Positions 1 through 64,000 of a stretch of DNA of 64,000 nt are shown here, piece after piece (the first letter of the stretch is position 1; the number at the start of each line of letters is the position of its first letter). Origin of the DNA: Squalus acanthias (lineage: Eukaryota); assembly GCA_030390025.1 (NCBI GenBank), contig CM059453.1:12586001-12650000 (forward strand). Direction: 5' to 3'. Below the pieces are notes generated by a model. That model saw nothing but the letters and a program-made list of their open reading frames with translations, did no database searches and had not been told where the DNA came from. The translations under genes and the position numbers were made by a program.

Positions 1-390
1 GTGATAATTCGCAAAGTAAAGCTACATGCACATGTAAATTGGCCAAATTGCAATTTGCATCAGATCTACTTTAACTCTCAGAGTTGCCGGACATTCTACT
101 TCACAAACAAAGCGAATAATAATCGTCTTGGTTGATCATATAAAATGGAGAGAATCACAAAGGAAGCTTGTGTTGCACTTCACCCCATTGTCTTATCAAG
201 TGACGTCATTGGAATGGACAATCGTGAGAAGTGTTCGATTGGCTACGGAGGAAATGCATTTCACCCCCAAGAGCTTCACCATTGATTGGATGTACCAATT
301 GGAGGATGATTGCAATGAAAACCTAACAATTCGCATTGGAAAACATGTTTGTGTGGGATGCCTGAAGGTCTTTGTTCTATTTTGTTGCAG

Positions 391-426
391 GATTGGATGA
401 TACCACGAAAACTCCAGGTGGAGGAG
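391..426 (+). CDS. microexon 1, class C' (GLDDTTKTPGGG)
   Basis: gttgcag|36 nt|gttagc. Confidence 0.8.
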
Positions 427-3400
427 GTTAGCTCACTATGAACAGTGCTGGGGTTGTCACTCATTTGGGGCGTTACTGCTAAACAGAGAGGTATCACGTT
501 GGTACCAATTTTGCGTTGGTGTTTATATTCAACAGAAGTAAATGCAGGCAACCGAAACTATCGCCCCCATTTTGCGCTCAAGCACAAGACGAGGTTCCAT
601 GATAATTCCTCTGTAAGGGATGATTTAAAGTCTCTTTTGTGTTACAGCTAATTAAATAACGAGGGTCGTGATTGAAAATGGGCGAAGACACCACATTGGC
701 GCAATCTCTTTCGGAATCATTCATAGCATTTAGCTTGTTTTGAACACAATACCACCTATGTCCAATTTCACACCTAAAACTCTGAGCGGAAATCTGAACG
801 CCAGCAAATGACTAATATGACATAACTGGAAATGTCAGGTAGCTCTTTAGCAATGAAATGTTTGAAACGGTAATTTCTGTATTCCAGACCAAGGTGCAAC
901 CAAAGAAGCGTTGAAAGATTTAGGTAAAAAAATGTTTTCCGCCTGTAGAGTACTTTTGTATAGTTACAATTAACAACAGCCCAATCCTTTGCTTGACAAT
1001 AAGTAAAAGTATATAAGCTTCAAAGGCTGTGACACAAGTACGTCTTTGTTAGAATTCCCATGTTATACTTTATTACCTCCAGATTAGGCTATTCCAATGC
1101 TGTCCCGGCCAGATCCCGGCTTTGCAAATTCCGAAAACATCAGCTCACAGTAAAGTCTGCAGCCTGATTCCTAACTCAAAACTATTTCCATTCACCTATC
1201 ACCCCTACTTCGCTGACTTGCATTGGCCACCAGTCCGGCAACACTGCGATTTTAAAGTTTAAGTTCCTCCAAAGTCTGATGCTCTCCCTATCACTTTAAC
1301 GTCCAGTAGCCCTATAACAGTCAGAGATTTCTGTTCTCCTACAATTTCGTCCTCTTGTGTCTCCTCAAGAGTCATCGCTCCACCGTTGATCATGCCTTAA
1401 CCCACCTTGGCCATAAGCTCTGGTATTCCCTGCCTGAACGTCTCCGCCTCCACACAGCATCTCCTTTTAACGTATTCCTCAAAACACACCTCTTTGACCT
1501 GTCCTGATATCTCCTTATGTGCTCGGATTCACTCTTGGCTCAACAAAGCAATAGTTGGAAGGAGTTCAGCGAAGATTCACAAGTCTGATACCTGGGATGG
1601 CAGGAATGACATATGAGGAGAGATTGGGTCGATTGGGCTTATACTCGCAGGGGTATAGAAGAATGAGAGGCGATCTCATCGAAACGTATAAAATTATGAC
1701 AGGTCTGGACAAACTAGATGCAGGAAGAATGTTCCCGATGGTCGGAGAGTCCAGAACCAGGGGTCATAATCTAAGGATAAGGAGTAAGCCATTTAGGACA
1801 GAAATGAGGAAGAATTTCTTTACCCAGAGAGTGGTGAACCTGTGGAATTCTCTACCACAGAAGGTAGTTAAGGCCAAGTCATTAAATATATTCAAGAATG
1901 AGTTAGATATATTTCTTAAAGATGTGGGTATCAAGAGATATGGGGAGAAGGCAGGTACAGGGTACTGAGTTTGGATAATCAGCCATGATATCATCGAATG
2001 GTGGAGCAGGCTCGAGGGGGCGAATGGCCTACTCCTGCTCCTATCTTCTATGTTTCTATGTTAAGCGATTTCCGACATTTCAGTACTTTGAAATTGGCTA
2101 TATAAATGCACGTTGTTGCTGTAATATTGAAATGTTATTAAAATAGAACTGTTAATCAGTGAAGACGCCTAATTAATAATCGGGTACTTCAAAATAACAC
2201 TGCACTGTGCGGTGATAAAAGTTTAAATGTGTACAGTTAAATGAAGATTGGAATTCAACTTTTGAGGTATTTCCAAAAGGGCGGTATCGAATCGGCGCCC
2301 ATTTATAACCCCACCAGATATTCAGTTCCTTGAATTAGGACTGATCTAAACATCAAGCAGGGCGTATAACAGGCGGCCGGTACAATACCACTCATTTAGC
2401 GCTATCTTAAATGGGAAGATCTTTCGACACAGGACTTTATGTGCTAAAATTTTCAGGAGATAGAAAGTAAGCATGTGATCGGGTAACGTCCTGTGACGAA
2501 CAGAAATACTCAGCCAATCGCAACTTGCTTAGTTGAACTACATTCTTGGCAATAAACTTCCCTTTGCATTCTCAACTAAATTCCTCACTGATTACAGAAG
2601 AGAAACTGAAAGCAACAGAAGACGGTAAATGATTTTCAATTCAGTGTTTACAAATGCCTTATGACTGGAATTACTAAGAGAAGTCGCACAACACCAGGTT
2701 ATAGTCCAACAGCTTTATTTGAAATCACAAACTTTCGGAGCGCTGCTCCTTCGTCAGGTGGAGTGAAGAGATGCATATAGGCACAGCATATATAGTCAGA
2801 GAACACTGCCAGATGATTACAGTTAATCTTTCCAACTGCCCTTTATCACACCTCGGCAGAGAGATAATCACGGCAATCAAAGGTGTGGATGGTGTCCAAA
2901 CAGCTCAGTCAGGAAAATATTACATCAAAGACAATGTGGCAGATGCTGGGGTCTGTATGGAAAACAAAAAACTTTTTTTGCTGGAAGTCACAGCAGGTCC
3001 GGCCGCATCTGTGTCGAGAGAACAAGCCAACGACGACTCGAGTATGGATGACTCTACGTCAGGTGGGGTTACATGTAGCGGGACATGAACCCAAGATTCG
3101 ATTGAGGCCGCCCTCATGGGTGCAGAACTTGGCTATCAGTTTCTTCTCGACGATTTTGCGTTGTCGTGTGTCTCGAAGGCCGCCTTGGAGAACGCGTACC
3201 CGAAGATCGGAGGCTGAATGTCCTAAGAATGAATAAGAACATAGGAACAGGATTAGAAAATTGAAACAGAAAAATAAACGTTGCAAATTAAATTAAACAT
3301 GACCGTGGAGGCAATTTTCTGATGATATTGAGCTTCATGATAGTAATGATGATGGCAAAGGTGATGATGATGCTGCTGGTTATTCTCGAGCTAGTGAGGC

Positions 3401-6400
3401 TGCCGATTATGGTCATGGTGATGGGAATAATAAAGATGAGAATCATAATGACGGTGATCATGATGATTATACTGATGATTGTGGAGATCATGGGGATTAT
3501 GTTGATGATGTTGATGATGATTATAATTCCGACGATGGGGCTGATATTAATGATGTTGGTGATGGTGTTGATGCTGCTCACAATAATGTTGATGCTGAAG
3601 ATGGCGATTTTGATGGTGCTGATGATGTTGATGAAAGTGATAATTTTGCTGTTGATGACTGGATAGACGCAAAATGGGTGACCGCTTTGCGGAACACCTC
3701 CGTTCAGTCCGTAAGGGGGACCCCGAGCTCCCAGTCGCCTGTCACTTTAATTCCCCGCTCCACTCCCACTCTGACCAAAGCATCCTCGGCCTATTACACT
3801 GTTACACGGAAGCTTTGCGTAAGAACGAGGAACAGCACCTCAACTTTCGTTTAGGCACCCTACAGCCCTCTGGACTCAATATCGAGTTCAACAATTTTAG
3901 ATTATAAACTCAGCCCCCATCACATTTATATTTTATTTTTTAATCCACACTTCAGTTTGCCTTTTTCCCTTTTTTCCCCTCCCAGAAGATGGCATCTGTC
4001 CTTCATTCTGGCAGTGTATTTCAGACTTATTTTAGCCTCAACCTGTCACATTAACACCTCATCTTGCCTTGATCATCTCTTAATGTCTCTCAATGTCTCT
4101 TAATCTCTCCTTTTGTTCTTTCATCGCTTCCCCCTTTTCCCAGTTTTATACTTGCTTTAAATGTATTTCATGTCCTGCTTTTTTTCCAGTTCTGACGAAA
4201 GGTTTCTCTCTCCACGGATGCTGCCTGGCCTGCTGAGTTTTTCCAGCGTTTTCTGTTGTTATTTCGGATTTCCAGCATCCGCAGTATTATGCTATCGTGT
4301 TGAAAATCATGGTTCATGAGTTAGATATATTTCTTCGAGTTAGATATATTTCTTAAAGCTAAAGGTATCAAGGAATATGTGGAGAAGGCAGGTACAGGTC
4401 ACTGAGTTTGGATGATCAGCCATGATCTCATCGAATGGCGGAGCAGGCTCGAGGGTCGGAATGGCCTACTCCTGCTCCTATCTTCTATGTTTCTATGTTT
4501 CTATGTTTAGACAGTGGCGGAATGGTGGAGAACCAGAGAACACAGCTTTAAGGTTATTTGCAAAAGAACCAAATGCCATATGAAGAAAAAAAGCATTTGT
4601 TCACAGCGAGCTGTTGACATCTGGAATGCGCTGCCTGAAAGAGTGATGAAGGTAGACTCAATCATTGCTTTCAAAAGGGAATTGGATAATTACCTGAAGG
4701 AAAAAAAAGATGAAGGGAAACAGGGAAAGGGCGAGGGAGTTGGACTAGCTGAAGTGGTCTTGCAGAGAGCTGGCATGGGCTCGACGGGCCAAATGACCTC
4801 CATCTGTGCTGTTAATTTTCTAAGAACCTATTATTGTATGATCACATCAGCAGCCTCTTCTGTACACAGCCCTATTTCATCTTTTGAACGTCAATGTAAT
4901 GAACAATTAGAAAGGGTGTCTGCTAGACTAGAGATTGAATATATTTCAACCCAAAATATGCATTATTGACTGGATGTAACAACGGAAGGATAATCGCTTT
5001 TATAATGAAATAACGTGCTTCTACACTTGCCTTTAACATAATAAATTGCTCCAAGGCGCTTCTGAGGAACATTATCAAACACAATATGTGAAATAGACAC
5101 TTCAGGTGATATTAGAGGAGTGCAGAGATATCGACGTGATGAAGGGCTGTAGGAGGAAACAGAGATAAGGGCGGGTGACGCCAAGAAGGATTTATAAAAA
5201 AGGATGTTATTTTGAAAATTTCTCAGCTCCATATCTTGACATCTGTAGTTGGTGCAATTAAATCAGAAAATCCTCTTTTTATGGGTTGCCAAAAGAGCGT
5301 TGTCATTATTCTTCGCAGAACTGGAAGAGTACAAGAAAACTCAAGATGGACAAGGTTAGGACCTTATGTAGAGTGATGGGTTAGAAATTCGACTTGGCTG
5401 AAGGCGGGAAATGAGCAGTTATCACATTGGCAGATGTTGATGCTGAAGTCAATCAAAGTGAATATTGTGCGGGTCACATTACAGGAGACCCATCCGGTAA
5501 GGCCAGTTTTACATAAAACCCAACCTCTAATTCCTATACTGGTCCTTCTGAATATTAAAGAGGAGTTAAAGTTCTCTTTATATTAGAGTGGTATGAATAC
5601 CTAGGCTTGAAATTGGACAAGGGAGGCAAAATCATATCCGCAGAAGCTCCCTGTGCGCCCGTTGTAAGACACGCCCTATATTCAGTTCTTTGAAGTCATT
5701 GGAACTGAGAACGGCGAGTTGATTATAACGGGTGACTGATGCGATAGGGCCCGTTATGCGTGACCGGCCATTTTCAATTGCACACCTCAATCTATGACGG
5801 GCAATCTGATGATGAAGCTTCAGCAGGAACCAAATGGTTTATCGTGATTGTATGTTGCCTCCCTGTCAGTCAATATTCACATTTGGTAGCCTGGAGGTGG
5901 TGTAAGTTATTTCATTCTTAACACGTCATCTGCCCAATTGAAACTTACAAGTAATTCACAAAGTTTGGGAAATCTGTACAAACTTGGGGTTGTTGGGCTG
6001 AAATGTAACGAAAGTCTATTGAAATGGATGGGTTTAATGTTTATTGTTGTGTATTCCAGCACTCGCAGAATGTAAAGAATTAGTGAAGAATGCAGGTTAG
6101 AAACGGGATTTATATCCGGACAGACTATTGGAAAGTTATAGTACAAAACAGAATAAATTATTTACAGGACTCAGAAATAAGCAATCTTTCACTGAGCTAT
6201 TAAAATGTTAGCTTTTCCCTCTCATTTAACATAATCTCCTGTCTCTCAAATTCTAATGCTGCCGTTAAACATATTCACAAAATTTCCCTTTCAAAATCCC
6301 ACCATGTACTCGTTGACTTATATTGGCTCCGGATAGGGCGAAGCATTTGTCTTAAATTTGTCATCATTGGGGACATAAATATTCAGCGTCCTCTCAATCT

Positions 6401-9400
6401 CCATATCGATGTAACATTCGCTAACTGGACAAAAATCCGAGAGAGTTTGCATTCATCCAATCACATCCTCCAGTACATCGTGTGCAAGTCCTACTTTCTT
6501 CGCTCCATCATTGACTTCCGGGCCTTCCGCCGCTTTGTCCCTCAGCTCTGGGATACACTGCCTAAACCGACCGCCCCTTCTCCGCTCTCTCCTGCTTTAA
6601 GGCGCTGTTAAAATTGATTTCATTCATCAAGCTTTTGGTAACATGCCGTAATAAATGAAAACTGTGTAAATTGGAGAGAGGGGTACTAGGATCAAGGGAA
6701 CAGATAAACACATCTGTAAAAGTGGCGACACAATTTAATCCGGCCACAAAATAAATAAAACGAAGCACTAGGAAAAATGTCCAATGGAACAGAATAGAAA
6801 AACGAACAATTAATGTTATACTTGTGTAGTACCTTGGGCAGAGCGCTCTTGGAATACTACTGGTCTCAATATTATTAAAAAGGAATACATTTCCGAAAGG
6901 CTGTATTCTAAGCTTTACAATCTATGATTGACAATGAAGTGTCTTACAAAAAAAATAGCGAACACAAGTTGCTTTTTACGTTTGATATTCTTGGAACTAT
7001 TATTTCCAGTTTATTCACAAATTAAATGATTTGCTCCTTTACAGAAGATAAGTTGAAAGCCACAGAGGACGGTAAGTGATTTTCAAATTCAGTGTTAACA
7101 AAATGCATTATCACTGGTATTACTAAGAACAAAGGAACAGGAGTAGAACATTGAGCAACTCGGGCCTTTTCCGCCAGACCTATATTTAACAATGTTCCCC
7201 TAAAGGTGAAACAGAAAAAAAAATCTTGCAAACTCAAGTAAACGCGGCCGTGGTGGCATATTCTGATGATGGTGATGGTGATGATCGTAATGATGAAGGA
7301 AAAGGTGATAATGATGCTGACGGTTGTCCTGGGGTTGGTGATGCTGTCGATTGTGATCACGGTGGATCGAATGATAATGATGAGCGTCATAATGGCGATG
7401 ATCATGATGCCGGGATGAAAACGCTGATCATGGCTATCGTGGAGATCATGGGGATTAAATTGATGATGGTGATGATGTTTATCATTCTGACGGTGGGGCT
7501 GATAATAATGATGTTGTGGATGGTGTTGTTGGTGCTGTTGATCATAACGATGGTGATGCTGATGATGGATATGGTGATACTGCTGCTGATGTTCATGAAA
7601 GTAATTATGGTGCTGTTGATGACCAGATTGCCAAGAGAATCTCATGTTGTTCTACTTAGATCTGATAAGTTTGAGAGGAGAGTTTATAGAGGTGTTGAAA
7701 ATAATGATGGGTCTAGACAGAGTAGATAGAGAGGAATTCTACCAATTGGCTTAAGGGTCGAGACCCAGATGACACAGATATAATGGCCCTGAAATTCGCC
7801 TTTCCGGCTTCCTGCGGGTGCAAGCATCGCGTGCGTACTTGCCTACAGCGCCTGCAGTTGTGCTTTGAGCCCACGAGGACTTCGGGTCCTGGGCCTCCTC
7901 CAGCTGCCTGCGCGCAGTGCCTGTGTATCCCAGGGGCGCAGTTAGTTCGAAGCGTCCCCTGGGATCACGTGGGCCATGGAGAGCCAAACCTAGCAGGGCA
8001 TTTTCATTCATAGATTTTAAAGGAAGACCTGTCAAATCTATGAATAGAGATCGGCCCCAAAACCACAGTTAAACTTCAAATAAATTCAGAAAAAAACATC
8101 ACATTTTTAAAATAAGTATAAGTTAAATAAATTAACTACTTGAAACAAAAATTAAAATTTTCAAAAAATGTATTATACTTTTTAACGGTGCTAAAAATAA
8201 ACGAACCTTTCTTTAAAGTATCTAAAAAAGATAAACCCTTTGAAAATGTTTTTAAATATGAATTAATTAACCACTTACCTTGTTAAAAACAGGCCTTGCG
8301 CCTCCTTTTTAAAAGCGCAGCTTCTTCATACTTACCTTCCCGGAGAAACCTGAAAAAAAACCTAAGTTCACTGCGTGCACGCAGCCTCTCCCGCGCACCT
8401 GTTCGACTTCTGAACCTCTCCCTGCAGTGGAACGAAAGTTCCGGTATCCCGCGCATGCGCAGTGCATGCAGGAAACCGGCACTTAAGATGGCTTTACGGG
8501 TGAGCGCACAGCGAGTACTCACCTGACAACAGCCGAATTTCTGGGCCATTGTGATTGGCAAAAGAACCAAAGGCGACATGAAGAAATATATTATTTTCAC
8601 AGCGAGTGGATAGGATCTGGAATGCATTGTCTGAAAGGGTGGTGGAGTTAGATTCAATCGTGGCTTTCAATAGGGAATTGAATAATTACCTGAAAGAATA
8701 AAAATGAAGGGCAACAGGGATAGGGCGGAGGGTTGGGACAAGCTGAAGTGCTCTTGCAGAGAGCAGGCATGGGCTCGACGGGCCGAATGACCACCGACTG
8801 TGCTGTAAACAATCTATGATCCTATTATTATATGATCACATCAGAAGCATCTTCTGCTCTCAGCCCTATTTCATCTTTTGAATGTCAATGTAAATAACAA
8901 TTTGGAACGTTGTTTGCTGGACTACCGAGCGAATATGTTTCATCCCAAAATATTCATTAATGGCTGGTTGTACCAACTGAATATTAACCGCAAACAGAAT
9001 GAGGAACTTGCCTCTATAAAGTGCCTATAACATAATAAATTCCCCAGGAGCATTATTAAAAACAATGTGCCAAATAGACACTTCAAGTGATATTAGGATT
9101 GGTGCCCTATTGATGTGACGAAGTGATAGGGTTTAAGGAGCGACTTTAATTAGGAGAGAGAGGTAGAGAGGCAGATAGGTTTTGGGGAAAGAATACCAGA
9201 GATCAAGGCCTAGGCATCTGAAGGCACGGCCGCCAAAAGTCGGATCGATGAAAATTCGTGGATGTGTAAGAGACCAAAATTGGAGGAGTGCAGCGATCGC
9301 GACGTGTTGAAGGGCTGGAGGAGGTTGCACATATAGCGGCGATTGATGTCAAGAAGGATTTGTAAGAGCGGATGGTATTTTGAAAAAGACTCAGCTCCAC

Positions 9401-12400
9401 CTCTTAACATCTGCAGTTGGTGCATGGAAATCAGAATTCCGTTTTATATCGGTTGCCTAAAGAGATTTGTCATTATACATCGCAGAACTAGAAGAGTACA
9501 AGGAAACTCCAGATGGACAAGGTTAGAACAAAATGTAGAGCGGTGGGTTAGAAATCCGTCTGGTCAGGTAGCGGTAAACGAGCAGTTATCATATTGGGAT
9601 CCCAACATACCTTCATGCTGAAGTCAATCGTAGTGAATATCGTTCGGGTCATATAAAGGAGGCCGAGACGGTAAGGCCAATTTACCACTAAAGCACAACA
9701 TCTAATTCCTATAGTGGTCCTTCTCAATATTAAGGAGCAGTTAAAGTTAACTTTATATTAGATTGGCATGAATAACTAGGTGTGAAACTGGACAAGCGAG
9801 GTAATGGCATATTCGCTGAGACTCCCTTTGCGCCCGTTGTAAGACACGCACTCTATTCAGTTCTTTGAAGTCAATGCAACTGTGTACAGCGAGTTGCATA
9901 TAACGGGTGACTGATGCAATAGGGCCCGTTTTGCGTGCCCGGCCATTTCCAATTGCACACCTCAATCCCTGACGGGCAATCTGATGAAGGAGTTTCAGCA
10001 GAAACCAGCTGGTTTATCGGTACTGTATGTTGCTTCCCGGTGAAGCAATATTCGATGTAATAATCACTGTTCCTAAGAGAAAGCGACACAATACAATATT
10101 CAGAAGACGAGCAGTTGAATTCTACCCGGTGTCCACGATAATATTTATCCATGAAACAAGAACAGTAAAAAGCATCAGAAACCTTGTCATTTATTTCATT
10201 GTGGATTGCGGGAGCTGGCTATGTGCAAATTGACTGCCACATTTCCAGCATTTCAACTGTGACAACGCTTCCAATATGATTCACTGGCTGTGACCCGTCT
10301 TCGGACGCCTGGAAGTCATGAAAGACACGATAGAAATACACGTTATTTCACTTTTAACACGTCCTCTGCGCAATTGTAAGTGACAAGTTATTCACAAAGT
10401 TTTGGAGATCTGCACAAATGTGGGGGTGAAATGTAACGAATTTTGGATGGGATGTAATGTATATTGTTGTGTCTTCCAGTACTCGCTGCATGTAAAGAGT
10501 TATTGAAGAATACAGGTAAGGAATGGGATTTCTATCCGCACAGAACTTTGGAAAGTTATAGTGCATAAAAGAATAAGTTATTTACAGGACTCAAAATGAA
10601 GCAATCTTTCAGTGTGCAATAAAAGTGTTAGCTTTGCCTTCTTATTGTACATGAAAACCTGGCTCTAAAATTCAAATGCTGCCCTTAACCATATTCACAT
10701 AAGTTCCACTTAAAAATTTCACCATGTGCTCGTTGACCTGTATTGGCTCCGGATCGATTAAAATATTTGTCTTAAATATGTCATCCTTGGGGACAAAATA
10801 TTCAGTGTCCTCTGAATCAGCATATCGCTGAAACATTCGCTAACGGGACAAATATCCGAGATTTTGCTTTCATCCAATTCCATCCCCAATACCTCTTGTG
10901 CATACCCTATTTTCATCGCTCTACCATTGACATCTGCGCCCTCCGCCGCTTTGACCCTAAAATCTGGAATAAACTGCATAAACCAACCGCCCCTCCTCCT
11001 CTCTCTCTTCCATTAAGGCGTTCTTTAAATATTAACGCTTTGATCAACCTATTGTCCACAGGCCCTAATTAATGAAAACTGTAAATAGGAGAGAGGGGAA
11101 CTAGGATTCGAGGGTAAAAGAAAAATCCATTTGTAAAATTAGGGAACAACGTTACTCAGGCCACGAAATAAGCAAAAGAAAGAACTCGGACTAATTTCCG
11201 AAGCAACAGAACTAAAAAGCAGAGAATTAGTGTCATATTTGTATAGAACGTTCGGCAGAGCGCTCTTGGAATACTGTGCAACGTTATGGTCTCGATATTA
11301 TATAAAGCATATATAGTCCAAATGGAAACTAAAAACTGTTCCAGGGATGATACTTGAACTGAGAGTTGATAACTATTGTTAAAGACCGATAAGGCGCATG
11401 GGTGACCTTATATCAGTCTGTAAAAGTATGAACGGTTTTATACGGTAGATGTAACAAAATGATTCCACTTGTGGTGGAGACCAGAACCAGTAGAGGGAAA
11501 TGTAAAAAAATCACTTATAAATCTTGCAAGTAATTCTGGAGAAATTTCTCTACCAGAGCATGTTGAAATCGATGGAGTGGTTGGGGCGAATAAAATTGAT
11601 GTGTGTTTGTGAAAAATGACTTCACTCGAGTCTGTCTCAAAGCAGAAGATCACAGTTTATTTAACAGAGAGCTCTGGGAGAAGAGCCACAGACCCCGCGG
11701 TCTAGTGATCCACTTCTCTTCGTTACAGTGGTATCGAAACTTCTTTTATATATTATAGGGTCGGCTACGCAATTCATTACATACAAATGTCTTCACCCAA
11801 TCACATTCCCACAGCAACAAGCGCCTAATTCTAATCCGCCCTTTAAGCTATATTTTTACTTCCCTACCGAAACTATAAACATTGGGCCCCGCACTAACGC
11901 ATGTTGACCACAGACATTACTCATCGCACTGTGTCAGCCAAACCATTCTGTACTTACGAATTTACCTTAACTTTCACATTGCTGCTTTAATTTACATTCT
12001 TTAACTTTTACATTGTTGCTTTAAGCCCTATAATTTTTACCCTAACAATGTGTTTAAGGGGAAGCTAGATACACACGTGGGTCTGAAAGGAATAGATGAT
12101 TTTACGTTTAGTCTGAGACCAATTATGATTGGAGGAGGCGCGGATGGAGCATAAATATCGGCATGTTGGGCCGAAAGTCTGTTTTCTAAGCTTTACAGTC
12201 TATGATTGGCAATGAAGTGTTGCACAAAAAAAACCAGCGAAACACAAGTTGCGTTTTACGATTGACATTCTTGAAAATATTAATTCCTGTTCATTCACAA
12301 ATTAAATGATTTGCGTCTTTACAGAAGAGAAGTTGAAAGCAACAAAAGAAGGTAATTTGCCTCCCAAATTTCCTCAATAAAGGACAACTTGGCTTTCAAG

Positions 12401-12900
12401 CACTTTGGGATGTCCCGCGTTCGTGAACAATAGAAGGTGTCTCTTTATTAAAACGTATTTGATCTCCGTAGAAAGGTGGATAGTGTCCTTGGGTGTGAAG
12501 GTCAGGAATTTATACTGCTATGCAGGAGCTGAAACGTCTCATTTGCGCTATTGCAGAACTCGCAGCATGCAAAGAAACTTTAAAAGATGCTGGTAAGAGA
12601 ATGGAATTATTGTGTGTTAAAAAATCCCTTGCACAGTTATGCTGTAAACTNNNNNNNNNNNNNNNNNNNNNNNNNNNNNNNNNNNNNNNNNNNNNNNNNN
12701 NNNNNNNNNNNNNNNNNNNNNNNNNNNNNNNNNNNNNNNNNNNNNNNNNNNNNNNNNNNNNNNNNNNNNNNNNNNNNNNNNNNNNNNNNNNNNNNNNNNN
12801 NNNNNNNNNNNNNNNNNNNNNNNNNNNNNNNNNNNNNNNNNNNNNNNNNNNNNNNNNNNNNNNNNNNNNNNNNNNNNNNNGAAAGGATGAAAGATAGACA

Positions 12901-12934
<34 letters not shown>

Positions 12935-15900
12935 CTCGCATTTATCTAGCGCCTTTCGCGATCACAGGACGAACCAAGCCATTCTGAGCAATGATGATGG
13001 TCATCATGATGGTGATATTGATTGTGAAATTGATGATGATGGTGAGGGATTGCATGATCGTGATGTTGCTGGTGATAACAATGGTGATGTTTATGTTGAT
13101 GTTGTTGATGGTGATTTTGAAAATGCTGTTGGTGATGGTGATTGAGATAGCGATAAATGATGGTGACAGTGAAGGTTAAAATGAAGTTGATCATGGTGCT
13201 GATGATGCTGGTGCTGATGGAAATCTTTAAAAATGGTGACGAATTTGCTAATGGTGAGGATGTTGATAATAATGGTGATGGTGCTGTTGATGATGATGGT
13301 GATGGTGATGCTGCTGATGTTGGTAATGATGGTAATAACAATGAATGTGACAAATGTAACGGTTATTATTTTATTTTTCTTATATCCGTGATAATTCGCA
13401 AAGTAAAGCTACATGCACATGTAACTTGGCCAAATTGCAATTTGCAACAGATCACATTTTCTCTCAGAGATGCATTCTACTTCAGAAACATAGTGAATGA
13501 TAATTCTGTTGGTTGATCATATAAAATGGAGAGAATCACAAAGGAAGCTTGTGTATCACTTCACCCCATTGTCTTATCAAGTGACGTCATTGGAAAGGAC
13601 AATCATGAGAAGTGTTCGAATGGCTACCTGAGGAAATGCATTTCACCCCCAAGAGCTTCACCATTGACTGGATGTACCAATTGAAGAATGATTTGCAATG
13701 AAAACGTAACGATTTGCAGCTGAAACCCTGTTTGTGTGGGATGCCTGTAGGTCTCTGTTTTTTTTGTTGCAGGATTGGATGATACCACGAAAACTCCAGG
13801 TGAGGAGGTTAGCTCACGATGAACAGTGCTGGGTTTGTCACTCATTTGGGGCGCTACTGCTAAACAGAGAGGTATCACGTTGGTGCCAATTTTGCGTTGG
13901 TGTTTATATTCAACAGAACTAAATATCAGGCAGCGGAAACTATCGCCCCCATTTTGCGCTTAAGCACAAAACGAGGTTCCATGATAATTCCTCTGTAAGG
14001 GATGATTTAAAGTCTCTTTTGTATTACAGCAAATTAAATAACGAGGGTCGTGATTGGAAATGGGCGAAGACACCACATTGGCGCAATCTCTTTCGGAATC
14101 CTTCATAGTATTTAGGTTGAATTGAACACAATACCACCTATGTCCAATTTCACACCTAAAACTCTGAGCGGAAATCTGAACGCCAGCAAATGACTAATAT
14201 GACATAACTGGAAATGTCAGGTAGCTCTTTAGCAATGAAATGTTTGAAACGGTAATTTCTGTATTCCAGAACAAGGTGCAACCAAAGAAGCGTTGAAAGA
14301 TTTAGGTAACAAAATGTTTTCTGCCTGTAGAGTACTTTGGTACAGTTATAAGGTACAACAGCCCAATCCTTTGCTTGACAATAATTAAAAGTATATAAGG
14401 TTCAAAGGCTATGACACAAGTTTGTTTTCGTTAGAAATCCCATGTTATACTTTATTACCTCCAGATTAGGCTACTCCAATGCTGTCCCAGCCAGATCCTC
14501 GCTTTGCAAATTCCGAAAACATCAGCTCACAGTAAAGTCTGCAACTGCTTCCTAACTCACAGCTATTTCCATTCACCTATCACCCCTACTTCGCTGACTT
14601 GATTTGGCCACCAGTACGACAACACTGCGATTTTAAAGTTTAGGTCCCTCCAAAGCCTGATGCTCTCCCTATCACTGTAACCTCCAGTAGCCCGATAACA
14701 ATCAGAGATATCTGTGCTCCTTCAATTACGTCCTCTTGTGTCTCCTCAATATTCATCGCTCGACCGTTGACCATGCCTTCATCCGCCTTGGCCATAAGCT
14801 CTGGAATTCCCTGCCTGAACCTCTCCACCTCAACACAGCATCTCCTTTTAAAGTGTTCCTCAATCATAGAATCATGGAAGATAGGAGCAGATGTAGGCCA
14901 TTCGGCCCCTCTAGCCTGCTCCGCCATTCAATGCGATCATGGCTGATAATCCAAATTCAGTACCCTGCCCTGCTTTCTCCCCATATCCCTTGATCCCTTT
15001 AGACTTAAGAAATATATCCAACTCCTTCTTAAATCTATTTATTGAATTGGCCTCTACTGCCTTCTGTGGCATAGAATACCATAGGTTCACCACTCTCTGG
15101 GTGAAGAAATTCCTCCTATTTTCTGTCCTAAATGGCTTACCCCTTATCGTTAGAATGTGACCCCTGGTTCTGGACTCCACGAACATCGGGAACATCCTTC
15201 ATGCATCTAGTTTGTCCTGTCCTGTCAGAATTTTATAAGTTTCAATGTGATCCCCTCTCATTCTTCTAAACTCCAGCGAGTATAAGCCCAGTCGACCCAA
15301 TCTCTCTTCATACGTCATTCCTGCCATCCCAGGTATCAGCCTTGTGAATCTTCGCTGAACTGCTTCCATGGCAAGAACATCCTTCCTCAGATAAGGCGAC
15401 CAAAACTGCACACAGTACTCAAGGTGTGGTCTCACCAAGGCCCTGTGCAAAACACACCTCTTTGACCTGTCCTGATATCTCCTTATGTTCTCGGATTCAC
15501 TCTTTGCTCAACATCGTAACAGTTAAGAGATTTGCGATATTTCTGTACTTTGAAATTGGCTATATAAATGCACGTTGTTGCTGTAATATTGGAATGTTAT
15601 TAAGATAGAACTGTTAATCAGTGAAGACGCATAATTAATAATTGGTTACTTGATAATAACACAGCACTGTGCGATAATAAGCGAGTGAACTTATACAGAA
15701 AAATGAATATTGGAATTCGCCTTTTGAGGTATTTCCAAAAGGGCGGTATCGAATCGGCGCCCATTTATACCCCCACCAGTTATTCAGTTCCTTGAATTTG
15801 GACTTATCTAACCATCAAGCGGGGCGTATAACAGGCGGCCGGTACAATACCACCCATTTAGCGCTCTCTTAAACAGGAAGATCTTTCGACACAGGACTTT

Positions 15901-18900
15901 ATGTGCTAAAAGTTTCAGGAGATTTAAAGTAAGCATATCATTGGGCAACGTCCTGTGTCGTACAGAAAAACTCAGCCAATCGTAACTTGCCTAGTTCAAC
16001 GACATTCTTGGCAATAAACTTTCCTTTGCCTTCTCAACTAAATTCCTTACTAATTACAGAAGAGAAGCTGAAAGCAACAGAAGACGGTAAATGATTTTCT
16101 AATTCAGTGTTTACAAATGCCTTATAACTGGAATTAATAACAACATAGGAACAGGATTCGAAAATTGAAACAGAAAAATAAATGTTGCAAATTAAATGAA
16201 ACATGACCGTGGTGGCATTTTTCTGATGATGTTGAGGTTCATGATAGTGATGATGATGGCAAAGGTGATGATGAAGGTGACGGTTATTCTCGAGCTAGTG
16301 AGGCTGCCGATTATGGTCATGGTGATGGGAATAATAATGATGAGAATCATAATAATGATGATCATGATGATTGTACTGATGATTGTGGAGATCATGGGGA
16401 TTATGTTGATGATGGTGATGATGATTATAATTCCGACGATGGGGCTGATATTAATGATGTTGGTGATGGTGTTGATGGTGATCACAATAACGTTGATGCT
16501 GATGATGGCGATTTTGATGGTGCTGATGATGTTGATGAAATTGATAATTTTGCTGTTGATGACTGGATAGACTAGAGAAGCTTTGGGAGCTCTCTTTAGA
16601 GCTGAAAATTCTGAACGCAGATTTAATAGAGGTGTTGAAAATCATGATGTTTCTAGACAGTGGCGGGATGGAGGAGAACCAGAGAACACAGCTTTAACGA
16701 TAGCAAAATAATGCGGATGCTGGAAATCCGAAATAACAACAGAAAACGCTTAAAAACTCAGCATGCCAGGCAGCATCCGTGGAGAGAGAAACAGAGTTAA
16801 CGTTTCAGGTCGAAGACCTTTCGTCAGAACTGGAAAAAAGCAGTAAATGAAATAGATTTCAAGCAAGTATAATACTGGGAAAAGGGGGAGGGGATGAAAG
16901 AACAATAGGCAAGGTCAGTGGTGGGATAGATAGCAGGAGAGATTAAGAGACACAAAGAGATAATCAAGGCAAGAGGGGTGTTAATGTGACAGGTAGAGGC
17001 AAGCTGAAGTGTGAACTGGGCTGGCAGAATGAAGGACAGCTGCCAGCTTCTGCGAGGGGAAAAAAAGGCCAAACAAAAGGGTGGATGAAAAAACAAAATA
17101 AAAATATATATATATGTGATATGGGCCAAGGTTATGACCTGAAATTGTTGAACTCGATGTTGAGTCCAGAAGGCTGTAGGGTGCCTAAACGAAAGATGAG
17201 GTGCTATTCCTCGAGCTTGCGCTGATCTTCCGTGGAACAATGCAAGAGGCCGAGGACGATGTGGTCAGAGAGGGAGTGGAGTGGAGAATTAAAGTGACAG
17301 GCCACCGGGAGCTCGGGGTCCCCCTTACGGACTGAACGGAGGTGTTCCACAAACACAGCTTTAAGGTTATTTGCAAAAGCACCAAATGCGACATGAAGAA
17401 AAAAAGCTTTTGTTCACAGCGAGTTGTTGACATCTGGAATGCAGTGCCTGAAAGAGTGGTGAAGGTAGACCCAATCACTGCTATCAAAAGGGAATTGGAT
17501 AATTACATAAAGGAAAAAAAGATGAAGGGAAACAGGGAAAGGGCGAGGGAGTGGGACTTGCTGAAGTGGTCTTGCAGAGAGCTGGCATGGGTTCCACGGG
17601 CCAAATGACCTCCATCTGTGCTGTTAATTTTCTATGGTCCTATTATTGTATGATCACATCAGCAGCCTCTTCTGTACACAGACCTATTTCATCCTTTAAA
17701 CGTCGAAGTAAAGAATAAATAGGACACATGTTTGATAGACTAGAGATTGAATATATTTCAACCGAAAATATTCATTATTGATTGAATGTAACAACGCAAG
17801 GATGAATGCCAAATTAATCGTTAATTTAATGTCTTAAATTAACAGCCTCTCTACTTGCCTTTAACAAAATAAAATGCTCCAAGGCGCTTGACAGGTGTAT
17901 TTCCAAACAAAATGCTTCAAATAGACATTTCAGGTAATATTAGAGAAGTGTAGAGATATGGACGTGATGAAGGGCTGTAGGAGGAAACAGAGATAGGGGC
18001 GAGTGACGTCAAGAAGGATTTGTAATAAAGGATGATATTTTGAAAAATTCTCAGCTATACATCTTGACATCTGTAGTTGGGGCTTTTAAATCAGAATGCC
18101 TCTTTGTATGGGTTGCCTAAAGAGCTTTGTCATTATTCTTCGCAGAACTGGAAGAGTACAAGAAAACTCCAGATGGACAAGGTTCGGACACAATGTAGAG
18201 TGATGGGGTAGAAAATCGTCTTGTCAGGTAGCGATAAAAGAGCAGTTATCACATTGGGATCCCAACATACATTGAGGCAGAAGTCACTCGAAGTGAATAT
18301 CGTGCGGGTCATATTACAGGAGGACTATACGGTAAGGCCAATTTTACACTAAAGCACAACATCTAATTCCAATACTGGTCCATCTGAATATTAAACAGGA
18401 GATAAAGTTATCTTTATATTACAGTGGTATGAATACCTAGGCGTGAAATTGGACAAGGGAGGTAAAAGGATACCCGCAGAATCTCCCTGTGCGATCTTTG
18501 GAAAACACGCCCTATATTCAGTTCTTTGAAGTCATTGGAACTGATGACGGCGAGTTGATTATAACGGGTGACTGATGCGATAGGGCCCGTTATGCGTGGC
18601 CGGCCAGTTCCAATTGCACACCTCAATCACTGACTGGCAATCTGATGCAGGAGTTTCACCAGGAACCAAATGGTTTATCGTGATTGTATGTTGCCTCCCT
18701 GTCAGTCAATATTCGCATTTGGTAGCCTGGAGGTGGTGAAAGGCACGATAGAAGTGTAAGTTATTTCATTCTTAAAACATCCTCTGCCCAATTGAAACTG
18801 ACAATTCCTTCACAAAGTTTGGGAAATCTGTACAAACTTGGGGGTGTTGGGCTGAAATGTAACGAAAGTCTATTGAAATGGATGGGATTTAACGTTTATT

Positions 18901-21900
18901 GTTGTGTATTCCAGCACTCGCAGAATGTAAAGAATTAGTGAAGAATGCAGGTTAGAAACGGGATTTATATCCGGACAGACTATTGGAAAGTTACAGTACA
19001 TAACAGAATAAATTATTTACAGGACTCAGAAATCAGCAATCTTTCACTGAGCTATTAAAATGTTAGCTTTTCCTTCTCATTCAACATGATCTCCTGTCTC
19101 TAAAATTCTAATGCTGCCCTTAATCATATTCACACAATTTCCCATGCAAAATTTCGCCACGTGCTCGTTGACCTGTATTGCCTCTGGATCGGGCAAAGCA
19201 GTTACCTTAAATTTGTCATCTTTGGGGACATTTTCAGTGTCCTCTCAATCTCCATATCGCTGTAACATTCGCTCACTGGATAAATGTCTGAGGTTTTGCA
19301 TTCAACCAATTACATCCTGCAATACTGCGTGTGCATGTCCTGTTCTCTTCGCTCCATCATTGACATCCGGGCCTTCCGCCGCTTTGTCCCGAAGCTCTGG
19401 GACACACTGCATAAACCAACCGCCCCTCCTCCTTTCTCTAATTCTTTAAGGCGTTCTTTAAAATGTATTTCGTTGATCAAGCTTTTGTTACCATGCCCAA
19501 ATAAATGAATTGAATCTGGCCACGAATACAGCAAACGAAGCACTCGGACTAATTTCCAAAGGAACAGAATACAAAATAAACAAAGAATTAGTGTCATATT
19601 TGTGCAGAACATTGGGAAGAGCGCTCTTGGAATAACGTACACATTTATGTTCTCAATATTATTAAAAAGGAATAAAGTCCCGAAAGGCTGTATTCTGAGC
19701 TTTACAGTCTATGATTGACAATGAAGTGTCGTACAAAAGAAATAGCGAAACACAAGTTGCTTTTTACGTTTGTCTTTCTTGGAATTATTAATTCCTGTTT
19801 ATACACAAAATTGAATGATTTGCTCCTTTACAGAAGATAAGTTGAAAGCAACAGAGGACGGTAAGTGAATTTCAAATTCAGTGTTAACAAATGCATTATA
19901 ACTGGAATTACAAAGAACATTCTGACGGTTACCCTGGTGCTGGTGATGTTGACGACTTTGATCATTGTGAATGGAATGATAATGATGAGCATCATAATGA
20001 CGATGATTACGATGCCAATGATGAAGATGGTGATGATGGCTATCGTGGAGATGATGGGGATTATATTGATGATGGTGATGATGATTATAATTCTGACGAT
20101 GTGGCAGATAATAATGATGGTGTGGATGATGCTGGTGATCCTAATGATGGCGATGCTGATGATCGCGATTGTGATAGTGCTGATGATGTTGATGAAAGTG
20201 ATAGATAGCCAAGAGAAGCTGGGGTTGCTCTCCTTGGAGCAGAGAAGTTTGCGAGGAGAATTAATAGAGGTGCTGAAAATCATGATGGGTCCAGACAGAG
20301 CAGATAGAGAAAAACTGTTCCCTTTGGCTTAAGGGTCGGGAGCTAGAGGACACATATATAATGTGATTGACAGAAGAACCAACAGCGACATGAAGAAATA
20401 CTTTCTTTCCACAGCGACTGTTTAGGATCTGGAATGCACTGCTTGAAAGGGCGGTGGAATCAGACTCAATCGTGGCTTTCAACAGGGAATTGATTAATTA
20501 CCTGAAAGATTAAAAAATGAAGTGCAACAGGGATAGAGCGGGGGCGTGGGACAAGCTGAAGTGCTCTTGCAGAATGCAGGCATGGGCTTGACCGACTGAA
20601 TGACCTTCTGTGCGATAAATATTATATGAACCTATTATTATATGATCTCATCGGAAGCACTCAGCCCTATTCCATCTTTTGAACCTCAACATTAAGAAAA
20701 ATTAGGAACATTGTTTGCTGGGCTACCGAGTGAATATGTTCCGTCCCAAAATATTCATTAATGACTGGATGTACATTAATCACAAACATAATGAAAAAAC
20801 TTGGCTCTATATAGCGCGTATAAAATAATAAAATACCCAAAGGCGCTTCACAGGAGCATTATCAAACACAATGTGCCAAATAGACACTTCAAGTGATATT
20901 AGGATAGGTGCCCTATTGGTAAGATGCAGTGATAGTGTGTAAGGATTAAGTTAAATTAGGAGAGAGAGGTAGAGAGGCGGATAAGTGTTGGGGAAGGAAT
21001 ACCGGGGATCAAGGCCTAGGCATCTGAAGGCACGGCCGCAAAAAGCTGGATCAATAAAAATTCGTGGATGTGTAAGAGACCAAAATTGGAGGAGTGCAGA
21101 GATCTCGACGTGTTGAACATGCTGGAAGAGGTTAGAAAGATAGGGGCAAGAGACACAAAGAAGGATTTCTAAAAAAGGATCATATTTTAAAAATTCACAG
21201 CTTCACATCATGGCAACTGTAGTTGGTGCTTTGAAATGAGAATCCCTCTGTGTGTGTTGCCTAAAGAGCTTTGTCATTATTCATTGTAGAACTGGAAGAA
21301 TACAAGAAAACTCCAGATGGACAAGGTTAGGTCACAATGTAGATCGGTGGGGTAGAACTTCGTCTTGGCTGGTGGCGGTAAACGAGCAGTTATCACATTG
21401 GGATCCCAATATACGTTGATGCTGAATTCAATGGAAGTGAATATCGTGCGGATCACATTACAGGAGGCCTCTCCGTTAAGGCCAGTTTTACACTAAAGCC
21501 CAACATCTAATTCCAATACTGGTCCATCACAATATTAAACAGGAGTTAAAGTTCTCTTTATATTACAGTGGTATGAATACCTAGGCATGAAATTGGACAT
21601 GGGAGGTAATGGCATATTCGCAGATATTACCTTTGCGCCCGTTGTAAGACAAGCCCTATATTCAGTTCTTTAAAGTCAATGGAACTGATAACGGCCAGTT
21701 GCATATAACGGGTGACTGATGCAATAGGGCCCTTTATGCGCGCCCGGACATTTCCAATTGCACACCTGAATCACTGACAGGCAATCTGATGAAGGAATTT
21801 CAGCAGAAATCAGCTGGTTTATCGGGGCTGTATGTTGCTCCCGGTGAAGCAATATTCGATGGAATAATCACTGTTCCCAAGAGAAAGCGACACAATACAA

Positions 21901-24900
21901 TATTTAGAAGACGAGCTGTTGAATTCTACCTTGTGTCCACGATAATATGTATCCATGAAACAAGAACACTAAAAAGCAACAGATTATCTTTCATTTATTT
22001 CATTGTGGATTGAGGGAGCTGGCTATGTGCAAATTGACTGCCACCTTTCCAACATTACAACTTTGACTACGCTTCCAATATGATTCACTGGCTGTGACCC
22101 GTCTTCGGGCGCCTGGAGATCATGAAAGGCACGATAGAAATACAAGTTATTTCAATTTTAACACGTCCTCTGCGCAATTGTAAGTGACAAGTTGTTCACA
22201 AAGTTTTGGAGATCTGTACAAACTTGGGGGTGAAATGCAACGAATTTCTATTGAAATGGATGGGATATAACGTTTAACGTTGTTTATTCCAGTACTCGCT
22301 GCATGTAAAGAGTTATTGAAGAATACAGGTAAGGAACGGGATTTCTATTCGTAGAGAAATCTGAAAAGTTATCGTGCATAACAGAATAAATTATTTACAG
22401 GACTCAAAATGAAGCAATCTTTCAGTGGGCTATTAAAAATGTTAGCTTCACTCTTTATTTTACATGAAAACCTGTCTCTAAAGTTCTAATGCGGCCGCTA
22501 ACCATATTCAGATGATATCCCTTTCAAAATTCGACCGTGGGTTCCTTGACCTGGATCGGGCATCACATTTGTCTTAAAGCTGTCATCCTTGGGGAGAAAT
22601 AGTTAGTGTCCTCTGAAACTCCATAGCGCTGTAACATTCGCTAACGGGACAAATATCGGAGATTTTGCATTCATCCAATTCCATCCTCCAATACCTCTTG
22701 TGCAGGCCCTATTTTCATCGCTCTAGCATTGGCATCTTTGTCTTCCGCCACTTTGAACCTTAGATCTGGAATAAACTGCAGAAACCAACCGCCCCTCCTC
22801 CTCTCTCTCTTCCTTTAAGGCGCTCTTTAAAAATTAAGGATTTGATCAAGCTATTGTCAACATGCCCTAATTAAGGAAAATGTGTAACTAGGAAAGAGGG
22901 GAACTAGGGTCGAGGGGAACAGATAAACCCCTCTGTAGAATTAGGGACACAAGTTAATCAGGCCACGAAAAAAGCTAAAGAAAGGACTTGGCCTAATTTC
23001 CGAAGGAACAGAACTGAAAAGCAGATAATTAGTGTCATATCTGTATAGAACGTTCGGCAGAGCGCTCTTGGAATATTTTGCAAAGTTATGGTCTCGATAT
23101 TATAAAAAGTATATGGAGTCCCATTGGAAAATGTTAAAACTAGTTACAAGGATGATATTTGAACTGAGAGTATAACCTATTGGTAAAGACCAATAAAGCG
23201 GCTGATCTTTATCTCGAAATCTGAAGGCGCAGGGGTGACCTGATAGAAGTCTGTAAAAGTACGAACGGTTTTATACGGTAGATGTAGCGAAATGATTCCA
23301 CTTGTAGTGGAGACACAAAGCTAGAGGCGGTAAATGTAAGATAATTACTAATAAATCCTGCAAGTAATTCTGGAGAAACAGGCGCATAATGGAGCATAAA
23401 TATCGGCATGTTGGGCTGAAAGTCTGTTTTCTAAGCTTTACAGTCTTATGCTGGCAATGAAGTGTAGTACATAAAAAATATCGAAACACAAGTTGCTTTT
23501 TACCATTGACATTCTTGGAAATTTTAATTCCTGTTCAGTCATAAATTAAATGATTTGAACATTTACAGAAGATAAGTTGAAAACAACAGAAGAAGGTAAT
23601 TAATTTTGCATTCATTATTGATAAATGCATTTCTTCTCTATATGTATCCTTTTCCCCATACTGGAAATTGTGCAGTTTCCAAAATTCATCTGACCCACGT
23701 TAGGGAATGAGTGTTGGATATGTTATTCGGATTTTCATCAGCAGTGGCTCAGTTGGTTCCACTCTGGCCTTTGAGTCATCACGTCGTGGGCTCAATGACC
23801 ACTCCAGAGATTTGAACAAAAATTCCAGTCTGGCACTCCAGTGAAAGTACTGAGCGGGTGCTGTCGTGTAGGAGGTATCGGCTGCTGGATGAGACATTAA
23901 ACCGAAGCTTTCTCCGCCCTAGCAAGTGGACGGCAAACCTCCCATGGCATTATTTCGGAGAATAGGAGGTGAGTTGTCGGCGGGATGCGGTCCAATATTT
24001 TTCCCTCAACCAACAAAGGAAAAATGTCAGAAGTCGCACAACACCAGGTTATAGTCCAACAGTTTTATTTGAAATCACAAGCTTTCGGAGCGCTGCTCCT
24101 TCGTCAGGTGAAGTGAAGAGATGTATATAGGCACAGCATATATAGTTAGCGAACACTGCCAGATGATTACAGTTAATCTTTCTAACTGCTGACTTTTTCC
24201 TGACTGACCTGTTCGGACACCATCCACACCTTTGATTGCCATGATTATCTCTCTACGGAGGTGTGATAAAGGGCAGTTAGAAAGATTAACTTTAATCATC
24301 TGGCAGTGTTCTCTGACTATATATGCTGTGCCTATATGCATCTCTTCACTTCACCTGACGAAGGAGCAGGGATCCGGAAGCATCTGATTTCAAATAAAGT
24401 TGTTGGACTATAACCTGGTGTTGTGCGACTTCTCACATTTGTGCACTCCAGTCCATCACCGGCATCTCCACATCAACGTAAGGAAATAAATCGATGTTGT
24501 GGTCATTATCTCCTTGCGGCCTCTGCGGTATTGCAGTGCGTTATTTGCATCCCAACTTTCCTAAATAAAGTACTACTTAGCGTTCAATCACTTTGGGATG
24601 TCCCGAGGTAGTGAACAATAGAAACGGTCTCTTTATTAAAACGTTTTTAAAATTTATACAAAGGTGGATAGGGTTGGCGGGTGTAAATGTCACGCATTTC
24701 TGTTGAAATATTGATGCTGAAATGTTTCATTTGGCGTATTGCAGAACTCGCTGCATGCAAAGAAACTTTAAAAGATGCCGGTAAGAGAATAGAATTGTTC
24801 TGTATAAAAATTATCTTGCACAGTTATGTTTCAAACTGACGTAGAATAAAGCAATGTTTGAACGAAAAAAAGNNNNNNNNNNNNNNNNNNNNNNNNNNNN

Positions 24901-27900
24901 NNNNNNNNNNNNNNNNNNNNNNNNNNNNNNNNNNNNNNNNNNNNNNNNNNNNNNNNNNNNNNNNNNNNNNNNNNNNNNNNNNNNNNNNNNNNNNNNNNNN
25001 NNNNNNNNNNTTATATAGCGCCTTTCGCGATTACAGGACGACCCAAGGTGTTGCGGGTAATGATGATGGTCATCACGAAGGTGATATTGATCGTGATCTT
25101 GATGATAATGGTGAGGAAGTGCATGATGGTGATGTTGATGGTGCTGACAAAGGCGATGTTAATGGTAATGATGTTGATGGTAATGGCGATGGTGTCAATG
25201 CCGATGGTGATTCTGATAGAAATAGTGATAATGATGGCGACGGTGAAGGTTAAGATGAAGTTGATCATGGTGCTGATGATGGTGATGATGATGGAATCCT
25301 TGATGAAGATGGTGACGAAGTTTGTAATTGTGAGGATGTTGCTAATAATGGTGATGGTGCTTTTAATGATGATAATGATGATGGTGATGCTGATGATGTT
25401 GGTAATAATGATGATTACAATGAATGTGACAAAGGTAGCGGTTATCATTTTATTTTTCGTATATCTGTGATAATTCGCAAAGTAAAGCTACATGCAAATG
25501 TAAATGGGCAAAATTGCTCTTTGGATCAGATCAGATGCAGAACATTCTACTTCTGAAACATATTGAATGATAATCCTCGTTGTTGATCATATAAAATGGA
25601 GAGAATCACATAGGAAGCTTGTGTTGCACTTCACCCCATTGTCTTTGCAGTTGACGTCATTGGAATGGACACTCATGAGGAGTGTTCGATGGGCTACTGA
25701 GAAAATACATTTCACCCCCAAAAAGTTCAGCATTGCCTGGATGTACCAATCGAAGGATGATTGCAATCAAAACCTAACAATTTGCATCTCTATCGCGCCA
25801 TCATAGCATCTGTAAAAGGAATAAGGGAGGTGTACCTGAATTGGAATCCATGTTTTTTTGGGATGCCTGAAGGGCTCTGTTCTTTTTCGTTGCAGGATTG
25901 GATGATTCAACGAAAACTCCAGGGGGAGGAGGTTAGCACACAATGAACGACAGCTGATTAAATTACGAGGGCCGACACTGGAAATGGGCGGAGACACCAA
26001 ATTGGCGGAATCTCTTTCGGCATCCTTCAGAGGACTTCGGGTCTGTTGAACAAAATGGGACGGATTACGGGGAGACTCGTATAACGGGCGATCGAAGCAA
26101 TACCGCCCGCTTTTCTTCCCCGCCCACATACAAATTATCCCTAAGACTCTGAGCGTCAATCTGACAAGCAGCAAATTGCAAGTATGACATAACTTGAAGT
26201 GTCAGGAAGCTCTTTAACAATGAAAGGTTTTAACAGTTATTATTTCTGTATTCTAGAGCAAGGTGCATCCAAAGGAGCGTTGAAAGATTTAGGTAAAAAA
26301 GAGTTTTCGGCCTATAGATTATTTTGTACAGTTATTATCTCAACAGCCCAATCCTTGGCTTGAAGATAATCATAATTCAGCAAAGGTTCAAAGAGCTTTG
26401 ACACAAGTATGCCTCAGCCAATCACAACTTGCTGTGTTGAACTACATTCTTGGTAATAAACTTTCCTGTGTGTTCTGAATTAAATTCCTCGCTGCTTACA
26501 GAAGAGAAGCTGAAAGCAACAGAAGACGGTAATTGAATTTTAATTTCAATGTTTACAAATGCATTCGAACTGGAATTAATAAGAACATAGGAACAGGAGA
26601 AGTACATTGAGCCACTCGGGCTTTTTGCCCCATACCTAAATTGAACAATGTTCCCCCAAACTTTGAAACAAAAAGAAATGTTGCATTATAAATTAAACGT
26701 GACAGTGGCGGAATGGTGGAGAACCTGAGAACACAGCTTTAAGGTGATTTGCAAAAGGACCAAATGCGACATGAAGGAAAATGTTTGTTTACAGCGAGTT
26801 GTTCACATCTGGAATGCACAGCCTGAAAGAGTGGTGAAGGTAGACTCAATCACTGCTTTCAAAAGACAACTGGCTAAGTAATTGAAGTAAAAATGATGAA
26901 GGGAAAGAGGGAAAGAGCGGGGGACTGGGACTAGCTGAAGCGTTCTTGCAGAGAGCTGGAATGGGCTCCATGGGCAGAATGACCTCCGTCTCTGCTGTTA
27001 ACATTGTATGAAACTATTATTATACGACCACATGAGAAGTCTCCTCTGTACTCAGCCCTATTTCACCTTTTAACGTCAATTTAAAGAACAATTAGGAGGA
27101 GTGTTTGATAGACTACAGATTGAATATATTTCAACCCAAAATAATCATTATTGACTGGACGTACCAACGGAACTATAATCGCCATTATGATGAAATAAAG
27201 GATGATATTTTGAAAATTTCTCAGCTATACATCTTGACATCTGTCGTTGGTGCATTTAAATCAGAATGCCTCTTCGTGTCGCTTGACTGAAGAGCATTGT
27301 CATTATTCTTCGCAGAACTGGAGGAGTACAAGAAAACTCCAGATGGACAAGGTTCGGACACAATGTAGAGTGATGGGGTAGAAATTCGTCTTGGCTGGAG
27401 GCGGTAAACGAGCAGTTATCACATTGGAAGATGTTGATGTTGAAGTCAATTAAAGTGAATATCGTGCGGGTCACATTACAGGAGACCTATACGAAAAGAC
27501 CAGTTTTACACTAAAGTCCAACATCTAATTCCTGTACTGCTCCTGCTCTATATTAAGGAGGAGTTAAAGTTACATTTATATTACAGTGGTATTAATACCT
27601 AGGCGTGAAATTGGATAAAAGGATGTAAAGCCATAAGAACATAAGAACATAAGAAGTTGGAGCAGGAGTAGGCCATACGACCCTTCGGGCCTGCTCCGCC
27701 ATTCAATAGGATCATGGCTGATCCGAACCTAGACTCACGTCCACTTCCCTGCCCGCTCCCCATAACCCTTAATTCCCTTATCATCTAGGAAACTGTCTAT
27801 CTCCGTTTTAAATTTATTTAATGTTGCAGCTTCCACAGCTCTCTGAGATAGCAAATTCCATAGATTTACTACCCTCTGAGAGAAGAAGTTTCTCCTTAGC

Positions 27901-30900
27901 TCAGTTTTGAAACGCCAGCCCCTTATTCTAAGATTATGTCCCCTAGTTTTAGTCTCACCCATCAGTGTAAACATCCTCCCCGCATCCACCCTTTCAAGCC
28001 CTCTCACAATCTTATATGTTTCGATAAGAGCGCTTCTCATTCTTCTGTATTCCAATGAGTAGAGGCCCAACCTACTCAACCTTTCCTCATAATTCAACCC
28101 CCTCATCTCCGGAATCAACCGAGTGAACCTTCTCTGAACTGCCTCTAGAGCAAGTATATCTTTTCTTAAATATGGGAACCAAAACTGTACGCAGTATTCC
28201 AGGTGTGGCCTCACCAGTACCCTGTATAGCTGAAGCAAGACTTCCATATTCGCAGAATCTCCAATTGCGCCCGTTGTAAGACACACCCCATATTCAGTTC
28301 TTTGAAGACAATGGAACTGAGTATGGCGAGTTGCATATAACGGGTGACTGATGCAATAGGACCCTTTCTGCGTGCCCGGCCATTTTAAATTGCACACCTG
28401 AATCCCTGACGAACAATCTGATGAAGGATCTTCAGCAGCAATCAGCTGGTTTATCGTGACTGTGTGTTGCTTCCCTGTAAAGCAATGTTCGATGGAAAAA
28501 CCACTGTTCCCGTGAGAAAGTGGCACAATACAATATTTACAACAAGAGCAGCTGAATTCTGCCGTGTGTCCACGGACAATATTTATCCCTCAAAGAAGAA
28601 CACTAAAAAACATATTAGCTGGTAATTTATTTCATTGCGGATTGTGGGAGCTGTCTATGTGGAAATTGGCTGCCTCGTGATCAGCATTACAACTGTATCG
28701 ACGCTTCAAATGTTTGTCATTGGCTGTGAAACGCAATCGGTATCCTGGAGGTGGTAAAAGGCACGATAGAAGTGTAAGTTATTTCATTCTTAAAACGGCC
28801 TCTGCCCAATTGAAACTGACAATTCATTCACAAAGTTTCGGAAATCTGTACAAACTTGGGCTGAAATGTAACAAATTTCAATTGAAAAGGATGGGATGAA
28901 ATGTTTATTGTCGTCTATTCCAGTACTCGCTGACTGTAAAGAATTAGTGAAGAATGCAGGTTAGAAACGGGATTTCTATCTGTACCAAATACTGGAAAGT
29001 TATAGCACATAACAGATTAAATTATTTACCGTACTCAGAAAAAAGCACTCTTTCACTGAGCTATTAAACATGTTAGCTTTCCCTTCTCATTTAACATGAT
29101 CTCCTGTCTCTAAAATTCTAATGCTGCCCTTAAACATATTCATAAAATTTCCCTTTCAATATCCTACCATATGCTGGTTGGCTTATATTGGCTCCGGATC
29201 GGCCAAATTATTCAGCGTCCTCTCAATCAAAATTACACTGTAACTTTCGCTAACTGGACAAATATCCGAGATTTTGCATTCATCCAATCACATCCTCCAA
29301 TACATCGTGTGCAAGTCCTATCTTCTTCGCCCCATCATTGACATCCGGGCCTTCCGCCGCTTTGTCCCGAAGCTCTGGGATAAACTGCCGAAACCGACCG
29401 CCTCTCTCCTTTCTCTCATTCATTAAGGCGCTCTTTCAAATGTATTTCTTTGATCAAGCTTTTGTTACCATGCGCTAATAAATAAATTTAATCTGGCCTC
29501 GTAAAAAGTAAACGAAGCACTTGGTCTAATTTCCAATGGAACAGAAAAGAAAAACAATGAATTAGTGTCATATTTGTATAGAACCTTGGGCAGAGCGCTT
29601 TTGGAATAATGTGCAAAGTTATGTTCTCAATATTATTAAAAAGTAATAAAGTTCCAACAGGCTGTATTCTAAGCTTTACAGTCTATGATTGTCAATGAAT
29701 CGTCGTACAAAAGAAATAGCGGAACACAAATTGCTTTTTACGTTTGTCTTTCTTAGAATTACTAATTCCTGTTCATTCACAAATTGAATGATTTGCTCCT
29801 TTACAGAAGATAAGTTGAAAGCAACAGAGGACGGTAAGTGAATTTCAAATTCAGTGTTTACAAATGTAGAATAACTGGAATAACTAAGAACAAAGGAACA
29901 GCAGTAGAACATTGAGCAACTCGGGCCTTTTCCACAATAGCTTTAGTGAACAATGTTCCCCTCAAGATGAATCAGAAAAAAACTTGTAAACTGAAGTAAA
30001 CGCGACCGTTGTGTCGTTTTTCTGATGATGGTGAGGGTGATGATCAAAATGATGTTGGAAAAGCTGATGATGATACTGACGGTTATCCTGGTGCTGGTGA
30101 TGCTAATGATTATGATCATGGTGAAAGGAATGATAATGATGAGCATCATAATGACGATGATGATGATGCCTATGATGGAGACGCTGATGATGGCTGTCGT
30201 AGAGATCATGGGGTTTATATTGATGATGGTGATGATGTTTATGATTCTGATGATAGGGCTGATTATAATGATGTTGTGGATGGTGTTGTTGGAGCTGTTG
30301 ATCATAATGATGGTGATGCTGATGATGGCGATGGTACTGATGATGGTGACGAAAGTGATAATGGTGCTGTTGATGACCAGATGGCCGAGAGAAGCTGAGT
30401 TTGTTCTACTTAGAGCAGAAAAATTTCTGCGGAGATTTAATGGAGGTGCTGAAAATAATGATGGCTCTTGACAGAGTAGATAGAGATAAACTGTACCCTT
30501 TTGCTTAAGGGTCGAGACCCAGAGGTCACAGATATAATGTGATTGACAAAAGAACCAAAGGCAACATGAAGAAATACTTTCTTTCCACAGGGAGTGGTTT
30601 GGATCTGGAATGCACTGCCTGAAAGGGCGGTGGAGTCAGACACAATCGGGGCTTTCAATGGGGAATTGATTAATTACCTGAAAGAATAAATAATGAAGGG
30701 CAACAGGTATAGGGCGCGGGAGTGGAACTAGCTGAAATGCTCTTGCAGAATGCAGGCATGGGCTCGACGGACGGAATGACCTCCGTGTGTGCTGTCAACA
30801 TTCTATGATCCCATTATTATATGATCACATCAGAAGCCTCTTCTGCTCTCAGTTATATTTCATCTTTTGAACGTCAATGTAAAGAACAATTAGGAATTCC

Positions 30901-33900
30901 GTTTGCTGGGATACCGAGTGACTATGTTTCATCCTAAAATATTCATTAATGACTGGATGTACCAAGTGAACATTAATGGCAGACATAATGAAAAAACTTG
31001 CCTCCATATATCGCCTATAATATAATAAACTGCCCAAAGTCGCATCACAGGAGCATTTTCAAACACAATGTGCCAAACAGACACTTCAAGTTATAATGGG
31101 ATTGGTGCTCAATCGCTAAGACAAATTGATAGGGTTTAATGAGCGAATTAAAGTAGGAGAGAGAGTTAGCGATGCGGATAGGTTTTGGGGAAGGAATGCC
31201 AGAGATCAAGACCTGGGCATCTGAAGGCTCGGCTGCCAAAATTTGGATCGATGAAAATTCGGGGATGGGTATGCGGCCAAAATTGGAGGAGTGCAGAGAT
31301 TTCGACGTGTTGAATGTCTGGAGAAGTTGACGGAGATAGGGGCGAGTGTCGCCACGAAGGATTTGTAAAAAAGTTTGATATTTTGAAAATTTCTCAGCTC
31401 CGCATTTTGGCATCTGTAGTTGGTGCATTGAAATCAGAATCTCTCTTTGTATGGTGGCCTAAAAGGCTTTGTTATTATTCATCGTAGAACTGGAAGAATA
31501 CAAGAAAACTCCAGACGGACAAGGTTCGGACACAATGTAGAGCGGTGGGGTAGAAATTTGTCTTGGCTGGTAGCGGTAAATGAGCAGTTATCACATTGTA
31601 ATCCCAACATACTTTAATGCTGAAGTCAATCGTAGTGAATATCGTGCGGGTCACATTACAGGAGGCCTATACCGTAAGGCCAGTTTTACACTAAAGCCCA
31701 ACATCTAATTCCAATACTGGTCCTTTTCAATATTAAGGAGGAGATAATGTTACCTTTGTATTAGAATTGTATGAATACCTAGGCGTGAAATTGGACAAGG
31801 GAGGTAATAGCATATTCGCAAAGACTCGCTTTGCGCCCGATCTAATACACACCGCATATTCAGGTTTTTGAAATCAATGGAACTCAGTACCGCGAGTTGC
31901 ATATAAAGGTGACTGACGCAATAGGGCCGGTTATGCGTGCCCTGTCAATTCCAATTGCACACCTCAAACCCTGACGGGCAATCAGACGAAGAGGTTTCAG
32001 CATCAACCAGCTGGTTTACCGTTAATGTTTGTTGCTTCCCTGTGAAGCAATATTGGCTGGAATAATCACTGTTCCCAAAAGAAAGTGACAGAATACAATA
32101 TTTAGAAGCTGATCAGCTGAATTCTACCTGGTGTCCCGGGACATTATTTATCTCTCAAACAACAACACTAAAAAACAGCAGATTATCCAGTCATTTACTT
32201 CATTTCGTTTTGTGGGAGATAGCTGTCCGCAAATTGGCTGCCACATTTCCAACATTACAACTGTGACTACGCCTCCATTATAATTCATTGGCTGTGACTC
32301 GTCTTCGGAAGCCTAGAGGTCCTGAAAGGCACGATAGAAATACAAGCTATTTCTTACCACGTCCTTCGCGCAATTGAAACTGGCAAGTTATTCGCAAAGT
32401 TTTGGAAATCTGTACAAACTTGGGGGAGAAATGTAACGAAATTCTATTGAGATGGATGGGATGCAATGTTTATTGTTGTGTATTCCAGTACTCGCTGCAT
32501 GTAAAGAATTATTGAAGAATACAGGTAAGAAATGGTATTTCTACCGGGACAGAAGATTGGAAAGTTATAGGATATAATCGAATAAATTCTTTACAATAAT
32601 CAGAATGATGCAATCTTTCAGTGTGCTATTAAAAATGTTAGCTTTCCCTACTTATTTTGAATTAAAATCTGTCTCTAAAATTCTAATGCTGCCCTTAACC
32701 ATATTTACACAATTTCCCTTTCAAAATTCCACCATGTGCTCATTGACCTGTATTGGCTCCGGATCGGTCAACACATTTGTCTTAAATTTGTCATCCTTGG
32801 GGTCAAAATATTCAGTGTCCTCTTAATCTCCATTTCGCTGTAACATTCGCTAAGTAGATAAATATCCAAGATTATGCATTCAGCCAAATCCATTTTCCAA
32901 TACCTCTTGTGCACGCCCTATTTCCATCGCTCTACCATTGACATTTGTGCCTTGCGCCGCTTTGAACCTAAGCTCTGGAATACACTGCCTAAACCAAGCG
33001 CCCCTCCTCCTCTCTTTCTTCCATTAAGGCGCTCTTTAAACATTAACGCTTTGATCAAGCTTAAGTCTGCAAGGCCTAATAAATGAAAACTGTGTAAATA
33101 GGAGAGAGGAAAACTATCATCGAGTGGAACAGATAAACTCATCTGTGAAAGTAGGGACCCAAGTTAATCAGGCCACGAAAAAAGCAAACGAAGGACTCAG
33201 GACTTATTTCCAAAGGAACAGAACTGATAAGCTGAGAGTTATTGTCATATTTGTGTAGAACTTTGGGCAGAGCGCTCTTGGTATACTGTGCAAAGTTATG
33301 GTCTCAATATTATAAAAATGATATAGAGTCCCAATGGAAACTGTAAAAAGTCGTTACAAGGATGATACTTGAACTGAGAGTATAAACTATTGATAAAGAC
33401 CGATAAGGTGGCTGATCTTTATCTCGAAATCTGAAGTCGCAGGGGTGATCTGATAGAAATCTTTAAAACTTCGAACAGTTTAATACGGTAGATGTAGCGA
33501 AATGATTCCATTTGTGGTGGAGAGCAGAACTAAATGCGGGAAATGTAAGATAATTACTAATAAACCCTGCAAGTAATTTTGGTGAAAGTTCTCTAACAGT
33601 GCATGTTGAAATCGATGGAGTAGTTGGGCAAATAGCATTGCTGTGTTTAAGGGGAAGCTAGATAAACACGTGGGCCTGAAGGGAATAGAGGATTATACGG
33701 TTCGTCTGAGACCAAATATGATTGGAGAAGGCGCGTGTGGAGCATAAATATCGGCATGTTGGGCCAAAAGGCTGTTTTCTAAGCTTTACAGTCTATGATT
33801 GGCAATGAAGTGTTACACAAAAAAAAAGCGAAGCACAAGTTGCTTTTTACGATTGACATTCTTGGAAATATGAATTCCTGTTCATTCACAAATGAAATGA

Positions 33901-35547
33901 TTTGCTTCTTTACAGAAGATAAGTTGAAAGCAACAGAAGAAGGTAATTGATTTTGCATTTATTGTTGATAAATGAATCTCAACTATATATGGTTCCTTTC
34001 CCCCATACATGAAATTCCGTATTTTTCCAAAATCCATTTGATCCACATTAGGGAAGGAATGTTGGATATGTTATTCAGACTTTCACGAGCAGTGACTCAG
34101 TTGGTTTGATCTCTCGCTGTGAGTCATCACGTGGTGGGTTCAATGACCACTAAAGTGACTGGGATACTAATTCTAGTCTGGCACTCCAGTGAAAGTATTG
34201 ATCGAGTGCTTCAATGTCGGAGGCATCGCCTGCTGGACGATATTCCGATCGCAGGCCTCACGCGGGCGGTGGCCTGCGATCTGGAAAAATCTGCGCCCTT
34301 ATCTGAGGGCTCCCAGAAGGCGCACAGTTTCGATGCTGGGCCTCTCCAAGCTGCCTGTGTGCAGGGCCCAGGTAGTTCGCAGCGTCCCTGGGATCACGTG
34401 GGCCATGGGGAGCCAATCAAAGAATGGAATCTCCCTTCATACATTTGACAGGAAGGCCTGTCAAATATATGAATGGAGATCACCCCCAAAACATTGTAAT
34501 ATTTATTAAATTTTAAAAAAAATCACATTTTTAAAATGACTTAAAAGTACAATAAATTAACTAATTTTTTCAAAAACATAATTAAAGTTTTTTACGGGGC
34601 TAAAAATAAACTTCCTTTTTTAAAGAATATTTTTTTAAACTTTTTTCAACTCTTATCCTGGTAAAAGCAGGCCTTACGCCTGCTTTTACCAGGCGCAAGA
34701 ATTGTAAGAGTTTGCTGCGGGCGGAGGGTCTCCAAAAAGCGGAAATCTCCGCCCGCAGAGGTCCTTCGCCCGGGCAGCCGAAGGATCTGTCATGAGCTTT
34801 CTTGACAGATCGGAAATGCCGGTTTCCAGCGCATGGGCAGTGCATGCCTGAAATCGGCCTTTCCGATGTCTCTGCCGGTGGGTACACAGCGCGTACCCAC
34901 CCGTAGGGATCGGAATATCCGGCCCAATCAACGGAAGCTCTCTCCGCCCTATCAAGTGGATGTCATGGCATTATTTCGAAGAGTAGGCGGTGAGTTGTCG
35001 CCGGGATACTGTCGAATATTTATCCCTCAACCAACGTCAGGAAATAAACAGATGGTCTGGTAATTATCTCCTTGCTATCTGTGCGGCATTGCTGTGCGTT
35101 TTTGCCTCCCAACTTTCCTAAATATAGTACAACGTAGTTATCAAGCAAATTGGGATGTTCTGCCGTCGTGATCAATAGAACGTGTACCTTTATTAAGACG
35201 TTTTTGAAATCTGTAGAAAGGTTGAAAGGTTGGGTGTTCATAAAGGTCATGAATTTCTATGAAAACGTTGGAGCTGAAACGTTTCATTTGCGGTATTGCA
35301 GATCTCGCTGCTTGCAAAGAAACTTTAAAAGATGCCGGTGAGAGAATGGAAATATTCTATTTTTTAAATGTTCTTGCACCGTTATGTTTTAAACTGAATT
35401 AGAATAAAGCAAAGAATGCAAGAAAGAAAGATTGCAAGAAAGCAAGAAAGAAAGAAAACAGAAAGAAAGAAAGCAAGAAAGCAAGAAAGAAGGAAAGCAA
35501 GAATGAAAGAATGAAAGAAAGAAAGACAGGAAGAGAGAAAGAAAGAT

Positions 35548-35582
<35 letters not shown>

Positions 35583-38500
35583 CTTGCATTTATCTAGCTC
35601 CTTTCGCGATCACAGGACGACCCAAGGTGTTTCGGGTAATGATGATGGTCATCATGCTGGTGATATTGATCATGATCCTGATGATGATGTTGAGGAATTG
35701 CATGATGGTGATGGTGATAGTGATAACAATGTTGATGTTTATGGTAATGATGTTGTTGGTGATGGAGATGGTGACAATGCTGTTGGTGATGCTGATTGAA
35801 ATAATGATAAATGCTGGTGACGGTGAAGGTTAAGATGAAGTTGACCATGGTGCTGATGATGGTGGTGATGATGGTAACCTTGATGAAGATGTTGACGAAG
35901 TTGCTATTGGTGAGGATGCTGATAATAATGGTGATGATGCTGTTGAGGATGATGATGGTAACAATGAATGCGACAAAGGTAGAGGTCATTATTTTATTTT
36001 TCTTATATCTGTGATAATTCTCAAAGAAAAGCATCATGCATATGCAATTTGTATCAGACCTACTTTTTCTCTGAGAGATGCAGAACATTCTACTTCAGAA
36101 ACATAGTCAATGATAATTCTGTTGGTTGATCATATAAAATGGAGGGAATCACATCGGAAGCTTGTGCAGCACTTCACACGATTGTCTTTTCAATTGACGT
36201 CCTTGGAATGGACAATCATGAGGAGTGTTCGATGCGGTATCGAGGAAATGCATTTCACCCCCAAAAGGTTCACCATTGACTGGATGTACCAATTGAAGGA
36301 TGATTGCAATTAAAACCTAACAATTTGCATCTATATAGCGCCATTAACATAATAACATACCCCAGCCGCATACACTGAGAATCATGAAGAGATATTAAGA
36401 CTGGAGATCAAAAACAACGTGATAGGTTCGACGATGCGTTCGCCAATGATGGTGCGAAGTCTACGCGGCCAGAATTGGAGGAAGAGATCTGTGGGCGTTT
36501 AATGCCGGAGGAGGTTTCAGAGGTAGGGAGGGGGCGCAGACAGAGAAGGATGTGGTGAAAAGGTGAGAAATTGAAACATTTTGATCTCAGCATCATGGCC
36601 TCTGTAAAAGCAATAAGAGAGGTGTACTTGAAATCGGAATCCATGTCCGTATGGGATGCCTGAAGGGCTCTGATCTTTTTTGTTGCAGGACTGGATGAGA
36701 CCACGAAAACTCCAGGTGGAGGAGTTTCGCACTCAATGAACAGTGCTGGGGTTGTCACTCGTTTGGGGCGCTACTGCTAAACAGAGCGGTATCACATTGG
36801 TGCCAATTATGCATTGGTGTTTATATTCATTGGAACTAAATATCAGCCAGCCGATATGATAACGACCATTTCTACCATAGTTCCACTGTAAGGGATGAGA
36901 TAAAGTCTCCTTTGTATTACAGCTGATTATAAAAAGAGGGCCGACATTGGAAATTGGCGAAGACACCAAATTGGCGGAATGTCTTTTGGCATCTTTCAGA
37001 GGCTTCGGCTCTATTGAGCACAATACCGCCCAATTCCAATTTCACACCTAAGTCTCTGAGGGGAAATCTGAACTGCAGCAAATGGCTAGTATAACATAAC
37101 TGGAAATGTCAGGAAGCGCTTTAGCAATGAAATGTTTGAAACGGTTATTATTTCTTTATTCCAGAACCCGGTGCATCCAAAGCAGCTTTGAAAGATTTAG
37201 GTAAGAAAGTCTGTAGAGTACTTTTGTACAGTTATAAACTACAACAGCACAATACTTTGCTTGACAATAATTATAATGAAGCAAAGGTTCAAAGGTTGTG
37301 ACGCAAGCATGTCTTTGTTAGAAAAACCTTGTTATTTTTATTATCTCCAGACTCGACTATTCCAATGCTGTCCCGGCCGGACTCCCACTTTGCTCATTCC
37401 GAAAACTTCAGCTCACAGTAAAGTCTCCAGCCTGCATCCCAACTCACAACTAGTTCCATTCAACCATCACCATTATCTGGCTGAATTGCATTGGCACCCG
37501 GTCCCACTACACCGCGATTTTAAAGTTTAATTCACTCCCTGGCCTGAGGCCCTCTCGATCTCTGTAAAGTCCAGCAGAACATTCATAGCCCCCACCCGAT
37601 ATTCACTTCCTTTAATTTGGACTGATTTACATATCAAGCGGGGTCTATAATAGGCGGCCGGTACAATAGCACCTTAAACATCTTAAACAGGAAGATTTTT
37701 CGACACAGCATGTGCTAAAATTTTCCTAATATAGCAAGTAAGCATATGATTGGGTGACGTCCTGTGTCGTACAGAAAAACACAGCCAATCACAACTTGCA
37801 TTGTTAAACTACATTCTTGGTAATAAACTTTCCTGTGTGTTCTCAAATAAATTCCTCGCTATTTCCAGAAGAGAAACTGAAAGCAACAGAAGATGGTAAT
37901 TGATTTTGAAATTCCCTGTTTACAAATTCTTTATAATTGGAATTAATAAGAACATAGGAGCAGGATTAGAATATTAAGCCACTCGGGCTTTTTCCCCATA
38001 CCTATACTGAACAATGTTCCCTCAAAAAGTGAAACAGAAAAGAGAAATGTTAAAAATGAAATTAAACACGACGGTGGTGGCATTTTTCTAATGATGTTGA
38101 GTTTCATGATATTAATGATGATGGCAAAGGTGATGATGATGCTGACTGTTGTCCTGGTGCTGGTGATGCTGACGGTTATGTTCATGGTGATGGGAATGTT
38201 AATGATGAGCATCATTGTTGGTGAAAAATGAATTCACTCGAGTCTGTCTCAAAGCAGAAGATCACAGTTTAATTAACAGAGCTCTCTGGGAGAAGAGTCA
38301 TAGATCCTGCGATCCAGAGATTCACTTCTCGTCCTTACAGGTATCAAAACTTATTTTATACATTATAGGGTCGGGTACAAAACTTCCTCACCCGATTACA
38401 TTTCCCCAGCAACAACTTTTCATTATAACACATCATTTTTTACTTCCTAACCGAAACTATAAACATCGAAATGTGGTCAGCATTGTCTAGTATTACTGTC

Positions 38501-41500
38501 TGGTTCAGTTCCTCGCACGTACTCATGTTAACCACAGACAGTTTCCCATCGCACTGTGTCAGGTTAACCATTTTGTCTTTACATTGTTGCTTTTACATTC
38601 TTGCTTTTACATTCTATAATTTTACTCCAACAATCATAATGACGATGATCGTGATGCCAATGTTGAGGATTGTGATGATGAGAGGCGTACACCTTTTGGG
38701 GGAACGAATACAAGAGATCTAGACCGAGGCCTCTGAAGGCACGGCCGCCATAGTTGGATCGATGAAAATTCGTGGATGTGTCAGGGGGATCAAAATTGGA
38801 AGAATGCAGACATCTCGACGTGCTGAAGTGACAGAGGAGGTGACAGAGATAGGAGTGAGTGATCCCAATAAGGATTTGTAAAAAAGGATGATATTTTGAA
38901 CAATTCTCAGTTCCAGATCTTGGCATCTGTTGTTGGAGCTTTGAAATCACAATGCCTCTTTTTATGGGTTGCCTGAAGAGCTTTGTCATTATTCTTCGTA
39001 GAACTGGAAGAGTACAAGAAAACTCCAGATGGACAAGGTTAGGACACAATGTAGAGTGGTTGGATGGAAATTCGTCTCGGCTGGAGGCGGTAAACGAGCT
39101 GTTATCACATTGGGATCCCAATGCACGTTCTTGCTGAAGTCAACCAATGTGAATATCGCGCGGGTGGAATTACAGCAGGTCTTAAAATCAAGGCCAGTTT
39201 TACAGGAAATCCCAACATCTAATTCCTATACTGGTACTTCTCAATATTAGGGAGGAGTTAAAGTTTTCTTCATGTTACACCGGTATAAATACCTGGGGGT
39301 GAAATTGGACAAGGAGGGACTGGGAGATTCAAATAATCGCCCTCTGCGCCACTTGTAAGACAAGCTCTATATTCAGTTCTTTTGAAGTCAATGGAAGTGA
39401 GTGCGTTGAGTTGCATATAACGGGGGACTGATACAATAGGACCCTTTATGCGTGCCCGGCCATTTTAAATTGCACACCTGAATCGCTGACGAGCAATCTG
39501 ATGAAGGATCTTCAGCACCAACCAGCTGGTGTATCGTGACTGTATGTTGCTTTCCTGTGAAGCAATATTCGATGGAAAAAGCACTGTTCCAGAGAGAAAG
39601 TGGCACAATACAATATTTGGAATAAGAGTAGCTGAATTCTGCCGGGTGGCCACGGACAATATTTATCCCTCAAAGAAGAAAACTAAAAAACAGATTATCT
39701 GGTAATTTATTTCATTGTAGATTGTGGCAGCTGGCTATGTGGAAATTGGCTTCCGCGTGACCAACATTACAACTGTATCGACGCTTCTAATGTTAGTCAT
39801 TGGCTGTGAAACACATTCGGTAGCCTGGATGTGGTGAAAGGCACGATAGAAGTGTAAGTTATTTCATTCATAAAACGCCCTCTTCCCAATCGAAACTGAC
39901 AAAATATTCACAAAATTTCAGAAATGTGTACAAACTTGGGGGTGTTGGGCTGAAATGTAACGAATTTCTATTGAAATGGATGGGATGTAATGTTTATTGT
40001 TGTGTATTCCAGTACTCGCTGAATGTAAAGAATTAGTGAAGAATGCAGGTTAGAAACGCGATTTCTATCTGTACAGAATATTGGAAAGTTATAGTACATA
40101 ACAGAATAAATGATTTACAGGACTCAGAAATAAGCAAACTTTCAGTGAGATATTAAAATATCAGCTTTCCCTTCTCATTTACCATTATCTCCGGTCTCTA
40201 AAATTCTAATGCTGCCCTTAACCATATTCACAAAATTTCCCTTTCAAAATCCCGCCATGTGTTGGTTGACATATATTGGCTCCGGATCGGTCGAAGCATT
40301 TGTCTTAAATTTGTCAGCCTTGGGGACAAATTATTCAGCGTCCTCTCAATCTCCATATCGCTAAATGGACAAATATCCGAGAGTTTGCATTCATCCAATT
40401 ACATCCTCCAATACTGCGTGTGCATGCCCTATTTTCATCGCTCCATCATTGACATCTGTGCCTTCCGCCGCTTTGTCCCTAAGCTCTGGGATACACTGCC
40501 TAAACCGACCGCCACACCTCCTCTCTCTCCTTCTTTAAGGCGCTCTTTAAAATGTATTTATTTGATCAAGCTTGTGTTCACATGCCCCAATAAAGGAAAA
40601 CTGTGGAAATAGGAGAGAGGGGTACTAGGATCTAGGGGAGCACATAAACACATCTGTAAAAGTGGCGACGCAATTTAATCCGACCACGAAAAAAGCAAAC
40701 GAAGGACTCGGACAAATTTCCAAAGGAACAGAATAGAAAAACAAATCAATAAGAACATAAGGACATATGAACATAAGAAGTAGGAGCAGGAGTAGGCGAT
40801 ATGGCCCCTCGGGCCTGCTCCGCCATTCAATAGGATCATGGCTGATCCGAACCTAGACTCACGTCCACTTCCCTGCCCACTCTCCATAACCCTTAATTTC
40901 CTTATCAGCTAGGAAACTGTCTATCTCCGTATTAAATTATTTAATGTCGCAGCTTCCACAGCTCTCTGAGGTAGCAAATTCCATAGATTTACTAGCCTCT
41001 GAGTGAAGAAGTTTCTCCTCAACTCAGTTTTGAAACGGCAGCCCCTTATTCTAAGATTATGCACCCTAGTTCTAGTCTCACCCATCAGTGGAAACATCCT
41101 CCCCGCCTCCACCCGATCAAGCCCCCTCACAATCTTGTATGTTTCGATAAGATCGCCTCTCATTCTTCTGAATTCCAATGAGTAGAGGCCCAACCTTATC
41201 AACCTTTCCTCATAAGTCAACCCTAGTGTCATATGTGTACAGAACCTTGCGCAGAGCGCTCTTGGAATACTGTGCAAAGTAATGGTCTCAACATTAGAAA
41301 AAAGGAATGAAGTCCCAATGGAAACTGTAATATCTATCTAATAGATGACACTTGAACTGAGAGTTGATAACGATCGGTAAAGACTGAAAAGGCTGCTGAC
41401 CTTCATATACAAATTTGAAGGCGCATGGGTGACCTGATCGAGGTCTTTAAAAGAACGAACGGAAGATGTAATGAAATGATTCCACTTCTGGTGGAGACCA

Positions 41501-44500
41501 ACACTAGAGGCGGTAAATGATTATAAATCCAACAAGTAATTCTGGAGAAACTTGTCTACCAGAGTGAGTTGAAATCCTTCACACAAGGAGTGATTGGGGC
41601 GAATAGCTTTAATGTGTTTATGGGGACGCTAGTTAAACACGTGGGGCTGAAAGGAATCGACGATTATACGGTTAGTCTTAGACGAAATATGATGGGAGGC
41701 GCCTCTTGTGCAGCATAAATACCGGCATGTTGGGACGAAAGGCTGTATTCTAAGCTTTACAGTCTATGATTAACAATGAAGTACCGTACAAAAAAAAATA
41801 GCGAAACACGAGTTGCTTTTTGCGTTTGACATTCTTGGAATTAAGAATTCCTGTTTATTCACAAATTAAATGAATTTCTCCTTTACAGAAGATAAGTTGA
41901 AAGCAACAGAGGATGGTAAGTGATTTTCAAATTCAGTGTTTACAAATGTAGTATAACTGGAATCACTAAGAACATAGCAACAGGAGTAGATCTTTGAGCA
42001 ACTCGGGCCTATTCCGCCACACCTATAAATTCTCAGCTCCATATATTGGCATCTGTATTTGGTGCATTGAACTGAGAATCGCTCTTTGTATGGTGGCCTA
42101 AAAAGCTTTGTCATTATTCATTGTAGAACTGGAAGAGTACAAGCAAACTCCAGATGGACAAGGTTAGGACACTATGTGGAGTGGTGGGGAGAAATTCCTC
42201 TTGGCTGGAGGCGGTAAACGAGCAGTTATCAATTTGGCAGATGTTGATGCTGAAGTCAATCAAAGTGAATATCGTGCGGGTCACATTACAGGAGACCTAT
42301 ACGCTAAGGCCAGTTTTACACTAAAGCCCATCATCTAATTCCTTTTCTGGTCCTGCTCAATATTAAGGAGGAGTTAAAGTTACCTTTATATTACAGTGGC
42401 ATGAATACCTAGGCGTGAAATTGGACAAGGGTGGTTTTTGCCATATTCGCAGAATCTCCTTTGCGCCCGTTGCAAGTCGCGCCCTCTATTCAGTTCTTTA
42501 AAGTCAATGAAACTGATAAGGGCATGTTGCATATAACGGGTGACTGATGCAATAGGGCCCGTTATGGGTGGCCGGCCTTTTCCAATTGCACACCTCAATC
42601 TCTGACGGGCAATCTGATGAAGGAGCTTCAGTGGAATCAAGTGGTTTATGGTGACTGTATGTTGCTTCCAAGTGAAGCAAAGTTCGCTATAAAAATCACT
42701 GCTCCCAAGAGAAAGTGACACAATACAATATTTATAACAAGAGCAGTTGAATTCTACCTGGTTTCCCGGGACAATATTTATCCCTCAATCAATAACAACA
42801 AAAAACAAAAGATTATCTGGTCATTTATTTCATTTCGTTTTGTGGGAGATGCTTTGCGCAAATTGGCTGCCACGTTTTCCAACATTACAACTGTGGCTAC
42901 GCATCAAATATAATTCACTGGCTGTGACTCGTCTTCGGAAGCCTGGAGGTCATGAAAGGCACGATAGAAAACAAGTTGTTTAATTTTTAACACGTCCTCT
43001 GCGCAATTGAAACTATCAAGTTATTCACAAAGTTTTGGAGATCTGTGCAAACTTGGGGGTGAAATGTAACGAATGTCTATTGAAATGGATGGGATGTAAT
43101 GTTTATCGTTGTTTAATCCAGTACTCGCTGCATGTAAAGAAATATTGAAGAATACAGGTAAGGAACGGGATTTCTATCCATACAGAAATTTGGAAAGTTA
43201 TAGAGCATAACAGAATAAATTATTTACACGACTCAAAATGATGCAATCTTTCAGTGAGCGATAACAATGTTAGCTTTCCCTTCTTATTTTCCATTAAAAC
43301 CTGTCTCTAAAATTCTAATGCTGCCCTTAACCATATTCACACAATTTCCCTTTCAAAATTCATCATGTGCTCGTTGACCTGTATTGGCTCCGGTTCGAGC
43401 AACATATTTGTCTTAAATCTGTCATCCTTGGAGACAAAATTTTCAGTGTCCTCTGAATCTTCATATTGCTGTAACATACGCTAAATGGACAAATATCCGA
43501 GATTTTGCATTGATCCAATTCTGTCCTCCAATACCTCTTGTGCATGCCCCTATTTTGATCGCTCCATCCTTGACATCTGTGCCTTCCGCCGCTTTCATCC
43601 TAAGCTTTGGAAACAGCTGCCTGAACGAATTGCCTCTCCTCCTCTCTATATTCTTTCAATTCGCTCTTTAAAAATGAGTGCTTTAATCAAGCTATTGTCC
43701 ACATGCCCTAATAAATGAAAGCTGGTTAAATACGAGAGAGGGGAAGGAGGATCGAAAGGGAACAGAAAAACACTTTCTGTAAATGTATGGACCAAAGTTA
43801 ATCAGGCCATGAGAAAGCAAACAAATAACTCGGCCTAATTTCGATAGCAACAGAACTGAAAAGCAGAGACTTAGTAACATATTTGTTTAGAACTTTGGAC
43901 TGAGCGCTCCTGGAATACTGTGCAAAGTTATGGTCTCCATATTATAAAAATAATATCGAGTCCCAAAGGAAACTGTAAAAAATGGTTACAGGAGTGATTC
44001 TTGAACTGAGATACTTGAACGTGGGGCTGAAAGGAATAAATGATTATACGGTTTGTCTGAGATGAAATATGATGGGTTGGGGCGTGTGTGTAGCATAAAT
44101 ATCGCATGTTGGGCCGAAATTCTGTTTTCCAAGCTTTACTTTGTGTGAATGGCAATGAAGTGCTGTAAAAAAACAAATAGCGAAACAGAAGTTGCTTTTT
44201 ACGACTGACATTCTTGGAAATATTAATTTCTGTTGATTCACAAATTAAATGATTTGCTCCTTTACAGAAGATAAGTTGAAAGCAACAGAAGAAGGTAATT
44301 GATTTTGTATTCATTTTTGATGAATGCATTTCTAATCTACATGTTTCCTTTCCCCCATACTTGACATTCCGTAGTTTCCAAAATTCAACGGATCCACATT
44401 AGGGAAAGAATGTTGGATATGTTATTCCGACTGACTCTTTATTCATAGGTTTCTGAAACCTGTAGAAAGGTGGATAGCGGGTGTATGTGTTAAGGTCATG

Positions 44501-47500
44501 AATTTCTATGACAATGTAGAAGCTGAAACGTCTCATTTGCGTTATTGCAGAACTCGCTGCATGCAAAGAAACTTTAAAAGATGCCGGTAAGGGAATGGAA
44601 TTATTCTGTGTTTAAAAAATCTATTGCACAGTAATGTTTTAAACTGCCTTAGAATAAAGCAAATAATGCAAGAAAGAAACAATGCAAAAAAGCAAGCACG
44701 AAAGAAAGAAAGAAAGATAGAAATATAGAAAGANNNNNNNNNNNNNNNNNNNNNNNNNNNNNNNNNNNNNNNNNNNNNNNNNNNNNNNNNNNNNNNNNNN
44801 NNNNNNNNNNNNNNNNNNNNNNNNNNNNNNNNNNNNNNNNNNNNNNNNNNNNNNNNNNNNNNNNNNNNNNNGAAACAATGCAAGAAAGCAAGAAAGAAAG
44901 AAAGAAAGAAAGAAATATGGAAAGAAAGAAAGAAAGAGGGAAAGAAAGAAAGACTCGCATTTATCTAGCGCCTTGTGCGATCACAGGACGACCCAAGGTG
45001 TTGCGGGTAATGATGATATTGATCGTGATCTTGTTGATGATGGTGAGGGAGTGCATGACCGTGATGTTGACAGTGATAATAATGGTGATGTTTATGATGA
45101 TGATGTTGATGGCGATGGTGATGTTGACAATGCTGATGATGATTATGATTGAAATAGTGATAAATGGTGGTTTCGGTGAAGATTAAGATGAAGTTAATCA
45201 TGGGGCTGATGATGGTGCTGATGATGAAAATATTGATAAAGATGGTGACGAAGTTGCTAATGGTGAGGATGTTGATAATAATGATGATGGTGCTGTTGAT
45301 GATGATGATGTTCGTAATGATGATGATAATAATGAATATGACGAAGGTACTGGTTATTATTTTATTTTACTTATATCTATGATAATTCTCAAAGTAAAGC
45401 TTCATGCAATTGTAAATTGGCAATTGCTCTTTGGATCAGATCTACTTTCTCTCTGACAGATGCAGAACATGCTACTTCTGAAACATAGAGGATGATAATC
45501 CTCTTGTGTGATCACATAAAATGGAGGGAATCACACAGGAAGCTTGTGTAGCACGTCACGCGATTGCCTTTTCAACTGACGTCACTGAAATGGAAAATCA
45601 AGTGGTTGATCGATGGGCTGCCGATAAAATGCATTTCACCCCAAAATGACAGGATGTGCCAATTGAAGGATGATTGCAAACGTAACCTATAAAATTGTCT
45701 TTTTATAGCGCCATTAACATAGTGATATACCCCTAGACGCTGACACTGAGAGTTATAAGAGATAGTAAGACTAGAGAAAGAAGCTCTCAGCATCAGGGCA
45801 TCTGTAAACGAAATAAGGGAGGTGTACCTGAAATTGGAATCCGTGTTTGTACGGGATGCCTGAAGGTCTCTGTTCTTATTCGTTTCAGGATTGGATGATT
45901 CCACGAAAACTCCAGGGGGAGGAGGTTAGCACACAATGAGTTACAGCTGATTAAATAACGAGGGCAGACATTGGAAATGCGCGAAGAGACCAAATTGGCG
46001 GAATCTCTTTCGAAATCCTTACAAGGACTTCGGTTTCAGTTTGAACAAAATGGAATGGATTACCGGCAGGGTCGTATAACGGGCGATCGATGCAACACCG
46101 CTCGCTTTTTTTCCCCGCTATTATCCAAATTCACCCCTAAATATCTGAGCGTAAATCTGACAAGCAGCAAATTGCTAGTATGACATATCTGGAAATGTCA
46201 GGAAGCGCTTTAAAAATGAAAGGTTTTATACAGTTATTCTTTTTGTATTCTAGAACAAGGTGCTGCCAAAGGAGCGTTGAAAGATTTAGGTAAAAAGGAT
46301 TTTCTGCCAGTAGAGTACTTTTGTACAGTTATAATCTACAACAGCCCAATCCTTTGCTTGAAAATATTTATAATTAAATAAAGGTTCAAAGGGCTGTGGC
46401 ACAAGTATGTCTCAGCCAATCACAACTTGCTGTGTTGAACTGCATTCTGGGTAATACACTTTCCTGTGTGTTCTCAAGTAAATTCCTCGCTACTTACAGA
46501 AGAGAAGCTGAAAGCAACAGAAGACGGTAATTGATTTTTAATTTCAGTGTTTACAAATGCATTCTAACTGGAATTAATAAGTACATAGGAACAGGAGAAG
46601 TACATTGAGCCACTCGGGCTTTTTGCCCCATACCTATATTGAACAATGTTCCCCCAAACTTTGAAACTGAAAAAGAAATGTTGCAATATAAATTAAACGC
46701 CACCGTGGCGGAATGGTGGCGAATCAGAGAACGAAACTTTAAGTTGATTTGCAAATTAACCAAATGGGACATGAAGAAAACGTTTGGGTCACAGCGAGTT
46801 GTTCACATCTGGAATGCACTGCCTGAAAGGGTGGTGGAGGTAGACTAAATCATTGATTTCAAAATTCAACTGGCTAAGTACCTGATGGAAGAAATGACGA
46901 AGGGAAAGAGGGAAATGAAGGGGGAGTGGACTAGCTGAAGTGCTCTTGCACACAGCTGGCATGGGCTCGACGGGCCGAATGACCTCCGTCTCTGCTGTTA
47001 ATTTTCTAAAAACCTGTTATTGTCCGATCACATCAGAAGCCTCTTCTGTACTCATTACTATTTCATCTTTTGAACGTCAATGTAAAGAAGAATTAGGAAG
47101 GGTGTTTGATAGACTAGAGATTGAATATATTTCATCACAAAATATTCATTATTGATTTGATGTACCAGCGGAAGGAAAATCGCCAATATACTGAAATAAC
47201 CTGCCTCTATACTTGTCTTTAACATAATAAAATGCTCCAAGGCGCCTCACAGGAGCATTATCAAAGTACATGTGTCAAATAGACAGTTCAAGTGATATTA
47301 GAGGAGTGCAGAGATATCGATGAGTTGAAGGGCTGTAGGAGGAAACAGAGACAGGGGCGAGTGACGTCATAAAGGATTTGTAATAAAGGATGATGTTTTG
47401 AAAAATTCTCAGATCCACATCTTGGCATCTGTTGTTGGTGCTTTTAAATCAGAATCTCTCTTTGTATGGGTTGCCTAAAGAGCTTTGTCATTATTCTTCG

Positions 47501-50500
47501 CAGAACTGGAAGAGTACAAGAAAACTCCAGATGGACAAGGTTAGGACATTATGTAGAGTGCTGGGGTAGAAATTCGACTTGGCTAGGGCGGTAAACGAGC
47601 ATTTATCACATTGGCAGCTCTTGCTGCTGAGGTCAATCAAAGTGAATATCATGCGGGTCAAATTACAGCAGGCCTATACGGGTAGGCCAGTTTTACACTA
47701 AAGCCCAACATCTGATTCCTATACTGGTCCTTCTCACTATTAAGGAGGAGTTAAATTTCTCTTCACATTTCAGTGGGATGAATACCTAGGCGTGAAATTG
47801 GACATGGGAGGTAATGGCATATTCGCAGAATCTCCCTTTGCTCCCGTTTGAAGACACGCCCTATATTCAGTTATTTTAAGTGAATGGAAGTGATAATGGC
47901 GAGTTGCATATAACGGGTGACCGATGCGATAGGGCCCGTTATGCGTGACTGAACATTTCCAATTGCACACCTCATTCCCTGACGGGCAATCTGTTAAAGG
48001 AGCTTCAGCAGCAACCAACTGGTTTATCGTAAATGTTAGTTGCTTTCCTGTGAAGCAATATTGGCTGGAAAAATTACTTTTCCCAAGAAAAACTGACAAA
48101 ATACAACATTTAGAAAATGAGCAGATGAATTCTACCTGTTGTCCGGGGACAATATTTATCCCTCAAACAACATCACTAAAAACAACAGATTTTCTGGTCA
48201 TTTATTTTATTTTATGTTGTGGGAGATTACTGTGTGTAAATTGGCTGCCGCAATCCCAACATTACAACTGTGAATACGCTTCAAATATAAGTCACTGGCT
48301 GTGACTCGTCTTCGGGCGTCTGGAGTTGGTGAAAGGCATGATACAAATGTAAGTTATTTCATTCTTGAAACGGCCTCTGCCCAACTGAAACAGACAGGTT
48401 ATTCACAAAGTTTCGGAAATCTGTACAAACTTGCTGGTGTTGGGCTGAAATGTAACGAATTTCTATTGAAGTGGATGGGATATAATGTTTTGTGTTGTTT
48501 ATTCCAGTACTCGCTGATTGTAAAGAATTAGTGAAGAATGCAGGTTAGAAACGCGATTTCTATCTGTATAGAATATTGGAAAGTTATACGACATAACAGA
48601 ATAAATTATTTACAGGACTCAGAAATAAGTAATCTTTCAGAAGCCATTAAAAAAGTTAGCTTTCCTTTCTCATTTAACGTGATCTCCTATCTCTAAAAAT
48701 CTAATTCTGCCCTTAACCATATTCACACAATTTCCCTTACATAATCCCATCATGTGCTCGTTGAAGTATATTGGCTCTGGTTCGGACATAGCATTTGAGT
48801 TAAATATATCATGCTTTGTGGGACAACATTTTCTGTGTCCTCTCAATCTCCATATCGCTGTAACATTCGCTAACTGGACAAATATCCGAGATTTTGCTAT
48901 CATCCAATTACATCCTCCAATACTTCGTGTGCATGCCCTATTTTTATCGCTCCATCATTGACATCTGTTCCTTCCGCCGCTTTGTCCCTAAGCTGTGGGA
49001 TACACTGGCTAAACCAATCGCCACACCTCCTCCCTCTCCTTCTTTAAGGCGCTCTTTAAAAAGTATTTATTTGATCAAGCATTAGTTCGCATGCCCTAAT
49101 AATTGAAAACTGTGTAAATTGGATACAGGGGTACTAGGATCTAGGGGAACAGAAAAACACATTTGTAAAAGTGGGGACACAATTTATGCTGTACACGATT
49201 AAAGCAAACGAAGCACTCGGACTAATTTCCGAAGGAACAGAATAGCAAAACAAACAATTTGTGTCATATTTGTATAGTACCTTGGACAGAGCGCTCTTGG
49301 AACACTGGGCAAAGTTATGTTCTCAATATTATAAACAGGATTAAAGTGCCAATGGGAAGTGTAAAAACGATTGAAAGGATGATACTTGAACTGAGAGCTG
49401 ATAATGATGGGTAAAAACTGAAAACGCGGCTGATCTACATATACAAATCTGAAGGCGCATGGCTGACCTGATAGAGGTCTTTAAAAGTACGGACGGTAGA
49501 AGTAATGAGATAATTCCACGTGTGGTGAAGTCCAAAACTGAGACGATAAATGTAATATAATGATAATAAATCCAGCAAGTAATTCTGTAGAAACATCCTA
49601 ACCAGAGTGTGTTGAAATCCTTCCCACAAGGAGTGATTGGGGCGAATAGCTTTGATGAGTTTAAGGGGATGCTAGATAAACACTTAGTGCTAAAAAGAAT
49701 AGAGGTTTATACGGTTATTCTTAGACGAAATATGATCGGAGAAGACTGGTGTGGAGCATAAATACCGGCATGTTGGGACGCAAGGCTATTTCCTGGCTTT
49801 ACAGTCTATGATTGACAATTAAGTGACGTACAAAAAAAAATAGCGAAACACAAGCTGCTTTTTCTTTGACATTCTTGGAATTATTGATTCCTGTTTATTC
49901 ACAAATGAAATGATTTGCTCCTTTACAGAAGATAAGTTGAAAGCAACAGAGGACGGTAAGGGATTTGCAAATTCAGTGTACACAATTGTAGTATAACTGG
50001 AATTACTAAGAACATAGGATCAGGAGTAGAAATTTGAGCAACTAGGGCCTTTTCCGCCATTCTTATAATGAACAATGCTCCTCTAAAGGAGAAACAGAAA
50101 ACACAATCTTGCAAACTAAATTAAAGGCGACAGGCGACCATGGTGTCATTTTTCTGATGATGACGAGGGTGATGATTGTAATGAGGATGGAAAAGGTGAT
50201 GATGATGCTGACGGTTGTCTTGCGGCTGGTGATGCTGAAGATTATGATCATGGTGAATGGAATGATAATGATGAGCATCATGATAACGATGATCATGATG
50301 TCAATGATGAAGAATTTAATGATGGCTATCGTGGAGATGATGGGGATTATATTGATGATGGTGATGATGATTATGATTCTGACGATGGTGCTGATTATAA
50401 TCGTGTTGGTGATGGTGTTCCTGGTGCTGGTGATCATAATGATGGTGATGCTGATGATGGTGCTGATGATGTTAATGTTGATGAAAGTGATAATGGGGCT

Positions 50501-53500
50501 GTTGATGAATAGATAGCCAAGAGAAGCTGGTGTTGTTCTCTTTAGAGCAGAGAAGGTTGAGAGGAGATTAAATAGAGGCGTTCAAAATCATGATGGGTCG
50601 AGACCGAGTATATAGACAGAAACTGTTCCAATTGGCTAAAGAATCCAGACCAAGAGGACACAGTTAAAATGTGATTGGCAAAAGAACCAAAGTCGACATT
50701 TAGAATACTTTATTTCCAAAGTGAGCAGTTAGGATCTTGAAAGCATTGCCTGAAAGTATGGTAGAGTCAGACTCAATCGTGGCTTTCAATACGGAATTGA
50801 TTAATTACCTGAAAGAATAAAACATGAAGGGGAACAGGGGAAGGGCTGGTGAGTGGGACAAGCTGAAGTGCTCTTTCAAAGAGCAGGCATGGGTTCGACG
50901 GGCCGAATGACCTTCTGTGCTGTAAACATTCTATGATCCTATTATTATATGATCACACCGGAAGCCTCATCTGCTGTCAGCCCTATTTCATCTTTTGGAC
51001 AACAGTGTACAGAACAATTAGGAGCATTGTTTGCTGGGCTAGCGAATGAATATGTTACATCCCAAAATAGTCATTAATGACTGGATGTACCAACTGAACA
51101 TGAATCGAAAACATAAAGAAGGAACCTGCCTCCATATAGCGCCTTTAAAATAATAAAATGCCCAATGCTCTTCACAGGAGCAATATCAAACACTATGTGC
51201 CAAATAGACACTTCAAGTGAGAATAGGATATCTGCCCTATTGATAAGACGAAGTGATAGGGTTTAAGGAGCGACTTCAATTATGAGAAAGTGGTAGAGAG
51301 GGGGGATAGGTTTTGGGGAAGTAATACCAGAGATCAAGGCTTAGGTATCTGAAGGTACGGCCGCCAAAAGTTGGATCGATGGAAATTCGTGGATCTGTAA
51401 GAAGCCAAAATTGGAGGAGTGTAGAGATTTCGACGTGTTGAAGGTCTGGAGGAGGTGACAGAGATAGGGGCGAGTGTCACCACGAAGGTATTGTAAAAAA
51501 AAGGATGATATTTTGATAAATTCTCAGCTCCACATCTTGGCATCTGTATTTGGTGCATTGAACTGAGAATCGCTCTTTGTATGGTGGCCTAAAGAGCTTT
51601 GTCATTATTCATTGTAGAACTGGAAGAGTACAAGAAAACTCCAGATGGACAAGGTTAGGACATTATGTGGAGCGGTGGGGTAGAAATTCCTCTTGGCTGG
51701 AGGCGGTAAACGAGCAGTTATTAATTTGTCAGATGTTGATGCTGAAGTCAATCAAAGTGAATATCGTGCGGGTCACATTACAGGAGACCTATACGCTAAG
51801 GCCAGTTTTACACTAAAGCCCATCATCGAATTGCTATACTGGTTCTGCCCAATATTAAGGAGGAGTTAAAGTTACCTTTATATTACAGTGGCATGAATAC
51901 CTAGGCGTGAAATTGGACAAGGGTGGGTAATGCCATATTCTCAGAATCTCCTTTGCGCCCGTTGCAAGACGCGCCCTACATTCAGTTCTTTGAAGTCAAT
52001 GGAACTGATAACGGCGTGTTGTATATAACGGGTGACTGATGCAATAAGGCCCGTTATGCGTGCCCGGACTTTTCCAATTGCACACCTCAATCTCTGACGG
52101 GCAATCTGATGAAGGAGTTTCAGCCTGAACCAACTGGTTTATGGTGAGTGTATGCTGCTTCCCTGTGAAGCAATATTCGCTGCAAAAATCACTGCTCCCA
52201 AGAGAAAGTGACACAATACAATATTTAGAATAAGAGCAGCTGAATTCAACCTGCTTTCCCGGGACAATATTTATCCTCAAATCAACAACACCAAAATTCA
52301 AATGATTATCCGCTCATTTATTTCATTTCGTTTTGTGGGAGATTGCTGCGCACAGATTGGCTGCCACGTTTCCAACATTACAACTGTGGCTACGCATCAA
52401 ATATAATTAACTGGCTGTGACTCGTCTTCGGACGCCTGGAGGTCATGAAAGGCACGATAGAAAACACGTTGTTTCATTTTTAACACGTCCTCTGCGCAAT
52501 TGTAACTGACAAGTTATTCACAAAATTTTGGAGCTCTGTGCAAACTTGGGGGTGAAATGTAACGAATGTCTATTGAAATGGATGAGATGTAATGTTTATC
52601 GTTGTTTATTCCAGTACTCGCTGCATGTAAAGAGATATTGAAGAATACAGGTAAGGAGTGGGATGTCTATCCATACAGAAATTTGGAAAGTTATAGTGCA
52701 TAACAGAATAAATTATTTACAGGACTCAAAATAATGCAATCTTTCAGTGTGCGATAACAGTGTTAGCTTTCCCTTCTTATTTTACATGAAAACCTGTCTC
52801 TAAAATTCTAAAGCTGTCCTTAACCATATTCACACAATTTCCCTTTCAAAATTCCACGATGTGCTCGTTGACCTGTATTGGCTCCGGTTCGAGCAACATA
52901 TTTGTCTTAAATCTGTCATCCTTGGGGACAAAATATTCAGTGTCTCCTGAATCTATATATTGCTGTAACATTCGCTAAATTGACAAATATCCGAGATTTT
53001 GCATTCATCCAATTCCATCCGCCAATACCTCTTGTGCATGCACCTATTTTGATCTCTCCATCCTTGACATCTGTGCCTTCTGCCGCTTTCATCCTAAGCT
53101 CTGGAAACAGATGCCTGAACGAATTGCCTCTCCTCCTCTCTCTATGCCTTTAATTCGCTCTTTAAAAATGAGTGCTTTGATCAAGCTATTGTCCACATGC
53201 CCTAATAAATGAAAACGGTGTAAATACGAGAGAGGGGAACGAGGATCGAAAGGGAACTGATAAACACTTTCTGTAAATGTAGGGACCAAAGTTAATCAGG
53301 CCATGAAAAAGCAAAAGAAGGACTCGGACTAATTTCGATAGGAACAGAACTGAAAAGCAGACACTGAGTAACAGATTTGTTTAGAACTTTAGGCTGAGCG
53401 CTCTTGAAATACTGTGCAAAGTTATGGTCTCCATATTATAAAAATAATATCGAGTCCCAATGGAAACTGTAAAAAATGGTTACAGGTGCGATTCTTGAAC

Positions 53501-56500
53501 TGAGATTCCTGAACGTGGGTCTGAAAGGAATAGAAGATTAAACGGTTTTGTCTGAGACGAAATATGATGGGTTAGGGCGCATGAGGAGCATAAATATCGG
53601 CATGTTGGGCCGAAAGTCTGTTTTCTAAGCTATACTTTGTATGATTGGCAATGAAGTGTTGTAAATAACAAATAGCGAAACAGAAGTTGCTTTTTACGAT
53701 TGACATTCTTGGAAATATTAATTCCTGTTGATTCACAAATTAAATGATTTGCTACTTTGCAGAAGATAAGTTGAAAGCAACGGAAGAAGGTAATTGATTT
53801 TGTATTCATTGTTGATAAATTAATTTCTAATCTATATGGTTCCTTTCCCTCATACTTGACATTCCGTTGTTTCCAAAATTCAACTGATCCACATTAGGGA
53901 AGGAATGTTGGATATGTTACTCCGACTATCTCTTTATTAATAGGTTTTTGAAACCTGTAGAAAGGTGGATAGCGGGTGTATGTGTTAAGGTCATGAATTT
54001 CTATTGCAATGTAGGAGCTAAAACGTCTCATTTGCGTTATTGCAGAACTCGCTGCATGCAAAGAAACTTTAAAAGATGCCGGTAAGAGAATGGAATTATT
54101 CTGTGTTTAAAAAATCTATTGCACAGTAATGTTTTAAATTGCCTAAGTATAAAGCAAATAATGCAAGAAAGAAACAATGCAAAAAAGCAAGCATGAAAGA
54201 AAGAAAGAAAGAATGAAAGAAAGAAAGATAGAAAGAATGGTTCAAAGATAGAGAGAAAGAAAGAAGGATATCTAGAAAGAAAGAAAGATAGAAAGAAAGA
54301 AAGAAAGACAGAGAGAAAGAAAGGAAGAAAGCCTCGAAATTATCTGGCGCCTTGTGCGATCACAGGACGACCCAAGGTGTTGCGGGTAATGATGATATTG
54401 CTCGTGATCTTGATGATTATGCTGAGGGACTGCATGATCGTGATGTTGATAGTGACAATAATGGTGATATTTGTGGTGATGATGTTGATGGTGATGGTGA
54501 TGTTGAGAATGCTGTTGATGATTTTGGTTGAAATAGTGATAAATGATGGAGACGGTGAAGATTAAGATGAAGTTGATTATGGTGCTGATGATGGTGGTGA
54601 TGATGGAAATATTGATGAAGATGGTGACGAAGTTGCTAATGGTGAGGAGGTTGATAACACTGATGATGGTGGTGTTGATGATGATGATGTTCGTAATGAT
54701 GATGATAATAAGGAATATGACGAAGGTACCGGTTATTATTTTATTTTACTTATATCTATGATAATTCTCAAAGTAAAGCTTCATGCAATTGTAAATTGGC
54801 AAAATTACTCTTTGGATCAGATCGGCTTTTTCTGTGAGAGATGCAGAACATTCTACTTCTGAAACATAGAGGATTGTAATCCTCTTATGTGATCACATAA
54901 AATGGAGAGAATCACATAGGAAGCTTGTGTAGCACTTCACGTGTCGCCTTTTCAATTGACGTCATTGAAATGGACAATCAAGTGATTGATCGATGTGCTA
55001 CCGAAAAAATGCATTTCACCCCAATATGAACGCCATTGGCTGAATGTGCCAATTGAAGGATGATTGCAAGCGTAACCTAAAAACCTGTATTTTTATAGCG
55101 TTTAACATAGTGATATACCCCTCGACGCTGACACTGAGAGATATAAACAGATAGTAAGACTTGAGAAGAAAAACAAAGAGGTAGATTTGACGCAGCGGCC
55201 GTCAATGATGGAGCGAAGTTCACGCGGTCAGAATTGGAGGAAGAGATCTGTGTGGGGTTTAATGCTGGATGAGGTTACAGAGGTAGGCAGGGGGCGAGGC
55301 CAGAGTGGGATGTGGTGAAAAGGTCAGCATTGGAACAATGTTGATCTCAGCATCAGGGCATCTGTAAATGGAATAAGGGATGTCCACCAGAAATTCGTAT
55401 CCATGTTTGTACGGGATGCCTGAAGCTCTCCGTTATTATTCGTTGCAGGACTGGATGATTCCACGAAAACCCCAGGTGGAGGAAGTTAGCACAAAATGAA
55501 TTGCAGCTGATTAAATAACGAGGGCCGACATTGCAAATGGGCGAAGACACCAAATTGGCGGAATCTTTTTCGAAATCCTTCCAAGGACTTCGGGTTTGTT
55601 GAACAATATGGAATGGATTACCGGCAGGGTCGTATAACGGGCGATAGATGCAACACCGCTCGCTTTTCTTCCCCGCTATTAGCCAAATTCACCCCTAAAT
55701 ATCTGAGCGTAAATCTGACAAGCAGCAAATTGCTAGTATGACATAACTGGAAATATCAGGAAGCACTTTAATAATGAAAGGTTTTGTACAGTTATTATTT
55801 CTGTATTCCAGAACAAGGTGCATCCAAAGGAGCGTTGAAAGATTTAGGTAAAAAAGGATTTTCTGCCTGTAGAGTCCTTTTGTACAGTTATAATCTACAA
55901 CAGCTCATTCCTTTGCTTGAAAACATTTATAATTAAGTAAAGGTTCAAAGGGCTGTGCCACAAGTGTGTCTCAGCCAATCACAACTTGCTGTGTTGAACT
56001 GCATTCTGGGTAATAACCTTTCCTGTGTGTTCTGAAATAAATTCCTCGCTACTTACAGAAGAGAAACTCAAAGCAACAGAAGACGGTAATTGATTTTTAA
56101 TTTCAGTGTTTACAAATGCATTCTAATTGGAATTAATAAGAACATAGGATCAGGAGAAGTACATTGAGCCACTCGGGCTTTTTGCCCCATATATTGAACA
56201 ATGTTCCCCCAAACTTTGAAACTGAAAAAGAAATGTTGCAATATAAATTAAACGCGACCGTGGCGAAATGGTGGAGAATCAGAGAGCACCGCTTTAAATT
56301 GATTTGCAAAGGAACCAAATGCGACATGAAGAAAAAAATGTTGCTGACAGCGAGTTCTTCACATCTGGAATGCACTGCCTGAAAGAGTGGTGAAGGTAGA
56401 CTCAATCATTGCGATCAAAAGTCAACTGGCTAAGTACCTGAAGGAAAAAATGACGAAGGGAAAGAGGGAAATGAAGGGGGAGTGGGACTGGCTGAAGTGC

Positions 56501-59500
56501 TCTAGCAGACAGCTGGCATGGGCTCGACCGGCCGAATGACCTCCGTCTCTGCTGTTAATTTTCTATGAACCTGTTATTGACCGATCACATCAGAAGCCTC
56601 TTCTGTACTCATTACTATTTCATCTTTTGAACGTCAAGGTAAAGAAGAATTAGGAAGGGTGTTTGATAGACTAGAGATTGAATATATTTCATCACAAAAT
56701 ATTCATTATTGACTGGATGTACCAGCGGAAGGAAAATCGCCAATATACTGAAATAACCTGCCTCTATACTTGTCTTTAACATAATAAAATGCTCCAAGGC
56801 GCCTCACAGGTGCATTATCAAAGTGCATGTGTCAAATAGACAGTTCAAGTGATATTAGAGTAGTGCAGAGATATGGATGTGTTGAAGGGCTGTAGGAGGA
56901 AACAGAGACAGGGGCGAGTGTCGTCATAAAGGATTTGTAATAAAGGATGATGTTTTGAAAAATTCTCAGATCCACATCTTGGCATCTGTAGTTGGTGCTT
57001 TTAAATCAGAATCTCTCTTTGTATAGGTTGCCTAAAGAGCTTTGTCATTATTCTTCGCAGAACTGGAAGAGTACAAGAAAACTCCAGATGGACAAGGTTA
57101 GGACATTATGTAGAGTGCTGGGGTAGAAATTCGACTTGGCTGGGGCGGTAAACGAGCATTTATCACATTGGCAGATCTTGCTGCTGAAGTCAATCAAAGT
57201 GAATATCATGCGGGTCAAATTACAGGAGGCCTATACGGTAAGGCCAGTTTTACACCAAAGCCCAACATCTGATTCCTATACTGGTCCTTCTCACTATTAA
57301 GGAGGAGTTAAATTTCTCTTCACATTACAGTGGGTTGAAAACCTAGGCGAGAAATTGGACATGGGAGGTCTTGGCATATTCGCAGAATCTCCCTTTGCTC
57401 CCGTTTTCAGACACGCCCTATATTCAGATCTTCGAAGTGAATGGAACTGATAACGGCGAGTTGCACATAACGGGTAACTGATGCTTAGGGCCCGTTATGC
57501 GTGACCGGCCATTTCCAATTTCACACCTCAATCCCTGACGGGCAATCTGTTAAAGGAGCTTCAGCAGCAACCAACTGGTTTATCGTAAATGTTAGTTGCT
57601 TTCCTGTGAAGCAATATTGGCTGGAAAAATTACTTTTCCCGAGGAAAACTGACACAATGCAATATTTAGAAAACGAGCAGATGAATTCTACCTGTTTTTC
57701 CAGGGACAATATTTATCCCTCAAACTACATCACTAAAAAACAACATATTTTCTGGTCATTTATTTCATTTTATGTTGTGCGAGATTGCTGTGTGTAAATT
57801 GGCTGCCGCAATCCCAACGTTACAACTGTGAATACGCTTCAAATATAAGTCACTGGCTGTGACTCGTCTTCGAGCGTCTGGAGTTGGTGAAAGGCACGAT
57901 AGAAAACACGTTGTTTCATTTTTAACACGTCCTCTGCGCAATTGTAACTGACAAGTTATTCACAAAATTTTGGAGCTCTGTGCAAACTTGGGGGTGAAAT
58001 GTAACGAATGTCTATTGAAATGGATGAGATGTAATGTTTATCGTTGTTTATTCCAGTACTCGCTGCATGTAAAGAGATATTGAAGAATACAGGTAAGGAG
58101 TGGGATGTCTATCCATACAGAAATTTGGAAAGTTATAGTGCATAACAGAATAAATTATTTACAGGACTCAAAATAATGCAATCTTTCAGTGTGCGATAAC
58201 AGTGTTAGCTTTCCCTTCTTATTTTACATGAAAACCTGTCTCTTAAATTCTAATGCTGTCCTTAACCATATTCACACAATTTCCCTTTCAAAATTCCACG
58301 ATGTGCTCGTTGACCTGTATTGGCTCCGGTTCGAGCAACATATTTGTCTTAAATCTGTCATCCTTGAGGACAAAATATTCAGTGTCTCCTGAATCTATAT
58401 ATTGCTGTAACATTCGCTAAATTGACAAATATCCGAGATTTTGCATTCATCCAATTCCATCCGCCAATACCTCTTGTGCATGCACCTATTTTGATCTCTC
58501 CATCCTTGACATCTGTGCCTTCTGCCGCTTTCATCCTAAGCTCTGGAAACAGATGCCTGAACGAATTGCCTCTCCTCCTCTCTCTATTCCTTTAATTCAC
58601 TCTTTAAAAATGAGTGCTTTGATCAAGCTATTGTCCACATGCCCTAATAAATGAAAACGGTGTAAATACGAGAGAGGGGAACGAGGATCGAAAGGGAACT
58701 GATAAACACTTTCTGTAAATGTAGGGACCAAAGTTAATCAGGCCATGAAAAAGCAAAAGAAGGACTCGGACTAATTTCGATAGCAACAGAACTGAAAAGC
58801 AGACACTGAGTAACAGATTTGTTTAGAACTTTAGGCTGAGCGCTCTTGAAATACTGTGCAAAGTTATGGTCTCCATATTATAAAAATAATATCGAGTCCC
58901 AATGGAAACTGTAAAAAATGGTTACAGGTGCGATTCTTGAACTGAGATTCCTGAACGTGGGTCTGAAAGGAATAGAAGATTAAACGGTTTGTCTGAGACG
59001 AAATATGATGGGTTGGGGCGCATGTGGAGCATAAATATCGGCATGTTGGGCCGAAAGTCTGTTTTCTAAGCTTTACTTTGTATGATTGGCAATGAAGTGT
59101 TGTAAAAAACAAATAGCGAAACAGAAGTTGCTTTTTACGATTGACATTCTTGGAAATATTAATTCCTGTTGATTCACAAATTAAATGATTTGCTACTTTG
59201 CAGAAGATAAGTTGAAAGCAACGGAAGAAGGTAATTGATTTTGTATTCATTGTTGATAAATTAATTTCTAATCTATATGGTTCCTTTCCCTCATACTTGA
59301 CATTCCGTTGTTTCCAAAATTCAACTGATCCACATTAGGGAAGGAATGTTGGATATGTTACTCCGACTATCTCTTTATTAATAGGTTTTTGAAACCTGTA
59401 GAAAGGTGGATAGCGGGTGTATGTGTTAAGGTCATGAATTTCTATTGCAATGTAGGAGCTAAAACGTCTCATTTGCGTTATTGCAGAACTCGCTGCATGC

Positions 59501-62500
59501 AAAGAAACTTTAAAAGATGCCGGTAAGAGAATGGAATTATTCTGTGTTTAAAAAATCTATTGCACAGTAATGTTTTAAATTGCCTAAGTATAAAGCAAAT
59601 AATGCAAGAAAGAAACAATGCAAAAAAGCAAGCATGAAAGAAAGAAAGAATGAAAGAAAGAAAGATAGAAAGAATGGTTCAAAGATAGAAAGAAAGAAAG
59701 AAGGATATCTAGAAAGAAAGAAAGATAGAAAGAAAGAAAGACAGACAGAGAGAAAGAAAGGAAGAAAGCCTCGAAATTATCTGGCGCCTTGTGCGATCAC
59801 AGGACGACCCAAGGTGTTGCGGGTAATGATGAGATTGCTCGTGATCTTGATGATTATGCTGAGGGACTGCATGATCGTGATGTAGATAGTGACAATAATG
59901 GTGATATTTGTCGTGATGATGTTGAGGGTGATGGTGATGTTGAGAATGCTGTTGATGATTTAGGTTGAAATAGTGATAAACGATGGTGACGGTGAAGATT
60001 AAGATGAAGTTGATTATGGTGCTGATGATGGTGGTGATGATGGAAATATTGATGAAGATGGTGACGAAGTTGCTAATGGTGAGGAGTTTGATAATACTGA
60101 TGATGGTGGTGTTGATGATGATGATGTTCGTAATGATGATGATAATAAGGAATATGACGAAGGTACCGGTTATTATTTTATTTTACTTATATCTATGATA
60201 ATTCTCAAAGTAAAGCTTCATGCAATTGTAAATTGGCAAAATTACTCTTTGGATCAGATCGGCTTTTTCTGTGAGAGATGCAGAATATTCTACTTCTGAA
60301 ACATAGAGGATGGTAATCCTCTTGTGTGATCACATAAAATGGAGAGAATCACATAGGAAGCTTGTGTAGCACTTCACGTGTCGCCTTTTCAATTGACGTC
60401 ATTGAAATGGACAATCAAGTGATTGATCGATGTGCTACCGAAAAAATGCATTTCACCCCAATATGAACGCCATTGGCTGAATGTGCCAATTGAAGGATGA
60501 TTGCAAGCGTAACCTAAAAACCTGTATTTTTATAGCGTTTAACATAGTGATATACCCCTCGACGCTGACACTGAGAGATATAAACAGATAGTAAGACTTG
60601 AGAAGAAAAACAAAGAGGTAGATTTGACGCAGCGGCCGTCAATGATGGAGCGAAGTTCACGCGGTCAGAATTGGAGGAAGAGATCTGCGTGGGGTTTAAT
60701 GCTGGATGAGGTTACAGAGGTAGGCAGGGGGCGAGGCCAGAGCGGGATGTGGTGAAAAGGTCAGCATTGGAACAATGTTGATCTCAGCATCAGGGCATCT
60801 GTAAATGGAATAAGGGATGTCCACCAGAAATTCGTATCCATGTTTGTTTGGTTTGCCTGAAGCTCTCCGTTATTATTCGTTGCAGGACTGGATGATTCCA
60901 CGAAAACCCCAGGTGGGGGAGGTTAGCACAAAATGAATTGCAGCTGATTAAATAACGAGGGCCGACATTGCAAATGGGCGAAGACACCAAATTGGCGGAA
61001 TCTTTTTCGAAATCCTTCCAAGGACTTCGGGTTTGTTGAACAATATGGAATGGATTACCGGCAGGGTCGTATAACGGGCGATAGATACAACACCGCTCGC
61101 TTTTCTTCCCCGCTATTAGCCAAATTCACCCCTAAATATCTGAGCGTAAATCTGACAAGCAGCAAATTGCTAGTATGACATAACTGGCAATATCAGGAAG
61201 CTCTTTAACAATGAAAGGTTTTGTACAGTTATTATTTCTGTATTCCAGAACAAGGTGCATCCAAAGGAGCGTTGAAAGATTTAGGTAAAAAAGGATTTTC
61301 TGCCTGTAGAGTCCTTTTGTACAGTTATAATCTACAACAGCTCATTCCTTTGCTTGAAAATATTTATAATTAAGTAAAGGTTCAAAGGGCTGTGGCACAA
61401 GTATGTCTCAGCCAATCACAGCTTGCTGTGTTGAACTGCATTCTGGGTAATAAACTTTCCTGTGTGTTCTGAAATAAATTCCTCGCTACTTACAGAAGAG
61501 AAACTCAAAGCAACAGAAGACGGTAATTAATTTTTAATTTCAGTGTTTACAAATGCATTCTAATTGGAATTAATAAGAACATAGGATCAGGAGAAGTACA
61601 TTGAGCCACTCGGGCTTTTTGCCCCATATATTGAACAAAGTTCCCCCAAACTTTGAAACTGAAAAAGAAATGTTGCAATATAAATTAAACGCGACCGTGG
61701 CGAAATGGTGGAGAATCAGAGAGCACCGCTTTAAATTGATTTTCAAAGGAACCAAATGCGACATGAAGAAAAAAATATTGCTGACAGCGAGTTCTTCACA
61801 TCTGGAATGCACTGCCTGAAAGAGTGGTGAAGGTAGACTCAATCATTGCTATCAAAAGTCAACTGGCTAAGTACCTGAAGGAAAAAATGACGAAGGGAAA
61901 GAGGGAAATGAAGGGGGAGTGGGACTGGCTGAAGTGCTCTAGCAGACAGCTGGCATGGGCTCGACCGGCCGAATGACCTCCGTCTCTGCTGTTAATTTTC
62001 TATGAAACTATTATTGACCGATCACATCAGAAGCCTCTTCTGTACTCATTACTATTTCATCTTTTGAACGTCAAGGTAAAGAAGAATTAGGAAGGGTGTT
62101 TGATAGACTAGAGATTGAATATATTTCATCACAAAATATTCATTATTGACTGGATGTACCAGCGGAAGGAAAATCGCCAATATACTGAAATAACCTGCCT
62201 CTATACTTGTCTTTAACATAATAAAATGCTCCAAGGCGCCTCACAGGTGCATTATCAAAGTGCATGTGTCAAATAGACAGTTCAAGTGATATTAGAGTAG
62301 TGCAGAGATATGGATGTGTTGAAGGGCTGTAGGAGGAAACAGAGACAGGGGCGAGTGTCGTCATAAAGGATTTGTAATAAAGGATGATGTTTTGAAAAAT
62401 TCTCAGATCCACATCTTGGCATCTGTAGTTGGTGCTTTTAAATCAGAATCTCTCTTTGTATAGGTTGCCTAAAGAGCTTTGTCATTATTCTTCGCAGAAC

Positions 62501-63538
62501 TGGAAGAGTACAAGAAAACTCCAGATGGACAAGGTTAGGACATTATGTAGAGTGCTGGGGTAGAAATTCGACTTGGCTGGGGCGGTAAACGAGCATTTAT
62601 CACATTGGCAGATCTTGCTGCTGAAGTCAATCAAAGTGAATATCATGCGGGTCAAATTACAGGAGGCCTATACGGTAAGGCCAGTTTTACACTAAAGCCC
62701 AACATCTGATTCCTATACTGGTCCTTCTCACTATTAAGGAGGAGTTAAATTTCTCTTCACGTTACAGTGGGTTGAAAACCTAGGCGAGAAATTGGACATG
62801 GGAGGTCTTGGCATATTCGCAGAATCTCCCTTTGCTCCCGTTTTCAGACACGCCCTATATTCAGATCTTCGAAGTGAATGGAACTGATAACGGCGAGTTG
62901 CACATAACGGGTAACTGATGCTTAGGGCCCGTTATGCGTGACCGGCCATTTCCAATTTCACACCTCAATCCCTGACGGGCAATCTGTTAAAGGAGCTTCA
63001 GCAGCAACCAACTGGTTTATCGTAAATGTTAGTTGCTTTCCTGTGAAGCAATATTGGCTGGAAAAATTACTTTTCCCAAGAAAAACTGACACAATGCAAT
63101 ATTTAGAAAACCAGCAGATGAATTCTACCTGTTTTTCCAGGGACAATATTTATCCCTCAAACTACATCACTAAAAAACAACATCTTTTCTGGTCATTTAT
63201 TTCATTTTATGTTGTGGGAGATAGCTGTGTGTAAATTGGCTGCCGCAATCCCAACGTTACAACTGTGAATACGCTTCAAATATAAGTCACTGGCTGTGAC
63301 TCGTCTTCGGGCGTCTGGAGTTGGTGAAAGGCACGATAGAAATGTCAGTTATTTCATTCTTGAAACGGCCACTGCACAATTGAAACTGACAAGGAATTCA
63401 CAAAGTTTCGGAAATCTGTATAAACTTGGGGGTGTTGGGCTGAAATGTAACGAATTTCTATTGAAGTGGATGGGATATAATGTTTTGTGTTGTGTATTCC
63501 AGTACTCGCTGAATGTAAAGAATTAGTGAAGAATGCAG
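391..63538 (+). CDS. Internal portion of an unidentified multi-microexon gene: 62 phase 1-1 exons of 27/36 nt encoding about 684-690 aa of repeated coiled-coil/hinge sequence
   Basis: Islands conserved across diverged repeat copies are bounded by pyrimidine-rich tract + AG and GT. Lengths are multiples of 3, exon order is fixed, there are no stops and many differences are synonymous. No start or stop codon in the window. Confidence 0.88.
888..923 (+). CDS. microexon 2, class A'' (DQGATKEALKDL)
   Basis: attccag|36 nt|gtaaaa. Confidence 0.85.
1060..1530 (+). mobile_element. Old degraded L2-type LINE 3' fragment (paralog at about 14440-14860)
   Basis: ttattacctccagattaggctattccaatgctgtcc resembles the L2 ORF2 'TSRLDYSNAL' region, followed by HITP/LHWLP-like remnants; frameshifted. 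Confidence 0.6.
1556..2060 (+). mobile_element. 5'-truncated CR1-type LINE (ORF2 C-terminus + 3' UTR)
   Basis: ORF 1555-1968 ([45 protein letters not shown]) and tail cctactcctgctcctatcttctatgtttctatg; absent from the paralogous site near 15515. Confidence 0.92.
2598..2624 (+). CDS. microexon 3, class B (EEKLKATED)
   Basis: attacag|27 nt|gtaaat. Confidence 0.85.
2678..2915 (-). mobile_element. Penelope-like element 3' terminal fragment with hammerhead-like motif
   Basis: Same sequence as the element at 24029-24433. The minus strand has CACCTGACGAAGGAGCAGCGCTCCGAAAG. Absent from paralogous introns. Confidence 0.7.
2925..3222 (-). mobile_element. Penelope-like element fragment (GIY-YIG endonuclease C-terminus + 3' UTR)
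   Basis: ORF 3059-3286(-) contains LRVRVLQGGLRDTRQRKIVEKKLIAKFCTHEGGLNR, typical of the PLE GIY-YIG C-terminal E..I...GLN motif. Confidence 0.8.
3310..3660 (+). repeat. Degenerate (GAT)n tract; paralogs at about 7260-7622, 12990-13345, 16215-16562, 19920-20203, 25055-25425, 30020-30376, 35635-35965, 38085-38680, 45005-45340, 50155-50510, 54385-54720, 59822-60155
   Basis: GAT/GGT/GCT/AAT triplet runs, always in introns that precede class C/C' exons. Confidence 0.9.
3669..4297 (+). mobile_element. Penelope-like element 3' fragment (GIY-YIG + 3' UTR)
   Basis: ORF 3674-3907 DRFAEHLRSVRK..PVACHFNS..EEQHLNFRLGTLQPSGLNIEF; same family as 16698-17351. Confidence 0.88.
4318..4507 (+). mobile_element. 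Short CR1-type LINE 3' end
   Basis: Matches the end of 1556-2060 and ends in (ctatgttt)n; starts with a duplicated gagttagatatatttctt. Confidence 0.85.
4510..4820 (+). mobile_element. Old degraded CR1 3' fragment duplicated with the array (also about 8550-8810, 17365-17625, 20215-20620, 26700-27000, 30390-30800, 46700-47000, 50520-50930, 56255-56560, 61690-62000)
   Basis: Translation FCSQRVVDIWNAxPERVV..AFKRELDNYLK resembles the CR1 ORF2 C-terminus; found in most B-to-C introns. Confidence 0.7.
5319..5354 (+). CDS. microexon 4, class C (ELEEYKKTQDGQ)
   Basis: ttcgcag|36 nt|gttagg. Confidence 0.85.
6060..6095 (+). CDS. microexon 5, class A (ALAECKELVKNA)
   Basis: attccag|36 nt|gttaga. Confidence 0.85.
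7045..7071 (+). CDS. microexon 6, class B (EDKLKATED)
   Basis: tttacag|27 nt|gtaagt. Confidence 0.88.
7785..8547. mobile_element. Non-autonomous DNA transposon (MITE), PIF/Harbinger-like
   Basis: TIRs ggccctgaaattcg ... cgaatttctgggcc, flanked by aat/att (3-bp TSD-like). Paralogous empty sites read tataatgtgatt. Confidence 0.75.
9486..9521 (+). CDS. microexon 7, class C (ELEEYKETPDGQ)
   Basis: atcgcag|36 nt|gttaga. Confidence 0.83.
10480..10515 (+). CDS. microexon 8, class A (VLAACKELLKNT)
   Basis: cttccag|36 nt|gtaagg. Confidence 0.88.
11604..12047 (-). mobile_element. Solo LTR
   Basis: Begins TGTT and ends AACA, with a 5-bp TSD ATGTG (11599-11603 / 12048-12052). AATAAA on the minus strand. 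Absent from paralogous introns. Confidence 0.8.
12325..12351 (+). CDS. microexon 9, class B (EEKLKATKE)
   Basis: tttacag|27 nt|gtaatt. Confidence 0.85.
12557..12592 (+). CDS. microexon 10, class A' (ELAACKETLKDA)
   Basis: attgcag|36 nt|gtaaga. Confidence 0.88.
12651..12880. other. Assembly gap (230 N)
   Basis: Run of N at the GAAA microsatellite position. Confidence 0.99.
13773..13799 (+). CDS. microexon 11, class C' variant, probably shortened to 27 nt (GLDDTTKTP)
   Basis: Acceptor gttgcag. A 1-nt deletion makes the usual gttagc donor give 35 nt but creates CCAG|gtgagg at 27 nt. Confidence 0.6.
14270..14305 (+). CDS. microexon 12, class A'' (EQGATKEALKDL)
   Basis: attccag|36 nt|gtaaca. 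Confidence 0.83.
14864..15447 (-). mobile_element. 5'-truncated CR1-type LINE
   Basis: ORFs 15199-15450(-) ([20 protein letters not shown]) and 14911-15195(-); inserted at cctcaa|aacacacc relative to unit 1. Confidence 0.92.
16060..16086 (+). CDS. microexon 13, class B (EEKLKATED)
   Basis: attacag|27 nt|gtaaat. Confidence 0.85.
16698..17351 (-). mobile_element. Penelope-like element 3' fragment with intact hammerhead motif
   Basis: Reverse-complement homolog of 3669-4297, flanked by the 13-bp direct repeat aacacagctttaa (16685-16697 / 17352-17364). Confidence 0.85.
16795..16831 (-). ncRNA. Minimal type I hammerhead ribozyme motif in PLE 3' UTR
   Basis: Minus strand AGTT-CTGACGA-A-AGGTC-TTC-GACCT-GAAA-CG-TT-AACT: core boxes, stem II, palindromic AACGTT and stem I AGTT/AACT. 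Confidence 0.7.
18146..18181 (+). CDS. microexon 14, class C (ELEEYKKTPDGQ)
   Basis: ttcgcag|36 nt|gttcgg (weak donor). Confidence 0.8.
18915..18950 (+). CDS. microexon 15, class A (ALAECKELVKNA)
   Basis: attccag|36 nt|gttaga. Confidence 0.85.
19834..19860 (+). CDS. microexon 16, class B (EDKLKATED)
   Basis: tttacag|27 nt|gtaagt. Confidence 0.88.
21290..21325 (+). CDS. microexon 17, class C (ELEEYKKTPDGQ)
   Basis: attgtag|36 nt|gttagg. Confidence 0.83.
22293..22328 (+). CDS. microexon 18, class A (VLAACKELLKNT)
   Basis: attccag|36 nt|gtaagg. Confidence 0.88.
23569..23595 (+). CDS. microexon 19, class B (EDKLKTTEE)
   Basis: tttacag|27 nt|gtaatt. Confidence 0.85.
24029..24473 (+). mobile_element. 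Penelope-like element terminal fragment with an inverted copy of its own end
   Basis: 161-bp inverted arms at 24029-24189 and 24273-24433; same family as 2678-2915. Confidence 0.75.
24075..24111 (-). ncRNA. Minimal type I hammerhead ribozyme motif
   Basis: Minus strand TCAC-CTGACGA-A-GGAGC-AGC-GCTCC-GAAA-GC-TT-GTGA; palindromic AAGCTT and stem I TCAC/GTGA. Confidence 0.7.
24745..24780 (+). CDS. microexon 20, class A' (ELAACKETLKDA)
   Basis: attgcag|36 nt|gtaaga. Confidence 0.88.
24873..25010. other. Assembly gap (138 N)
   Basis: Run of N at the GAAA microsatellite position. Confidence 0.99.
25896..25931 (+). CDS. microexon 21, class C' (GLDDSTKTPGGG)
   Basis: gttgcag|36 nt|gttagc; no internal GT in this copy. 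Confidence 0.83.
26257..26292 (+). CDS. microexon 22, class A'' (EQGASKGALKDL)
   Basis: attctag|36 nt|gtaaaa. Confidence 0.83.
26502..26528 (+). CDS. microexon 23, class B (EEKLKATED)
   Basis: cttacag|27 nt|gtaatt. Confidence 0.85.
27316..27351 (+). CDS. microexon 24, class C (ELEEYKKTPDGQ)
   Basis: ttcgcag|36 nt|gttcgg. Confidence 0.8.
27636..28243 (-). mobile_element. 5'-truncated CR1-type LINE
   Basis: C-terminal part of ORF 27735-28526(-) ([31 protein letters not shown]); (ataagaac)n tail; ccata on both sides. Confidence 0.92.
28924..28959 (+). CDS. microexon 25, class A (VLADCKELVKNA)
   Basis: attccag|36 nt|gttaga. Confidence 0.85.
29807..29833 (+). CDS. microexon 26, class B (EDKLKATED)
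   Basis: tttacag|27 nt|gtaagt. Confidence 0.88.
31488..31523 (+). CDS. microexon 27, class C (ELEEYKKTPDGQ)
   Basis: atcgtag|36 nt|gttcgg. Confidence 0.8.
32489..32524 (+). CDS. microexon 28, class A (VLAACKELLKNT)
   Basis: attccag|36 nt|gtaaga. Confidence 0.88.
33916..33942 (+). CDS. microexon 29, class B (EDKLKATEE)
   Basis: tttacag|27 nt|gtaatt. Confidence 0.85.
34088..35170 (+). mobile_element. DeuSINE (paralog of 23740-24610), interrupted by a MITE
   Basis: Aligns with 23740-24610 on both sides of the 34239-34925 insertion. Confidence 0.65.
34239..34925. mobile_element. Harbinger-like MITE related to 7785-8547, left tip deleted
   Basis: Inverted ends gatattccgatc ... gatcggaatatccggccc; shares the internal ctgggatcacgtgggccatgg and an AT-rich centre with 7785-8547. 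Confidence 0.7.
35302..35337 (+). CDS. microexon 30, class A' (DLAACKETLKDA)
   Basis: attgcag|36 nt|gtgaga. Confidence 0.85.
35410..35581 (+). repeat. (GAAA)n-type purine microsatellite; paralogs at about 12881-12932, 44660-44953, 54160-54330, 59600-59770
   Basis: gaaagaaa/gcaagaaa runs just downstream of class A' exons. Confidence 0.9.
36689..36724 (+). CDS. microexon 31, class C' with lost canonical donor (GLDETTKTP[GGG]); skipped, or ends at 36715
   Basis: Acceptor gttgcag intact. The usual gttagc donor reads tttcgc. An in-frame alternative, CCAG|gtggag, lies at 27 nt. Confidence 0.5.
37165..37200 (+). CDS. microexon 32, class A'' (EPGASKAALKDL)
   Basis: attccag|36 nt|gtaaga. Confidence 0.85.
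37869..37895 (+). CDS. microexon 33, class B (EEKLKATED)
   Basis: tttccag|27 nt|gtaatt. Confidence 0.85.
38216..38632 (-). mobile_element. Solo LTR, same family as 11604-12047
   Basis: TGTTGG...CCAACA ends with a 5-bp TSD ATCAT (38211-38215 / 38633-38637); inserted in a GAT tract. Confidence 0.82.
39002..39037 (+). CDS. microexon 34, class C (ELEEYKKTPDGQ)
   Basis: ttcgtag|36 nt|gttagg. Confidence 0.83.
40013..40048 (+). CDS. microexon 35, class A (VLAECKELVKNA)
   Basis: attccag|36 nt|gttaga. Confidence 0.85.
40751..41223 (-). mobile_element. 5'-truncated CR1-type LINE
   Basis: ORF 40921-41277(-) ([28 protein letters not shown]); same subfamily and tail as 27636-28243. Confidence 0.92.
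41889..41915 (+). CDS. microexon 36, class B (EDKLKATED)
   Basis: tttacag|27 nt|gtaagt. Confidence 0.88.
42127..42162 (+). CDS. microexon 37, class C (ELEEYKQTPDGQ)
   Basis: attgtag|36 nt|gttagg. Confidence 0.83.
43122..43157 (+). CDS. microexon 38, class A (VLAACKEILKNT)
   Basis: aatccag|36 nt|gtaagg. Confidence 0.86.
44268..44294 (+). CDS. microexon 39, class B (EDKLKATEE)
   Basis: tttacag|27 nt|gtaatt. Confidence 0.85.
44551..44586 (+). CDS. microexon 40, class A' (ELAACKETLKDA)
   Basis: attgcag|36 nt|gtaagg. Confidence 0.88.
44734..44871. other. Assembly gap (138 N)
   Basis: Run of N within the GAAA microsatellite. Confidence 0.99.
45889..45924 (+). CDS. microexon 41, class C' (GLDDSTKTPGGG)
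   Basis: gtttcag|36 nt|gttagc. Confidence 0.83.
46254..46289 (+). CDS. microexon 42, class A'' (EQGAAKGALKDL)
   Basis: attctag|36 nt|gtaaaa. Confidence 0.83.
46500..46526 (+). CDS. microexon 43, class B (EEKLKATED)
   Basis: cttacag|27 nt|gtaatt. Confidence 0.85.
47504..47539 (+). CDS. microexon 44, class C (ELEEYKKTPDGQ)
   Basis: ttcgcag|36 nt|gttagg. Confidence 0.85.
48508..48543 (+). CDS. microexon 45, class A (VLADCKELVKNA)
   Basis: attccag|36 nt|gttaga. Confidence 0.85.
49929..49955 (+). CDS. microexon 46, class B (EDKLKATED)
   Basis: tttacag|27 nt|gtaagg. Confidence 0.88.
51618..51653 (+). CDS. microexon 47, class C (ELEEYKKTPDGQ)
   Basis: attgtag|36 nt|gttagg. Confidence 0.83.
52615..52650 (+). 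CDS. microexon 48, class A (VLAACKEILKNT)
   Basis: attccag|36 nt|gtaagg. Confidence 0.88.
53763..53789 (+). CDS. microexon 49, class B (EDKLKATEE)
   Basis: tttgcag|27 nt|gtaatt. Confidence 0.85.
54046..54081 (+). CDS. microexon 50, class A' (ELAACKETLKDA)
   Basis: attgcag|36 nt|gtaaga. Confidence 0.88.
55449..55484 (+). CDS. microexon 51, class C' (GLDDSTKTPGGG)
   Basis: gttgcag|36 nt|gttagc; last exonic base is A, which weakens the donor. Confidence 0.7.
55812..55847 (+). CDS. microexon 52, class A'' ([E/K]QGASKGALKDL)
   Basis: attccag|36 nt|gtaaaa. Confidence 0.85.
56059..56085 (+). CDS. microexon 53, class B (EEKLKATED)
   Basis: cttacag|27 nt|gtaatt. Confidence 0.85.
57061..57096 (+). 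CDS. microexon 54, class C (ELEEYKKTPDGQ)
   Basis: ttcgcag|36 nt|gttagg. Confidence 0.85.
58057..58092 (+). CDS. microexon 55, class A (VLAACKEILKNT)
   Basis: attccag|36 nt|gtaagg. Confidence 0.85.
59204..59230 (+). CDS. microexon 56, class B (EDKLKATEE)
   Basis: tttgcag|27 nt|gtaatt. Confidence 0.85.
59487..59522 (+). CDS. microexon 57, class A' (ELAACKETLKDA)
   Basis: attgcag|36 nt|gtaaga. Confidence 0.86.
60886..60921 (+). CDS. microexon 58, class C' (GLDDSTKTPGGG)
   Basis: gttgcag|36 nt|gttagc. Confidence 0.8.
61249..61284 (+). CDS. microexon 59, class A'' (EQGASKGALKDL)
   Basis: attccag|36 nt|gtaaaa. Confidence 0.85.
61496..61522 (+). CDS. microexon 60, class B (EEKLKATED)
   Basis: cttacag|27 nt|gtaatt. 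Confidence 0.85.
62498..62533 (+). CDS. microexon 61, class C (ELEEYKKTPDGQ)
   Basis: ttcgcag|36 nt|gttagg. Confidence 0.85.
63503..63538 (+). CDS. microexon 62, class A (VLAECKELVKNA)
   Basis: attccag|36 nt|gttaga. Confidence 0.85.
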
Positions 63539-64000
63539 GTTAGAAACGGGATTTCTATCTGTACAGAATATTGGAAAGTTATAGGACATAACAGAATAAA
63601 TTAATTACAGGACTCAGAAATAAGCAATCTTTCAGAAGCTGTTAAAAAAGTTAGCTTTCCTTTCTCATTTAACATGATCTCCTGTCTCTAAAAATCTAAT
63701 TCTGCCCTTAACCATAATCACACAATTTCCCTTTCATAATCCCATCATGTGCTCGTTGAACTATATTGGCTCTGGTTCGGACGTAGCACTTATCTTATAT
63801 TTGTCATCCTTTGGGGACAACATTTTCAATGTCCTCTCAATCCCCATATCGCTGTAACATTCGCTAACTGGACAAATATCCGAGATTTTGCTATCATCCA
63901 ATTACATCCTCCAATACTTCGTGTGCATGCCCTATTTTTAGCCCTCCAACATTGAAATCTGTGCCTTCCGCCGCTTTTTCCCGAAGCTCTTGCATACACT

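Follow-up and report, generated by a model that had tools for sequence, protein, structure and literature searches.

An internal slice of a 2.1-Mb microexon array, likely one cartilaginous-fish gene, predicted to encode a hinged coiled coil with a terminal B30.2 domain

Enterophilins consist of a long heptad repeat, with heptads numbering in the tens, followed by a B30.2 domain, and they have no RING, Ig, or transmembrane part. The rod of titin is built from Ig/Fn3 modules. In the parts of the sources cited here, enterophilin-1 is described as interacting with SNX1 (PMC13749957), butyrophilins as carrying a few heptads and a B30.2 domain (PMC4046983), and chicken BG genes as having 13 to 37 exons, mostly of 21 nt, behind IgV and transmembrane exons, while the soluble tail of the BG zipper protein acts on actin-myosin (PMC5938342, PMC4046983). 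The same holds for the Schistosoma micro-exon genes, which are described as encoding small, mostly secreted proteins with signal peptides, where skipping gives variation (PMC4015677), and for titin, whose 363 exons in 283 kb are given as the human maximum (PMC12198301, PMC11931755).

The stretch of DNA analyzed here (the window) covers 64 kb, C30:12,586,001-12,650,000, of a 3.7 Gb genome. Our leading explanation, which we consider probable, is that the window lies inside a 2.1-Mb array that is likely one gene and that encodes a predicted soluble, ∼9,000-residue hinged coiled-coil dimer tethering a C-terminal B30.2 domain. Like the enterophilins, the array gene has a long heptad repeat and a B30.2 domain, and RING, Ig, and transmembrane parts were not found; the difference is one of scale, roughly 1,200 heptads as opposed to tens. 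It shares with chicken BG, as the cited parts describe it, a coiled coil made from many short exons, a split first codon, and a variable exon number, but its exons are hundreds of 27/36-nt units (21 nt in 2/404), it includes hinge exons, an Ig or transmembrane exon was not found, and it has a B30.2 domain, with which chicken BG is not described in those parts. Short phase-1 heptad exons followed by a B30.2 in a single last exon are also the layout of butyrophilins (BTN/BTNL), whereas these have few heptads, Ig domains, a transmembrane helix, and a B30.2 outside the array gene's clade. TRIM proteins (TRIM21/39/58, A33, bloodthirsty) likewise combine a coiled coil with B30.2, and database fragments of the family bear TRIM-like names, but a RING/B-box was not found in the array gene, its coiled coil is far longer, and its B30.2 clade is separate. 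Microexons make up most of the coding sequence both here and in the Schistosoma genes as described in the cited part, from which the array gene differs in its hydrophilic start, its thousands of codons, and its unrelated sequence. Titin, as described in the cited parts, is also a giant modular rod with hundreds of exons; the array has 404 in its contiguously read third alone, compared with titin's 363. A literature search covering few subscription journals found no description of the array gene, which we regard as a real, extreme form of the coiled coil plus B30.2 kind.

An AG…GT island scan, together with a similarity search seeded from exons, recovered 62 exons in the window, from 391 to 63538 and all on the plus strand. 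They fall into the following repeat units (window positions), among which two hinge exons are listed separately.

391..12592, plus strand: repeat unit 1, exons at 391, 888, 2598, 5319, 6060, 7045, 9486, 10480, 12325, 12557
13773..24780, plus strand: repeat unit 2, exons at 13773 (27-nt form), 14270, 16060, 18146, 18915, 19834, 21290, 22293, 23569, 24745
25896..35337, plus strand: repeat unit 3, exons at 25896, 26257, 26502, 27316, 28924, 29807, 31488, 32489, 33916, 35302
36689..44586, plus strand: repeat unit 4, exons at 36689 (27-nt form), 37165, 37869, 39002, 40013, 41889, 42127, 43122, 44268, 44551
45889..54081, plus strand: repeat unit 5, exons at 45889, 46254, 46500, 47504, 48508, 49929, 51618, 52615, 53763, 54046
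55449..59522, plus strand: repeat unit 6, without one C-A-B block, exons at 55449, 55812, 56059, 57061, 58057, 59204, 59487
60886..63538, plus strand: repeat unit 7, first five exons, at 60886, 61249, 61496, 62498, 63503
13773..13799, plus strand: C' hinge exon, 1 base short before the distal donor; a strong in-frame 27-nt donor would keep the frame
36689..36715, plus strand: C' hinge exon, distal donor lost; in-frame internal GT at 27 nt

The exons measure 36 nt (n = 42) or 27 nt (n = 20) and sum to 2,052 nt, which is 3.2% of the window. All are in phase 1-1 and, joined by script, they read through 683 codons with 0 stops. The acceptor is CAG in 55 exons and TAG in 7, the donor is GT in 62/62, and the mean pyrimidine fraction upstream is 0.70. 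The exon classes follow the order C'-A''-B-C-A-B-C-A-B-A', with a full unit of 333 nt, and successive units contain 10, 10, 10, 10, 10, 7, and 5 exons. Introns range from 205 to 2,694 nt, with length differences of up to 2 kb between equivalent introns. The preliminary description had listed 62 symmetric 27/36-nt exons in a fixed class order, a stop-free reading of ∼690 aa, a coding share of about 3%, and kb-scale intron indels; the exon set was recovered exactly, every member AG…GT and phase 1-1, and the remaining figures agree with those given above. The two exons said to rely on an internal GT are the C' copies at 13773 and 36689, which have no in-frame GT at 36 nt and one at 27 nt. Several C' hinge exons (391, 55449, 60886, etc.) have an internal GT at 27 nt in addition to the donor at 36 nt, and therefore the Gly-rich hinge could exist in two lengths. 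AAAG-type microsatellites lie directly downstream of the A' exons in several units (35424-35581, 54185-54327, 59626-59764), and a GAT-rich low-complexity stretch occupies part of one intron (window ∼3330-3660).

Where extended coordinates are given, they are approximately the C30 position minus 12,586,000. An in-frame ATG exon (C30:11,282,966) opens the array and a terminal B30.2/SPRY exon (C30:13,378,528) closes it, a span of 2,095,563 bp (2.096 Mb) in which the window sits mid-array and accounts for 3%. A contiguous 734 kb (extended -307937 to 419968) yielded calls for 404 exons 18-36 nt long, including 205 of 36 nt, 194 of 27 nt, and 2 of 21 nt, together ∼4,240 codons. The gaps between them have a median of 1.4 kb and a maximum of 12.4 kb, and no domain-sized exon was found in the 734 kb, retroelement frames aside. 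A strand control over the same 734 kb at equal threshold, using splice matrices trained on the array's own exons, returned 376 calls of 27/36 nt on the plus strand and 1 on the minus strand. Upstream samples (98 kb) gave 32 plus-strand and 1 minus-strand calls and downstream samples (35 kb) gave 11 and 0, with exons in most samples either side. Thus, the earlier suggestion that the array passes both window edges holds, and the array it described is real but spans 2.1 Mb, not 64 kb. Over the 0.94 Mb read (45% of 2.096 Mb), the calls total ∼465 exons, and sample densities extrapolate to 313 exons upstream (range 214-442) and 104 downstream (range 52-186). We estimate ∼800-840 exons and ∼9,000 aa for the whole array, an extrapolation that assumes continuity through the 55% of the span beyond the sequence read. 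All coding exons found other than the first and last are 18-36 nt long. Judged from its sequence, the 2.1-Mb same-strand array is likely one cartilaginous-fish gene. Many introns also carry a dispersed repeat on the minus strand (extended e.g. -14424, 80078, 144410) with a 30-nt exon-like segment and strong splice sites, and it accounts for 14/23 minus-strand calls.

The translation of the 404 exons is rich in Glu (18.6%), Lys (17.3%), and Leu (15.4%), and its hydrophobic residues have a period of 3.55 with a power of 18.5 versus 4.7 for shuffled sequence. Leu is found at fixed slots in 75-87% of exons. One core slot is Cys in 51% of the 36-nt exons; cytosolic rods do not usually have such a regular core Cys. 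The basic module, 36+27 nt, corresponds to 21 aa or three heptads, with an added Pro-containing exon in local variants; Pro spacings are mostly 30, 33, or 45 residues. In the window, C-A-B gives 33 residues, that is, ∼four heptads plus a short Thr-Pro-Asp-Gly hinge. The 111-aa unit proposed at the outset is therefore real locally, but it is a higher-order version of this module with Pro/Gly hinge exons. With a coiled-coil rise of ∼0.15 nm per residue, 9,000 residues would reach ∼1.3 micrometres. The predicted product resembles an enterophilin drawn out to extreme length, with a soluble coiled coil followed by B30.2.

The terminal exon (521 nt, phase 1, C30:13,378,008-13,378,528, plus strand) closes with a stop and encodes a B30.2 domain (SPRY PF00622, E 3e-15) whose best PDB matches are TRIM58 (5e-20) and BTN3A1 (2e-16). 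Among the 150/554 candidates scored, no other B30.2 lies on C30 between 9.90 and 13.37 Mb, and the nearest genomic relative is 84% identical (C30:9,899,685, minus strand). Reads of three small runs presumed to be RNA, mapped to 5 kb around the B30.2 exon, covered the flanking repeats and not the exon, and a look-up of RNA runs containing window 25800-35400 listed none; neither result has a bearing on expression. A C-type lectin end (CD23/CD209-like neck) was rejected, as PF00059 had no match on C30 among 150/232 candidates scored and the actual end is B30.2. Just downstream of the gene are frames that by eye resemble pieces of class A G-protein-coupled receptors (L086:7757-8360, L088:640-827, plus strand).

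At the other end, minus-strand microexons at C30 10.31-11.22 Mb point to a paralogue of ∼1.34 Mb that lies head to head with the array. This paralogue (C30:9,899,685-11,240,388, minus strand) has the same exon-type order, a conserved ATG exon, and the 84% identical B30.2. Identity between the two arms is ∼70-82% on either side of a centre near 11,262.7 kb, where an inverted duplication likely gave rise to the paralogue. The first non-micro exon on the plus strand is 120 nt long (C30:11,282,928-11,283,047), with an in-frame ATG at 11,282,966, a hydrophilic head, and a phase-1 frame that is open upstream of the ATG; the ATG is conserved in the inverted paralogue at 11,240,365-388. Upstream of the ATG exon is a CpG-rich block with GC boxes that is 82% identical between the arms and in which no conserved reading frame was seen. 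We infer from its sequence that this block may be a promoter with a non-coding first exon.

The interval that begins past the inversion centre and ends at the ATG exon was covered completely. None of the 127 open stretches of at least 62 aa across this central region matched Ig, RING, or B-box; three matched reverse transcriptase and three gave weak, unrelated matches. No signal or transmembrane exon was found among splice-site candidates from the inversion centre to the ATG exon, a scan that a short exon with weak sites could escape. Butyrophilin-type IgC (PF22705) had no C30 match among the 150/175 candidates scored, which are mostly on C26, PF08205 matched C30 only at 6.35 and 6.50 Mb, and the V-set (PF07686) genome search was saturated, with 150/2,831 candidates scored. 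The neighbouring DNA, where the preliminary description advised looking for terminal exons, yielded a B30.2 exon; an Ig or transmembrane exon was not found in the central region, nor a lectin domain on C30 among the candidates scored.

Relatives were collected with HMMER, run against 1.84 billion representatives, and with a profile search. Chondrichthyan models that share the array's B30.2 come from elephant shark (1,697 aa and 202-230 aa), catshark (358 and 945 aa), skate (295 aa), and basking shark (175 aa), under database names such as nuclear-pore anchor-like, TRIM39/58/69-like, and A33-like. In Pfam, SPRY alone was found in six relatives scanned and likewise in the 945-aa catshark model; RefSeq relatives (elephant shark, catshark, skate) show SPRY alone in Pfam or a coiled coil plus B30.2. 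The 358-aa catshark model aligns with the translation of several of the last microexons of the array gene and, as a database gene model, would lend indirect support to splicing in an orthologue. In the elephant-shark and skate models the N-terminus is a hydrophobic stretch, which an anchored or secreted form would fit; the 945-aa catshark relative has no such stretch at its start. The AlphaFold model of this relative, at low confidence (pLDDT 55), shows long helices broken by loops and a B30.2 that is not folded. In a first protein search for longer relatives, 417 candidates yielded none at 1e-20. For the elephant-shark model, the N-terminal 375 aa had no match in the genome, and the complete sequence matched nothing credibly in the 5' region of the array.

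A tree was built from 85 B30.2 domains, with rows taken from the search returns: 9 of the array-gene clade, 18 butyrophilin, and 58 TRIM-labelled. In this midpoint-rooted tree with long branches, a 100/100 branch separates the array gene and eight relatives from the 18 butyrophilin and 58 TRIM-labelled domains. Named members of the clade are all chondrichthyan and include both elephant shark and elasmobranchs. Because Ig, transmembrane, RING, and B-box exons were not found and the B30.2 clade is separate, the array gene does not appear to be a BG, butyrophilin, or TRIM member. The lead toward BG and butyrophilins in the preliminary description is thus borne out by the terminal B30.2 and the symmetric phase-1 heptad exons, but not by an Ig or transmembrane exon, nor by the B30.2 itself, which falls outside the sampled butyrophilin and TRIM domains.

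Selection in the window was measured pairwise within exon classes, with flank pairs counted if they were <35% divergent. The values are pS 0.228, pN 0.057, and dN/dS 0.22, at a flanking intron divergence of 0.173, which agrees with the purifying selection proposed earlier. Distinct variants in the window comprise 22.5 synonymous, 23.5 non-synonymous, and 0 stops (synonymous excess p 0.006); classes A and A'' are far less constrained (pN/pS 0.66 and 0.73). Region-wide, single-step variants comprise 110 synonymous, 128 non-synonymous, and 0 stop changes, with 9.3 stops expected (p 8e-5), a synonymous excess at p 2e-8, and an omega-like ratio of 0.51. One calling step barred stop-containing exons; the similarity steps admitted them and found none. 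The donors of the 404 exons are GT in 403 and GC in 1. These results support, as first proposed, a microexon-built repeat protein of a cartilaginous fish, whose splicing is predicted.

Among ∼407 exon copies, four are damaged. Two 36-nt copies outside the window (extended -187790 and 99874) are 1 base short with splice sites intact, the copy at extended 86474 has lost its acceptor, and the copy at extended -38849 ends in T, which creates a stop at its junction. A recent tandem duplication has 27 differences in 2,452 nt, and near-identical repeat units have 0 indels in 2,452 nt and 2 in 2,791 nt; with so few indels, the damaged copies may be real rather than assembly errors. The two 1-base-short exons would truncate the protein if included, and a full-length product would need the damaged copies to be skipped. 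The last base is G in 400/404 exons and only 0.4% of all possible junctions create a stop, so exon skipping is almost always safe. The exons flanking the damaged copies on both sides remain stop-free.

Based on these observations, our current hypothesis is that the whole array would be transcribed and spliced as one transcript, in which skipping would be tolerated because nearly any exon joins any other in frame. Helical runs of ∼four heptads would be interrupted by Pro/Gly hinges, which in the window are exons C and C', and the chains would dimerise as a hinged coiled coil with B30.2 heads. The B30.2 binding domain could thereby be held up to ∼1 micrometre from the other end, as on a long tether or spacer, and the rod would lengthen by tandem exon duplication. 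The cellular job is the weakest step. By analogy with enterophilin and the BG zipper protein, we tentatively suggest an intracellular tether or filament.

The damaged copies could also be taken as signs that the locus is a pseudogene in decay, one that segmental duplication amplified and that has ceased to be expressed, and duplications as recent as the one above can mask decay. We find this scarcely credible in view of the absence of in-exon stops, the dN/dS of 0.22, the nearly uniform GT donors, and the intact ATG and B30.2 exons. A less drastic reading is that the locus is functional and the full-length protein is never made, with internal ends or frameshifted exons giving shorter coiled-coil products or with tandem genes sharing the span. 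An internal stop, polyadenylation exon, or second promoter could lie in the remaining 55%, the two frameshifted copies keep their splice sites, and the database models of relatives are only 202-1,697 aa long. However, the scored B30.2 candidates include no internal one, the 734 kb hold no domain exon, the exons on either side of the damaged copies lack stops, and the inverted paralogue keeps its exon-type order from ATG exon to B30.2 over 1.34 Mb, so that we judge this reading unlikely.

Two further alternatives concern what the protein does and how it begins. Anatomy is common to our leading explanation, a soluble tether, and to a disulfide-cross-linked structural filament in which B30.2 would serve assembly or anchoring; only the job differs, and a place in sperm accessory structures, cornified tissue, or a secretion is speculation. 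The regular core Cys, the hydrophobic N-termini of two database models, and the extreme repeat length with three paralogues would fit such a filament, yet a signal or transmembrane exon was not found between the inversion centre and the ATG exon, the array gene's N-terminus is hydrophilic, and the 945-aa catshark relative begins without a hydrophobic stretch; we consider it quite improbable. Even less likely, in our view, is a receptor of the butyrophilin/BG type, with Ig and transmembrane exons situated farther upstream that escaped the search. The butyrophilin tail, as described in the cited part of PMC4046983, also has phase-1 heptad exons followed by B30.2, the frame of the ATG exon is open upstream, and the V-set search scored a small part of its candidates (150/2,831). 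Against this reading, the fully read interval between the far side of the inversion centre and the ATG exon gave 0/127 Ig matches, the scored BTN-type IgC exons include none on C30 and sit mostly on C26, and the B30.2 clade is separate.

Returning to the explanation we prefer, a single gene for a hinged rod with a B30.2 head, its broadest form would be an undescribed chondrichthyan family of giant B30.2 rods, of which this member would be one 2.1-Mb transcript of ∼800 consecutive microexons, over double the exon number of titin, encoding a ∼1-MDa, micrometre-long coiled coil whose exon number sets its length like a molecular ruler; for this form we see the balance as even. If the array is one transcript, its exon count would be far above the 363 of human titin and consist almost solely of microexons too short for usual gene finders, which would account for the database entries of relatives being short models with unrelated names. 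The locus would let one ask, in a natural setting, how the spliceosome keeps hundreds of near-identical microexons in order and how proteins grow when symmetric exons duplicate, and it defines a B30.2 clade, spanning elephant shark and elasmobranchs, without the domain's usual Ig or RING partners.

A third array copy of at least 0.84 Mb is present at C1:101,463,712-102,308,582 (plus strand). The B30.2 search gave no C1 match among the 150/554 candidates scored and the ATG motif gave none on C1, so the ends of this copy have diverged, are missing, or went unlisted. On C26, apart from the C30 gene, there is a large cluster of ordinary B30.2 and butyrophilin-type IgC exons. On C30 itself, the scored candidates (150/554) include five further B30.2 exons at 9,604,829-9,852,479 (plus strand), 42-49% identical and 45-90 kb apart, which are possibly shorter family members.

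Follow-up and report, generated by a model that had tools for sequence, protein, structure and literature searches.

The guinea pig enterophilins are long cytosolic heptad rods of ~30 heptads with a B30.2 domain and are not known to carry RING or Ig domains. Butyrophilins (BTN/BTNL) have a region of only a few heptads followed by a C-terminal B30.2 domain, and TRIM proteins with B30.2 (TRIM58, TRIM39-like, and A33-like) carry it after a coiled coil. Chicken BG genes and a soluble zipper protein encode a long heptad tail in many tiny split-codon exons, and in BG the heptads span exon junctions, cysteines occur in the cytoplasmic coil, and copy number varies (PMC4046983, PMC5938342, and PMC8813856). 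The BG genes have 21-nt one-heptad exons (13–36 per gene in one haplotype), an IgV domain, and a membrane anchor and lack B30.2. The heptad tails of both BTN and BG are described as cytoplasmic, those of BG carrying cytoplasmic cysteines (PMC5938342, PMC8813856), for which palmitoylation was suggested (PMC5938342). The Squalus acanthias locus analyzed here differs from BG by a unit of paired 36- and 27-nt exons, by ~800 exons, and by a B30.2 domain, with no IgV or anchor in the stretch searched. A literature search, with most subscription papers outside it, found no description of such a gene.

The window, a stretch of 64,000 nt (G000:C30:12,586,001–12,650,000 of a 3.7-Gb genome), lies entirely inside an array of micro-exons that extends past both window ends. 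Contig positions equal 12,586,000 plus the window coordinate, also for the extended coordinates outside 1–64000. The array occupies the + strand of C30 from 11,369,850 to 13,376,458 (extended −1,216,150 to 790,458), at least 2.0 Mb, with its 5′ end further upstream. The curated list comprises 795 exons encoding about 8,176 aa, of which 418 measure 27 nt, 357 measure 36 nt, and the other 20 range from 15 to 30 nt. Stop-containing and weak matches were dropped, three 35-nt copies were omitted, and a fourth was entered as 27 nt; manual additions were the last 27-nt exon and 23 exons picked up by a length-free scan, 24 in all. Over the 2.0-Mb locus, the nucleotide profile matched 746 times on the + strand and 8 times on the − strand, and it found nothing in the 50.6 kb beyond the terminal exon. 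Exon lengths in the length-free scan peaked at 27 and 36 nt, on the + strand only, and the 21-nt size of BG exons was found in 4 of the 795. Gaps of 22–24 kb occur within the array, and a strict 36/27 alternation over 77 exons starts outside the window at C30:12,794,408.

The last 27-nt exon (extended 790,432, + strand) is followed by a terminal B30.2/PRY-SPRY exon at C30:13,378,008–13,378,528 (extended 792,008–792,528, + strand), which opens in phase 1. This exon matched Pfam SPRY (E 3e-15) and, over its full length, solved B30.2 domains, best TRIM58 (E 5e-20) and also BTN3A1 (E 2e-16); Pfam PRY alone did not match it. By this domain, the predicted product belongs to the B30.2/PRY-SPRY domain proteins. 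An early lead, a lectin neck of the CD23/CD209 type, was abandoned after the B30.2 end turned up. Searches with tblastn or motifs detected no second B30.2, Ig (IgV), RING, or B-box in 2.06 Mb, a stretch outside which the gene's 5′ end lies. Elsewhere in the genome, BTN IgV and IgC queries gave 107 matches (150 of 159 candidates scored) and 79 matches (150 of 175 scored), respectively, none of them on C30, and the N-terminus of the chimaera model found no match in the genome. Linkage to the MHC was not indicated either, as none of 50 class I matches fell on C30 and the search for class II beta was empty genome-wide. A very large cluster of B30.2, BTN-type IgV/IgC, and class I-like exons resides on contig C26, not on C30.

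In a tree of 38 hand-chosen B30.2 rows with midpoint root, the array and cartilaginous-fish B30.2 domains formed one clade of 9 rows (support 100/99) apart from the 29 BTN and TRIM rows. This clade includes Callorhinchus XP_042192744 and XP_007898089, Leucoraja XP_055510696, Narcine XP_069775385, and Scyliorhinus XP_038668997. The cartilaginous-fish models, collected by a cluster-representative search and a profile search, are 129–1,722 aa long and have automatic names only. Five clade models scanned with Pfam had SPRY without RING, B-box, or Ig. The chimaera model has the array's 12+9-aa modules with Cys5 and belongs to the same B30.2 clade; 18 of its 24 cysteines have Leu, Ile, Val, or Met at +4 (background 22%). 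Module-profile matches above the 95th shuffle percentile numbered 11 in P0047 and 6 in P0169, and the Leucoraja skate model resembles the last exons of the array. The models of these relatives are far shorter than the array, probably because annotation missed the tiny exons.

The array differs from butyrophilins in the length of the rod, and no BTN IgV/IgC match was found on C30; for the RING and B-box of TRIM proteins, no match was found in the 2.06 Mb or in the five scanned clade models. Its charge pattern suits a parallel coil, and the coil of TRIM proteins is described as antiparallel (PMC6599887). The likeness to enterophilins is one of architecture, a rod plus B30.2, with ~30 heptads there versus up to ~1,100 here; enterophilin is mentioned together with SNX1/EGFR in PMC13749957. 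The array has a heptad micro-exon plus B30.2 architecture, and we do not assign it to BTN, BG, or TRIM.

Within the window, 62 exon copies lie at 391–63538 (+ strand). They follow a unit of 10 exons and 111 aa (C′ D B C A B C A B A′) that recurs about six times, once in a shortened form. The profile matched 61 times on the + strand and never on the − strand, compared with 0–2 matches per shuffled window (4 in 20 shuffles). An earlier sequence-only reading had singled out three exons on the + strand, and their positions and lengths were borne out: all three have AG/GT ends and phase 1-1. The A exon at 10480–10515 (36 nt) has Leu at a2 and a9, Cys at d5, and Thr at d12, and both of its alternative frames contain a stop. 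The B exon at 12325–12351 (27 nt) completes the 21-aa module with Leu a16 and Thr d19, and the A′ exon at 12557–12592 (36 nt) carries the register on through a23, Cys d26, a30, and Ala d33. When they are joined as A-B-A′, Leu falls at 2, 9, 16, 23, and 30, while positions 5, 12, 19, 26, and 33 hold C, T, T, C, and A, precisely the pattern claimed. The peptide quoted for it has this pattern but comes from exons 28–30 (32489–32524, 33916–33942, and 35302–35337, + strand), not from exons 8–10 at the above coordinates, which differ in a few non-core residues. The remaining types are exemplified by the C hinge exon at 9486–9521 (+ strand, 36 nt, 12 copies in the window), in which Leu and Tyr in register lead into a Pro/Gly turn, and by the D exon at 14270–14305 (+ strand, 36 nt, 7 copies), which is A-like without Cys. 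Cys5 was also correctly called invariant in A/A′ exons, being present in 18 of 18 in the window and absent from the 7 D-type exons. ATG/GAT-rich and GAAA simple repeats recur in the introns of the array (window 7260–7630, 12990–13340, and similar sites), often before C′ exons, and were apparently duplicated along with the 10-exon unit.

The reading frame is fixed by the terminal B30.2 exon, which opens in phase 1. Of the 746 profile matches, 1 contains a stop when read in phase 1, compared with 536 when read in phase 0 and 326 in phase 2; for the 61 window exons, the respective counts are 0, 42, and 28. Training the profile on stop-free phase-1 exons favored phase 1 by construction, but it has no bearing on stops in the other two frames or on the phase in which the B30.2 exon opens. 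The frame had previously been argued from the continuous register, and these two lines are stronger evidence for the same choice.

The heptad register is continuous at 462 of 794 junctions, compared with 268 ± 12 in 500 shuffles of exon order; the register score was devised after the pattern had been seen and, together with the profile training, makes both controls lean towards the result. Continuity depends on the type of junction, with 219 of 261 for 36>27, as the sequence-only reading anticipated, 170 of 263 for 27>36, 59 of 148 for 27>27, and 1 of 82 for 36>36. In the window, 36 of 60 junctions are in register, 23 shift by 5, and one, at a damaged copy, shifts by 2. Across junctions, the lag-7 hydrophobic correlation was 0.38 against 0.14 for the whole array and 0.37 against 0.12 for the window alone, reached by none of 300 shuffles in each case. 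These register and lag-7 results identify the 21-aa pair (36+27 nt, three heptads) as the building block, each pair of which would add three heptads in register. Pairs preserve frame and register at once, which makes tandem duplication of such pairs the likely way in which the array expanded. The heptad is maintained by the summed length of the pair, not by that of each exon, a difference from chicken BG with its one-heptad exons.

Every 36–36 break in the window borders a Pro/Gly hinge exon or a damaged copy, leaving segments of 27–33 aa, and the Pro/Gly exons are likely hinges at these register breaks. The proposal of a segmented rod holds for the window, with segments of ~4–5 heptads between hinges, and fails as the general form. 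Lag-21 periodicity in the window was not above shuffle (288 of 300), as a hinged block would predict, while a hinge-free run of 1,432 aa starts at 208,408 and the 208–425 kb block has a period of 3.500. Other blocks of the array have units of 12, 30, 33, or 39 aa, so that the hinged form is local. A block made of 36-nt exons only has no lag-7 signal. At extended −1,030,102 to −952,870, ~20 consecutive 36-nt exons without a 27-nt partner, nearly all with Cys5, form a 12-aa repeat lacking heptad continuity. Ten 15-nt exons are found at extended 429,664–589,527, most of them between two 36-nt exons, giving 17-aa steps.

The sequence-only reading spoke of leucine-zipper rods, but the core does not resemble a leucine zipper in the bZIP sense because Leu occupies a rather than d, where small or polar residues are found. 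Among 261 modules, Leu is present at a2 in 78%, a9 in 82%, and a16 in 88%. Position d5 holds Cys (45%) or Leu (41%), and Ala, Leu, or Thr are found at d12; at d19, Lys (33%) and Cys (31%) are more frequent than Thr (14%) and Arg (10%). Polar residues account for about 7% at a and about 35% at d, compared with 35% at a and 5% at d in bZIP and 5% at a and 45% at d in the stalks of trimeric autotransporters (PMC13580157). Charge pairs between g and e′ are largely attractive at 1–6 (166 attractive, 13 repulsive) and 15–20 (138 and 17), and mostly repulsive at g8–e13 (14 and 37); on balance, the pattern fits a predicted parallel homo-oligomer. A 110-aa piece of the chimaera model, used as a stand-in for the array unit, was predicted as a single helix with pLDDT 95 as a monomer, and the ESM Atlas returned generic coiled-coil matches only, all under 0.9.

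For the number of strands, the core gives mixed indications. Lys or Arg at d19 in 43% of modules favors a dimer, given that dimers accommodate long polar side chains in the core better than trimers do (PMC13580157), and the polar bias at d together with a trimer-like motif favors a trimer. We lean slightly towards a two-stranded rod, and three strands would be possible, though less expected. A trimer could place three d-cysteines together as a periodic Cys3 site binding Zn or other soft metals or sensing redox. Cysteines at a or d bind metals in designed three-stranded coiled coils, and K15-L16-x-x-C/T19-E20 resembles the RhxxhE trimer motif, in addition to the stalk-like bias at d. Such a Cys3 rod nevertheless seems quite improbable, with Lys/Arg at d19 hard to bury in trimers (PMC13580157) and the heptad tails of BG described as two-chain coils (PMC5938342). 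Against the parallel two-stranded rod, in turn, stand the same polar bias and the repulsive g8–e13 pairs.

The cysteines of the modules are at d in 214 of 219 cases, with one Cys in 190 modules, two in 12, and none in 59, and ~30 more lie in a separate 27-nt hinge-type exon. Their site differs by block: it is d19 between −670 and −45 kb, d5 in the following stretch up to 520 kb, and d12 in part of 520–690 kb. They keep to a single position, predicted to be buried, and are likely intracellular packing residues rather than cross-links. The exchange of Cys and Leu at d5 and the 59 modules without d-Cys argue for a packing residue; in this reading, Cys at d would be small, reduced, and replaceable in the core by Leu, Ala, or Thr. 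Plain packing is a poor explanation for the persistence of roughly one Cys in each module as its place shifts between d5, d12, and d19.

Alternatively, the rod could be a parallel dimer stitched by disulfides, secreted or oxidized in a terminally differentiating cell, in which paired d-cysteines would form one inter-chain disulfide per ~3 nm and offset a weak Thr/Lys core. The ectodomain of PLVAP has a comparable parallel coil with Cys, Thr, and Lys/Arg in the core, but PLVAP is an unrelated, extracellular type II membrane protein without B30.2 (PMC10083539) and serves as a model for this possibility only. In favor of it, besides the single Cys at d in most modules, distinct modules combine Cys5 with a polar Lys, Arg, or Thr at d19 (80) or Cys19 with Leu5 (62), and only 9 have both cysteines; this covariation tracks block ancestry, so the counts are not independent. 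The chimaera model begins with a short hydrophobic stretch, but its hydropathy is 1.6, within the 1.5–1.6 of the N-termini of relatives, compared with 3.1–3.3 in true BTN anchors. The rod itself, with a hydropathy maximum of 0.46 over the 795-exon part, contains no transmembrane segment. N-glycosylation sequons occur at chance (13 versus 15.9 ± 3.6), a weak test. The closest B30.2 relatives are cytoplasmic domains, and the B30.2 end, which the sequence-only reading had missed when it raised inter-chain disulfides, argues for a cytosolic protein and lowers this idea, which we consider unlikely.

The single strand and phase, the one B30.2 exon, and the lack of Ig, RING, or B-box motifs in 2.06 Mb argue for a rod encoded by one gene. 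We therefore consider the array to be likely one gene for an extremely long hinged rod ending in B30.2, presumably read as a single transcript. RNA from three runs, covering window positions 1–20000 and the B30.2 region, yielded mostly repeat-derived contigs and no exon joint among the joints listed, and weighs neither way. An internal promoter at the strongest CpG island (about −561,000) was rejected because its inverted ends resemble a MITE.

Alternatively, the array might consist of several tandem genes, or form a pool from which each mRNA takes a subset of exons, some blocks being recent and partly dead duplicates and the real proteins far shorter. All exons are symmetric, so that any subset stays in frame, and the 22–24 kb gaps could conceal gene ends. 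All database relatives are as short as noted above, and the two annotations of the chimaera gene, both of them gene models, disagree at 18 places, of which 8 amount to an exact piece of 9 or 12 aa. Damaged copies exist as well. In the window, two of the seven C′ copies are not intact 36-nt exons as assembled, namely those at 13773–13807 and 36689–36723 (+ strand, both 35 nt), of which the latter was entered in the curated list as a 27-nt exon through a cryptic donor. The former is either an assembly error or a skipped copy. Including 99874 and −187790, four copies in the array are each one G short in a G run, and these, along with one junction of the curated list that creates a stop, speak against an intact single gene. 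On the other hand, one G missing from a G run is a typical long-read error, and the uniformity of the four copies suggests a systematic assembly error over decay. The donors are GT in 791 of 795 curated exons, and besides the single terminal domain exon, no convincing other exon type was found in 2.06 Mb. For distinct copies in the stretch from −45 to 425 kb, pN/pS without correction, from pairs that are not independent, was 0.48 for A, 0.46 for B, and 0.53 for C compared with 0.99 for the C′ linker; these ratios favor the rod and speak for purifying selection in the recent blocks. Shorter products seem rather unlikely to us.

Taken together, the exons of the window would be modules of a multi-megabase array, likely one gene, encoding a cytosolic parallel coiled-coil rod, most likely two-stranded, that ends in a B30.2 recognition domain. 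Such a rod could act as a very long spacer or tether keeping the B30.2 domains away from a partner of the N-terminus. We hold the chances to be about even that the rod is cytosolic and parallel, spaces or tethers B30.2 domains, and uses Cys in its core as a small residue in the reduced state. A bolder version would be a single gene of >800 exons and >2 Mb for a hinged tether of micrometre length (up to about 1.2 µm) tipped with B30.2, in which one core Cys in every three heptads, kept by selection and evolved anew at three d positions, would form a ladder that locks the stiffness of the rod under redox or metal control; this is speculative and appears fairly improbable. The single Cys that moves block by block among the d positions offers a simple and testable clue to the function of the rod. 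Titin has 363 exons, and the array, if one gene, has more than twice as many and is nearly invisible to annotation, represented only by short misnamed fragments. What is new at this locus of Squalus acanthias is the size (at least 2.0 Mb and 795 exons), the junction-by-junction test of the register, and the moving d-position Cys.

The array has a collinear twin, arranged head-to-head on the − strand at G000:C30:9.90–10.92 Mb, with a B30.2 exon 84% identical at 9,899,685 and matching micro-exon blocks at 10.45–10.47 and 10.71–10.92 Mb. The 5′ end of the array is placed between 10.92 and 11.37 Mb, the region in which the twin must also begin. On the + strand of C30, at 8.38 Mb and 9.57–9.85 Mb, five more B30.2 exons of the array type (42–49% identity), with single matches to the micro-exon pattern, are probably further, shorter family members. 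On another contig, at G000:C1:102,237,175–102,258,085, an exon-pair unit of the −100 kb block recurs in at least eight tandem copies (70–77% identity), either as a displaced piece or as a separate small gene. Past the terminal B30.2 exon, at extended 806,729–807,652 and 818,883–819,824, two intronless ORFs of ~310 aa contain hydrophobic segments and look GPCR-like by eye.
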